DNA of 64,000 nt from Botryllus schlosseri (GCA_051294905.1 CM119383.1:2914001-2978000); one strand, 5' to 3'; shown: positions 1 through 64,000, counted from the stretch's first letter. The notes: a model not told the origin generated them from the letters alone. Made by a program: numbers and translations.

Positions 1-370
1 TTGCACTTAGCGAATACATCCATTTGTACAGTGCAGCTCGATTATTCTATTCGAACCGCATTCACGCCTCAGACACTAGGCGATAGGTAGCTTATATGCG
101 AATATAACTAGATGACAGGATCAAGACTGAATGGTTGGGAAGCGCCTTCTTCCTTCCTTGATGCTCTGAAACAAAATATATGTTCTGTGGATCCATTCTA
201 GCGGATCGAGACGACACACGGCACGGCGATTGTCGTTGTTTATTTAAAGGAACTATTAGCTGCTTGTCGCCTGGCGGTCCTCAGAATGTACCTTTGCATA
301 ACTCATAGCTGTTGAAGGGACAAGCGCAAATGCGCATGCGCACTCTCATTGACATGGTTCAGCGGGTTCG

Positions 371-3300
371 TTATGCAAATGTGCGTTTCGAGACCTTTGA
401 CATAGGTGGGTATCTGGGCAGCTTAACAGTCTCGAAGCGGATAGTGAGCCAAGACAAGAAATGTTTAAACACACTGGGAGATAAGCGTTAAGAGTAGTAT
501 ACACAAACCTTTTCTTTAGGCAATACGAAGTTATGAACACGACGAGCACTATCAACGCAGCTCCCAACATTGAAGACAAGATGATAGAACCGATTTCTCC
601 TTCTGTAAGTCCCGTGGCTGAAAATAAACCTTTTATCGCCTGCTGAAGTATTCCATCTCAAGATTCTAAACCCGAATTCAGTTTCGCAAATCCCAAGTCC
701 TAATCCGTGCTCTTGTTATATGTGATGCTAATTTCACATCCTACGATTTTCAACAACACATTTAAAATGACACAACCGAATAACATTAGATCTAGAAAAT
801 AATATCTTCCGATTTCAATGTGTGATCGTGATACCTCATACCTACACAAGATACTCCATCACCAACATGTCCCGACTTGCAATGGCATTCGTACGCCCCG
901 ATGGTGTTGGAGCATATTGCGTCAAAATGACAGTAATTTAGCCCACTGGTGCACTCATCTTCATCTGTGAATATATACAATATACATATAAACGGCCGTC
1001 AACACGCATCAAGATCGCCAATACACAGATACAATCATTTCCAGAACGAATAAAACCCCCATCACAATTGCAATGGTACGAGCCTGCTGTGTTGCTGGAT
1101 GTTGCATTGGTATGCCACCCGTATAGGTCAGCAAAGCACTCGTGTTTATCTGTGGATTGTCAAACAAACCAAAAGACTATTCCGATACTGTCCGGTCACA
1201 TTGCTTTAGTCTGACATGAATATTTCTATTTTGGTTTACCTGTACACGGTCCATCGTCTCCTCCATAGTAACCATCGAAGCATTCACATTTAAAATTTGT
1301 CCCAGTTCTAATACATATTCCAGTGTCGACGCAAGGATCAGTAGGCGAATCAATACAAGCATCGATAACTGGAAAGGTACATTAAAATCAACTCACTAGC
1401 CGCAGGGGCGGGCAACATACGGCCCGCGGGCCGGATCCGGCCCGCGGACAGTTTCTGGTCTTAGTTGATAATCTGGCCCGCCGGCCGGTGTCCGGTCAAT
1501 ACCGAGAAAGCCATTACCGAGAATGGACACCACCGAGAATGCAATGTATGCAATGCAGGCAAGTTATGCATATATACAGGTCGTGTGCATGTGCAGTGCA
1601 TGACGGCTTTGCCACATTCGGTGTGGATTCTCAGATATAAATTTCTCGACAACGCCTTCTCAGTAAGTTCGATTCTTGTAGGGTTACCATACGTCCTCCT
1701 TTTTCAGGTTTTTCAAAATGTCCTCCGAGGACGCCCAAATGTCCTCTTTTTTGAGAATTTTGGTTTAATATAGGGCAAAATTCGACTGAGATACAGTAAA
1801 TCAGCACTGAAGGAACGCTCCGGCGGCTATTACGGGAGCTGAGCCGGAAAGTTGACCTTTTTTTAGTCTACCGACCACGAAGCGGGGAAAATTTACCATT
1901 TTTCAAAATTTTCCTCCGGTATTCTAAGTTTGAAAATTTTGAAAAAGTAGAACCGCGGCCCTAGTCTGCCGAGATTCCCCACCACTTCTCGGCAGACTAG
2001 GGCCGCGGTGGTTCTATACCAATACCGAGAAAACCACTACCGGGGCCTACGATACTTAGGCCCCGTCACTACCCCCGCGGCCCTAGTTTGCCGAGAACTG
2101 GTGGGGCTACTGGCTACTGGCTGGAATTGAACCTAATTTGGTGTGTAGGCTTAAATTAGAAAACCTAACAATTTTATCAAGTAGCCAGTACAATTTGAGA
2201 AAAAAAGTCATTTTTGAACACCCCTAGTACCGGGCTTATCGAACGCCTTGAAATCTTAATTAAGGATTGCACCATCATTTGTTAACTGATCAGAGAGAAG
2301 CAGACATGGTGGCGCCTGTATGACAATGGTGTTCTCAAATCCACATTGTCTTCGTCATTATCGGCGAGAAATGGAGAAATGGCTTTGAAATGACATTGCT
2401 GTCGTTACAATACATTCATTACATGCGATTTATTCCTTGTATATTTTTGGATAAATGAGCGAATAATGTATCGATTCAGCTATCCGGCCCGCCAAGTACT
2501 TAATTTTCCTACATCCGGCCCGCCGACTGGAGAAGTTGCCCGCCCCTGCACTAGCGTATAATGGTATATCATTTCAAAACAACAACAAGGCCCTTGTTTA
2601 AAACATGTTTTTTTTTTTTTTAAAGCCATGATGTCACGGATATTTAATTGTGACGCCATAGTGGATTGACATTGACAATCGAAAATATAGGGTAAATATA
2701 GCTCTTTTGACGAAATATATGTACTATTGCTGTTGAACCGACAATTTTGAGGGTTCCAACCATGCCATATCGATGTACTTCGGCTCTATCGGGTGGTAAT
2801 TGTCCGTAGGCTCATACAACATGTATTTACACAATTATGGCATAATTTTACAACTCAAAAAAAGCACAATTTTGTTTTTGTTTTAGAGGCATTTGTTTAA
2901 AACACTGTTCAAAACATGTTTTAAACAAAGTGTTTTAAAACACCGTTTGTTTCAAATGCAACCCTAGATATCAGATTAGATTACTAACGCAGGGTTTACG
3001 CTACAGGTTTTAGTGCGTAGGCTACAATAATCTGTATAGCCAGATCGAACGCCATATTGTAGGGTTACCATATTTTGGAATCGGGAAAAGACACTTTTTC
3101 AAAATTTTCTTACAATACTGGATAATAATCCGGAAAAAGTGGTTCAAAAAAACTTTCCGGCTCAACTACCGAAATGCAGTTTTTCTTTCACATTTTCCGT
3201 TGGTTGACTAAAAACAAGGTCGTCGCTCACGTTCGAACCACGAATTTCCTGTTTAGCGTCATTTAGAACGTATGGTAACCCTACCATATTGTCAGTATAG

Positions 3301-6300
3301 AATCAAATATGTATACCTTTGTCGTAATTTAACGGCAATATGTCCAAAGACAGATCTTTTACGATTCCCCGTAAATCTGCGTATTTTGGTAGTCTATAGA
3401 CTCTGTCGTCAGACGACAAGTTACCGGTCGCGATGGCCTGAACATAAACGCAATTGTGCAGGTTAGAAGCACCCCAACGAATATTGTGGAAGGAAATAAA
3501 GTTGCAATACCCGAAGATCCCAGAGATCGTACTTTCCAACCCCGATTGCGTAGATGATGATGCCCTGTAACCTTGCTACGTCTGCGGCTTTGACCAATTC
3601 TCGGTGGTCACTTGTCCTGTCGTAAGATGAAACAAAGAAGATCACAATTCCACTATTTGAAGTTAGCGTAATTAGAAACTAACTACCGCTCTCACTTGTC
3701 ATCATTTATAACAACAATCATAATATTTCCCGTACTGTTGCTTCCCCATCTTGAAGAGCTTTGAAAATGCGCGACCGCTTTGCGTATTGCGGCCGCCGTG
3801 CTGTGCCTACCGTTGCCCGATTGAGTGATTTCGTTGATTGCATTCTGCGAAACATGCAGAGCACACCTTCATACCGCCCGCTGTGTACTTGATTCCGACA
3901 TAATTACCAATAACGTAGCTTGTGACCGGTATTGCCCGAGCGAAATATGTGTTGTAATGACGGCACGGTCAGACATCCTGGAAGTATTTGAACAAAGCGT
4001 GTATTTTCAGAAAATGTGATACAATATGCCGAAACAAAATTTTGGCTTCAAATTAATACGAAATTACACGACCTGCCAGTGGTTCTTTAGCCTATACTGA
4101 GCCACGGAACACTTCGCTAACTCTGCTAGCCTTCGCGGAACCCCAAATTTTCGATGATTCATCATAACCAAAATCTACCGTAAGAGACAGTATTTAACTA
4201 CACATCGAATACATTGCTATAGATTACTAGTGCAGAAAATGAAATGTGCACCGACATGGAGTTAGAATAGCATTACCATTAAAATATAAATTTTCACACA
4301 AAACGACAACATGATAATGAATATTTATCGCAAATAATTGTGAATTCTGCGGTTCCTTTTCAGATTCCAGTTCAGAAACGCGAGGCTTCTTCACCTTGAA
4401 AAGTGTCATCGTATTATTCGGCCGAAACGTAACAGTGTCATACCAATTGCTTGATTACAAATGAGCAGAGGTGGTCAGTAACGAGGTACTTCTACTTTTT
4501 CGAAGTACTCATGTAGATTCCCTCTATTTCTGGTACTTATTCAAGTAGGTAGAATTTTCGCTAATTCTACTTCTACTTCGTGATATTTTGTGATCTACTT
4601 ACTTTTCGCTATTTTCAGTTTGTCAAGTAGAAAGAGAGACTGGGGAATTCTCGAGCTGTTTTCACGGAGTTCTAACTTTCAATTTTAAGAAAATTTAAGT
4701 CAAATCCCGAATTTCCGTCGCGCTTCACACAAGGTAGATATGGAGTTACAAATAAGTTTTCACGAAAGTGAATAATTAGTTTCAGTTCTTTTGTCTGGAT
4801 AACATACATGTTTAAGTTTAAAAGCAAGTGTAGCATCGCCCTCTATTTTCCGAAAATACAGTTACACTATATGGCACTTCTACGTTACGCCATATTTTTT
4901 ATCATCGTATACGGATCACGCAAAGTGTTAACGTAGTATCCATACAACTTCTGCTCTTCGACTAAACTTAAGGCCGTAATATGGGCGAGGGAACATGCCA
5001 TGACATTTTCTAAAATGGGATGTTCGAGTAAACAAAAGATCAGTATCTCATTTCCATAGCAAAACTATCATTTGCATCCCATGATGCGGTCGAATGCTCA
5101 TGCTATCGGAAATTGATACCTTCTGGGATCCATCAATGTGCATTGTGTATGAAGCTCTCTGCCCCTTCCGCATAGCTCAATTTACAGCTTTTGAAAGTCC
5201 ATGCGAACGTATTATGACCGTCTTCAAAACTACTTACTTACCTAAGTAAATTTAAAGCCAGCAAATTCTACTTCTACTTCAAGTAGTTTTAGGTTGCTTT
5301 CAGAATTTCTACTTCTACTTGTACTTGAGTAGGTTTTTGCATCGGTACTTCTACTTCTACTTGAGTAGCTTTCTTGACTACTTTGACCACCTCTGCAAAT
5401 GAGCTTTTAAATATTGGAGATAGAATTGGCATTTCAGAAGGACGGTTTTGGATTTCGAATTCCACCTCTCCTGCCTACGCCACAGCATACGACACGACTA
5501 CGACTACAGATAACTAATCTCCGTAGGCTAATTATCGATAATACGACCACACAATTCGACTACTGATCGGGCGTAATTACCCGCAACCAATGATTGCCAA
5601 TGATCGCAAACCGTATGCATGAGTTAAGTGCGTATGGCTCAGCAAACCCCTAGTGTTCCATGGAACCACTATATATATACGGCAGGTCATAGTCATGGGC
5701 AGGGTTGCAGGCTTTGATGTCTTGCTATTACGGAGTATAACAATAACGTCAAAAAGCCTCCATGCGATCAGCGTGAAACGAGGTACAAAAAGAAATGCAA
5801 ATTATCGGTTGCTAATAGCTACTCACCCACGACCTGTATAAGTGTTGGAATATGTTATTATTCCAATTTGGGCGGTTCCGTTGTCTATATCAAACTGCCT
5901 TGCCATGTCGATTACCCATCGCTTCATGGCGTTGGACTCATTTGGCTCTATTTTGGTTTCCGACAGATCCAATACAAACACGATGTCAAGAAAGGTATTT
6001 CCACAAACTGAAACACATCAGTCACTACTAATCCAAAACTTTACCACGAAATTAATAAATTATTGGCTATGATGAATACATTACAAAGTAATTTGAAGGT
6101 AGACGCAATGGGACACTGCATACAACTATACTACGAATTTCTAGCACACTGAATCGCCTGGATGATGCGTCTCAAAGGAAACTGCCAATATTTACAGGGT
6201 CGACTGTTGATTCCCAGTTATATTTAAATATCGATCTAAAACGAAAGCCAATTAAATAAGTCAGACTGCGTCAGAGTAATTTTATTGTTAAGCTACTTTC

Positions 6301-9300
6301 GTTGGGTGGAAATGAAACCTCAGCGACACGAGAATTGCAATAACGTGATTTAACATGTATAAATTGTGGGAGACTGTGATTCCCAAAGGGGGTCATTTTC
6401 AGAGATAGTCACTGTTGATACTCACGTAGAAGTACCACCGTCAATTTCTACACAAGTAGAAGTATCGTATTACAAGTAAGTAAAAAGGTAAATTATTCTA
6501 CCACGCCTATAGTTTCTGCTAAAAACTGAAAACTGTCAAGTAGAAGTAGATGTATCATAACCACTTGAGGGAGTGGTGAAGTTAGAAAGATATATTCGAA
6601 GTGTAGAAGTGCTTCGTTTCTGACCCCCTCTGATGATTTCGAAGTGGCGTGACCATGGAACCACTGTTCTCCAATGAAAACCAGATTTACGCTACTGGAA
6701 ACACGAAAGTTTACTCCACCTGCGGCGTAGTCGATTACAAATCCTTGGCCCCCAACGGTGGTATTTGCAGTGTAGAACGCCATGATGACATTTTCGTAAT
6801 CCTTGAGAAAGTAGGTGGACGGTTTAGCATGAGGCGACACCACAGTAGTAGGACCATCCTTTCGTCTTCGTGTTAGCAAATTGTCTCTAATTTTGCTGGA
6901 TGAATCGACGTACCTGCAATAATGTGTCATTGAGAATACCTGAGCAGAGCTAAATGGAATTGCGCCGTATACAAAAGTTGATTTGCTATAATGCGGGATA
7001 TAAAGAACTCTATAGCGTACAACAGCTTTATTATGATACGAGAACTCTAACTCTATAATTTGTGTATAGCGAAAGCAACTCTCGAGTAGCCTATAGTCTA
7101 CACATTGTAAACGAGAATTTTCGCTGATTTCCACCATAGCCTAGGGTGCAAATATGGCCGTCGACATTGCCTGGTATAAATCACCCATTTCAAGGTAAAC
7201 AATAGTCAAATAAACCACTTAATATGGTAATAGCCTATATCCCAGTCCCAGAGATGGAGTGGACCCCGTTTTCGTGACCACAAGAAGAAGGCGCAGAATG
7301 TTGGTAAATCACAGAAGCCCACTACACCCTGGATTATTTCTTCATAAGCATTGGTAGCCTATTTGACTGGATTTTACCTGCTGGAATCCGTGTGAATGCA
7401 AAGCAATTTCTACCTATCCTTCTGTCTGCTCTTTTTTTTCACCAGTGCCAATGGTATTACTTGCAACTGATGGCACTCAGAGGTGGTCAAAGTAGTCAAG
7501 AAAGCTACTCAAGTAGAAGTAGAAGTAGCAACGACAAAATCTACTCAAGTACGAGTAAAAGTACTTCTTCCATCAGCAACCTAAAACTACTTGAAGTAGA
7601 AGTAGAATTGACTGACTTTAAATCTACCCAAGTAACTAAGTGGTTGTGAAAACGATCGTAATTCGTTCACATGGATTGTCAAAAAGGTGCAAATCGAGCT
7701 ATGCGAAAGGTGCCAAGCTTGATTCATATTGAGGCATACCACGAGGTATCCAATTTTCGACAGCATAAGCATTCGTCCGCATCATGGGGTAAAATGATAG
7801 TATTGATATGGAAATGCGATACTAATCCTCTGTTGATTCGAACAGCACGTTTTAGAAAATATCATGGTATGACGCCCTTCCCCATATTATAAGGCCTGTA
7901 GTTTTGTCCAAGAGCAATACGGAGAAGTTGTACAGGATACGGTGTAAACACTTTGCGCGATTAGTAAACGTTACTAAAAAATATGCCGGATCGTAAAAAT
8001 TCCATACTGTGTATAGCTTTATTTCCGTAAATTAAAGGCATTACTACACTTGCTTTTATACTTCAACATGTATGTTATCCAAACAAAAGAACTGATATTG
8101 ATTAGAAGTTAAAGTATATGATACTGGGAGTCAAAAATGAAATATAAATACTACTTCTAAAAGCGGAACATGTATTTCATGTCTTTAGTCCAGAAAGTTT
8201 TCAAGGTTGGTATGCTAAAACAGCTCTAAAACTTTTCCAGATTAGGACACGCCTTGGACTGCTAGATTACGATATGATAAGTAAATGCTTGATTGCGAAA
8301 CATCAGTTTCAAACGTTATGATGAGCCATAATATTATATTCTGTGATGAAATATTTGATATGGCGAAGGGCTACAATGCGATGTGCACGGAACCATGCCA
8401 ACCCGCTACCTAAATTATATTCACCGATACTATCGTGATATACTACTGGTTGCCCCGTATCCACCGCGCGCGAAGCGCGACGAAAAGTCTGGGCTTCACT
8501 CAAATTTTATGAAAATTAAATGTTGATGCTCCGTGAAAACAGCCCCGAAATGCCTCAGGATATCTTTCCGTTTGGAAGATTAAACTACTTCTACTTGACA
8601 ACCTGAAAATAGCGAAAAGTAAGTAAGTAGATCACAAAATATTACGAAGTAGAAGTAGCGAAAATCAGATCTACTTGAGTAAGTACCAGAAGTAAAGGAA
8701 AACTACTTGAGTACTTCGAAAAAGTAGAAGTATTTCGTTACTGACCACCTCATGATGACACTATATGATAAAAGTATGGTAAATAGGCATATACCGAATA
8801 TTTTTTATCCATCCATGCATTTATAGTGTATGTTAGGAACAATGTTCCCTCTGAGCTGCGCACGTGCGCAAATGCGCAGTTCTGACACGGTCTCTGCGCA
8901 CAGAAAATCAGAAGTGATGACCTTTTTTTAGTGGTTACGCAATGTTGTCCAAGAGTCTGCGCAGTGAGTTGGTGAGTGTGCGCAGACTCGTCAAAAATTA
9001 AAGGGAACATTGGTTAGGAATGGTCACGTTCAAATATCTTGACTCACGGTGTATTGCATGTCCCATGATGACAATGTATTTAACTCACATTTGCATATGC
9101 CGACATCGCATCATTATCAATCATTATATATATCGGACAAATGTTATTCTCAACTGATTGATAGGTTTGCTGAATTTGAATGCTTACGTCAGATTTAACA
9201 AGCTAGGACGCAGAATGTCGGTCACCTTCAAGCCAATGTAAAGAAAATCGCTTTCAGCAAGTTGAAAATCTCTTATCGCAAGTTCATAACCTGAAAAGAA

Positions 9301-9927
9301 TAAAGTTCAAATGATTCGTGATCGTACCACACACCATATTGAACACTGCTGCATTGGGTCAAATAATTACTTAATAGGATGTAGGCTGCACACGATATTT
9401 ACAATGTGTGCACTATGCACCTGCCCTGCTGTCCAAGTCAATCATCATTCATCAATCACCGCATTCGTCGATTCAATTTTGGGTGTATGGAACATATTAT
9501 CTGGATTGTTGAATTTGCCCCATCGAAATTTCTCAACAGAGTATGGGCCTACTACTAGCCTGCTTACCATACATCAATTATTAAACATAAAAATGCAGTC
9601 GAGTAATCGCTTCTTATACCTTCTAGTTTCTGACACGTATGCGTGACATTGATAATTTTGGTCCATGGAGCTAGATTTCCTGGATAGGAATCAGTAGGAC
9701 CACCGTAACAAGGAGATTTAATGCTTCCAACGCGAGCAGTCCTGGTCAAAATCTCGCCAACCTGATTGCAGGAGAATTGATCTGTTGAGCAGTAAAATGT
9801 ACATAAATTTCCTATACAGTACATACATTTAATTGCAAAAGAACTCACCGACAATTTTATACTGACATTGGACGACATGCACCGCGATATAACTAGTAAA
9901 TGAAAGTGCAGTGAATATGGAAGTCAT
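371..9927 (-). CDS. 14-exon type I membrane protein, 563 aa: signal peptide, CUB, vWA, EGF, two Ca-binding EGF-like, TM, short cytoplasmic tail
   Basis: Exons read by hand, all GT-AG with consistent phases: 9927-9849 (MTSIFTALSFTSYIAVHVVQC), 9781-9620, 9290-9188, 6913-6720 (CUB, ending GFVIDYAA), 6007-5827 (LDIVFVLDLSET), 3977-3908, 3844-3696, 3616-3511 (IIIYAIGVG), 3437-3317, 1368-1240, 1149-1027, 964-842 (DEDEC...YECHC), 617-509 (hydrophobic IILSSMLGAALIVLVVFITSYCL followed by KKR), 413-371 (stop TAA). Total 1692 nt = 564 codons. Confidence 0.8.
1403..2548. mobile_element. Composite non-autonomous hAT (Charlie-like) element
   Basis: TIRs CAGGGGCGGGCAAC / GTTGCCCGCCCCTG, GGCCCGC subterminal repeats, near-perfect TSD (CACTAGCCG left, CACTAGCG right). 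Carries fragments of other repeat families inside. Confidence 0.8.
1952..2009. repeat. Perfect inverted repeat with 23-bp arms and a 12-nt spacer
   Basis: ACCGCGGCCCTAGTCTGCCGAGA at 1952-1974 and its reverse complement at 1987-2009; a third near-copy at about 2075-2096. Confidence 0.9.
3060..3283. mobile_element. hAT-type MITE, TAGGGTTACCA family (224 bp)
   Basis: TIR TAGGGTTACCATA / TATGGTAACCCTA; perfect 8-bp TSD CCATATTG at 3052-3059 and 3284-3291. Confidence 0.9.
4466..5395. mobile_element. Non-autonomous hAT element, CAGAGGTGGTCA family
   Basis: TIR CAGAGGTGGTCA / TGACCACCTCTG; perfect TSD CAAATGAG at 4458-4465 and 5396-5403; subterminal CTTCTA-type repeats. Confidence 0.9.
7478..8754. 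mobile_element. Non-autonomous hAT element, CAGAGGTGGTCA family, inverted relative to 4466-5395
   Basis: Same TIR; TSD ATGGCACT / ATGACACT (7 of 8); internal segment about 7640-8090 is homologous to the reverse complement of about 4790-5240. Confidence 0.85.
8840..9012. mobile_element. hAT-type MITE, CAATGTTCCCT family
   Basis: TIR CAATGTTCCCT / AGGGAACATTG; perfect TSD GTTAGGAA; second copy at 48066-48262. Confidence 0.9.
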
Positions 9928-10205
9928 AACTTCCACTTTAGTTCGCTAAAATCTGTCAATTATTTGACGCAAGAGGATTCACACTCGGGTAATAGGTACA
10001 CTCTCATAATAAATGATACTTGTGCTGAAATATTATTTTTGGCGATGTTATTCTTTATAAGTTATCATTGACCGTAGTGCAGAGGCCAAAAGTGATGAGC
10101 ACCATTTGTCTTACTGGAGTGCAGGCTGAGTGTTGCACTTGCGTCTTATATTCTCTGCATTACTTTTCATTCAGTGTGCATGCCTCTTATTTACTTCACC
10201 TAGGC

Positions 10206-11404
10206 CAGGGGTGGGCAAACTTTTGAGCTCGCGGGCCGCATTCAACACCTGAATCCATTCGCGGGCCGCACTATATAAAATTGGGATTATGAAACACAAT
10301 ATTGTAGGGTTACCATATGTCCTCTTTTTTTATTTTTTTGAAAGTGTAGGCTTCTCAGAGGACGCCCCTTTGTCCTTTTTATCGAAAATCTAGGTCATAC
10401 TAATAGCAAAATGCGACTGATATGTCGTAAATCAGCACCGAAGTGTCGCTATGGCGGGTATATCGGGAGCTGGGCGGAAAGTTGACCCTTTTTTTTAGTC
10501 AATCTCCACCACCTGCCAATGTGGAGTAGAAAACGGTATTTTGGGCGCTGAGCGAGAAAGTTGACCGTTTTTTTAAGTCGACCGACCACAAAATGGGAAA
10601 GATTTACCGTTTTTTGAAAATTTTTCTGGGTGTTGCAAGTCTGAAAATCTGAAAAAGCGTTCTCTTCTCCGATTTCCAAAATATGGTAACCCTACAATAT
10701 TGGTATTCCGAGTTGGTATTTCTATATGAGGCGCATCTTTGTGGGGTTCTGATGGCGAAGAGCGCTAGTATAATAAAATCGAAAAAGGAAGGTAAATTCA
10801 ACCGCGCGCAGCGCGAAGAAAATTTCAAGATTAATAAAACTCTTTCAAGAAATCAGGATTCAATTCGTAAATTCAAATTGTATGTCGACGGCCGCCAACA
10901 CATACTAATTGAATTGCATGTCCACGGCCGCACAAATTTCCTTCTACGGCCGCAGGTTGGCCACCCCTGTTTTACGCATACAGAGAACGAATCTACCTAA
11001 TACACCCGCGAATCGTTTTCTCCGAACGCAGAACTAAAATTAATAAACGTTGCTGGAGTCGCCGATCTAAAATCACACTCGTGATCCGAATTATATCAAT
11101 CCCGTTTAGGATTTCTGTGATGTTTAGCAGTTCAAACCTTTCAAAATGTGTTGGTCTTGAGGTCGGGCTGTCGCGCCAGATATTATACATGAAAAATAAC
11201 ATGGGAAGTATTTACCTTAGAATTGACATGGTAAAATATATTAAGAACAAATTTAATTGAGTCCCTGTAGATTTCTAGTACGCATTTTATCAATATTTTT
11301 AATAAGTTTCGTGAGACTCTCGCGGGCCGCACCAAACGGTGTTGCGGGCCGCATGCGGCCCGCGGGCCGTATGCGGCCCGCGGGCCGTAGTTTGCCCACC
11401 CCTG
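10206..11404. mobile_element. Charlie-like non-autonomous hAT element containing a nested MITE
   Basis: TIR CAGGGGTGGGCAAAC / GTTTGCCCACCCCTG; perfect TSD ACCTAGGC at 10198-10205 and 11405-11412; GCGGGCCGC subterminal repeats. Confidence 0.9.
10305..10694. mobile_element. Nested hAT-type MITE, TAGGGTTACCA family (390 bp)
   Basis: TIR TAGGGTTACCATAT / ATATGGTAACCCTA; perfect TSD CAATATTG at 10297-10304 and 10695-10702. Confidence 0.9.
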
Positions 11405-12546
11405 ACCTAGGCTAAGGTGGGTGTCTGATCTTAATGGCTACTCCAAGTTGTTTCGACACCCTCCTATCTTTTCATTGTATCGCAGTCTTGTGATGTTTTG
11501 AAACGATGAAAATATTAATAAACCTGACTGACTGACTGCACATAACCGACGCAAACTGTGCGCAGTAAACTCAAGATTGCCACTTTCCCTTCATTCCGTT
11601 ATTTTGTTGCGGAAGTCCTCTACGTCTATCCTGACTGCCTATATAGCCTACTCTGGTCAAACAACTTTCGGATTGAATAGCGACGTCTCAAGTTACCAAC
11701 AAGTGCGTACCATACTCAAGGTGAAAATCCTCCAAGGACATTCAAGTGAGAGTAACGGCCAAAACGAGCAATGCGTATATTAGTTAATAACAATCACACG
11801 GTAATTAAAATGATTATATGCAAAGCCGGCAGACATTTCACACTGTACTTACGCAACTTGTTCATTATATGTGTGTTTCGCAAGGGCAAAAGGATTTAAC
11901 ATTTGTAGATTCACAATCGGTTCCACACTTTTGGGCTTCAAGTCCAGCTACGAATCCTGAAATAGGGGGTAGGCTGTGTTGAAGGCTGTGGGCCACGACC
12001 AACAAATAAACGCTGTTACGGCTCGGCCGTGATCGTAAGCATAATACAACGACGAAGAGGCAAGTCTACAAACTAAGCAAATTTGGAGAAACCCATGCAC
12101 TAATGCTATGTGGCATTTTGACTGTAGTCGTATTACATTAGTTTGAATGACATGCCACCGCATATCAGTGGTTGATGCATGGTTGTCCATGTCCACATTC
12201 AAATCAAAATGCAATCAATTTATACTGCAATCTAAAGATTACCGGACCACAATCTGACCAGGGATATCTAGATATCCCTCAATCTGACAAATAGACCTCG
12301 CCTAACGACACATGCAGCATTCATTTTCGTCTTTCCTTTTGTTATTTTTCTTAAATCCAGTGCGCATACCTCTTATTTACATGCTGTAGTAGGCCAAGGC
12401 GGGTGCTGTCTGATAAAAAAACTACCCCAAGTCGTTTTGGAACCCTCTTACCTTTTCAGCATATCGCAATCTTGTGGACTGTTGATTTGATAAAAAATTT
12501 CATAAAATGATGATATACGGCTCCGAATTGCACATGCACTGCACAT

Positions 12547-13203
12547 TAGGGCTCTTCAAAAATGACTTTTTTTCTCAAATCGTACTGGCTACTTGATAAA
12601 ATTGTTAGGTTACCTAATTTAAGCCTACACACAAAATTTGGTTCAAGTCCAGCCAGTAACCGCTTTGCTACAGGAGAAGAAAGTTTCTATTTATTATATA
12701 AAAATAAATAATAGAAAATTTTCTGTTAACCCCATGAAAGCGTAAGGCTGTCTATAGAAACGATGCTCACCAAATTTAGTTTAATTCCAACCGGTGGAAG
12801 CTCAGTTATAGCCGTCGAAAATTTTGGATTTGAATAAAATAGTATTTACGGTGAACACAATTATAATAAATAAATAAAGAATCGGTCACCGTAAATACTA
12901 TTTTATTCGAATCCAAATTTTTCGACGGCAATAACTCCGCTTCCACTGGTTGGAATTGAACCGAATTTGGTGAGCATCGTTTCTATAGACAGCCTAACGC
13001 TTTCATGGGGTTAACAGAAAATTTTCAAATTTTTCATTATTTATTTTTATATAATAAATAAAAACTTTCTTCTCCTGTAGCAATGCGGTTACTGGCTGGA
13101 ATTGAACCAAATTTTGTGTGTAGGCTTAAATTAGGTAACCTAACAATTTTTATCAAGTAGCCAGTACGATTTGAGAAAAAAAAGTCATTTTTGAAGAGCC
13201 CTA
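12547..13203. mobile_element. Long foldback MITE with arms of about 310 bp and an 8-bp TSD (hAT-type)
   Basis: Begins TAGGGCTCTTCAAAAATGAC and ends GTCATTTTTGAAGAGCCCTA; arms complementary almost to the centre (about 12855-12890); perfect TSD CTGCACAT. Confidence 0.9.
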
Positions 13204-13577
13204 CTGCACATACACATACCCGGTAAACAACTTCAATAAAAGACTCTCCTGACGGTAACTGTTCACACAAATGCGGGGTTAGCCTGCCGTTCCTCGCATA
13301 ACTGCATCACACCGCACATCCATTACCATAATTATTCACTAATATTACATAAACTATAGGGTGCGTACTGCGTAGGTTAAATTTCGTTGCATAATTCAAT
13401 ATTGTTGCAGCAATAGCGGATAAACCAGAGTGCAGCTTTTCATAATAATTTGTAAACGGGAGTATGAAATCAACAATAATTGTTTTTTGTTTGTTACAAA
13501 AACGGAATCAGTCAGATAGCATAGGATATTGGAACTAGAAACACGATACAGATCCAAAACAACTACATTTAATCAGA

Positions 13578-16500
13578 CTAGAAGTGCAATATAACGGTGC
13601 GCACGACTCCTGACGAATCTCCGAACGCGACCAATCGTTCCGTGACCGCGCACGCGTTAGTTATCGGGCTCGAGTTGTAGTATTGGCCGATCTGCTTCCA
13701 ACCACCTTTCTCCCATATCTTGATCGTGGAATCGCGAGATGTCGTGATGAAATGCCGCCCGCCATCAAGTATAGAAGTAACTATGTTGTCGTGAATCTTC
13801 ATTTTGGATCCGTTACCCGTGTGATACAAATATCCAAGGTTACTTCCCAGCAGTAGAACTTTTCCAGACTTTTGATCTTCCGCAGCGTGCACGAAACAGC
13901 TGATAAGATCATCCTTATCCAGTTCCACATTTTCCACCGAGACTTCAGTACCTCTGCTGCCATAAACGTATCTGGGATCGTCAAATCCATATTCATCAAT
14001 AACGTTCCGGTAATCACTGCACACAGCATCAACTTTGCAATCCTCGACGTACGAGAACTTTCCAAGTTTCAATACATTACTGCTATCCTCTGTAACAATG
14101 TCGCAATAGCTCGGAACAGCACCACCAAATGCAATTTGGTAGCATTCGCGGGGAGCTCTTGAGGTGTCAACATCTTGGTGAGGATGTGTGTAGTTATAGG
14201 TGTCGATAACGACAATTTTTCTTGTCCTGTTCGCATAATCAGGGTACACATCCTCGACACACCATACCACCTGCTTTCTATCGTAGGAAGATGTTGCAAA
14301 CACATTTTTCCGAAGCCTACACAAATCAGTGATGCATCTGTCGTGAAGTTTGGCTTGGTATTGCAAAGAAAGACGATTGTGGTCCGTAATTTCCCACAAG
14401 TATACATGACCAGCGCTGCATGTGGTAACCAATCCACCGTCCACTGTTGCTACCCCTGTGACTTCACCGATTTGCCTAGTGACGGTGGATGAAACTCCCA
14501 GATCCCAAGCCTTGATCATTCCAGTTGATGCTTGTGAAAGAATATGCGCATCTCCGCATACTTCCAAGGACACAACAGACTTGGCGTGCTCGCCGAGTAT
14601 GTGAATTTGTTGTCCAGTCAAAGGTTTCCACGTTACCAAAGAGGCGTCATTTCCTGCGCACAAGACGTCGAAATTTTGCATTTGCATTCTGGACGCATTC
14701 CTTTTGCTGTTGTTCGCTCCTAATTTTTGCTTGTTGTGTTCATCGTTCCATTCTTCAGCATCAACCTGAGTAGCCCAATCAACATTACGATCTTCGACAG
14801 GATTTCCCGAATTCTCATCGTCCTCATCATCTTCTATACTGCAACGTTGAATGAAATTAACATCACAACAGTTGGTCCTGCTTTGTGTATCAACGCTGGT
14901 GATCAGTGTTCCTTTGCTAGACCACACTTTGACAGTACAGTCTTCCCCACCTGTCGAGACGACACACCCCATTTTATACATCACAGACGTCACTCCTGAT
15001 AAATGCCCCGTCAAAATACGAAGCGGGGTATCGTAACTGTCTTCCTTTACACTACCCGACGATGGTGGGCTTTTCCAGATCTTCAGAGTCGAATCGTTCG
15101 AGCCTGTAACAACAGTATCGTCGAGATCGTGCCATGCGCAACACGTTATCCAATCCTTGTGAGCTTGATGGATGGTAAGAATTGGAGAGATGTTTTTTTT
15201 ACGAGCCCCAGAAGAGATTATATTGACGTTCCTCATTTGATCATCACTAACAACATCCCAGTAGCATAGTTTCCCATCTTTTCCGCCGGACAGCAGCAGA
15301 TTTCCATCTGTATTAAAAGCGAGACAGGTAACCGCGCCTTCGTGTTCACGAGCTGATTTTGAGTGCGACACATTCACAACATCGGTCCTGTCGTTATTAT
15401 CATTGGAATCAGCCAGTTGCGATGTAATATCTTCCAGATTCCACAACAAAACTGAGAAATCTTCACTGCCAGAAGCCAACCACTTCCCAGCACACCCGGA
15501 AGCTAGCACAGGCCCGGTGTGTCCCTCAAAAATCGCCACCACAGCCTTAGAGCTCACATCGACAGCTTTCAAAGTGCTGTCGTAACTACCAGTGATAACA
15601 AGTTCCAATTCAGGCGCAGGGTTCGAATCCAACGAGAACAGAGAATGGAAGATATCGCCAGCTGTCTTTTCTCCAGCAGACGGGCCCCAAGCGACACAAG
15701 AAATCGCAGACTCGTGAATCTTGTCCGAGTATATGGGATACGGCAGTCTTGAATCATACATGCTGAAAATACCTTCATGAAATCCAGCAGCGATGGTCGA
15801 TTTATCGTAGTTATATTTGCAGCAGACAATGTTGTCACGTTCCTCTTTGCTGTCAACATTGTAACGCATAGTTTTCTTCCCAAGCCGAGACCTCCAAACC
15901 GCGATTTGAGCAGTGTCTTCATTTGCACCAGCCCCACCGCTGATAAGATACTTTCCGTCTGCAGAAAACAAGACCGATTCAGGAGATTGCAGGTATGCTT
16001 CACCGAAATTACCAATCGCAGTGCCTGTATCGGAAGTCCACAATCTAACTACGGTCTCATACTTTGAACAAGACGCGACATAAGTCCCGCACGCAGAAAA
16101 CCTCAGCGCAGTGACAGCTTTTGAATGATGACGAATCACCGCTACTCTCTTATGAGTGTGCAAGTCCCAAATTTGAATCGACGCATCCCACAGTCCAGTT
16201 GCTACTCTGGCTCCGTGCGGATGAAAATCCATGCAGTTAACAGGCGATCCAGTCATCACTTGCTTAACGAGACGGTATTTAGTCGCTCCCCAAATCCCAA
16301 TAGACCTATCGTGAGACGCGCTGGCAAAAATAGGCATCGAATTGCCTTGACTTGTTGGACGCACCGCAATCGAAGTAACCGCGTTTCCATGAAGCTTCAG
16401 ATCTGCAATTTTGTGACCGGCCTTAAAATCCCATGCGATCATTGTACCGTCACTTGCAGCTGAGACTAGAATTGTGGTTTTGACAAAACATACAGCAGTC

Positions 16501-19500
16501 ACGGAATTACAGTGACCAAGATAGTCAATAGAGTTCCCGGTACTCTTCTCAATCAATTTTACTTTCCCAGATAGGGTACCGGCCGCAAAATAACGCCCAG
16601 TTCCCAACACAGTAACACAAGTGTGCTCATCTCCGAGTTTGGAGTTTCTGTAAGTCTGAACCACAGAATGGGCCGTTTGATCATGTATTCCGGACTCCAT
16701 GACCACCATGTCAGACTGAGTGTGATAATCGAGCTTGGTCAAAGCATCGCAGCGCGGGTGACTTCCATATTCTTGGTTGATGGCTTCTTGGTATACCATG
16801 TTTGGAAATTTGGTGATAATATCGAGAGTAGATTTTACGAATCTTTCCATCTGCAGCCACGGCTTTGGACTTTCTTCACTTTTCATTCGTTTTGAAATTA
16901 TCCCAGCTTTCTCTTTGAGCAATTCAAAGTCTTCCAGTAAACTCGCGCCGACACCAAGTTTACATTTCAACGCCACAAATTCAATAGAGCTCAACAAATT
17001 TTCCAGGCCTTGTCGCTGTCCAGATTGGGAAAGATGGGTCGGCAGACGTTTCAAGCAGTCCACCAATAAGAAACTATCGACATCATGCTTTGTGGAATCC
17101 CATATCTTTTTCATGTAAAACCCAGCAAGTACCAAGTGGCACTTTTGAACCAATTCGCCTTTGGCAAGGTATTTCTCGAGCAGCACTTTCTGATATACAG
17201 AATGTCTGAGCATGACAGCTCTACCTTGACGAGTTTGTGACCAGGATATGAAAGATTTCAAGGAATTGATTGCATTGAACACGACTACTTTGGGAATATT
17301 GCTGTCGTCGGCTGAAAACCAACAGGATATCGCTTCGTAGAGGTCGTCATCCAAAATCATCCATTTGTCGCAGCAATGTAGAATACCAATAATCGCAGGT
17401 ATCAGATGCGGATATTTGGCAAATTTCGATTCAACTTGTTCCAATTGCCATTTCAACGAACCCACCATATCGTGAGGTATCACTTTCAGTGTTTCGCCGA
17501 GACTTTCAAACGTTTCACTAACGCGGATGATGTCGCAAATATTGGCGAGATACATCGGATTGACGGAGCCCTTTTTAGACATCAGCGCTTGAAGCTGGTT
17601 GTTGAAATGCGATTCGTCCAGTTTTTTGCTGTGTTTGCCGAGCGCGCAACGCACGATATCTCTCTTGTCGGATATTGTCAGTTCCGGAATCGCAATAAAC
17701 GTCACGCAATCCAAATGCTTCAAAGCTTTATATGCGTTCCCTCCTTCGTTACAAGAAACAACCAGAGTGATTTTTTCTTTAGCTATCTTAGTTATCCAAT
17801 CGAGACTGTCGAAATGATCAAGACCGTCCAAAAGTATATGCACAGTACTCTCAGCCGTTGAGTTTATCCTGCGGAAAGTATTTAGCAGCTTTTTGAACAT
17901 ACCGAACAGACTGGCACTTTCATTGTCAACGTTGAAATCCAACTGACACGCATCAGAAATCGCCTTACAAATACAGCGAAGTGCGTTGCCTGCAATTTGC
18001 GAATTCCGAAGTTCAGACTGATTCGCTATAATCGAAGATCCATACGGTAAACGATTGTGGATATTTGCGATTATCGACGTTTTACCGCTGCCTATACCTC
18101 CCACAATTGCCAAGACAGAGTTTTGACCATTCAGAGCTTTGATCTTTCGCATGATAGCGGACATCAAAGAATTTCGGCCAACAAAGTCTTGTTGATACGA
18201 CACCTGCTTGCGCTCACTCGATTCTGTCTGCGTACCAAAATCCATGTCTGCAATCTCTTTTAATTTACTTCTCAAGTCATTCTCCACCAATGCTTCGAAA
18301 TCCTCTAACCCCGAAAGCTTCACTTCGCCATTCTCAATCTTGTCAAATTTCGGCGCGGAAGCGTTCCCAACATAATGACCGCTTTCAAGCACTCGACTCT
18401 TCAGCTGTTTTAATTTACTCGACTTCTTGGAGTCCTGTTCGAAAAACAGGGGTTTCGCTGATTTCGGAATCGACGATTTCATTTCAGATGAATCGCGAAT
18501 GTAGAAAAGGCATATCTTGTTCTCCGAGTCCCGCCGAAAAGCGGCTTGCGCAATTTCCAGTTCTGTAATCGACCTCGATTTGGGATAATCCTCCAACCAA
18601 TCTGATTCATCGTCAGGAAAACCGTAGTCACGCGGCACCCATCCGTAACGATCACCAAGCAATCCGATGAATATGTCACATTTTCTAACCTCGTCCAGAC
18701 AGATGGATATATTCCGCCCAAACCGAGTGTCCTCTCCTGATATCCCCCATCTCAAGTCCGTCTCTAGAACGCGGATTTTCATATTCTCAGCCCACTCGCG
18801 TATCCTCGGAAATATCCAAGACACTAACGCGTCTCTCTCGTTGTTCATGTCTTTTATGGTCGATGATATAAAAACTCGTACCGTCTTCCAAGGCTTGATC
18901 GGTTTTGACACAACAGGCGGCAGACTATCGAAATTATCATCATTATTCTTTAATTCAGCCAAGTTCAACCTCATGTCGACTGTTTCCACGTGCTTTATTT
19001 GAGCTTCCGCGTTCCCGAGGGCGATAAACTTCAAAATCTGATCGCTGTACCCACTGAAAGTGACAACGTCGCTTTCATTCGAGACTGAAGTTTTCTTTCC
19101 ACCGAGGTCGACTTTGTAGCACATCAAACTACTATTCACTTCGCTCTTATACCCTCTCAAAAAGTGACTCAACAAAACATCTTCGCGATCTTTCATCTGA
19201 GAATGCAGCACCACTAAGTTATCCATCCTCACCCGTTCCGTGAGTAATTTACACAAGAATTTTTCAGGCAACGATTTCGAGTGCTCGTGCCACACAAAAG
19301 CAAGTTTCGCAAACGCCACTATCCTTTTCAAATTCTCAAGTATACCGCCCTTCTCCAATTCAACTACTTTGTATGCTGAATCTGAGTAGATGATGAAAGT
19401 ACAAGCTTCGCAAGAGTACGCACACATTAGGCCAAGCAAGATCCCGATATCTCCAATAGTACGGGACGGCCCCAGTCCTTTTGACGTAGTGCAATTCTTT

Positions 19501-21419
19501 TCGAACATTCCAGCTGAAGCTTCACATAGAACAACTGTATGACCGGTGATTGGTGACACATTATTCACGGTTGCGATTTTTACACATTTATTGAGAGCTT
19601 TGCGATATCTGTCGATCATGTCCTCATCGTAACGAAACGCAGATGCATACTTTCTCGCTACAGCTCTTCTGATGACATCTATCTTTTTCTCTTCGTCACT
19701 TTTCGGAGTCGTGTCTCCATATTTTCTTTTGTTTTGATGCTGCTGATGTTTGGTCAAAAAGTATTTGACACCGTGCTGCTTGTACATCTTTTGCTTGGCA
19801 AGTTCTTTCTCCAGATCCTCCAAGGCTTCGTACGCGGAGAAAAATCGAAACGGAAACTGCCTGCTTCTAGACACTGCTTTTTCGTTGGTGAGCGTTTTAA
19901 TAACCTGCTGATGATGCTTTTCCGATATTCCGGCTTGGATCATGTTACGCAAATTTCGCAGCATCGCCATGAAAGGAAGCTTGCGATGGTCCAACAGACT
20001 TTCCCACGTTTTAGCCAGGTTTCCTTTAGCGGAAACCTGAGTCTCCCAAGTCTCGGGTACTTGCAGTTTCATTCTTTTTTGCGACAACGCAGAGTCCCAT
20101 GTTCCTTCCAAGCCGCATTTATAAAATTCCTCCATGCTGACCGGGTATTTTTTACCCAAAATACACATGACAGGGTAAGCGGGTTTCACGATATGTAGTT
20201 TACGGATCAGATACTTCAGCGTGTAGCTAGGAACATACAGCTTCGGAGCTTCATCCTTTTTTTCGCTACTTTCCGTTTTTTTTTGAGTCTTCTCTTTTCG
20301 TTTTGCCTTTTTCGATTTGTCTTTATTGTATTTTGCCAGTTGATACTCGTCAAAATCTGGGAATTTCGCGACCATTATCTTTCTCAAAGCGGTCGGTAAA
20401 TTATTGGTACCGATCTTCCCGTCGGGGTCATTGAGACTTTGATAAAACTCTGCAATTTGAATCCAGTCGGAAGGCAGAACTACAGCCTTCTTGAAATACT
20501 TCTTCAAATACGGTCTGCATTCCGGCACGATTGAAGCTACCGCCGCTAGTAAATTACAGGTAGTACGGATATTCAACTCTGCTCTGCAATACAGTGCGAC
20601 TTTCAACACAAATTCCGGGTCTGACAAGGCAATCTTCTTGCATAAACCAACGATTGTTGATCTGGTGTGATCTTTTTCACTAAACCACACTGGGTTATTG
20701 AGCAAAGACGAACACGTCACCGAAATCAATTTTTCCTTAAGAACAGAAAGTTGCGACTTTACAATCTTAGTAGTTTGTTTCATCAAGTCAGGCGATGGGA
20801 AATTTACTTTGCTAGTCCCTACAAGGTCTGAAATCAACTTCACATCATCTCTACTCAAAGGCTTCTCTTGTGGTACAGGCGGTAACACTGTCTCCTGACC
20901 GGGGGAGCGCACAGTCGGTGCGGTTTCTACGAGGGTTGAAGTTCTCATACTGAAAGATGGAGCCAGCAATGTATTCACGGTTCGAAGTACCGGCCTGTGA
21001 CTTTGTGTCAAGAGCTTGTTCTTTCTGAGATGTCCGAAATCGCCATTCTTCTTACCATCTAACATGGGGTTTGGTATAAAAGTTCTTTTGGTTGGTACGG
21101 TAGAAGTTTTGAGGCGAGTTGACACATCCTTACGAGTCAAATTCCTCTTAAGATCCAAACAACTGTGGGAACTACGCCCAACGTTCGATCCTTTTGTCAG
21201 TTTCTCGAGCAATACATTTCTGGTGTGCTGCACAAGAGTTGGTCTTGCGCTTTCAGATTCAACTTGCTTTATTCGCACTTGCGGAATTGGTGCACGTTGC
21301 AAAAGCGGGTTCTTCAGCGAACCTGACCTTTTCTTCTTGTAGTCATTGAGAATACCGTTGTCTGTAGTGACAACCATGTTGATTGGTATCTTAGTGTAAC
21401 AAGTAGGCCTAAATATCAA
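13578..21419 (-). CDS. TEP1: Telomerase-associated / vault protein TEP1, single uninterrupted ORF
   Basis: TROVE motifs (DPEFVLKVALYCRAELNIRT; KLPFMAMLRNLRN; RQFPFRFFSAY), vWA-like segment, DUF4062 (VRVFISST...DLRWG), NACHT P-loop (GGIGSGKTS), many WD40 repeats. The ORF track starts at a TTG; the first in-frame ATG is at 21377. Confidence 0.93.
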   Translation of the reverse strand: MIFRPTCYTKIPINMVVTTDNGILNDYKKKRSGSLKNPLLQRAPIPQVRIKQVESESARPTLVQHTRNVLLEKLTKGSNVGRSSHSCLDLKRNLTRKDVSTRLKTSTVPTKRTFIPNPMLDGKKNGDFGHLRKNKLLTQSHRPVLRTVNTLLAPSFSMRTSTLVETAPTVRSPGQETVLPPVPQEKPLSRDDVKLISDLVGTSKVNFPSPDLMKQTTKIVKSQLSVLKEKLISVTCSSLLNNPVWFSEKDHTRSTIVGLCKKIALSDPEFVLKVALYCRAELNIRTTCNLLAAVASIVPECRPYLKKYFKKAVVLPSDWIQIAEFYQSLNDPDGKIGTNNLPTALRKIMVAKFPDFDEYQLAKYNKDKSKKAKRKEKTQKKTESSEKKDEAPKLYVPSYTLKYLIRKLHIVKPAYPVMCILGKKYPVSMEEFYKCGLEGTWDSALSQKRMKLQVPETWETQVSAKGNLAKTWESLLDHRKLPFMAMLRNLRNMIQAGISEKHHQQVIKTLTNEKAVSRSRQFPFRFFSAYEALEDLEKELAKQKMYKQHGVKYFLTKHQQHQNKRKYGDTTPKSDEEKKIDVIRRAVARKYASAFRYDEDMIDRYRKALNKCVKIATVNNVSPITGHTVVLCEASAGMFEKNCTTSKGLGPSRTIGDIGILLGLMCAYSCEACTFIIYSDSAYKVVELEKGGILENLKRIVAFAKLAFVWHEHSKSLPEKFLCKLLTERVRMDNLVVLHSQMKDREDVLLSHFLRGYKSEVNSSLMCYKVDLGGKKTSVSNESDVVTFSGYSDQILKFIALGNAEAQIKHVETVDMRLNLAELKNNDDNFDSLPPVVSKPIKPWKTVRVFISSTIKDMNNERDALVSWIFPRIREWAENMKIRVLETDLRWGISGEDTRFGRNISICLDEVRKCDIFIGLLGDRYGWVPRDYGFPDDESDWLEDYPKSRSITELEIAQAAFRRDSENKICLFYIRDSSEMKSSIPKSAKPLFFEQDSKKSSKLKQLKSRVLESGHYVGNASAPKFDKIENGEVKLSGLEDFEALVENDLRSKLKEIADMDFGTQTESSERKQVSYQQDFVGRNSLMSAIMRKIKALNGQNSVLAIVGGIGSGKTSIIANIHNRLPYGSSIIANQSELRNSQIAGNALRCICKAISDACQLDFNVDNESASLFGMFKKLLNTFRRINSTAESTVHILLDGLDHFDSLDWITKIAKEKITLVVSCNEGGNAYKALKHLDCVTFIAIPELTISDKRDIVRCALGKHSKKLDESHFNNQLQALMSKKGSVNPMYLANICDIIRVSETFESLGETLKVIPHDMVGSLKWQLEQVESKFAKYPHLIPAIIGILHCCDKWMILDDDLYEAISCWFSADDSNIPKVVVFNAINSLKSFISWSQTRQGRAVMLRHSVYQKVLLEKYLAKGELVQKCHLVLAGFYMKKIWDSTKHDVDSFLLVDCLKRLPTHLSQSGQRQGLENLLSSIEFVALKCKLGVGASLLEDFELLKEKAGIISKRMKSEESPKPWLQMERFVKSTLDIITKFPNMVYQEAINQEYGSHPRCDALTKLDYHTQSDMVVMESGIHDQTAHSVVQTYRNSKLGDEHTCVTVLGTGRYFAAGTLSGKVKLIEKSTGNSIDYLGHCNSVTAVCFVKTTILVSAASDGTMIAWDFKAGHKIADLKLHGNAVTSIAVRPTSQGNSMPIFASASHDRSIGIWGATKYRLVKQVMTGSPVNCMDFHPHGARVATGLWDASIQIWDLHTHKRVAVIRHHSKAVTALRFSACGTYVASCSKYETVVRLWTSDTGTAIGNFGEAYLQSPESVLFSADGKYLISGGAGANEDTAQIAVWRSRLGKKTMRYNVDSKEERDNIVCCKYNYDKSTIAAGFHEGIFSMYDSRLPYPIYSDKIHESAISCVAWGPSAGEKTAGDIFHSLFSLDSNPAPELELVITGSYDSTLKAVDVSSKAVVAIFEGHTGPVLASGCAGKWLASGSEDFSVLLWNLEDITSQLADSNDNNDRTDVVNVSHSKSAREHEGAVTCLAFNTDGNLLLSGGKDGKLCYWDVVSDDQMRNVNIISSGARKKNISPILTIHQAHKDWITCCAWHDLDDTVVTGSNDSTLKIWKSPPSSGSVKEDSYDTPLRILTGHLSGVTSVMYKMGCVVSTGGEDCTVKVWSSKGTLITSVDTQSRTNCCDVNFIQRCSIEDDEDDENSGNPVEDRNVDWATQVDAEEWNDEHNKQKLGANNSKRNASRMQMQNFDVLCAGNDASLVTWKPLTGQQIHILGEHAKSVVSLEVCGDAHILSQASTGMIKAWDLGVSSTVTRQIGEVTGVATVDGGLVTTCSAGHVYLWEITDHNRLSLQYQAKLHDRCITDLCRLRKNVFATSSYDRKQVVWCVEDVYPDYANRTRKIVVIDTYNYTHPHQDVDTSRAPRECYQIAFGGAVPSYCDIVTEDSSNVLKLGKFSYVEDCKVDAVCSDYRNVIDEYGFDDPRYVYGSRGTEVSVENVELDKDDLISCFVHAAEDQKSGKVLLLGSNLGYLYHTGNGSKMKIHDNIVTSILDGGRHFITTSRDSTIKIWEKGGWKQIGQYYNSSPITNACAVTERLVAFGDSSGVVRTVILHF

Positions 21420-22814
21420 ACCATAATAAGTTAGGAGTCTGTAGAAAATGGAAAAAGCGATATATGTTATAACGATGGCTCATGAAATTATAGGCTAAAG
21501 CACGAGACTATAGCAAATTCATCATCAAGCTTTATAATGGCAACACAAACTAAAATAATCGCATACCATATCATTGAAAAGAATATAAATTATAAATGAA
21601 TTCACATTACTGATAACCTTTTCAAAGAAATTGGTGCAAGAATTAATTTTACTTAAGTCAACGGAAAATCTTTTGAGACCAGGAATATTGCTAATATGAG
21701 GCATAGTATTCGATGTGGCACTGTGTGCCTGACACAGTCAATAAGTCATGGTTTCCATTGTTGAAGCGTTGAGACGGAAGTTTCAGATGATTGCAATAAA
21801 GGAGAAAGACTTCAATGAGAGTGAATAGTAGAAAAAACTATCGAGTATATCACATACTCTTATATATTGCATTCTTATGCAGGAGAAGGCCGATAAATAA
21901 GGAGACAAGGAAGATCAATCACTAGGTTATTAGCCGAATATGCTGGTAACAATAACATCCACAAAACAGGGATAGTCACACCGTGAAAGAAGTCATTAAA
22001 ATGACCTCGAGTTTTCACAGTGAAAAAAAGGAGGGCAAAGTAAACTTGCACTCACATGAGAATTGTTCATCAATATAGATTGTAACACAATAGGCAGCAT
22101 TATTGTACAATACTGATCTGTAAGGTGCTAAGATTAATGGATTATCCATGCTTAGCATAGATAACAGGTCTATTTACACAGTCCATTGATTAATCGCTGT
22201 AATTATTTGCGTATCCTACTCTACTGCAACAAGCATATTGATGTAGTCAATGAACTTCACTAACGATGCATAGGACACCATCTTCTTAAACTTGCAGCAA
22301 ACACATGAAAATTAAATTCGGAAAGTTAGAGCTTCGCTAGATGATATTTTCTTATACAGATAGTTGAAATTTACATGCAAGTATACCGAATCAATTTCCT
22401 GTTTTGAATGATAATAATGACAATCAACACTTTGCGATGATGTGGTATAGCATTTTGTAACACACAGCCATAAACTAAGAATTTACTACGATTGACATAA
22501 ATTCAATGAGGGTATTTCGAACTCAAGCAGCAACAGTGATAAAGCTAGCAGCTGCATGAACAATCTCAGGGATACTGTCTGCCAAAACATTGATGAATGC
22601 ATTCATACCGACACATTAGCTACAAGACAAGAATATGAACCAAAATAGAATACCCATATATGTATATATTACTTCTTACATCACTTGTATAAAATGTCAA
22701 GAAATACAATCGGCGTAGTAGAATATCAAACACTATTGAATATCCGCATAGCAGATGATCAACTAGTGAGAGCTAAAATTAAAACAAGTACACAAATTGT
22801 TCATTTAGCTTTCC

Positions 22815-25800
22815 TCAACTACCTTCTGGGTTACTGCTTTCAAAAAGATGCATCCCATACCAACGGTCTGGTACAACTTGAAAATACCGGTCCATCGCTT
22901 CACAAAAACGGTTTTTGTACAGTTCAGGAGACACGACCGTCGGCATCGATCTCGAAGACGACCATTTCACCACCATTTCCAACTTCTTATCCCACGTGAA
23001 AGTGCGAATGAAATCGATAATTCCGATGAAAATCTCCTTGTTTCGATCAATCCCGATGAGCAACGAATAATCCATGATCAAGTTTTCAGACAAAAAATCG
23101 GTGTCGCGCTGCATCGCGTTTTTGAAAAGAAATTTGGCGTGCTCGTGTACATAGATAGGATTTTCGCACATTACTCTCAAAAGATTTTCATCCAATAGAA
23201 CGACGTCATCGTTTTTCGACGTAGATTCTTCACCGTTAGTGTCCTTAGGCACATTCTTCGCACGTCGGTTTCGTACCGACCCCTTCAAGTCATAGATATT
23301 GTCAATTTGTTTTTGGTAAAACAGATTCTCAATAACCAAAACGTCTTGTTTCAAACTTCTCCCGGTTTGAGAATTACGGAACGATATCCGATACACTCCA
23401 AGGATTTTCGACAACGCGGTGGCCTCACTGTTATCAATACAATCAGTAAGATACTCCACATATTTAGGAGCAAATTCCAAAAACGATTGCATTTCCAAGT
23501 TTGACATTTGTTTCAGTATAAACTGATCGTCCTTTGTCTTGTGAAAGGTGGAGCCAGATTTCCCGCCAACCGCCAACCATTTCGCGCTACGCGACAAAGA
23601 CTCTAAATACTGATTCTCGCCACCTTCCAGAATACCGGCACGAAATTTTTGGAATAAATCGGCAAAGTATACTTTGCAATAAAACTTTGTGGTCTTGTCG
23701 GAAAATTGAACTTCGACATGATCAGTTGAAACGGAGTTTGGTATTTTAATCTCCTGATCTATTTCATCCACAATCGGAATATCATCAGATAAGTTATCAA
23801 ATACAGACTGATTTTGTGGAAGCTCTGTAGAATTCGGAGTAGAATGCAGTTTGATTGATACATCGCTATGCTTTAACGACCTTTTATACGCACTTGAGCA
23901 AAGTGTGTACGCGATAATCGAAGTCGGTTCGGCATCACGTACAACAATCTCCGTGCTAAGACATTCCGGTAACAGATAATGCTCGTCTGCAGGAAAAGGC
24001 GTCGGAGGTGCCTGCAATAGATTGCCAGGCAACAAACGTATCACAAGAGACTTCATGCTTGAACCGGTCCTTGTCATTCTCCTTGGCTGCTTGTCATGAC
24101 TTTTTGCGTCCGCGGAGATACCGCGCTTCAATTGCCGAGCGCTTTTACCGTTGGAAGCGTCTTCCGGGTAGTCCACATCAGACGACCATTGAGATGACGT
24201 GGGCGGGCAGCTTGAAGCACCCAGAAATTCAGACTCGACATCGGACCCACCTTCCGGTGTCTCGCATTCCTCCTGCACTGTAGGGTGCAAGCGTTTTCTC
24301 TGCACACGAGGCGAAGTAGAATGTTTCGATTTGGGCGGATTCCAAAACGAATTCCTGTCTTTATCGTAAGCGTCGAGTAGTTTTTGATTCCAAGTTTCTA
24401 CCATTTTTGAAACGTCACATTTCAGTTGTAATACGGAAAAATTCAGTTGGCGTCTCAAATTGTCGTCAAGCACAGGCTCATCGGACATCTTACCACTGCT
24501 AGTGTCCCACGCGTCCTCAAATGAATCAATATTATCGAAATTCGTGTAACCATTACTCTTTAGTAGCACTTCCATCTTTTCAATTTGTTCAAACAGCAAG
24601 CTTTTCTCATCGTTGAGAACGGAGACCAATTCCAAAAAGTATTTTTCACGAGACAGCGGTATCTCATCTGTGTTTGAATCGACAGTGCCTCTTCGCTCAC
24701 GAGACGAATTCACACAATCACGAATGTCCTCCGAGGAACTCTCGATTTTATCCACCAGTAATCTGATCACATAATACGCGTCACTCGCTGTAATAATATC
24801 ATCGTCATATCCGCCACTTCTGTGAGCTTCGGCTGGATCACAGTGGGTTGGTATCGATAAGAAAGCAGAGGGGAACACTATTTCGTTCAATTTCACTGGG
24901 AAACACTTGAATGCCGCGATCAAATCATGGAATAAAAAGTATTGGAATCCTGTAAAAGGTTTCATCTCCCAGTGCTCATCGAAGATTTCCTGTTTCGTGA
25001 TACCACGTTGTTGATAAGGCACCGATCCCATTTGAGGTATAGTAAGTTGTCCGAAATTAATCTCAAGGTATTTGGCAAAAGACATATACCACGCGTCGCG
25101 TGACATGGTTTTAATGGCCGATGACTTTTTAGTGTCGTGGTCCCAAGTCCAAGTCAAAATACTGGATTGCTGGAAAGGTTTTGACAGTTCCTTCAACAGA
25201 ACAGACATGCACATGTCGCCGTGCACGAAACTACGTACGTGCTCGACCATAGGCCGTCTACAAGTTGGGTTTGGACAGTGATAATTTGGTCGAAAACAAT
25301 AACGCTCCAAAAACCCTCCAAGTGTAATATCATTGCCACGATAGAAATCGATGTCCACAACCCAAGGAAGAACGCAGTAATACGGCGCATTGGGAGATTG
25401 CACGCTATAACTACTAAACAGCAATGATATATGTTGATGATTGTAAGGATCCAAAGAATCAATGTGACATTCATTTGTCGAATCAGAAACAGACGTAGTA
25501 TCATCGTCATCAATAATTTTATCCTCAACTTCCGTAGGTTTTATTTCATCATCTTTGACTCTATGGAAAAGTGTGCCAGCGTGAGCACGGAAGCTGGATA
25601 ACAAATCCCGCACTTCCTCAGAAGACGCAGATTGAGTAAAAGAACATGTAATAAACTCATGAAGGGAGTCGTCGTTCATATTGAGAAATATGTTGCTTTC
25701 GTTAACAGAACCAAACTTATCACTGCCATGCTTCGTCGACGTGGAATACTGAGAAATATTACCTCCAGATCGAAGCTGAGATTGTGATGGCTTCTTCTCT

Positions 25801-28800
25801 TTGACAGGTGGACCAAATATCATATCAATCATAGTCTGTTCCCAAGTTGAAACACCGTGATTAATGTCATTGCGTTTCGTGGGAGAAAGCATCTTGTTGA
25901 TAGCGGGACAATCGTCTGTCCCGTTTCGCTTGTACGGTTGAGTGTAGCAGGATACTGGCTGGGGTGTTACATTTTTGGATACGTGGATTTCAGTTGTTCC
26001 ATCCCCAGTCAGATCACTTGAACTATGTTGTTTTTTATTGTTGTCATCATGAGTCTGACTGTGATTATATTCATTGGTGGACTCTGTGTGGCGCGAGTGT
26101 GAAAGCCATGGCTTGTCTAAAAGGGACGAGCTTGATACTGTAACTACAGATTTCGGATTGTGGCCAACATGCTGACTGGAATCTGTCTTGTCGGATTTTC
26201 GAGACGGGAAATCGAGAATTTTGTGTGGCAAATATTTCCAATTTGATGATTTCTGACCTTCGACAGTGTACAGGTAAGGCTTTGCGGGCATAATTAAAGG
26301 GGACGTTGATAGCAGCAAAGAGTTCAATCTGTTTTCAAATAGGTCTTTATTTTTCTGCATCTCGGAAATCGCACAAGTGTCGTTCTCTTGCAATGGTCCA
26401 AATACGGAATCAGTCCCTGAAAGTTGCGTCGTTAACATCCGAGATTCTCTGACTGTTGCGTAACCTGAGAATGAAGCGCCCTTTTGTGACATTACAGTCT
26501 CGTTTAAAGGCACAATCAAGCTTTGAGTGCCGTCAAGAGATTTTGACGTAACGTCTGAATCCGACCGCATACTTTTCGCAGACAAATGCTTTTTTAGTAG
26601 CTTACCTAAATTGTGTTGGTCGATAAGATACGACATTTCAAGTCGGACATGAAACATGGCACGTACCAAAAAACGGAAGACATCCTTGACTTTTGACAAT
26701 TCCTTCCAAACCTCAGATTCGTCTGAAGATTTTGATCTCAAAATCACGGTACATCCATACATTGGATTACACCCTTCAAAATACAACAACGCCTTTGGCG
26801 TTTGTTCCATTCCAAAGCACGGGAGATCATGATTTTTCAAATAGAATCTTGAACATCTACCTAAATGCGCTTGTAATAACTGATCAATCGATTGGACAAT
26901 ATCGCCTTCAGTGCTGCGTGCCACTCTTTCCATGACCGATTGCTTCACATTGACAACGACCGTGATTCCAGCTTCGAGCAACAACTCCTGGGCAATTCTT
27001 GAAACTGTGCACTGCACCAATACAACATCGGGACGTTTGGAAGTTATTCTTGTTACGAGATGCTTGTAAAATTCACGTTCTTGCCTCAAAACCGGATCTA
27101 AAGCGGACAGTCTCAACTGAACACGCTCGTATTCTAAGGGTATTGCTAGCAGCAAAATAGCAGGGTTTAAAATATCAGTTCTCATGTGCTTATTAACAAC
27201 GTTATTTGTGAAAGCGACACCATTGATAACTTGAGATTCACGCCTGACACCATCAGGAATCTTCTTAATTTGGACATAATGCACCACATCCATGTTCACA
27301 GTCGGATTGGGGTTGATATAAAATGACGCGTGTTTCGCCAAGGGCACCAAAACTTCAGCCCACGCTAAATCCAACCCTTTCTCAAACAGTAACTGCCTCA
27401 AAAACGCCAAATCGTGTCTCGTATACATTTCCCGCAGCCACTGGCAAGCACGTTTATCGCACGATTCAAAAGACTTTGACTGAAAGTCCACATCTCTCCA
27501 TCCCGACAGCGGTTGGTGCCACGGGTGGTTAAGATAAGTCCCGTTCCACGTAATGAAGTTTCGTAAATAATCTGCATTTATGCTGGTGAGACTCGAGTCA
27601 TCAAAAGAAGGGTTGAACGGAGTGGAGTTCTTCGAGTGCTTACTAGCATCGGGTATATCCATGCTAGAAGATCGCGTATATTTTATAACTTCTTCGCCTT
27701 GATCGATTTCCACGTAACTCGACAAAGACATGACCGATTGCTCTGACACGCTTTGTTCTTCATCAGAAAATATCAACGTATCTGTAGGAGCAGTAGACTG
27801 ACCGTCACTAGGGCTGTAAGTCAAATTAGCGGCAAAATATCCATCTGTTTCATCCTCGTTATCACCAGAACACTTGATTTCCTGTACCCAAACAGGTTCT
27901 CGTTCAATAAGACTTTGATCGTCTTGATTATCCATAGCAGAAAAATGATCTGGATAAATTTCGATTTTTGGAGTTCGAACATTTATCGATTTCTTGTAGT
28001 TCTGATACAGAACATAACCGTCTTGAAATAATCCACCCATGTCAAGTACCGATTTCATCCACAGTCCTTCGCACAAGGCTTGTCCGATCGCGCACCCTTG
28101 CGTTCTGTCATAGGCCACATCATTCTTGATTAACCAGTCCACTAGTTCTTGCCCTGTTATGCAACTGGAATACTTCCTCAAACGAAACCTGTGGTCTCGA
28201 AACTCGATGCCTTCCTTCTCGTCGCAAACCTTTTTCCAGATCATACGCAGTTGCACTGAATCTTTCACCAACATATTGCTGACATTGTCCCCCAATATAG
28301 ATTGCGAGGACTGCTCCTCTTTAGCATCGAAAAGAAAACTAGGACTCTGCATGCCGTTAAGATTCTCTGTAACTGGAGATAATATACTCAAAGCGCTTGT
28401 TGGACCAGCGTCAAAAAGTTGATCATCGCTGTAACTACTGTCCGTCCTTTGCAAAGTACCTGCCTCTCTCCGCTGTCTAATGTTATGACTGTTGAATAAT
28501 TGATCATAAACGCCGCCTTGTACAATACCAAGGCTTTCCGTTGAATTGCCGTCGTTGTGTTCGTCTTGTGCTGAGTCTATTGTATTGGCACTTAGACTTT
28601 GGCTGACGACCTTTGCAACGTCAGGTTTGTTGCTCTCGGCGAACTGCAACACTAATTGGCAGCAGTACATGCAGGATCGTAACTTACCTTGCAGCCCCAT
28701 AATTTTTCCGGAAATCACTTGATTACAACAGCGACTGCAGAAGATCTGCCCGCAGATGCGGCAGTGATGACGTCTGCGGAACGTCGTGAATTTTTCACCG

Positions 28801-29249
28801 CATTCGTAACACTCGTGACATTGCTCATCAGGCATCCAGTATTGTCGTAACTCTTCTGCATTTGAAGCAGGTGAGGTAGGGGCGGGTCTGCCGTCATCAG
28901 AGTCTGGGGACTGCTGGCCCCTTACCATCTTGGGTAAATCTTTAAAAAGTGTTGAAAATGATCGGATTCTCAAATGCACCTCGCTACCAGGCGGGTTAGG
29001 AAACAGTTTCCGATCATGAACCTTTCTTTTTGATTTACCCGATTGGTTCAAATCCAATACATTCGGTCTACGGGCGGCGTGTTCGGTCTGGGAATCAGAA
29101 GTGTCGGGAAGACTTTCCTGTGACTTCTTGCTACTAAATAAATCCAAAACGAACTTGAGAAATCCTGGTGTGCTTGAAGACTTCTCTTTTGGTTCACCAA
29201 ACGATGTCAAGGACGTAGGATCCGCAGATACTTGGTCCTTTTTATCCAT
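22815..29249 (-). CDS. PIKFYVE: 1-phosphatidylinositol-3-phosphate 5-kinase (Fab1/PIKfyve), single uninterrupted ORF
   Basis: FYVE (YWMPDEQC...RRRHHCRICGQIFCSRCC), DEP domain, CCT/Cpn60-like domain (IKKIPDG...NNVVNKHM), conserved Cys/His region (LGGFLERYCF), PIPK catalytic domain (GGKSGSTF, YDLKGS, MDYSLLIG, IGIIDFIRTFTWDKKLE). Confidence 0.96.
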   Translation of the reverse strand: MDKKDQVSADPTSLTSFGEPKEKSSSTPGFLKFVLDLFSSKKSQESLPDTSDSQTEHAARRPNVLDLNQSGKSKRKVHDRKLFPNPPGSEVHLRIRSFSTLFKDLPKMVRGQQSPDSDDGRPAPTSPASNAEELRQYWMPDEQCHECYECGEKFTTFRRRHHCRICGQIFCSRCCNQVISGKIMGLQGKLRSCMYCCQLVLQFAESNKPDVAKVVSQSLSANTIDSAQDEHNDGNSTESLGIVQGGVYDQLFNSHNIRQRREAGTLQRTDSSYSDDQLFDAGPTSALSILSPVTENLNGMQSPSFLFDAKEEQSSQSILGDNVSNMLVKDSVQLRMIWKKVCDEKEGIEFRDHRFRLRKYSSCITGQELVDWLIKNDVAYDRTQGCAIGQALCEGLWMKSVLDMGGLFQDGYVLYQNYKKSINVRTPKIEIYPDHFSAMDNQDDQSLIEREPVWVQEIKCSGDNEDETDGYFAANLTYSPSDGQSTAPTDTLIFSDEEQSVSEQSVMSLSSYVEIDQGEEVIKYTRSSSMDIPDASKHSKNSTPFNPSFDDSSLTSINADYLRNFITWNGTYLNHPWHQPLSGWRDVDFQSKSFESCDKRACQWLREMYTRHDLAFLRQLLFEKGLDLAWAEVLVPLAKHASFYINPNPTVNMDVVHYVQIKKIPDGVRRESQVINGVAFTNNVVNKHMRTDILNPAILLLAIPLEYERVQLRLSALDPVLRQEREFYKHLVTRITSKRPDVVLVQCTVSRIAQELLLEAGITVVVNVKQSVMERVARSTEGDIVQSIDQLLQAHLGRCSRFYLKNHDLPCFGMEQTPKALLYFEGCNPMYGCTVILRSKSSDESEVWKELSKVKDVFRFLVRAMFHVRLEMSYLIDQHNLGKLLKKHLSAKSMRSDSDVTSKSLDGTQSLIVPLNETVMSQKGASFSGYATVRESRMLTTQLSGTDSVFGPLQENDTCAISEMQKNKDLFENRLNSLLLSTSPLIMPAKPYLYTVEGQKSSNWKYLPHKILDFPSRKSDKTDSSQHVGHNPKSVVTVSSSSLLDKPWLSHSRHTESTNEYNHSQTHDDNNKKQHSSSDLTGDGTTEIHVSKNVTPQPVSCYTQPYKRNGTDDCPAINKMLSPTKRNDINHGVSTWEQTMIDMIFGPPVKEKKPSQSQLRSGGNISQYSTSTKHGSDKFGSVNESNIFLNMNDDSLHEFITCSFTQSASSEEVRDLLSSFRAHAGTLFHRVKDDEIKPTEVEDKIIDDDDTTSVSDSTNECHIDSLDPYNHQHISLLFSSYSVQSPNAPYYCVLPWVVDIDFYRGNDITLGGFLERYCFRPNYHCPNPTCRRPMVEHVRSFVHGDMCMSVLLKELSKPFQQSSILTWTWDHDTKKSSAIKTMSRDAWYMSFAKYLEINFGQLTIPQMGSVPYQQRGITKQEIFDEHWEMKPFTGFQYFLFHDLIAAFKCFPVKLNEIVFPSAFLSIPTHCDPAEAHRSGGYDDDIITASDAYYVIRLLVDKIESSSEDIRDCVNSSRERRGTVDSNTDEIPLSREKYFLELVSVLNDEKSLLFEQIEKMEVLLKSNGYTNFDNIDSFEDAWDTSSGKMSDEPVLDDNLRRQLNFSVLQLKCDVSKMVETWNQKLLDAYDKDRNSFWNPPKSKHSTSPRVQRKRLHPTVQEECETPEGGSDVESEFLGASSCPPTSSQWSSDVDYPEDASNGKSARQLKRGISADAKSHDKQPRRMTRTGSSMKSLVIRLLPGNLLQAPPTPFPADEHYLLPECLSTEIVVRDAEPTSIIAYTLCSSAYKRSLKHSDVSIKLHSTPNSTELPQNQSVFDNLSDDIPIVDEIDQEIKIPNSVSTDHVEVQFSDKTTKFYCKVYFADLFQKFRAGILEGGENQYLESLSRSAKWLAVGGKSGSTFHKTKDDQFILKQMSNLEMQSFLEFAPKYVEYLTDCIDNSEATALSKILGVYRISFRNSQTGRSLKQDVLVIENLFYQKQIDNIYDLKGSVRNRRAKNVPKDTNGEESTSKNDDVVLLDENLLRVMCENPIYVHEHAKFLFKNAMQRDTDFLSENLIMDYSLLIGIDRNKEIFIGIIDFIRTFTWDKKLEMVVKWSSSRSMPTVVSPELYKNRFCEAMDRYFQVVPDRWYGMHLFESSNPEGS

Positions 29250-29907
29250 GATACAGTCCCAGAACAGATAATGGAGTTGAAAACATTAAAATCTACTACT
29301 AAAGAAGTTATGTTATCTCTACATTAATATTTATGCACTGAGAAATGAAAGACGGATTACAAACTGATAATTTAAATCAAAACCATCATATTTCACAGTG
29401 GGTGAAAGATATTGTCTTTCTGAATGAGATGAAGCTACAGAAACAGAACAATATGACACCTGAAAGAAGATGAACATGCGAGGCCACACTGCACATATTT
29501 CAGTGTAGCTCTTATTGAATCAAGTGAACGTCATATTGAAAAGTGTGAACTTGTCGATTACGTGATAGATTTGATGCCATCTGGCCAAACTTTTCACACC
29601 AACTCTAAAAACTACAGACAAATTTGTTCCGATTTCCACTACCTGAAGTATAGGGTTGGTATTGGTTGAACAATAAATTTGATTACACAATTTTATCAGG
29701 CATCAACCGAGATCCACACAAAATTCCGATGGAAAAACACAACAATCATGAATAATCAAATGGATTTTAAAATGAAATCGTAGACAACACAATATCACTA
29801 TAGAATTTATCAGTCATTATAAAGCGATTTGTTTATCACGTATCAGAAACGTGACCTGATAATAGGAGGCAAAAAATAATCAATCAGTCCTATTATAACA
29901 GGTATTT

Positions 29908-31566
29908 TTAATCATTGTACAGGAAATACTTCTTCCGCATATCATCATTCGAAAAGTTGGGCACAAAATTAACCTTGACAATACTTTGAAACCCCTCAGG
30001 CAAGCTCGGTTCCTCGTAAGCTTTTCGATACTGATAGAACACGAAGTCCGGAACCTTATCATGCTCAGATAGTGACAGCTCACGGAATCTATTGTTATGA
30101 CGCGCATGCTCCATGGAGACTTGAAACACAAAGCATCTGCAATCGCAACCACGCGATTTGGCTGCATCAATATATCGTTTTCGTCCTGCCTTATCAGGGT
30201 TTGTGTTGTCCACAACAATACTTTGACCGTTCGCTAAAGCCTGATTGCAGGCCGCCACACATTTCTGCCAGGTTTTCATTGTATCTCGGTTCACGCACGT
30301 GTAACCTTTTGAGACCAAGTATTGCTTTGAAAAGAAAGATTTGCCACTTGCTGGGTATCCTACCATGATTATTACTTCCTGCTTCTTGCTTACAACATCA
30401 TCACTACCTTCGATTAAATTTACATTTTCATTGACGCTCTTCGGGTCAAATTCTGGCATGTTAAACTTTGCAGGCTTTTGGGACATGAAGAACTCCTCAG
30501 GCGTCTTAAACTGAATTCCCAGATTCAAAGCGAAAAGTCTATCGGCACACGAGAAATCTTTTTTCTTTTTCGGCGCCCAATCTTTTGGACGACCTGCGGC
30601 ATCGCCGACATAAAAACTATCGCTCATATTTATTGAAATCCCACCGTTTCCATGCGTTTGTAACCACTCCCAAGTTCCAATATTGGGTTTACGATTAGCG
30701 CTGCGTTTCGTAATCGCTATCACTTGAATAGGGATTCCAAGCTTTTTCAGTAAATTTCCAATTTTTACTTTAAAATCTTTGGGAGCTATTTTGCCCTTTC
30801 CAATCCCAAGCTGATTAGTGATGATCACAATTTTAAATTCATCGCGATGTAATGATTTGAGCCTGCCCGGTATCTCGGCATACAATATTCTCCAATCGTT
30901 ATGATCAACAGCAAACGTTTTTCCAGACGCGGTCGTAATAAGAGTACCGTCCATATCAAAAGCTGCAATTTTTGACGAGTTGAATAAATCATGCGGATTA
31001 TAAATCAGTAAATCTTCATAACCTGACCAGCCAGAGGCAGAATCAGATTTTATCCATAGCAGTGAATGAGACGGTAAATCCGTTTGTTCTTTCTTTGATT
31101 TGTTCACATTGGGTGTAAGTAAGTTGGATTTCTGTAAGAGACTTAATTTTTTTTGCACCTCAATTTCTTCACTGGTTTGCTCTGCAACTTTCCGCTTTTT
31201 GCTTTTCACACCTAAAAAATCATCGATGGTACGCTTCGATTGTGTTTTCTCTTCTCCCTTTTTCTGATTGCAGGTAATTGTATATTCGTAACAATTATCA
31301 ACCATGCAGAATTTGTCATTTGGCTTTAGTGTCTTGGTTTGTCCTTTTGGAACTTCTTCTCCATCGATTGTGGCAGAATTGAGGCCGTGTTGTTCCAGGG
31401 TTATAGTTCCGTCTTTGTAATCGGCAATTAGTGTTACATGTTGCCTGGAGCATAATTTATCTGTGATTTTTGTGACAGGGCTCCGTCCGAGAATAACAGA
31501 TGTGTTGTTTGGTAAATCTATTGGTGAATGTCTGCCGTCCGTGGAGCACACTTGAAAGTATGACAT
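29908..31566 (-). CDS. PNKP: Bifunctional polynucleotide 3'-phosphatase / 5'-kinase, single uninterrupted ORF
   Basis: N-terminal FHA (VILGRSP...CSRQHV), HAD phosphatase (AFDMDGTLI; YVGDAAGRP), kinase P-loop (GYPASGKS; DNTNPD). Confidence 0.95.
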   Translation of the reverse strand: MSYFQVCSTDGRHSPIDLPNNTSVILGRSPVTKITDKLCSRQHVTLIADYKDGTITLEQHGLNSATIDGEEVPKGQTKTLKPNDKFCMVDNCYEYTITCNQKKGEEKTQSKRTIDDFLGVKSKKRKVAEQTSEEIEVQKKLSLLQKSNLLTPNVNKSKKEQTDLPSHSLLWIKSDSASGWSGYEDLLIYNPHDLFNSSKIAAFDMDGTLITTASGKTFAVDHNDWRILYAEIPGRLKSLHRDEFKIVIITNQLGIGKGKIAPKDFKVKIGNLLKKLGIPIQVIAITKRSANRKPNIGTWEWLQTHGNGGISINMSDSFYVGDAAGRPKDWAPKKKKDFSCADRLFALNLGIQFKTPEEFFMSQKPAKFNMPEFDPKSVNENVNLIEGSDDVVSKKQEVIIMVGYPASGKSFFSKQYLVSKGYTCVNRDTMKTWQKCVAACNQALANGQSIVVDNTNPDKAGRKRYIDAAKSRGCDCRCFVFQVSMEHARHNNRFRELSLSEHDKVPDFVFYQYRKAYEEPSLPEGFQSIVKVNFVPNFSNDDMRKKYFLYND

Positions 31567-32160
31567 ATTATTTAAACTGGAATATACTAAACTGTATAGA
31601 TCTAGGAGGAAAACGAGAATTTGTTAGCATCACATTTTCAAGTAATTCATCATTCCCTCATATATCACCAATTACTAATCATTTTTTACACAAAAATTTT
31701 ACGAAGGTAAAATATCAATTCTTCAACACAAATGAATTAGACAGGACTCTAAGAATACATACTGAACTTCAATCAAACTGTGCCTGGGTAATTGCATCAT
31801 AATTATTAGATTGAGATAATTTTCGCATCACACTCTAAAAACATACCGTCACAATCATCAAACCACATAATCAGAAAGGCAAGACTACATCATACTTTAT
31901 TACTGGACCCATCTGCGCACATTACCAATGCATTTTCATCTTACTTTGCTTAGGCCTATCGAGGGCATGAAATGTGAAAGACCAATTATTGACATTTGAA
32001 TCAGCAAATCCATTAATTTATAATGCATTGAATTTATGTATGATACAAATACTCAAAACCAAAACAGTGAAGAGAAAGTACCATATTTTGACAATATTGT
32101 GGTGGGAAAAACAGGAAACAAGACAAAAAAACAATTGAAATGTAATACGACTATACGAGA

Positions 32161-32442
32161 TTATCTGTGATCAATCGGAGCCTCTGGTTGCTTGATCCTC
32201 ATCGAAACACAGTCCCGGTCAATGTCGTAATATGAATATTCCGAGTAAGAAAAATATTCCGTCGTGTTGTACTTGGTGGAATCTGCCTTCGACGCTTCAG
32301 TTGGTGTTGGGCTTGGCACATGATCTTTCGATTTTGGGGCGGAAGATCCAACTACCTTATTTTCATGACTGGCAATCAACCCAGTCCAAATTGTTCTTCC
32401 GCTGGGGAAAATTTTAATGTTCCTCAGAATATTGAGAGCCAT
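32161..32442 (-). CDS. NDUFV3: NADH dehydrogenase flavoprotein 3 (complex I 10-kDa subunit)-like, 93 aa
   Basis: Basic N-terminus with almost no acidic residues, resembling a mitochondrial presequence; C-terminal YNTTEYFSYSEYSYYDIDRDCVSMRIKQP matches my recollection of the NDUFV3 Y..Y.F.D.......R.PQP motif; ATG at 32442 follows a TTTCAAG acceptor. Confidence 0.7.
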   Translation of the reverse strand: MALNILRNIKIFPSGRTIWTGLIASHENKVVGSSAPKSKDHVPSPTPTEASKADSTKYNTTEYFSYSEYSYYDIDRDCVSMRIKQPEAPIDHR

Positions 32443-33719
32443 CACTCCTTGAAAATGATCACAAAGCAATACCAGGTAAGGAGATAACTATAGCGAAGGA
32501 AAATATAATGCATTAGAATTTCAAACAAGGAAATAGTAGCTTTGAAAATTAGCAGCACCTTGAGATACAGAGACAAGCTGCAAAGATTGGCAGAACAGTC
32601 AAATTAAATGACTAATTCTACAGACGAGACAGATAACGGTTGGCTATAGTGAATAGTGTTATACGTTGCATATCAGAATCACAGTGATATCCCGCTGAGT
32701 TGGTTTGTAGAATGACGAAGGTTGGTGCCGTAGGTTCAACATAATACAAATATAAATAATCACTAACCTTTCTCACTGACACTGGCCTACACCTGAATAT
32801 CACTGTGACCTGACCTGACCTGACCACTGTGATTCTGGCAGAAAACGCTGAGGCGTAATCAGGTTGATACAGCTCAGTGCCGGTCCGTGGTTGATATCAT
32901 CATGTATGTAAATTGTAAAGGCTATGATATCATCATAGACATTGATCTGATCTCTATGTACTAGGAACACTATGGTTGTACATTGGGGCTAGCATTTCAC
33001 CATTATGATATTGGTGTACTTTTAGACTCTCAAAATGTCAATCATTACGTCGTGGACGAGCAACAATAAATCCTAATATTCTCTTTTAATATTCTGACGC
33101 CTAATTTTCCTTGTATGTAAACTTTCAAAAATACACTATTTTCTACTTGAACAACATCAGTTACTATTTTATTTTGCTCCACTAACAGGCCGACTTTGTT
33201 TTTTTTGCAGATTTCGCGAATATGGCTCATTGCACACCAGTACCGCTGTTTTGATTTCCATAGCAGCAATCAACAATAACTATCTGGTGGCGGTTGTTGG
33301 AATCGATTCGTAAATATAAATGTGCGTTAGTTCAGCATTTCTTCTCCTTGGCACACTGTTTTTTTACAGAGAAGTGATAATAGAATAGTTGATTATTGCA
33401 CAATATCAGCTGGTATCATAATTCTCTCGTCTTAGCGCTGTGGCAAGGTCAGGGATGGCCAAATCGCCCAAATCCTCATACGCCAAAGCAACGCGATCAA
33501 GTATTTACACAAATTTCTTGAAAGAAAATCTGTGATAGGTGTGTGACAGTATGAGGAAGATTGCTTGACGTTTACTCCAACAGCCTCCAGAAGTTCGTAA
33601 AAATATCAGACAATAAAATCAGATTAAAGCACTTTCTCCACCTTCATCATTATGTTGGCTATTTCTGTACCTTTATAGTTAACAATAGGATTTCTCCAAC
33701 CAACATAGCAAATAATCCG

Positions 33720-36700
33720 ATGTCTGGAAGAGTTAGACGATCATCAATGTCTAGTAGGGAGGAGGAGAGAATACTCAATGAATATCGTCAAAGTTTGGGA
33801 GAAAATACATCACAAAGGAATGACTTGCCACCTTCACGTAATCGTGCAAAGAGCAGGTAAGCCCTATTTATCTTCTGTCTTGTTCATCATAAACAGACTA
33901 ATAACATCAACATTGAATTCAGGCCTAAAACAGCCAGCCCATACCTCCAAGCAGTTGCACCTCGAAATCACTCGACCGAATCCAGGCCTAAAACAGTCAG
34001 CCCATACCTCCAAGCTGTAGCACCTAGGAATCACTCGACCATTTCTAAGGTAATATTGCACTCATAGGAGATATTTCTTATTCATGTCAGGATAATTGTG
34101 TGAACTCTTTCCTTTATCAGAAACCACATCCAGCGAAGAAGATGAGAGAGCGAAAAGTTGATGAATCCGAGTCTAGCATCGCTATGAACAGTAAAGCTGT
34201 CGGGACACAATCTTTCACGGAAGACAACTTATCTTGCGATTACTCATCAACTTTTGATAGTAGCTCCAGCGACGTAAGTTCCCCTAGCATCATAACAACA
34301 TATCTATGTCCAAAGGTGGTTAGCAACGAAGTACTTCTACTTTTTGGAGCACTCAAGTAGTTTTTTCCAACCTGCAGTGGGCTACTTACTCAAAAAATTG
34401 TCAAGTAGATGTGAAAGTTATCTAAAAACACAATTTCTTGAATAAGTAGCGTATTTTCAGGCAAAACTGCTTACTTTTTACAGTTTAGATCTTATAACTT
34501 AGTTTTATGGTATGTTTCTGTCACTTTTATGTGTGAAATTGTCTTAAAAATTCACCGTAACTGAATTAAATTTTCATTTGCAGTGTCATTAGTCACAAAG
34601 AGACATCTTGCAATTTTGAAAATTGCCACCTACCATTAACACTGCAAAAAGTATACGTCCCATCGACAAAATCTACTTTTTAATCTACTTGATTACTTCT
34701 CAGATCTTTGTTTGCTACTTCCACTTGAAGTAGTTTGACATGTCTTGCGAATTGCTACTTCTACTTTTGATTGAGTAGAAATTTATAGCGTTACTCCTAC
34801 TTTAACTTGAATGCTAACATTGTCCGTATTTTCAGCAGTTCTTTAGGATTTCATTTTCAAGGTCAGCTATACATTAGCATCACTATTAACTGACGATATT
34901 TTAAGGATTCTAATGAAAAAGAGAATCATCCACGCCGCAGGACAATGGAAGTGAAATTCTCAACTCGCAACAGACCGACATCAGCACCGGCACACAGAAG
35001 AAGGTACACATTGGCATTATTGTCTGGAAGAAGTGATTTCAATTGGTGAATTCTTAGTTCAACTTGCAATTGTGCATTCATATTCAAATGATCCGGAATA
35101 GTTTTGGCTGGCATTCGTTAAAGATAATCGTCAACAACTAGTAGAGATTTGGAACAAGCATAGTATATCAACAATTGTATCACAAAATATGACTTCAACT
35201 TGCTCTGAAAGTCATGAATTAACCATTTACTTCCTTCTGCTCTCAAGACATACACATGATGGCAGCACCGATAACGAATCTGTCGCATCATATCGCAATA
35301 AAAGTATTCCAGTTTACAAAAGACAGCCGCACACTATCAGATGCAGAGCTTTTAAAAATGGCTCTCATCAAGATGAAGTGACGGTAGTTGCAAGTGATAT
35401 CAAGCAGGTGAATTCTCTTGACATTAAGTTTTTAAATTTAGTGTGTATTGGCGTTATTCTCTGTTCATGACCAAGATAGTACAATGGTCAAGCATCCGAC
35501 TTCTTGATCGGTTATATAAAACTTCCTATTCCTAATATTATGCTATAATTATTTTGTTAAAAGTACATTGGAATTGCATTCTTTTAGAGTGCATCATTTG
35601 GCCCATATACTGTATTCAATTTGGCAAAGTTACAGTATTAATTTGACAGATTTTGTTCTACTACTTAAGCATCTATTAAAGGATGGCTTCGTAAGGTTTG
35701 AATTGATCTAGCAAACCGTTAATTAAAGTAGCCCTAATATTATGATGGCATGGTCCATGGCAGATTTGACTATCGGTCATGTATTTTTTGCAAGCGCATT
35801 ACCTTGATTTATTACATTAGCTAATGATTTTTCACGATATAGCTTCTAGTGGAGGCTACTCGCAAACTTGGACTTAACATGGCTGGTAGAAGAGTGTATC
35901 TGGAAAATGGGACAGAAGCCTTTACAGCCAAAGATATACCTTCAGATGCAAAAGTTTTTATATCAAATGGAGAGCCATACAAGGACCCGAAGAAATCATT
36001 GCATTGTAAGTATTTAGTTCTTTGTCAGTGTCAGTACTTGTGGTTCTGATGCTGTCCCGTAAATCTTCATGTAAGTAGTATATTGATAGCTAAACTCTTG
36101 TGTTTACTTAGCATCTTCAACAGGCTGTGAGCACTCTCACTAATTTGAAGTAATTCAAATGATTTATTTACCTTAACTGGAGCATTGTTTGGGATGGTGT
36201 CAAACCTTCGAGTATCTTGAACTCCGAACACACAGCAATCATTTACGCGTAGCCGTGCTGGTGGGCATTACACATTGTCACCGATCGTTTTATGTTTCTT
36301 GTAAATAAAGCATTGCTGTAAAGTGGCAATTTGCAGACTTCACTCTCACAAAGTTACATGTGATGGTTCTTGGTAACAATTAGTTTTTGATGAAGTACGA
36401 GTGTCATAGTTTTTCATACAAACTTATATGAAGAGAAGAGAATCTTGGAGATATAGAACTTTGATATATGATTGAATCGTATATTCATATTGAAATATAC
36501 CAGAATATTTTCAACTGACACGTATAGGGACTCAGCAACTTACATGTTTAGTGCTATGAATCAGATAATTTTTGGGAGTACTCACATTTAGGCGGACAAA
36601 TTATTGTTGGGAATCATGAAAAGAGTAATTAAACCTTATGTAAAGTATTCCTATTCCATTCGCAACTAAATAAAAGTATCAACATAGAATTCAGACCTAA

Positions 36701-39700
36701 AAAATCGAACCCATACTGTCATACTTCCAAGCAGATTAGTAAAACCTAGAATAGTATCTTCGTAATGTTACTTTATAAAACTAGTCTACCCTATTTTGTT
36801 GTCTGTGTTGAATGTAGAATGGTTTTGCTGTCAATTTCAGGCGGTGATTCAGCAATAGATAGCTATTAATTAAATCAAATAATTTATTCATTTTTTATTT
36901 TTATTCAGACTCGGCAAACTTGACACAGACCCAATCTTGGACCCCAAAAGGTGTTGTTTTGGAAGCAGATAGGAAGCCGATGCGCAGAAAGGCGACCAAT
37001 AGATTGAAAAGGCTGGCCGGCATGCAATCATATCGCATCCTGGTGTTTGCTAACGGAAATGGAGCAGACGGACAAGAAGTGCTGCACGGTGCCCAGCACA
37101 CCAGCCTCACCAAGGTACCATTGACTTCGATATTGGTAGGTTCAGGTAGCTCTTGAATTAGACCTTTAGAAAATGTTTCTTGCCAAACCGTGTCTTATAT
37201 GCGACTAACTCCATAATCTACAAAATCCTGATTCAATCAATCCGTAAATCTAATAAAAGTGACTGTATCATATTAGCCCAACCGCACAAGATGCAAGCAG
37301 ATTTCGGCACCCAAAGTTCATGCTGTTCTCAGTACATTTATTTTGATCAATACTACTTGTATTGAAGGACTAACTGAAAAATGTCTTGCCATTCCAATCT
37401 ATGGCATGTAATGTGCATCTTTTCCGACTGTGTTGTATATGGATGAAAATGTCAATCTGAATTAATTCTATTATATCAGTGATATGTGCAATGCAGTTAG
37501 CCTAGTCTAGTCTGTATGTGTAACTTGAACCCAATGTCCTCCGATCTATAATTTTAGCTTCTGGATCAATGTACCAGCAAGCTGAAATTACATGTCGCGG
37601 CACGAATCTTATACGGCTGGAACGGAGAAGAAGTATCTACCTTGCAAGAAGGTCGATGCCCATACAACAAACAAGTTCGCTAGCATGTCCTTGAATATAT
37701 CTTTTCGTTCTACAGTGCTGAAATTGGATTCCTGCATGAAGGAAGGCGCAGTTTTTATACACGGCCCCCTTTATGTGAGTTCGGGTGAAGGCTTCAACCC
37801 CACTGGGGCCACAAATTTCATGGAAGGGGTCCTGTGGGGATTGAAAAAGCGATTGGAATCTGCCAAGTTAAAAACGTGAGACCAAAATACGTTGCTAATA
37901 ATTTGTGGTATAAGTCATATATTTGATTGTTCTTATAATTTGCCTAAAATTGGAGTTGAATTCTGCTGAAACAATAAATTTTTAAAGATATTTATGGTGT
38001 TTTATTGATTGCGGTCTAGCGAAGTGATTTGTTCATTACCGTAAATCTCTAAATCAACTTTTAGACACCAATTTCTTATGGCCCTTTAAATGATGTTGAT
38101 TTGCAAAAGCAAGTTTTCTCACTAGCATACACTTATTTGCATGATTTGTCATCGGAAGTGTCATATATCGGTAGTAAAACCTTAGGTTATGTGGTTTCAT
38201 AATATTGCTGGATTGACTTTGTACCAGTTTTGTGTCTATGTACATTGTACACTTCTACCTGTATGGTAGTACACTAATATTTGGTTGTATCATTATGCAT
38301 AAACTTGCATACACGCAAAATTACATGGGATTACTTATGAAATGGACCGTTAAAATCTCAGGGAACAGCTGGAATATGCATGCAATGGAGAAACTGAGAA
38401 GATTACCGATAAAGAAATAGTTAATATGCAACCGGAGGACGCGTACTCGTACATTGATTTGGCAAGTACTCAATTTGTCTATCGATAAGATGTTCGGTAC
38501 TTATTTTCTGGCTTTGGGCAATTTGCTGCTTTATTTTGGTTGTGATGCTCAGATGATGACATGTTGGTTATCTGTGTGTTGTCAGGTGTCGGAAGATATC
38601 GAGGAAATGAAAAAGGCGAAGGCAAAGTACCAAGAGCGACTGAAAGTTTTGAAGAAAATGAAAAAGGAACAGAACAGTCTTGGGAATTCTTACACAATGA
38701 AGCATATAAAAGAAATCAGTATGCATTGTTAAATATATCGATGTTCTCGGCTGTCGTTTAAATGTGATTGGATTGTGACTGATGCTGATGCTGATAAAAT
38801 ACAAGTGCTGTGTAATATTTCAAGTTAATTAACAGCACAACCGTTTTTTACTGAGCAGCAAACAAGCAAATGAGATTAAGTAAAAATTAATTGTTTTTGG
38901 AACCTAGTTTTGCTTAAAAAACTGATAACTGTTGGATAAAAGGAGGAGTGATCCGAAATACCCACTTGATTATCCACTGTTTTCTACATTACGATATAAA
39001 AAAAGTGTGAATTGAGTATTTTTGGCTAAAATACTGTTAAATATAAGTGGGAGTAGGCTATACACATGACCACTTGACCTTGAGTAATCAGCACGAAACC
39101 TACTTGAGTTCTCTGAAAAAGTAGAATTACTCCGTTAATGGCCACCTCTGATTAAGATAAAAGAACGTCAAGATAATCAGTTTGATGTTCTTTTGTTTCT
39201 TGTTTTCTTTTGCCCTTTTATTTAATTGAAAGTCGATATATATTTATATATATATCTGATTAAGAGAGTTAGGAATGAAAAATGAATGAACTATGTTCAT
39301 CGACGGCGCCTGCCGCGTTGCAGTTTGAAATATATTGTACACCTTGGTATTTTATTTGCGACCGCACGTATTTACAGGCAGCGACGACCGTATAGTCGGT
39401 CAGCACGGGCTGCGTTTGAAGATTTTCGAAAACGGCAAAGACATCAACCCGCAAACCGTCTTTGTGAATTTGAGAGAAATTTACCGTGGCGCGGAACAAG
39501 AGCAAAATCCGGACGAGCTCATCAAACGCAGAGTACGCCGATTAAATTTTCCACTCAATCGGACGACTAGAAAACTTTCAGCTTCAAATTAGATTAAAAT
39601 GAGAAATATAGCTTTTCTCCAAATTGGATTAGAATTAGAGTTACCGAATTCGCAAAAACTTCAAAATTGAATTAAATTCAGAATTAGGAAGGAATACAAC

Positions 39701-42700
39701 AAAAATTTCAGCCTTTCTAAATTAGACTAGAATTTGAATTATAGCTATACATTTTTTTATCAAATTAGACTGGAATTAGAATTATAGCTACAGTTTTTTC
39801 CAAAATAGATTAGAATTAGAATACAGTATTCTCGAAAACTTGGACATGCAATGATGTTCAGTTTATATAAAATCAAAGTCCATTCTTTCTTATAAGCATG
39901 ATAATGGCAAATCTCTGTACACCGCGCTTGGCTCGCACTATACAATTCTCGTGTAGCATTTTCAGGTGAACCAGAAATTATATTAAAATTATATCGTAGA
40001 AACATTTCACAAACTTATTAGTTTAGTTTTCCAAGTCTGCTACCAATAGAACTGTGCGATTTTTTTTTCAGTTTTTGGAGTACATATCTCATTGGCATAA
40101 GCCAGTCGACCCAACAGGGCCCGCAAAGAGTACGTTGGTCCGGAGAATGTTCGATAAAGAAGGGGAGGAAATAATGAATGTTAACGAATTGGAGTATGAT
40201 CAGCAGGTAGGAAAATCCGCTAATTTTAGGGCTGTAATGACTCAAGTGACGTGGATATGGAGATCCAGCAAAGTACAAGTGAAGAAATCGTGCCAGCAAT
40301 TTTGTCAACGGGTTAAGCACCGGAGACCATGGAAATTTATTTATTCAACTGCCGTGCAATGGGGATAGGTGGTATTTTCTTTTCGCTGCAGTTCAATCAT
40401 GGTGGATTTCTGAAGGAAATGTTTACGGCCAAAATTTTTTCTTTAATTTGAGACCATATCATATTTATAGCACAATGCCCCTTTCAGTACTCTTTCTGCA
40501 GATCGTTAATTTAATAAACGACCTCTTTTTATCGTGCCGCAAGCTAATTCAATTGATACTATCAAAACATGGTAGAGCGTTTCACCATAAACACGCAGTG
40601 TCGAATTAGTTGAGCAAAAGCGGTCACTCATGGCTTGTTTGAAAGGAGAGATCTATGATCTATGAATAGCACATACTTATTCGCACTAGGTATACGTCAT
40701 GGACTCCATAAGGAACTAACATAAACTTGTCTATTTTTACAAGAAGGTTATCTCGTATTCTTGATTATATACACGCTCGGTTGCCCTGCTCTCATCTAGC
40801 TTCATGGCGTAGTTGGTTAGGCATTGAAATTCTGAATCCAACGATATGTTACTTATTGGTTTCACATCCCATTAAGGTCGTGTTTCGCAGTTTTGAAAAG
40901 TGAGGCAAAATTTTTCAGAAAAAACAGCTGATGCCAGCTGGTTAATAACTATGCACTACGGCTAGCTATGCTATGCCTATTGATGTATCTTATGCTATTC
41001 ACCACATTCATTTAATTCAGATTTGGCTCTCCTACGGGGAAGATTTCAAGCCCTGTTACTTGATGACATTGCACGCCCAACTGCAGCCTGTGGTGGGATA
41101 TCTTTTGAATGGACGCGAAAAAGTGATTATGCGACAAGGAGAGACGGAAATACCTCAAAACACCAAATGGAAAGCTTGCACAGGGTTTCCTGAAAACGTC
41201 ACCTGTTTACCTGTGGAGGTCATTGAAGGGGTCAGTACATTGTTCACTGCAGGCGTCCAATTTTTTTTTTTTGAAAATCTTGTAGGTTAATAATTAGGGC
41301 TGAGAACAATGATTCGAGTACTCGATTTACGCAGTCCTTGTGATAGTAATGTAAATTTCCTCAAAATTCTGTTACAGCAGCCGGAAATGTACCCGGAAAC
41401 TGACCACTACCTACAAGCGGAAGACGATCCTCGACTCGTGTTGAAACCGATGCTGATGGCCGATAAGAAGCTAGAAAAGAGAAACATCCCCGGATTGTCC
41501 CAGGTAATCGGAAAGATTTCATTTGAATACGCTGTCAAATCTGTTGTTATATCGGAATAATATGGTTCAGAATCGGATTATGAAGCTTTGTATGCACAAT
41601 CTTGCTAATGGACTAGCTGCCATCTAGATTTTTCTTTAATTGACGTATGTAGGTACCGAATTATAGGAATCAATATAAGGATTATACAAATAAATACCAT
41701 TCCAGGTTCCAGTGGATTAAAATAATCAATAAACGAGTAAGATAATACTTAATACAACCAAATACTCCAATCAATACATGAGGAAAAATGGGGTTTTCTC
41801 TGCACATCACGATATAAATGGCAGGCCGGACAGTTCAATTAAATTATGACTCAAAAGCTAAACCTAATTTATCATCATGCGCAATTGATAATATTCAACA
41901 CTCCAAGATATATTTTCATTTATAATACATGTATTACACTGAAATCTAGGAGTTAGTTGCAGTAATCAACTAACTACGGTAAATTGGTCGTTTGTGTAAG
42001 TCTGCTCGACATCAGCATGAGTTATTGCTTTCCAGTCCTGGCTTATTCATCGTAACGGGTTAGTTACGTCACGTAACTACCCTCAACTCGCGCTGGCCTT
42101 GGATGAAGACCAACCAGTGACTGTGGAGATGAGTTGCGGGGCGTCCGTAACAGGATACGCGGTTACTCTACAGAAACGAGCCAAAGGAAACCCCATACAT
42201 CAGTGGGAGTTCAGCTCGGCCGGTCAAATCTGTTCTCTCTTCAATTCAAGCTCACATCTGGTACATTTTTTTGGATATTTGAATCCCAGATTTTAAACAT
42301 GTCTGGAATTAGGACCTATTATCTTGTTCTGCAAGGTCTTGACGATGCTTGATAAAGAAAACTTCAATTCTATCGAAATCAAAGGCAAGGTTTATCCACT
42401 CAAGTCTGCTAACAACGATGATGGAAGCTCACCTGTGGCGAATAGTCCTACCGAACAGGTATGTAACATATGATTGATACATCGTTGGTATGCAATGTTC
42501 TCTCCGATTCTCTACAAGTTACTGACGATTACCCCTGATGAGTGTCAGCCGAAAATATTCGGGTTCATTTCAATATGAATATACTATTCGCCTGTGTAAT
42601 AGAAAAACACGCTTCTCCTTGTGCGTCTGTGTTTAGATCCGAGTTGTGGCGCTTGAAAAATTGACAGGTTCGCGTGCTAAATATCAACGCTGGGCGTTGA

Positions 42701-45700
42701 AACAGGAAAGCATCCCAAACGAATGGAAAAAGACAAAGGTAACTTCTATCTCATTGTATTAATATGCTAGAACTAGTCTGTTCGAAGGTCTGCGATTTTG
42801 AGTGCTGGCATATTAGTGGTCAGAGGCGGTCAGTAATGAAGTAATTATACTTTTCAGAGTGCTCGTGTATATTATGGCTACTTTGCACTATCTACTCAAG
42901 TGGTTGTGTTTGAAACTACTAACACTTTTACAGTTTTTAGGCAAAACCACATCATTTTTACTTGATTGGAAATCGCTGCTCCCATTGGAATACAGAAGTA
43001 GTCAGTAACGAAATACTTCTACTTTTTCAGAGTACTGGAGTAGGATTTGGCCCACTTTTCTACTTGAAAATTTACCGTTTTTTAGCCAAAATTACTTACT
43101 TTTTACTAAATGGAACTAGCAACTGTAAAATTTGGAAAAGTATCAAAATTTTCAAATTATTTTTTTGGATGGAAATATTAACATGGTACCTGTGTTTTTA
43201 CATCATTGCCTTACTTCATCAAAAAGTAAATCAAAATTGCAAAATTTCTACTTTACTAGGGATACCGTCAGTATTTTCTTTTACTGCAAAAATGTTCAAT
43301 AGCGTTTTTCTACATTGTAAAATTTCGTTATATCGCTTCACCAGAAACCGACGATTTGTACTAAATTTTTGTCGTAAATTACCCACTCATCGTTTTTTGA
43401 AAAGCTAACATCCAGATCTGTGTTTTGCTGATTTTTGTTTGGTCTAGGTCATGGTCTGAGTTTGACGGGGCACTTCTCTTTAAAAGTGATTTTTTTAGGT
43501 GTTCACGTTTGTAGTCATAAATTCCCAAAGGTAGATGCGAGCCCCATGATTCATACATTGCTGGAAAGGGCAGGAAATTTCCTTTCCAAATATGGTCTTT
43601 ATGTTGTACCATGAGCATGTACCCCACCGGTACACTTACTCAAAAAAACATGAAAATATTGAACACGCGTATTAAAAATCCTAAAAACTCAAAAGTCTGT
43701 CAAGATTTTCCTTCAAATATTGTTGTAGTAATAGCACAGGTATATACCTACAAAATAATGGAGGGATTTTCAAAAAAAGGTTTTCTAACAAAATTTATTA
43801 AATTTTTGTCAGCGAACCCTAAATTTTCATTTTTTTCAAGATTCTTTCCCCTGTAAAAATTTTTCTGGACAAAATTTTGAGAAAACGCTCCATTATTTTA
43901 TTATACGTACCCTAACCATCATTTGTGCAAAATTTCAGATGAATCGGACAAGCAGGTGCCGAGCAGATACAATTTTTGTGCAGAAAAAGTATATTTTGAG
44001 AAAAACGCGTTTAAAAAATTAAAACTACAATAACTTCAAAAAACAAGGATATGAACACTGATCATGACATCAATGGCCACATTAGTTGATTTGCATCACA
44101 CATTGAACCATATATAACACAACCTGAGCATTAATAGCCGCCAGGCACATAGTCTGATGTGTCTAAGGACTCTTGAACTCTTTAAATTTTTCACAGCGAG
44201 AGAGCGTCGAGATGCAGTCTGTCTTTTTTCTCGCTTCAAACCAGTTCCATTTTTGTGAACGTGTTCACTGGCAAGTTTAGGCTTTCAAGAACACTCAAGT
44301 ATACACTGCATCCAATATTCCAGTTCAGTACGGACATAGCTACAGCACGTTTTACTGCCATAGTTCATAAGTACCTTTTCTTCAGGCACCTTGGCCCTAT
44401 GGTCGCAACGAATGACTCATTTTGGGTTTTGGTGAATCCACCAATGCATCTTTCCATTTCAAAGATTCTTCTAAAACTCTAAATTTCCTTGATCGACTCA
44501 TTCTAGGCATATTGATAGCTAGAAATGAAAACCAATCCAAAACAGTTATCAAAAAACAATACATACTACCCAATATTGTCAGTCAGCAGTCAATGAATAA
44601 AAAAAGATGAAATAGGACAACACACAACCTCCATCTGGACCATTTCCTTGGTACTGAATCAATGAAGCAGCCAAGTATATGAAAGCAGACATGCTAGAAC
44701 ACTTATTTATAAGCAAACAATAAATACTACCCAATATTGTCAGTTATCAGTCAACAAATCAAAAAAGAAATGAAAAAAAAACAGCCTCAACTCGCCTGCT
44801 TACTGAATCTGGGAAGCAGCCAAGTTTATGAAGGCAGACTGGCTAGAACTATACTAGAACACTCATTTCGAGCTCTACAGCATAGATTTCACCAGATGGC
44901 GCTATTTCCCCCAGCAAAGGCGAATGTTGGATTAGAATGAACACGACTGCAGCAAAAATTGGGCTGTAATTCTTTTTTTTTTATAAAATGGTCCCCAAAA
45001 GAAACTAGTTTTGGATAAGAAGGAGTTGGAATATCATAAAAATAATGACATATTTGGAAAGAGCGTGAAATTTCCGTTCTAGATCGATGAAGAAAAAAAA
45101 AACACAAAAAAATTATTTCTAAAGAGAAGTGCCCCCTTAACAGCAAACTTCTCAAAAAAATTGAAATTTGACAGTTCTAAACGATATTTCTCCAAGATGA
45201 GTTGCACACGATCTTTCATATTTTAGCAACATGCAGGACTGTCCTATTACTCCCTAAGAAGTCGTTAGATCGAAAAGTAGTCTCACAATTTTGAGGTACG
45301 GTGTTTCGCGTGTTGGAGCACTATTTCTCTTGCCAAATCCAAATTCTGTGGGCTAGAACTACAATTTGTGATATTTATGTATAGAGCATAGCGACATCTA
45401 GCAGCTAGTAGCCATTTGCTAGATAGCGCTGTTGAGTTGCTAGTAGCTAAAATGTCGGTAAACGATTTCTTGTATGCACCCCAGGTTGCTAATCCAGCTT
45501 GGAAGAAACTGGCTTATTCCTGGCCTGTGCTGCCCGACGGTAACTGGAATATGGATTACAAATGGCCGTTGGAGGGCACTTTCATTTGTTCCCCGCCTCA
45601 TCTACGCGGAAAAGATAAGCCTAAATCACAGACTACTATTCCTATTCGGGTGCTCAAAAACGGAGAGAAAGATCTGAAAAGGTTACTGAATGCATTCAGT

Positions 45701-48700
45701 GCTAATTTCATGCGTTAATATGGTAATCTTTTAGATTTGTGTCGCTGGTTGTGCCTGATTTATCCGGATCCGTTACGAGCAGTAACAACAAGTCAGAGGC
45801 TGAAAACGAAGAAAGCATCATTCAACTTGAAAGGAATATGTTTTTGGAAAGAGCAACCAGTCTTCTGAATTTACCTTTTGCTGCTAGGTATGTAAGTTAC
45901 AGTATATATAAACAGATTAGCGTAAACTGCAATAAATGTTTGCATTCATGTTCTCTGCAAGGTTGTGACTTTTTCATGAGTATTAGTGATTGCATATCTG
46001 GCTCAAACATCAAATTTAAGGTATACTGGGGTAGTGACTCTACGAATGTGCCTGCTTCAGACCTACGATAATTTGCATTCTAGATAGATCAGTATCGCAC
46101 GTTTGAGGTATTAAAATAAAGATAATATTTGAACTATAATCTGGGAATATTGATCTATCTCATACAGCTTACGGGCGTCAAGATGAAGGATTTCTAGTTT
46201 ATTTCATGTCCAGACATGCAATGGCTATAATGTTGTACAAGTAATGCTCCGAAGTATTGGAAATGCGCCTTGAACTAGATGCCATATTTTTTGGGATATC
46301 GGCTGAAATATATCCCGGTAACCAGCAAAGGTGCAAATTATCGTCTTCGATTATGTACAGATATTATGGCTATCTCGAGGTTATTGCAGATTGGTTCCAA
46401 CTTGGAAATTAGCGCAGCAAATTTTTTCAAATTTTACTGGCTATTTGATTAAATTGTTGGGCCGCATGAAAAATCACTGCACATCGGAATTTGTCTCTTT
46501 TCCAACCAATAAGACCACGGCTATAAGAGTAAAAATTTTGAATCCGATTTGAAATCTGATTTGCAGGCGTATATTCAACGCACGCGGACAAGAAGTGTTT
46601 TCTTTGCGTAAGCTACGTCGGGGCGACATGGTCTTCGTGACTTGCGGAGAAACTTGGAGAAATCCGACCGTGACCAAATCCGAGACGCAACGGCGTCAAC
46701 TATTAACCAAGTTGGGCGCCGACGTGAAGAAAATCCATGAATATTGCGTTCTTCGTGATCCGGGAGATGTAGTGGTCACTATGGAATCGGGGGTAGTGGC
46801 GGGATCTAGGCTGGTCGTGGCTCAATGTGTGGAGATAAAGACAAAGCAAGAGGTGTGCATATTATATTTATCACATCCTCTTATATATGTTAGTGAGGGC
46901 TGTTCAAAAAAAACTTTTTTCCTGAATCTTGCTGGTTACGTGATTAAATCGTTAGGTTGCCTTAAAAAACGATGCACACCAAATTTTAATTCATTCCAAC
47001 CAATAGTCGCGGATTTCGTACACTTTGAAAACTTTGAATTTACCCAAAGATGCAAAAAAATTTTTTTGTCAAATTTTTCTGTCAACCCCATGAAATTGTT
47101 GCGCTGTCTTCAAAGATGATGCATAACAAATTTGACTCAATTCCAACCCGTAGAAGCGGAGCTATTTGAGTTTTCTTCGATAATTCGGGGATTATCCTTG
47201 ATCGGTGGATAATCCAAGAATTATCATCGAAAAACTCAAATAACTCCGTTTCTACGGGTTGGAATTGAGTCAAATTTGTTTTGCATCGTCTTTGAAGACA
47301 GCGCAACAATTTCATGGGGTTGACAGAAAAATTTGACAAAAAAATTTTTTGCATCTTTGGGTAAATTCAAAATTTTCAAACTGTACGAAATCCGCGACTA
47401 TTGGTTGGAATGAATTAAAATTTGGTGTGCGTCGTTTTTTAAGGCAACCTAACGATTTAATCACGTAGCCCGCAAGATTAAGGAAAAAGGGTTATTTTTA
47501 AACAGCCCTAATGTGCATGAATGTGGGTTTAATATATATGTTCATGAAATGAGCTATGGTTTGCACCAAATATCACAATCAATTTGTCTAGGAGGACGAC
47601 AAAGCCCCGAAAGAGGCGGAAGTTGAAAAAGAATCTCCCAGCGACGCAGGCCAAGATTGCAAGACTTGGCACGAAATGTCTCACAAGCACGCCGAGTCGG
47701 CTTTCAAGTCCCGTAAATATCCGTGGCAGGACAGAGAGCATAGTGCGGAAGCGAAGGAGCCCGAAGAGGACGCCAAACAGAAATCTCCCAGAACTCCGCG
47801 AAGCCAATCGAAGTAACTATTGTATATCATTGATACGTTTGCTGATATAGGCCTGCACTGTTCTTTGCAACTCTTTACCAGTTGCTGACGATTACCCCCG
47901 ACTTGTGCCATCTAAAAATATTCGGGTTTATTTCAATATGAATAATTGAATATACTGTTCAATTGCAGTAGAAAGAGATTGACATTCTATAATGCGATGA
48001 TAACTTTGAAATATTCTGTGCAACCACTGTTCTCCTTGATTAGTCAAATTTTGTTGCCTCTTATGCAATGTTCCCTCTAATTTTTCACGAGTCTGCACGC
48101 ACTCACCAACTCACCGCGCGGCCCTCAGACAACAGTGCGTAGTAACGACAAAAAAAAAAGGTCATCACTTCGGAGTTTTTGTGCGCAGCTTAGATTTTCT
48201 GTGCGCAGAGACCGTGTCAGCACCGCGCAATTGCGCAAGTGTGCAGCTTGGAGGGAACATTGCTCTTATGTCATGTTTGGGGATTCTACTGTTGCTATAC
48301 TCTTGAATTCTCTATTAGTTGCTGACAGTTACTTGACCTCTGACTAGTGTCAGCTAAAAATATTCGGGTTTATTTCAATATGGATATATCCAATTCCATA
48401 TTGAAGTGCCGTACCTCCCAGAGTCTTTTCCAAAGCCTAACAATATAAAATCTAACTTTATGCTATTGTCACGATTAGGAACCCCTGTTTAGCTATCTTG
48501 TTCACATTTCAGATCTCCCAGGAATCAAGTCCGAAATCCTCGCGTCCTGCAGAAATACGTTTTCAAGGACGGATTCATAAGTCCCGAGGTGGACCCGAGT
48601 CTTGTATTTGGCGTGCCTGGATTGGATCTGGAAACTTTTGCCGGGACGCTTGAAGTCCGTCTGTGCAAGAAGGACATCGACGACTTAAGTAAAACTAAAC

Positions 48701-51700
48701 CTAAACTATAACTAAAAATTTGACAAGACCACGTTGGTAATTTTTGAATCGCAGCTCAACGGTGGGATGTGAGAAAAGACGGTACGGTGGCTCCGTTGTG
48801 TGATTCGTCTTCGGGACTTACGGTTTGCCTGCCGCCATTGTCGGATGAAGAAGAACGATCTCCCAAAAGCTATTGCTTAACGCTACAGAAATTGAAGTAA
48901 TGTCAAATATTTTTCAAGATTTCCTGATGCATGCACGTAATATGATACCCTTGTGATTGTTCGTATGCCTAAAAAAACGCTGTTCACCAACTTTGGCTCA
49001 ATTCCAAATGGTAGATGTGAGCGCGCAGGAGTTTGAAAATTTTGACTTTACCGTATTATAAAAATATTTGAAAAAAATTCAAATTTTTATTGTCAACTCC
49101 ATGAAATTGTCGTGTTGTCTACAAAAACGATGCAAAACAAATTTGGCTCGATTCCAAATGGTAGATGTGAACGCACTGGAGTTTGAAATATTCGAATTTA
49201 TTATGAAAAATGTTTAATTGTTTATAGAAAGATTCAAATTTTACTGCTAGCCCCATGAAATTGTCTACAAAAACGATGCAAAACAAATTTGACGCGATTC
49301 CAACCCGTAGAAGCGAAGTTATTTTTTCATTCATAATTCTGGGATTGCCCACTATTTTTGCGAATCCAAAATTTTCAACTACAATAACTCCCCTTCTACC
49401 AGTTTGAAGTGAGCAAAAAGGGTCAAGCATCGTTCTTTTAGACAAATTGACATTTTCTAGATTTGACAATGAAATTTGAAAAAAAAAATTTAATACCTTT
49501 ATCTATCAGTCGGAAGCGAGCCAAATTTGGTGCGCAGCGTTTTTTTTAGGCAACCTAACAATTTAATCTGTGAATCCCCGGAAAACCGGGAAAAAACAGT
49601 TATTTTTGAACAACCCTAGTATACGGTTCTTTCCACTGAGAGTTAAATTGTCTTCATGTGGCGTAGAACCGGCATATCTTGTAGCATTTCTCCAATTATA
49701 TATCATTTACGATGAAATTTTCGTATTTTGTTGTAATTTTCCTTCTGATGACGAATCATTGAACAAATCTGTTACAGACCTTATTCCGTTGGATCCGCCA
49801 ATCAAAAATGGCATTTGGACGAAAAAGAGCATTTGTTGAAAGCATTTTACTCCAGCGTCGCCGATAAAGAAGTTACTTCCGCCAACCATGTACGACGTTC
49901 ACAGTATTACATAATGTTATGTTTCATCATCAAGTAGCCAGAATTTGACAACATAAATACCAGTTATTATCTAGTTGTTAACCCGAATCATTATTGTGAA
50001 AGCCTATAATCAAATTCTAATCTAATATATGAAATCTGTTTCTATGCTCTATTTTTTATTTTATTTTAATTTCTGGCTTTCTTGAAAATGCTACAGGAGA
50101 ACTGTATAGTGCGAAACCAGCCCAGATTGGTGTGAAGACATTTGTCATTCTCATGCTAATCAGAATGAGCTCTAATTTTGCATGAGCTGAGCTTGATTTT
50201 TGTTATATTTTTTCCAATTCCTAATTTATTTCAATTCAATTCAATAATTGAATAAGTTTTTGCGAGTTCAGTAATTCTAATTTAAGTTTGATAAGCTTAA
50301 AATTTTTCAATTGTGTAACTCTGCAAGTATCAGATGCATGGTATTATCGTTCATCATCAGGTATCCATTTGTACATACGCGGTTCGAGGCCCGGAGAGAT
50401 TAAACCAAGACGGCTACATTGTGGAGATGAAAGGTTCGACGCGTAGTAATCCGGTGATGGTGTGCCAGTCTTGCGCGATGGTAATGCGAGGAGGAGGATA
50501 TCCTGTGACGCACGCGCCTACAAACTGGTCCTTCGTGTGCGCGATGGGGGAAGCAAAAAAGAACGGTGAGTCTAGAGGAGAGTTTCTTAAACTTTTTGAT
50601 ATTCATACCCCTTGAGCTGTCATGAAATGTTTTTCGTAACCCCTATCCAGGATAGGATACTGATACTCATTGTCAAGACTTCAATTGCATCTCGCAGTCA
50701 CCGTTTGAGTGTTCCATAGGAATCAATCATTTCTGCAAATCACAGTTTACTCAATGCTATGCTTTTTACGAATTGCGTTCTTTATGACTTCATGAATAAG
50801 CATTTTCAATATTCAATATGCATATGCACAGATCGTGTGTATGTATATCATTGTTCGGTGTATATGCCGCAAAACATTAAGGACAAAAATATACAACGTC
50901 CTATTCCTATATCAATGTTCAATACCAGAGATCTTTAAGGTTCCACCTTTCTTCAAACTTGGGCCAAGCTGTAAGAAATTGCCTTTAACTTTTTGGGTTT
51001 ACACGCAACAACTGCTCTTTTATTTTGCAGGTTTGAAAAGACGGGGGTCATTAAAATGCTTGAACGGGAAAATCGACCTTTCAACATACGAGGCTGAGCC
51101 CACTCTAAATCATTGGGTCTCGCAACTGCAAAGACTGAAACAAGAGACCAGCATGAGATCGATAAGTCGCGAAATGAACAGCGTCGAATACACACAAGCC
51201 TGGAGGCTTCTTGTCAGGAAAAACGGAACTGGCTATCAGTCGAAAGCAGAAATGGTGGTCGGAAGTAGCGTGACAGGGGTATGAAATTATTCATTGGTGG
51301 CAGTTTTTAGACTGATGCATATTTTGGTGTTCTTATCAAATATGCATAATATGCTGTAATTGAACAGTGAGTAAAAGTAGGAAAGTGCAAACTGCAAATC
51401 AACAGTATTGATTTGCTGAAGGCCACGTCGATGGTCAATTGGTCATGTTTTATTGAATTAGCCGGTAATCTCAAATTACCAACAAGAGTTTTGTCTGACA
51501 ATCAACACCTCGAATGAGTGGGATGAAAATCAAATTCACAAGCAATTTATATTGTCGTGGTATACTTCATGAATCATTTTCTCTTTACGCCCTCTAGCAC
51601 AGTGGTTCTTAACCTGGGGGTACTTATCTAAAAGGGGGTAATTTAGCAATTTTTTTGGGGTAATTCAAATTGAAGTTTTTTATACACTCACAATGCTCCA

Positions 51701-54700
51701 CTGAAGTATTTTCAAACGCCAGTACTTTTGTATAAGATCCACCTTTTTTTCTCATAAACTTCAGTTCTTTGGAAGAGAATATGTCTGTTGTCTTTTCTGT
51801 ATCGTAGGAATTTCAAATTTTCACCTAAAATCGTCTCCGTGGAAGCAAAGTAGCTTCTGTCTATTTTACGCATTTCAAGAGAATTTTGTTAGTGATACAT
51901 AATGGCCATGGTTAACTTTGAAAGAATGTGACAAACATAACCATGGCCAAGATACGTCCGAAAAATTATGAAAATTTTACAAAAACGTAGCTTTCTATAA
52001 TTTCCAAAATAGACGAAATTTTCGGATATTTAACCTTGCACATATAGCGACCATTTTGTTGGGATTTGTGAAAAATTCGTTGGCCCAATGGACGATAGGC
52101 AGCGAAATGAAGGCGCTGAAGTAGTATTATACTGGAAGATGTGAATTTGGAAGTTCAATCTGATGCTTGAAATTGCTATGATTAATCCTAGTTCAAGTGC
52201 TCAATTTGAAGCAGTTATAATTCTAATAATGCCTGGCAAATTTCAGGTGCTAGATCAATGCTCTCAAAAATTGCATTTGGCGTCAGCGGCCCGTCGCCTG
52301 TACACGGAAGACGGCACACACATTTTGCATATGGATCAGCTGAGACAGTGGATTGCAAAAGGCGGGAAAAGAGTCGCGAAAGGAATGTCAGGTCAAAGTT
52401 CAGCACAAGAAAAGGGCGATGATGCACGAATGAATCCGGCGAATCAAGAGGATAAGCAGGGAAAGCAAACGGACGGTATGTTTTTTTTCTTTTAATGAGT
52501 TGACAGATGAACCAACAGTGCATTCTGTATTTATCATGATATAGTCAAATCAGACTGTTAATAGCACTGCTGCTCAGCCTGTTCTAATATGAATAGTCCA
52601 AATTGTGCATCCATCCTCTCTACAAACTCTATATTACATGTGACCCAACTATGACTTAAATTGTTTGTGAATCAGTTTGAGTTGGACAACCTCTTTTCAC
52701 TGTGTTTTTTTAAATAGGTTTCTATAGTTTAAAGCTACAAAACTTCAATATCACAACAAGCAATATGATCATTGATCATATTGGTAAATCTATGCCACTG
52801 AAAACTTTTCAACTGACTTGGCAACGTGACCATATAGTGTGCTGTTACACTGTTTCTTTAGAAACCATTTGAGATATACATTACAATTGGTGACACCAAG
52901 GACACCTAGAACTGTATATACAGAACGAAATATCCCTGGGTGAAACATACAACACTCCTAATTTTAGCTATCAGTGACTTTGAACTGCTGTCAAAGGACA
53001 TCTGGTATGCATTATCGCGTGAAGGTTTGCCATTCGTTAGAACTAGGGTTGACTCGAGTCGCGATTTTTTGGTAACTCGACTTGACTCGAGTCATTTTTT
53101 CAAATGCGTTTGACTTGAGACTAGGACGGCCAAGACAGACATTTCATTGTAATTTCGAAGGATAATAAAGTCACCACATTATTGGTATTTTGTCTATCAG
53201 TCCTGATACTTAGAATATAAGCTCAGGAAAATTACGACATTATGAATATTATTGAACTGATCGAACTGAAAACTGAACAGTAAACATAATGACTTGAACT
53301 AGGACTCGTGTCAAAACACTATGACTCGAACTCGACCCTCTACTAGCTGACTTTGACTCGGACTTGACTCGGTGGTGAATTGAAAATGACTCGACTTGAC
53401 TCGAGTCAAAACTATAAAAGTGGAATTGATTGTGGCTCGGAATCTTCTGACTTGGTTACAACCCTAGGTAGAACATCACCATTTATTCATGTGTAAGAGT
53501 AATCATTGATACTAAAGGCGCCGATTGAATTCCAGGGAACAACTCCACAGAAGGCACGCCCGACCACAGCACCACCGAATACGGCACGCAAGATCTCACC
53601 AGGCAGACGAAAAGCAAGAATCAGCCATCCATCTCCCAGGCTATCACGGAACACGCGATGCAGGACCATCAGCCGTTGCCCACTGTTGAATTATGGGTGT
53701 CTTGCGGGGAAAATTTTATCAGCCCAGTATTAGCTGATAAAATGATACAGGTAACACATGTATGTAACTCTTGGAGTTGTACAATATGATACCAAAATCG
53801 TAACTGTAGAACCTCGGGATCAGAGAAAACTTGATTGCAAAAATTTTTACACCAACAAAAATTGCTATATTCACCATGCAGCAATTCGTAAATTCTGTGT
53901 CGTTTAATGTAAATATCTCTGACATATTTCCTATTCTTGTCATATTTCAGGAGAGCATTGTTTCACATGCGGAACGGAATGCGTTGAATTTGGAAATGGA
54001 CACACAGCGTCACGTTATTCGGCAAATTCATGGTAGAAGAAGAGGGCATATGGACCCGGCCAAACTGGTACCGACCAAAGACGTTTGTCAGCCCGTCGTC
54101 GTCAAAGGAGGCTGGACAACGGCTACCAAAGAAGAGGTGATGATTTATTTCAATATTTACTTCTTACAAAATTTTTGTTACAAAGTTTATTTTTACAAAA
54201 TTTGCAACAAAATTTTTTTCTCAGAATTTTTTCCAGTAAATTTTTGTCGAAATTTTATGGTTCAAATCTTTTGAGAAATTTTTTTGTAAAATCAAATCAA
54301 ATTGTTGTTACTCTGTTTTCTCTGCTACAAGTGATACGAATCTCACTGCTAGAATCCATACACTGGCAGAGTCACATTAGTTCCATGCAGAGGTGGAATT
54401 ATTTCAAGTCAGAGAGAAGAACGAAACGTTTGAAAACTATTCAAGCTTGAAAAGTAGATTTTGTCGAGCATTCACATTATTTTACTAATTTATCGATTCA
54501 CTCGCATTAAAATTGATGCAAACTTGTCCCAAAGCTACTTCGAAGTATGAAGTACCATTGCTGGTTTTATGTGACATAATTCGTGCAAATTTTATTACTC
54601 TTTATTGAATAACGCATGCCCAATATTATTTGTTTTCAGGGTGAGCGTTTGGGAATGTATAACGAGATCAAGGAGACCCAACAATCCAAACGGCCGAAAT

Positions 54701-56668
54701 CGGCCACCAAATTACAAGGGAGTCTTTACAGACAGCCGCAAATGGTATGTACCTTTGATATTGTCGCACCTTTTGTGGTCTCACGTAAGACTGCATATCA
54801 AGTTAGACTCTAAGCTAATTTTTCACACCTGAGCACCTGCATACTCGGCGTTATAATGTTAGCACTTTGTCATAAGCTTCGTTACTTGAAGTTTTTTGTT
54901 CAAAATATGATCGCTTTCTGTACTTCATTCAGTAAAAAATCCCACTGTCATCAAATGACTTGATCAGGATATCTATAACTATTTTCGGATATACCTGAAG
55001 TAAATTTCCAGGCACAGGCTACAAGAATCACAGCTATAACCTTGATCATTTCATCTGTAGAAAAGAATAATCGTGAGACTAACCGACGATCAAACTCGGT
55101 CTGCGTATGCCTGGGGTGAATCGATGGACTCCCTGCTCGATGACGCGGCCGCGAAACTGGAAGTGCGCTGGATAAACCGGGTATTTTACACCAAGGATGG
55201 TCGGAAGATAAAAAATTTCGAAGACATTCATAGAAATGAGGAGCTGTACGTCAGAGCGAAGCGTAAGTTCCTGGTTTTGCATATTGTATTGTGGATCTGA
55301 ATCATCCAGGGGTGGTCAAAGTAGGTATCAATACAACTCAAGTAAAAAGTAATGCTGTAAATTGCTACTCAATTACAAGTAGAAGTAGCAATATCCAACA
55401 CAAGTGAAAACTAGTGGAAGTGGAAAATGAACTGATCAAAACACTTTTTACAACCATGCTTTGGTGATATCTTGGGCGATTTTTTTTTACCTGAAAAACG
55501 GAAGATTTTGACCTAAAACACCAAAATACTGACATTTTTTACCTTAAAAACTAAATTTTGACCAAGTTTTGCCCTCGTGTATGTAAATTAGATGTTTTCG
55601 CATATAACATTAGAATTGTACTTCTACTAATCTTTATTTCTGGTTGGAACTGCCTGTCCTACGAAGTAGTTTGACCTGAAAAAACTTTTTTGACTTGGAA
55701 ACTGACAAATGTTTACATGAAAAAACTTTATTTTAACAAAATCTGAACCTATGAAGAATTCCAGTAGTTACATCACGCATTATGATTGAAATATTAAACT
55801 TTGTTGTAGTACAACGAAAGTTACTTTCCTACATTCTCGGGTAGAAACTGTCTGTCCTTACTAAGTAGCTGGCCCAGAATGGAGAAAAAACGTTCAACAG
55901 CAGCAGTTATTGGCTGGCAACACTGAAGGTGCGCGTATACTGCTGGTGACACACCGTGTTGCGTCATTCTGACGATGTTGTCAACATCATAATTTTCGAT
56001 ACAATTCTTGATATAAGAACCAATGCCCATGCAGTCATGCTTCAGTTAGGATATTGCGGTACGTTGAGCATTACACCATGTCGACATATTTGTTTCATTT
56101 CACCATTTATGATTCACAATAAGCAGACAATGAGCCGTCTACAACTGTAGGCCTATAAAGTAGGCTACAAGCTGTAACATTCAACAGATTTGGCCCTATC
56201 TTGCAAGCACCAGTACTGATAGACGAAATACCATTGGAACATTACTGTGCTGCGGAGGTACAATGAAATGCATGACTTGGTCGAGACAAGGGTAATGACT
56301 CTAGTACTAGTCGAGTCAATACACAAAGTGACTCCTGTCGAGTCATTTTCCATATTTAAGCAAATGACTCGAGTCAAGTCGAGGCACCAAAAAATCTCGA
56401 CTCGAGCCATTACAACCCTGTGTATTCAGTTTGAATGAGAATAAAAACTCTCTCTCTCACTTTGCCAGGCCACGGCAGTACTATAAGGATGAAGACAAAT
56501 TGGGCGCGGACCAGAAAAACACTAGGTCGGGAAGCCACGGAAATCACTATTACCGGGCCTCGCAATGAGAAAAAAATCGCCTACGTGCCGCCGACCAATC
56601 AAATCGTGGACTCTGAATCATCATCATCTTCGGCAACTTCTTCATCTTCAGAATCCGATGACGAATAG
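33720..56668 (+). CDS. DCDC1: Multi-exon doublecortin-domain protein with ricin-B-like segments (DCDC1-like)
   Basis: Phase-consistent exons include 33720-33856, 33923-34049, 34121-34273, 35248-35407, 35843-36005 (EATRKLGLNMAGRRVYLENG...VFISNGEPY, DCX), 36909-37114, 37558-37651, 37716-37875 (LYVSSGEGFNP), 38362-38461, 38586-38718, plus further DCX and QxW-type exons (about 39378, 40070, 41020, 42035, 46566, 47592, 52247, 55061) and a last exon ending SSSSESDDE* at 56668. The exon set was not fully resolved. Confidence 0.78.
33921..34040 (+). repeat. Two-copy 63-bp coding tandem repeat (RPKT[A/V]SPYLQAVAPRNHST)
   Basis: AGGCCTAAAACAGCCAGCCCATACCTCCAAGC... at 33921 and AGGCCTAAAACAGTCAGCCCATACCTCCAAGC... 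at 33984. Confidence 0.9.
46895..47510. mobile_element. Long foldback MITE in a DCDC1 intron, related to 12547-13203
   Basis: Arms of about 300 bp, near-perfectly complementary around GGATTATCC-ttgatcggt-GGATAATCC; ends (G)AGGGCTGTTCAAAAA / TTTTTAAACAGCCCTA; TSD matches only partly. Confidence 0.85.
48066..48262. mobile_element. hAT-type MITE, CAATGTTCCCT family (inverted copy of 8840-9012)
   Basis: TIR CAATGTTCCCT / AGGGAACATTG; perfect TSD CTCTTATG. Confidence 0.9.
48967..49619. mobile_element. Degraded, left-truncated member of the foldback MITE family
   Basis: Shares AAAACGATGCAAAACAAATTTG, CAACCCGTAGAAGCG and the right end AGGCAACCTAACAATTTAATC...TTTTTGAACAACCCTA with 46895-47510. Confidence 0.65.
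53044..53466. mobile_element. hAT-type MITE rich in GACTCGAGTC subterminal repeats
   Basis: TAGGGTTG / CAACCCTA ends; TSD GTTAGAAC / GGTAGAAC (7 of 8); relatives at 56287-56420 and 57083-57544. Confidence 0.75.
55821..56030 (-). pseudogene. Remnant of a hAT transposase C-terminal dimerisation domain
   Basis: ORF contains CQPITAAVERFFSILGQLLSKDRQFLPENV, resembling the hATC motif S..VER.FS......R.....N; isolated fragment inside a DCDC1 intron. Confidence 0.65.
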
Positions 56669-57563
56669 TTTAATTTTTTTTGCGAAATTTATCATGCAAT
56701 CAGTTCGAATTTCTTCATCATTTGGCGGTTTATTATCATCATTGTTTCATATCATGTCTTCCGAGCTTTTGAGTTTGATACCTATCATGCGAGCAGCAAT
56801 TTGTTTGTGAAAATATTGTTGGAAGGCTAATTTCGCCGACCATCGTTACACTGTATGATTCTTCTAGCTGGATTTTGTGTGTCTTTTAACGTGTTTGTAC
56901 TTGTGCTTAGGTTAAGTTTTGTATTGCGTACTGTGATTTTCTGTTCCCCTCTCATTTAGCGAGAAGTAGCACTTAGAAATGAAAATATATTTAAAAAAAT
57001 TAACCCCTTGTGAATTGTGATGAAGCTGAATGGATCTCTGCGGGTTAGCGGTTGCGTTTTCGACGGTCTTGGCTGCAATGGGCAGGGTCGTAATGACTCG
57101 ACTTGAGTCACGATATTATGTGACTCGAGTCATTTTCATAAACACGGGAAATGACTCGACTCGGCTTGAGTCAAGTCGTGTGTTGACTCAAGTCGTACTC
57201 GAGTGATTACGCGTCACCCTACCAAGTCATATGACCCGAGTGCTCGGAAGGTCCTGACAGGTATTTCATCGTAACTTCGAACAATTCTAAAGTTAACACA
57301 TTGCTATTTAGTCTATCGGTACTGATACTTGAAAATAATCGGGCCAGAAACTGTTAAGATTGAGGAAAAGTAGTATATTATGAATGCGAGGCGTTCGATA
57401 TCACCAGCAGAGTTATGAAAAAGTGTGTTGAGCATGACTGAACCCGAAACTGAACAGTGAACTCGACTCAGTGGTATGTTAAAAATGACCCGATTCAAAA
57501 CTATGAAAGATAGATTGAACTTGTGACTTATAGTAACAACCCTGGTAATTAGAAATTGTTATC

Positions 57564-57850
57564 GACAGGATAGCGTAATGGTGAAGCGTCCGGCATCTTG
57601 GTCGTGGGTTCGATCCCCGGTCGGGTCAGGCCGAAGACCTGATTAATAACACGTACTGGTATCCATGACTTCCCTGATTGGCGCTCATGCATTACTGGGA
57701 TAGCTTGGAGAGGTGGTGCATGACTTAGAAAGTCGTAAAGGCTATATCTGTAGGCTACTTACTTGTCCAGCGGCATATGCACAGATCGTGTATCATGAGT
57801 CGGTGTATATGCCGCAAAAACTTCAAGGACAAAAATAAACTACGTCCTTT
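57564..57850 (+). mobile_element. tRNA-derived SINE
   Basis: Box A-like TAGCGTAATGG and box B GGTTCGATCCC (57607-57617) head, then a non-tRNA body; the 3' part (GCATATGCACAGATCGTG...GGTGTATATGCCGCAAAA...AAGGACAAAAATA) recurs at about 50820-50910. Confidence 0.7.
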
Positions 57851-58334
57851 TTATCATACGCTGATTCCGAATCGAATTTGTGGAACGGGTTTTATCAGGA
57901 CTGTTCCAGTTTTGAATTAGCAGAGGTTGGATGTAGATGCGGCAGTTGCGATTTTAATCGTTTCGCATTTTTAAATCATTTGGAGTTTTGCTACGTCAGT
58001 ATAGCTCGATCAAAACATTTTTCGACAGCCACAATGCGGATAAATGATTAGGAAGCAGGCCGTCCACTCCTGCACAAAATTGTGGACAGCTGATTTGTAA
58101 GGTTATATCGACAAAACTCGCAATAGGGAAGTAGCCTATTTCCGCGTTGGTCCTAATTTGGAATATTATAAATTAGATCTACCACTCTCATACGGAATTT
58201 TGGGCATGCTGATTAGCCTACTGACATATCCTTACAAGCGATATAAATATCCCCGTTTGTCTGAACTTGCGACGGTTACATTTCAACGTAGGGGCCATCA
58301 GGCATGTGTTACCTACTTTGAACCAAGTTTCAGC

Positions 58335-58374
58335 GCCCGGCTAGCTCAATCGGTGGAGCGTTGGACTCATAATC
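58335..58374 (+). pseudogene. 5' half of a tRNA-Lys-derived pseudogene (anticodon position reads CAT)
   Basis: GCCCGGCTAGCTCAATCGGTGGAGCGTTGGACTCATAATC, then homology breaks into an unrelated repeat. Confidence 0.75.
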
Positions 58375-58588
58375 TTGTTGCTTGCCTCCTCTTTACATCG
58401 CATAGGCAAGGGTGGGTGTCTGATTACATAGACTACTCCAAGTCGCTTCGACACCTTCCTATCTTTTCATTGTATCGCATTTTTGTGGTGTATTGAACTG
58501 ATAAAAATTCCTAATAAACCAATGATGATGAAGGCAAATGTAGGGCTCATCCTGGGATGTTTTGGGTAGTTTGATGATGTCGCTCGGC

Positions 58589-58661
58589 GCCCGGCTAGCT
58601 CAGTCGGTAGAGCGTTGGACTCTTAATCCAACGGTCGTGGGTTCGAGCCCCACGTTGGGCG
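58589..58661 (+). tRNA. tRNA-Lys(CTT), unit 1, consensus copy
   Basis: GCCCGGCTAGCTCAGTCGGTAGAGCGTTGGACTCTTAATCCAACGGTCGTGGGTTCGAGCCCCACGTTGGGCG folds as a full cloverleaf; TTTT follows. Confidence 0.95.
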
Positions 58662-58876
58662 GCATTTTAGCTTGATAAGCTTTCGCCTTTCCCGAGGACA
58701 TTTTGTGTCCGCCCCAATTCTTGCATTTTGGAAGCAGATCGTCCGCTCTAATCCTGAATGCATCTACAAATTATCGACATATCCTCGCTGGAGGGATTCA
58801 TTTCCATGTTTACCTGCGTTTATAATTGAATGAATTGCGGAAATCAAGCACTCTAGTCGAATGACTATACGACTCA

Positions 58877-58953
58877 TTTTGGCATAGGTTCGGTAGTTTA
58901 TATACGTTGGACTCAAAGCCCAGTCGTTGTGGGTTCGAGTCCCAAGTTGGGCG
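58877..58953 (+). pseudogene. Degenerate tRNA-like companion, unit 1 (anticodon position CAA)
   Basis: Keeps TTGGA-CT-NNN-AG, T-arm GTGGGTTCGAGTCCCA and GTTGGGCG; D-arm and 5' acceptor strand have decayed. Confidence 0.75.
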
Positions 58954-59212
58954 GTATTTTACGTCGATGAACTTCAGCGTTTCCGGAGGAAATTTCGTCT
59001 TCGCCTCAGTTCTTATTTCGGAAGCAGATCTACCACTCTTATACGCAATTGTGGGCATGCTGAATAGCCTACTCACCTACTGACATATCCTCACAAACGA
59101 CATGAATATCCCCATTCGTCTGAACTTGTGATGGTTAAATTTAAATTGAGGTTAACGTAGGGGTCATCCTGGCATGTGTTGGGTGTTGGGTACTTTAACC
59201 ACGGGGTTCAGC

Positions 59213-59285
59213 GCCCGGCTAGCTCAGTCGGTAGAGCGTTGGACTCTTAATCCAACGGTCTTGGGTTCGAGCCCCACGTTGGGTG
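59213..59285 (+). tRNA. tRNA-Lys(CTT), unit 2 variant (G49T, C72T)
   Basis: Two substitutions versus the consensus copies; the cloverleaf is otherwise intact. Confidence 0.8.
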
Positions 59286-59501
59286 GCATTTTAGCTTGAT
59301 AAGCTTTCGCTATTCCCGAGGACATTTCGTGTCCGCCCCAATTCTTGCATTTTGGAAGCAGATCGTCCGCTCTCATCCTGAATGCATCTACAAATTATCG
59401 ACATATCCTCGCTGGAGGGATTCATTTCCATGTTTACCTGCGTTTATAATTGAATGAATTGCGGAAATCAAGCACTCTGGTCGAAATGACTATACGACTC
59501 A

Positions 59502-59578
59502 TTTTGGCATAGGTTCGGTAGTTTATATACGTTGGACTCTAAGCCCAGTTGTTGTGGGCTCGAGTCCCAAGCTGGGCG
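59502..59578 (+). pseudogene. Degenerate tRNA-like companion, unit 2 (anticodon position CTA; box B T54C)
   Basis: TTGGACTCTAAGCCCAG; GGGCTCGAGTCCC. Confidence 0.75.
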
Positions 59579-59822
59579 GTATTTTACGTCGATGAACTTC
59601 AGCGTTTCCGGAGGAAATTTCGTCTTCGCCTCAGTTCTCATTTCGGAAGCAGACCTACCACTCTCATACGGAATTGTGGGCATGCTGAATAGCCAATTGA
59701 CATATCCTCACAAACGAGATGAATATCCCCATTTGTCTGAACTTGCGATGGTTAAATTTAAATTGAGGCTAACGTAGGGGTCATCCTGGCATGTGTTGGG
59801 TACTTTGAACACGTGGCTCAGC

Positions 59823-59895
59823 GCCCGGCTAGCTCAGTCGGTAGAGCGTTGGACTCTTAATCCAACGGTCGTGGGTTCGAGCCCCACGTTGGGCG
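59823..59895 (+). tRNA. tRNA-Lys(CTT), unit 3, consensus copy
   Basis: Identical to unit 1. Confidence 0.95.
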
Positions 59896-60111
59896 GCTTT
59901 TTACCTTGATAAGCTTTCGCCTTTCCCGAGTACATTTTGTGTCCGCCCAATTCTTGCATTTTGGAAGCAGATCGTCCGCTCTCATCCTGAATGCATCTAC
60001 AAATTATCGACATATCCTCGCTATAGAGTGATTCATTTCCATGTTTACCTGCGTTTATAATTGAATGAATTGCGGAAATCAAGCACTCTGGTCGAATGGC
60101 TATACGACTCA

Positions 60112-60188
60112 TTTTGGCATAGGTTCGGTAGTTTATATACGTTGGACTCTAAGCCCAGTTGTTGTGGGTTCGAGTCCCAAGTTGGGCG
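60112..60188 (+). pseudogene. Degenerate tRNA-like companion, unit 3 (CTA)
   Basis: TTGGACTCTAAGCCCAG with intact GGTTCGAGTCC box B. Confidence 0.75.
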
Positions 60189-60434
60189 GTATTTTACGTC
60201 GATGAACTTCAGCGTTTACGGAGAATATTTCGTCTTCGCCTCAGTTCTTATTTCGGAAGCAGACCTACCACTCTCATATGGAATTGTGGGCATGCTGAAT
60301 AGCCTATACTGACATATCCTCACAAACGAGATGAATATCCCCATTTGTCTGAATTTGCGATGGTTAAATTTAAATTGAGGCTAACGTAGGGGTCATCCTG
60401 GCATGTGTTGGGTACCTCGAACACGTGGCTCAGC

Positions 60435-60507
60435 GCCCGGCTAGCTCAGTCGGTAGAGCGTTGGACTCTTAATCCAACGGTCGTGGGTTCGAGCCCCACG
60501 TTGGGCG
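60435..60507 (+). tRNA. tRNA-Lys(CTT), unit 4, consensus copy
   Basis: Identical to unit 1. Confidence 0.95.
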
Positions 60508-60722
60508 GCATTTTAGCTTGATAAGCTTTCGTCTTTCCCGAGGACATTTTGTGTCCGCCCCAATTCTTGCATTTTGGAAGCAGATCGTCCGCTCTCATCC
60601 TGAATGCATCTACAAATTATCGACATATCCTCGCTGGAGGGATTCATTTCCATGTTTATCTGCGTTTATAATTGAATGAATTGCGGAAATCAAGCACTCT
60701 GGTCGAATGGCTATACGACTAA

Positions 60723-60799
60723 TTTTGGCATAGGTTCGGTAGATTATATACGTTGGACTCTAAGCCCAGTTGTTGTGGGTTCGAGTCCCAAGTTGGGCG
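60723..60799 (+). pseudogene. Degenerate tRNA-like companion, unit 4 (CTA)
   Basis: Same pattern as unit 3. Confidence 0.75.
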
Positions 60800-61044
60800 G
60801 TATTTTACGTCGATGAACTTCAGCGTTTCCGTAGGAAATTTCGTCTTCGCCTCAGTTCTTATTTCGGAAGCAGATCTACCACTCTCATACGGAATTGTGG
60901 GCATGCTGAATTGCCTACTGACATATCCTCACAAACGAGATGAATATCCCCATTTGTCTGAACTTGCGATGGTTAAATTTAAATTGAGGCTAACGTAGGG
61001 GTCACCCTGGCATGTGTTGGGTACTTTGCACACGGGGTTTAGCG

Positions 61045-62160
61045 TAGGGTTGCCATACGTCCGGAATTTCCCGGACATGTCCGGAATTTCACTGTTCAAA
61101 ATAGCGTCCGGGAGGAATTTCTAAAATATGCAAAATGTCCGGAATTTTGAAGACCTGACGTAGGCTCATAATGTTTTCGTAAATCAACATAACAACATTA
61201 TTTTGGGGAATATTTATGCTGATGCATGATATTTTCTTCGCGCTGCGCGCGATTTACTATCACATTTATTGATTTTAATATGGGGACCACCACCCTCGCA
61301 AACCTGCAATAAAATATATATAAAAACAACCTTCATTTAATGGAATAAACTTAATTGTAATCGCAATTATAGGAGAACGGTATATTCCTAGAGATCGTTA
61401 AGGCCGTTTAAATGTGCTTTATTCAAAGATAGTGGTTCCAAACGTGCGGGTCGTTTGCTTTTATTCTGGGGTTTGCGAATATGTTGAACGTAATCAACTT
61501 TCAAAATAGCCCGTGAGTAGGCTAAGTGTGGGCAAAGGTGCTGACTTCTTCTAGCAATCAGCTCGTCAAATTTTGATATGGGTCACGGAACATTTTCAAA
61601 TTGGAAATGGAGTCACGACCATAAAAAGTTAGAAACCACTGGATGTGGGGTGTTTATGAAGAAGCTCTCTGGTGCGCACCGGCATAAGGATGATAAACAA
61701 TCTTATCGGTGGGACATGAATATGACTTAACGATGTACAATTACGCTGCTTGTATTTTCGAACTCATCATCCTCCACCAGCTCTATACCGCTAAGTCTCA
61801 TCATGTGGGCGTAGAGTAGTAACTATATAGTAATATATGGAACAACCAATATTATTGACACAATTCATTCGAAACATTTAACGACCAGATGTATATAGCA
61901 AGCCCCCCCTCCCGGAAAATGCATCGATTACCTCATGGCGGACTCAAAATCAGTGTTTATTTGGGCGGGAAGGGGCTGAAAAAATGTTGTTTCGGTCCCG
62001 GTTACACAACACACACATACACATACTCTTGAACCGGATCGTGACCATCCTTGGACTATGAGCAAAGCTTTGCTAGTGTGACGTCATAACTCATTTTGAA
62101 ATCCACCAGTGTGCGCTAAAGAGTGTCCGGAATTTGGTTCACAGAAATATGGTAACCCTA
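61045..62160. mobile_element. Non-autonomous hAT-type element (TAGGGTT[G/A]CCA family, 1116 bp) inserted in the tRNA array
   Basis: TIR TAGGGTTGCCATA / TATGGTAACCCTA; perfect TSD GTTTAGCG at 61037-61044 and 62161-62168; GTCCGGAATTT subterminal repeats; Charlie-like fragment at about 61430-61641. Confidence 0.92.
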
Positions 62161-62167
62161 GTTTAGC

Positions 62168-62240
62168 GCCCGGCTAGCTCAGTCGGTAGAGCGCTGGACT
62201 CTTAATCCAACGGTCTTGGGTTTGAGCCCCACGCGGGGCG
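62168..62240 (+). pseudogene. tRNA-Lys(CTT), unit 5, probably inactivated
   Basis: Five changes: T27C (anticodon-stem mismatch), G49T, C56T in box B (GGTTTGA), and TT to CG at 67-68 (G-G mismatch in the acceptor stem). Confidence 0.7.
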
Positions 62241-62456
62241 GCATTTTAGCTTGATAAGCTTTCGCCATTCCCGAGAACATTTCGTGTCCGCCCCAATTAT
62301 TGCATTTTGGAAGCAGATCGTCCGCTCTCATCCTGAATGCATCTACAAATTATCGACATATCCTCGCTGGAGGGATTCATTTCCATGTTTAACTGCGTTT
62401 ATAATTGAATGAATTGCGGAAATCAAGCACTCTGGTCGAAATGGCTATACGACTCA

Positions 62457-62533
62457 TTTTGGCATAGGTTCGGTAGTTTATATACGTTGGACTCTAAGCC
62501 CAGTTGTTGTGGGCTCGAGTCCCAAGCTGGGCG
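62457..62533 (+). pseudogene. Degenerate tRNA-like companion, unit 5 (CTA; box B T54C)
   Basis: Identical variant pattern to the unit 2 companion. Confidence 0.75.
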
Positions 62534-62784
62534 GTATTTTACGTCGATGAACTTCAGCGTTTCCGGAGGAAATTTCGTCTTCGCCTCAGTTCTCATTTCG
62601 GAAGCAGACCTACCAGACCACTCTCATACGGAATTGTGGGCATGCTGAAAAGCCTATACTGACATATCCTCACAAACGAGATGAATATCCCCATTTGTCT
62701 GAACTTGCGATGGTTAAATTTAAATTGAGGCTAACGTAGGGGTCATCCTGGCATGTGTTGGGTACTTCGAACACGTGGCTCAGC

Positions 62785-62857
62785 GCCCGCCTAGCTCAGT
62801 CGGTAGAGCGTTGGACTCTTAATCTAACGGTCGTGGGTTCGAGCCCCACGTTGGGCG
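62785..62857 (+). tRNA. tRNA-Lys(CTT), unit 6 variant (G6C, one C-to-T in the anticodon stem)
   Basis: GCCCGCC at the 5' end and TCTAA in the 3' anticodon strand; otherwise consensus. Confidence 0.75.
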
Positions 62858-63072
62858 GCATTTTAGCTTGATAAGCTTTCGACTTTCCCGAGGACATTTT
62901 GTGTCCGCCCCAATTCTTGCATTTTGGAAGCAGATCGTCCGCTCTCATCCTGAATGCATCTACAAATTATCGACATATCCTCGCTGGAGGGATTCATTTC
63001 CACGTTTACCTGCGTTTATAATTGAATGAATTGCGGAAATCAAGCACTCTAGTCGAATGACTATACGACTCA

Positions 63073-63149
63073 TTTTGGCATAGGTTCGGTAGTTTATATA
63101 CGTTGGACTCTAAGCCCAGTTGTTGTGGGTTCGATTCCCAAGTTGGGCG
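63073..63149 (+). pseudogene. Degenerate tRNA-like companion, unit 6 (CTA)
   Basis: TTGGACTCTAAGCCCAG; GGTTCGATTCC box B. Confidence 0.75.
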
Positions 63150-63395
63150 GTATTTTACGTCGATGAACTTCAGCGTTTCCGTAGGAAATTTCGTTTTCGC
63201 CTCAGTTCTTATTTCGGAAGCAGATCTACCACTCTCATACGGAATTGTGGGCATGCTGAAAAGCCTATACTGACATATCCTCACAAACGAGATGAATATC
63301 CCCATTTGTCTGAACTTGCGATGGTTAAATTTATATTGAGGCTAACGTAGGGGTCATCCTGGCATGTGTTGGGTACTTTGAACACGTTGCCCAGC

Positions 63396-63468
63396 GCCCG
63401 GCTAGCTCAGTCGGTAGAGCGTTGGACTCTTAATCCAACGGTCGTGGGTTCGAGCCCCACGTTGGGCG
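63396..63468 (+). tRNA. tRNA-Lys(CTT), unit 7, consensus copy
   Basis: Identical to unit 1. Confidence 0.95.
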
Positions 63469-63674
63469 GCATTTTACATTGATTAACCTTTACTATATTC
63501 TGGAGGAAATTCAATCTTCAATCTAGTTCTTGCATTTCGGAATTTTGAATTTGGATATGCTGATTTTAAAGATATCGACATTTCCTCGCAATAAAGATAC
63601 CTATCAATGTCTTTCCAGCGTTTTTCATCATATAAATTGCGGATATCGGGCACTCTGGGTAATCCTGCGACGCA

Positions 63675-63752
63675 TTTTACGTATCTGTTCGGCAATTTAA
63701 GCACGTTGGACTAAAAATTCAACTTTCATGGGTTCGAGCCTCAAGTTAAGCG
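63675..63752 (+). pseudogene. Highly diverged tRNA-like companion at the array edge
   Basis: ACGTTGGACTAAAAATTCAAC...GGGTTCGAGCCTCAAGTTAAGCG; downstream spacer still alignable (TTCGGAAGCAGATCGTCCACTCTCATAC). Confidence 0.65.
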
Positions 63753-64000
63753 GTATTTTGCATTGATAAACCTCAACCTTTCCCTCTAGGAAATTTCGTC
63801 TTCATCTCAGCTGTCACATTTCGGAAGCAGATCGTCCACTCTCATACAGAATCGTGGGCATGCTGATAGCAACGATTTTATCGACATATCATCACAATCG
63901 AGATGCATTTCCTCGTTTGTTCGAATTTGAGATGGTATAAATTTCAGATATCTTGCAATTCAGGCTTAAGGTATGGGTCATTCTGGGTTGTTTTCTGTAG

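Follow-up and report, generated by a model that had tools for sequence, protein, structure and literature searches.

Four adjacent genes on the minus strand of the window, as we call the 64,000-nt stretch of DNA analysed here, run head to tail in the order NDUFV3 > PNKP > PIKfyve > TEP1 with no other gene between them. Each is one uninterrupted coding frame without introns and in single copy, and together they form a block of ~18.9 kb (13578-32442). We think it likely that this block is a spliced leader (SL) operon-like array that was built stepwise, with PIKfyve entering as a retrocopy, and that it is one case of a genome-wide habit.

The four genes have the full-length domain architecture and catalytic motifs of their families (Table 1). 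The P-loop GGIGSGKT of TEP1 and the DMDGT and GYPASGKS motifs of PNKP are intact, and NDUFV3 matches profile PF15880 with 29.4 bits against a Pfam cut-off of 25. The best database matches of the block proteins are the named orthologues, with ascidians as the best named sources. Protein lengths are close to those of the human counterparts. A first-pass annotation had described four adjacent same-strand genes without coding introns, and open reading frames, Pfam domains and RNA over 28001-32800 bear this out: among RNA-seq reads and contigs aligned to 28001-34000, no splice joint falls in the part of the block with RNA coverage, 28001-32800. Its impression that the genes are functional agrees with their intact motifs and single-copy status. 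Genome searches return one copy each of PNKP, PIKfyve and TEP1, and the intron-containing paralogues that it proposed to look for are absent for all three; in a whole-genome six-frame search for a second PIKfyve none was found, the remaining matches being generic FYVE fingers.

The same annotation saw no recognisable transposons in the block, and this holds. None of the repeat families or inverted-repeat arms found within the window lies inside 13578-32442, and repeated 16-mers make up 0% of the block versus 11% and 4% of its flanks; the block is 86% coding, which leaves just 2.7 kb in which any transposon could sit. The lower edge is marked by a MITE located 430 bp past the TEP1 stop codon, with at least 2,558 first-look candidates genome-wide and copies that are 93-95% identical. 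The PIKfyve-TEP1 spacer presumably comprises the PIKfyve 3'UTR and the TEP1 5' region; repeats, A-runs and a relict leader were looked for in this spacer (21378-22814) and none was found. In the flanks, whose genes the annotation had credited with 14 and more than 20 exons, only short frames were seen, besides a 66-nt intron with GT..AG ends (33854-33919) and a weak DCDC1-like match.

Table 1. Position and character of features in and around the four-gene block (window coordinates)
Feature	Position	Strand	Remarks
Palindromic MITE, 611 bp	12540..13150		Inverted repeats I3 and I4; lower edge of repeat-free block
TEP1 (telomerase/vault-associated protein 1) coding sequence	13578..21377	-	ORF 13578-21419, first ATG 21377; 2,599 aa, single exon, last gene of array; Pfam: TROVE, DUF4062, WD40/TEP1 propellers
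PIKfyve-TEP1 spacer, 1,437 nt	21378..22814	-	Largest spacer; single copy in genome
Candidate TEP1 trans-splice acceptor (TTTTTCCATTTTCTACAG)	21439..21456	-	61 nt upstream of ATG; proposed from inspection of the sequence only
PIKfyve coding sequence	22815..29249	-	ORF; 2,144 aa, single exon; Pfam: FYVE, DEP, Cpn60_TCP1, PIP5K
PNKP 3'UTR (to ~29,350), then PIKfyve 5' end	29250..29907	-	Contig ends in three runs
PNKP coding sequence	29908..31566	-	ORF; 552 aa, single exon, transcribed (RNA); Pfam: FHA, PNK3P, AAA_33
NDUFV3-PNKP intercistronic stretch, 34 nt	31567..31600	-	Three AG acceptor candidates (cag, tag, cag)
NDUFV3 3'UTR, 560 nt	31601..32160	-	Raw RNA depth 27-71x; poly-T loose ends
NDUFV3 (complex I subunit) coding sequence	32161..32442	-	ORF; 93 aa, single exon, first gene of array
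NDUFV3 spliced-leader acceptor (tatAG)	32487..32491	-	Mature mRNA starts 32487 after leader
Outron and probable promoter region of array	32490..32950	-	Head-to-head, common with plus-strand gene
Spliced-leader acceptor (tatAG) of divergent neighbour	33675..33679	+	Same leader before 33677 in run X15 contigs; outside array

Transcript ends were read from the RNA. In 49 raw reads a template-switch tail and ATTGGAGTATTTGGTTGTATTA extend up to 32489, ahead of NDUFV3. The leader on NDUFV3 is 25 nt long and identical to the published 'Chordata 1' tunicate leader; the leader sequence has 236 occurrences in the genome versus 0 for the control. Read depth falls from 24x through 3x to 0.3x across 32,400-33,000. 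At the other end of NDUFV3, loose ends in 8 raw reads and one contig mark polyadenylation at 31601, with 35 nt separating this site from the PNKP ATG (31566), and one PNKP contig ends at 31577. PNKP contigs reach ~29,352 and PIKfyve contigs begin at 29,282-29,286, leaving ~65 nt or less between the PNKP 3' end and the PIKfyve 5' end, a distance derived from contig ends instead of mapped poly(A) or SL reads. A PNKP transcript contig of another species, lgn4, reads adapter, TATTAAG, 5 nt and ATG, the heptamer being a leader tail. Among the reads and contigs aligned to 28001-34000, neither a leader on PNKP or PIKfyve nor a transcript spanning two block genes was found. NDUFV3 and PNKP/PIKfyve are 20-fold or more apart in RNA depth, so that post-transcriptional differences or internal promoters are needed along the array.

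Operons of Ciona are defined operationally by <100 bp from the 3' end of one gene to the 5' end of the next (PMC2760879). All four block genes are adjacent and on the same strand, as in Ciona-type operons; the NDUFV3>PNKP junction falls below 100 bp, the PNKP>PIKfyve junction probably does so, as judged from contig ends, and PIKfyve>TEP1 measures 1,437 nt from ORF to ORF. NDUFV3>PNKP has the geometry of a Ciona-type operon and PNKP>PIKfyve probably has it too. The polycistronic unit considered in the first-pass annotation fits this RNA-defined geometry. The resemblance to Ciona SL operons extends to the upstream poly(A) site that nearly abuts the downstream 5' end, to SL trans-splicing (with the leader here on NDUFV3) and to a first gene that is short and single-exon. 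However, the window comes from another ascidian order and its leader, of 25 nt, is a different one; each of the four genes has a single exon, even the two very large ones with 6.4 and 7.8 kb of coding sequence, and the third junction spans 1.4 kb from ORF to ORF. In Ciona intestinalis single-exon genes make up 38% of operon genes versus 15% of other genes (Satou et al. 2008, PMC2760879) and 60% of first operon genes, an enrichment that was left unexplained (PMC2760879); the present comparison suggests an influx of processed copies.

The genes might instead form no operon, being four independently transcribed intronless genes with promoters inside upstream 3'UTRs that are neighbours through frequency and gene-dense packing. 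The frequency of uninterrupted genes (~25% of the sampled conserved genes), the strong expression differences along the array, the 1.4-kb gap behind PIKfyve, which would allow TEP1 its own promoter, and the lack of a bridging transcript on 28001-34000 all agree with this. We nevertheless regard it as unlikely: the first junction, and probably the second, is as tight as the Ciona limit of <100 bp demands, with 35 nt from NDUFV3 polyadenylation to the PNKP start and ~65 nt or less between the ends of PNKP and PIKfyve; in lgn4 the leader tail precedes the PNKP ATG by 5 nt; and other intronless genes of the genome also stand in same-strand runs. Order and orientation are moreover conserved between two species. 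The L015 species has the identical four intronless genes in identical order and orientation, with its NDUFV3 orthologue positioned as in the window and its intronless PIKfyve between PNKP and TEP1, at a protein identity to the window of 55-67%.

A PNKP tree has the topology (((window,(L015 species, lgn2)), Styela), lgn4), sister to (Clavelina,(Phallusia, Ciona)), with 95-100% support; the window genome is that of a stolidobranch ascidian. PNKP, PIKfyve and TEP1 of Clavelina are all intron-bearing, TEP1 being intron-rich and PIKfyve having at least 21 exons, and PNKP and TEP1 lie on separate chromosomes. In Styela clava, PNKP>TEP1 are intronless and adjacent, 644 bp apart on OZ123520.1, and PIKfyve, split into at least 27 exons, spans 45 kb of another chromosome, OZ123522.1. 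PNKP lacks introns in Styela, L015, lgn2 and lgn4, and TEP1 does so in Styela and L015; PIKfyve has 0 introns in the window, whereas its Styela and Clavelina orthologues have at least 26 and at least 20, respectively. Judged from sequence comparison, the block genes truly lost ancestral introns, as the first-pass annotation had supposed, because at least 12 exon boundaries are common to the PIKfyve genes of Styela and Clavelina and because Clavelina PNKP and TEP1 bear introns.

That annotation went on to propose that the loss was regional: the four genes were linked first, perhaps as one transcription unit, and their introns were removed in place when cDNA made from spliced transcripts, polycistronic ones perhaps, recombined with the genes. 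All four genes do lack introns, share one strand and have operon-like spacing, and no parental copies are left in the genome. The comparison of exon structure and synteny that it recommended contradicts this proposal all the same, since Clavelina, Styela and L015 show stepwise assembly and not regional loss: in the Styela outgroup PIKfyve is intron-rich and unlinked while PNKP>TEP1 are already an intronless pair, and in Clavelina PNKP and TEP1 are themselves apart. These arrangements imply that linkage did not precede the intron loss of PIKfyve. We consider loss in place highly improbable for the block, though possible for the older PNKP>TEP1 pair, as the Stolidobranchia sampled included none with an intron-bearing pair and none lacking the pair. 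There is a very slim chance that PIKfyve entered as genomic DNA by segmental translocation and then lost all introns, with selection for compact operon genes as the driver: the invisibility of retroposition scars would suit it, as would the length of the branch that separates the window's clade from Styela, on which several steps could be concealed, but a 45-kb, 27-exon gene would have to enter a ~0.6-kb spacer and shed at least 26 introns precisely, with the intermediate in neither descendant species, whereas one retroposition event accounts for both move and intron loss.

PIKfyve is, in our best reading, a processed retrocopy that took the place of its intron-rich parent. It stands at a new locus relative to its Styela orthologue, between PNKP and TEP1 in both the window and L015, and an intron-bearing parental PIKfyve is absent from the window genome; the vacated parental locus was looked for and not recognised. 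Since Styela PIKfyve is intron-rich on another chromosome while PNKP>TEP1 were already paired, PIKfyve reached the block already intronless, as a retrocopy would. At the PIKfyve borders neither an A-run of 7 or more nor a target-site duplication was found, and leader matches there do not exceed the shuffled background. This weakens the retrocopy claim but does not exclude a retrocopy. The first-pass annotation was right that a poly(A) tail and target-site duplication are missing; their absence is no argument against retroposition, as it had taken it to be, because the event is older than a split at ~60% protein identity. For PNKP, TEP1 and NDUFV3, retroposition is only an analogy, and their relocation relative to Clavelina could be ordinary scrambling of tunicate synteny. 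The block was most likely assembled stepwise, at least partly from retrocopied genes that replaced intron-rich originals.

Two known systems are close to this one. In retrogene replacement, which yields orphan retrogenes (e.g. Maeso et al. 2012, cited in PMC3342872), a fully processed copy elsewhere in the genome assumes the role of its intron-bearing parent, which disappears, so that a single intronless gene is left, as for PIKfyve here; PIKfyve differs in that it landed in an SL-processed unit, between two intronless genes already paired there, and recruited no promoter of its own, and in being an unusually long housekeeping gene with neither poly(A) tract nor target-site duplication. In dinoflagellates, which also use SL trans-splicing, processed cDNAs often re-enter the genome and stay expressed, giving rise to many intronless genes (PMC6050394, PMC5585692). 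The likeness lies in an organism that combines SL trans-splicing with many intronless genes. Dinoflagellate retrogenes, however, are recognised by relict leaders at their 5' ends (PMC6050394, PMC5585692), and no relict leader is detectable in the block; the lineage is unrelated, and the copies here are replacements, not extra family members.

We propose the following course of expression. Transcription would start ~300-450 nt upstream of NDUFV3; the 25-nt leader replaces the 5' outron at 32489/32488 in the reads, which also put cleavage and polyadenylation of the NDUFV3 mRNA at 31601. SL trans-splicing no more than 25-35 nt further on would cap the continuing RNA and yield PNKP mRNA, and likewise, ~65 nt or less past the PNKP 3' end, PIKfyve mRNA; TEP1 may be served in the same manner. 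As to history, the intronless PNKP>TEP1 pair would predate the split from Styela; an intronless PIKfyve, plus NDUFV3, would have joined in the window's clade, after which the intron-rich PIKfyve parent was presumably lost. The promoter-less PIKfyve copy may have gained expression by landing inside an SL-processed transcription unit.

Elsewhere in the genome, uninterrupted domains occur at 4 of ~10 CCT/Cpn60 loci, 6 of ~21 SNF2 loci and 1 of ~12 PI3K/PIKK loci, the last being ATM (3,100 aa). Uninterrupted genes amount to ~25% of sampled conserved loci, in a small sample, and in another small sample three of five had a further intronless host gene of at least 500 aa within ~10 kb, mostly on the same strand. 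The first-pass annotation had named common and randomly placed intronless genes as evidence against itself: common they are, but they tend to cluster. We read the block as one instance of a habit that runs through the genome of this lineage and not as a singular island; taken alone, it is an ordinary feature of the genome. Operon-like units of intronless genes have been described in sea squirts before and are frequent in this genome, and the block is a further case of this known type of unit that also gives a useful clue to mechanism.

Tunicates, the living animals most closely related to vertebrates, have genomes that shed many introns and acquired operons, two trends whose connection has been remarked on but not explained. 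The comparison made here orders three stages, from intron-rich genes in Clavelina, through an intronless pair with a PIKfyve of at least 27 exons elsewhere in Styela, to a processed PIKfyve inside the pair in the window's clade. It makes a genome-wide question testable: are fully intron-stripped genes also relocated, preferentially into SL-processed units? It also cautions annotators against taking a long single-exon gene in an ascidian assembly for cDNA contamination or a pseudogene, since such genes are real. We tentatively suggest, at somewhat less than even confidence, that tunicate SL operons serve as landing pads for processed cDNA copies and that operons grow by retrocopy capture. If so, a promoter-less retrocopy inserted in a trans-spliced unit would be expressed at once and could replace its intron-rich parent; this would cover very long housekeeping genes such as PIKfyve, perhaps also ATM, and would explain the single-exon richness of tunicate operons and much of the intron loss of the lineage.

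The block at 13578-32442 of the window holds four adjacent genes on one strand, transcribed in the order NDUFV3, PNKP, PIKfyve and TEP1, each a single uninterrupted frame. Pfam searches recover full-length architectures for the three large proteins: FHA, PNK3P and AAA_33 in PNKP; FYVE, DEP, Cpn60_TCP1 and PIP5K in PIKfyve; TROVE, DUF4062 and WD40/TEP1 propellers in TEP1. NDUFV3 scores 29.4 bits against a cut-off of 25. The catalytic motifs are intact, as the first-pass annotation had stated: DMDGT and GYPASGKS in PNKP, the FYVE cysteines, GKSG and DYSL in PIKfyve, and a P-loop in TEP1. The block is 18,865 nt long and 86% coding, none of the repeat families or inverted-repeat arms found in the window overlaps it, and its largest spacer (21378-22814) is single-copy throughout the 495 Mb genome; in the flanks, repeated 16-mers make up 11% on the left and 4% on the right. 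Frames, motifs and the repeat-free block therefore confirm the original observation of four intronless, same-strand neighbours free of recognisable transposons.

Coding sequences of the four-gene block (window positions)
Feature	Position	Strand	Structure
NDUFV3 CDS	32442-32161	minus	one uninterrupted frame, 93 aa
PNKP CDS	31566-29908	minus	one uninterrupted frame, 552 aa
PIKfyve CDS	29249-22815	minus	one uninterrupted frame, 2,144 aa
TEP1 CDS	21377-13578	minus	2,599 aa from first ATG; open frame reaches 21419

A palindromic MITE of 611 bp (12540-13150) lies 430 bp past the TEP1 stop codon. Its family, with at least 2,558 first-look candidate copies in the genome, expanded recently, as the 93-95% identity of its full-length members shows. 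On the other side of the block, a plus-strand gene, seen over 33,677-34,000, is highly expressed (150-200x in RNA run X15). It has a 66-nt GT..AG intron (33854-33919) and, in its later exons, a weak DCDC1-like doublecortin fragment (46553-47116), the one Pfam match obtained with ORF fragments of the flanking genes. Farther right, a tandem array at 58,100-63,900 consists of at least eight units of ~610 bp, each with a tRNA-like segment (GCCCGGCTAGCTCAGTCGGTAGAGCG...).

The best named matches of PNKP are ascidian: Styela clava at 61%, then Phallusia, Clavelina and Ciona. In a maximum-likelihood PNKP tree the window falls within Stolidobranchia as (((window,(L015 species, lgn2)), Styela clava), lgn4), where L015 is a contig of a related species and lgn2 and lgn4 are further stolidobranch lineages; this clade is sister to (Clavelina,(Phallusia, Ciona)), with node support of 95-100%. 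We compared gene structures in the window, L015, Styela clava and Clavelina. The 26-kb contig L015 has NDUFV3, PNKP, PIKfyve and TEP1 in the same order as the window, with protein identities of 67% for PNKP, 60% for PIKfyve and 55% for TEP1, and its genes are intronless, their spans being three nucleotides per residue plus three. Divergent from its NDUFV3 array, L015 carries an intronless ankyrin-repeat gene (180 aa) and a NUBP/ParA-like gene (318 aa) on one strand, 378 bp apart (2412-4288); in the window that divergent position is taken by another gene. In Styela clava, PNKP and TEP1 adjoin each other, 644 bp apart with nothing between, and both lack introns. NDUFV3 was not detected within 10 kb of Styela PNKP, and the upstream 2.1 kb contains no suitable ORF, which reflects either a late gain in the window's clade or a loss in Styela. 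Introns interrupt all three large genes of Clavelina, where PNKP spans 3.4 kb, PIKfyve 20 kb (at least 21 exons) and TEP1 20.9 kb; their neighbours are unrelated, and PNKP and TEP1 lie on different chromosomes.

PIKfyve is the informative member. In Styela it occupies 45,288 bp of a chromosome other than that of PNKP and TEP1 and is divided into at least 27 coding exons, and at least 12 exon boundaries coincide between Styela and Clavelina; these introns are therefore ancestral, and all of them have been lost from the window's copy. The first-pass annotation had proposed regional intron loss in place across a linked block. Its expectation of lost introns holds for PIKfyve, but the linkage does not: Styela PIKfyve, intron-rich and on a different chromosome, is not linked to the PNKP-TEP1 pair, which contradicts loss in place for this gene. 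For PNKP, TEP1 and NDUFV3, which are intronless and displaced relative to Clavelina against a background of generally scrambled tunicate synteny, such loss is unsupported.

A cDNA contamination or assembly artefact is rejected, since the intronless arrangement, complete with intergenic DNA, recurs in three species' independent assemblies. Six-frame searches of the whole genome for further copies of PNKP, PIKfyve and TEP1 returned nothing beyond generic FYVE or WD40 matches. Thus the intron-bearing paralogues that the first-pass annotation suggested looking for are absent for these three genes, no intron-bearing parent survives in this genome, and the idea that the block contains extra retrocopies beside living parents is rejected as well.

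Removal of all introns together with a new locus is the signature of retroposition, which makes the window's PIKfyve a probable retrocopy. PIKfyve has no A-runs, no target-site duplication and no relict leader above the shuffled background, as would be expected from the age of the event. The vacated locus was sought at C16:4.709 Mb, the orthologue of the kinase upstream of Styela PIKfyve; the surrounding 50 kb hold neither a PIKfyve remnant nor a conserved Styela neighbour. Given the PNKP tree, the simplest order of events would start with an intronless PNKP-TEP1 pair that predates the divergence of Styela. PIKfyve would then have inserted between the two as a fully processed copy, and NDUFV3 would have joined upstream, with the PIKfyve parent disappearing. 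Were the insertion older and followed by loss in Styela, the reading of the PIKfyve copy as a retrocopy would stay the same.

Intronless genes are common elsewhere in the genome. Domain searches found uninterrupted frames at 4 of ~10 CCT/Cpn60 loci (554-608 aa), 6 of ~21 SNF2 loci (816-2,002 aa) and 1 of ~12 PI3K/PIKK loci. The last is ATM (G000:C7:12522589-12531888, G000 being the window's own genome; stretches L047/L048), a single 3,100-aa frame with TAN and PI3K/PI4K kinase domains that exceeds any intronless gene of the window. Kinase domains lie within frames of 300-1,350 aa in dozens of cases. Pooled, the three families give ~11 of ~43 uninterrupted loci, close to the 15-38% of single-exon genes in Ciona (PMC2760879), and the block is not special within this genome. 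The exon series of one SNF2 gene occurs twice in near-identical form (C17:2,620,493 and 2,703,416), as does that of a PI3K-family gene (C14:1,963,380 and 2,049,348), ~83-86 kb apart, which suggests recent segmental duplications or uncollapsed haplotypes.

The neighbourhoods of five such uninterrupted genes served as seeds. At C9:19,924,000-19,946,000 (L038, L039), a BEACH-WD40 gene (1,607 aa), RED/IK (539 aa) and a CCT subunit (569 aa) follow one another on the same strand, with 397 bp between the first two and 6.4 kb before the third; the opposite strand carries an uninterrupted SNF2 helicase frame (816 aa) at a distance of ~6 kb. On C6, the gene 1.15 kb after HSP60 (608 aa) is a CCDC113/96 gene (550 aa), and CEP104 (920 aa) is convergent. 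The only transposon among the long frames of the five neighbourhoods is a Ty3/gypsy pol. This 1,481-aa frame beside the C6 genes (L045:4603-9045; G000:C6:21,432,603-21,437,045) encodes RT, RNase H and integrase of the Ty3/gypsy type; it seems undamaged and may be a present-day source of reverse transcriptase. Another intronless host gene of at least 500 aa lies within ~10 kb of three of the five seeds (p ~0.001 at a rough 5% random expectation, ~0.06 at a generous 20%); with five seeded neighbourhoods and rough expectations, the proximity of intronless genes to one another is indicative only. The first-pass annotation had reasoned that its reading would fail if such genes were both common and randomly placed: common they are, and random placement is, on this indicative count, not what we see.

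The transcript data compared with 28001-34000 were the raw reads of one bulk RNA-seq run plus three assemblies. NDUFV3 is well expressed (~30-70x). At 32489, the position of a genomic pyrimidine tract and tatAG, 49 reads stop matching and continue into non-genomic letters which, on the RNA strand, read ...ACATGGGG followed by ATTGGAGTATTTGGTTGTATTA, that is, a template-switch tail and then a leader. Once the AG shared with the acceptor is counted, the leader reads ATTGGAGTATTTGGTTGTATTAAG and is identical to the published 'Chordata 1' spliced leader (SL), GATTGGAGTATTTGGTTGTATTAAG (PMC3795323). The same leader precedes 33677 of the plus-strand neighbour, again at tatAG, so that SL trans-splicing at 33677/33678 forms its 5' end; within 28001-34000 the leader was seen on these two genes. 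The exact 24-nt leader has 236 dispersed genomic sites, and a reversed control has 0. Among six sampled copies (L017-L022, position 1501), four are followed by a GT donor; downstream sequences differ, yet a CTGGACC...GGTC motif recurs ~50 nt on, and two copies share upstream sequence in otherwise heterogeneous flanks. Only some of the copies resemble SL RNA genes; the set is a family of such genes with heterogeneous members, or else a repeat derived from the SL.

Ciona operons are defined by same-strand pairs <100 bp apart, with trans-spliced downstream genes (PMC2760879). The poly(A) site of NDUFV3 is at 31601, as 8 reads and one poly-T-tailed contig show, 35 nt upstream of the PNKP ATG; the 34 nt between contain three AG acceptor candidates, and one PNKP contig ends at 31577. 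This junction lies within the Ciona distance. The PNKP-PIKfyve junction probably does too: PNKP contigs reach ~29,352, ~560 nt beyond the stop codon, and PIKfyve contigs start at 29,282-29,286, ahead of the ATG at 29249. For TEP1, sequence inspection picks out a strong candidate acceptor 61 nt upstream of the ATG; the only canonical poly(A) signals are those at 31901 and downstream of TEP1. Read depth upstream of the NDUFV3 acceptor falls off over ~300-450 nt, placing the start site near 32,800-32,950. The reads and assemblies reported no splice joints within 28001-32800 and, over 28001-34000, no leader on PNKP or PIKfyve and no precursor bridging two genes; transcript assemblies had no record of a protein exactly matching the window's PNKP or NDUFV3. 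In the early-branching lgn4, a PNKP transcript contig reads adapter, TATTAAG, TTAAG and ATG, TATTAAG being the last 7 nt of the leader, 5 nt ahead of the start codon. The lgn2 PNKP contig (L050) has 548 nt of non-coding sequence before the ATG and may be read-through RNA or plain DNA. Judged by the spacing of the transcript ends, the polycistronic unit suggested by the first-pass annotation is an apt candidate. At 32088, in the NDUFV3 3'UTR, the RNA has A in 97 of 97 reads and two assemblies and the genome has T; the simplest reading is that the sequenced individuals carry different alleles.

The four genes form a conserved operon-like array whose members are all single-exon, a type of unit known from earlier work on Ciona. 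As judged from sequence comparison, the array appears to have been built stepwise, with at least one member a probable retrocopy that replaced its own parent. It is conceivable, although we lean slightly the other way, that SL-processed units rescue promoter-less retrocopies and thereby gather intronless genes. If true, such rescue would account for the published, unexplained excess of single-exon genes in tunicate operons.
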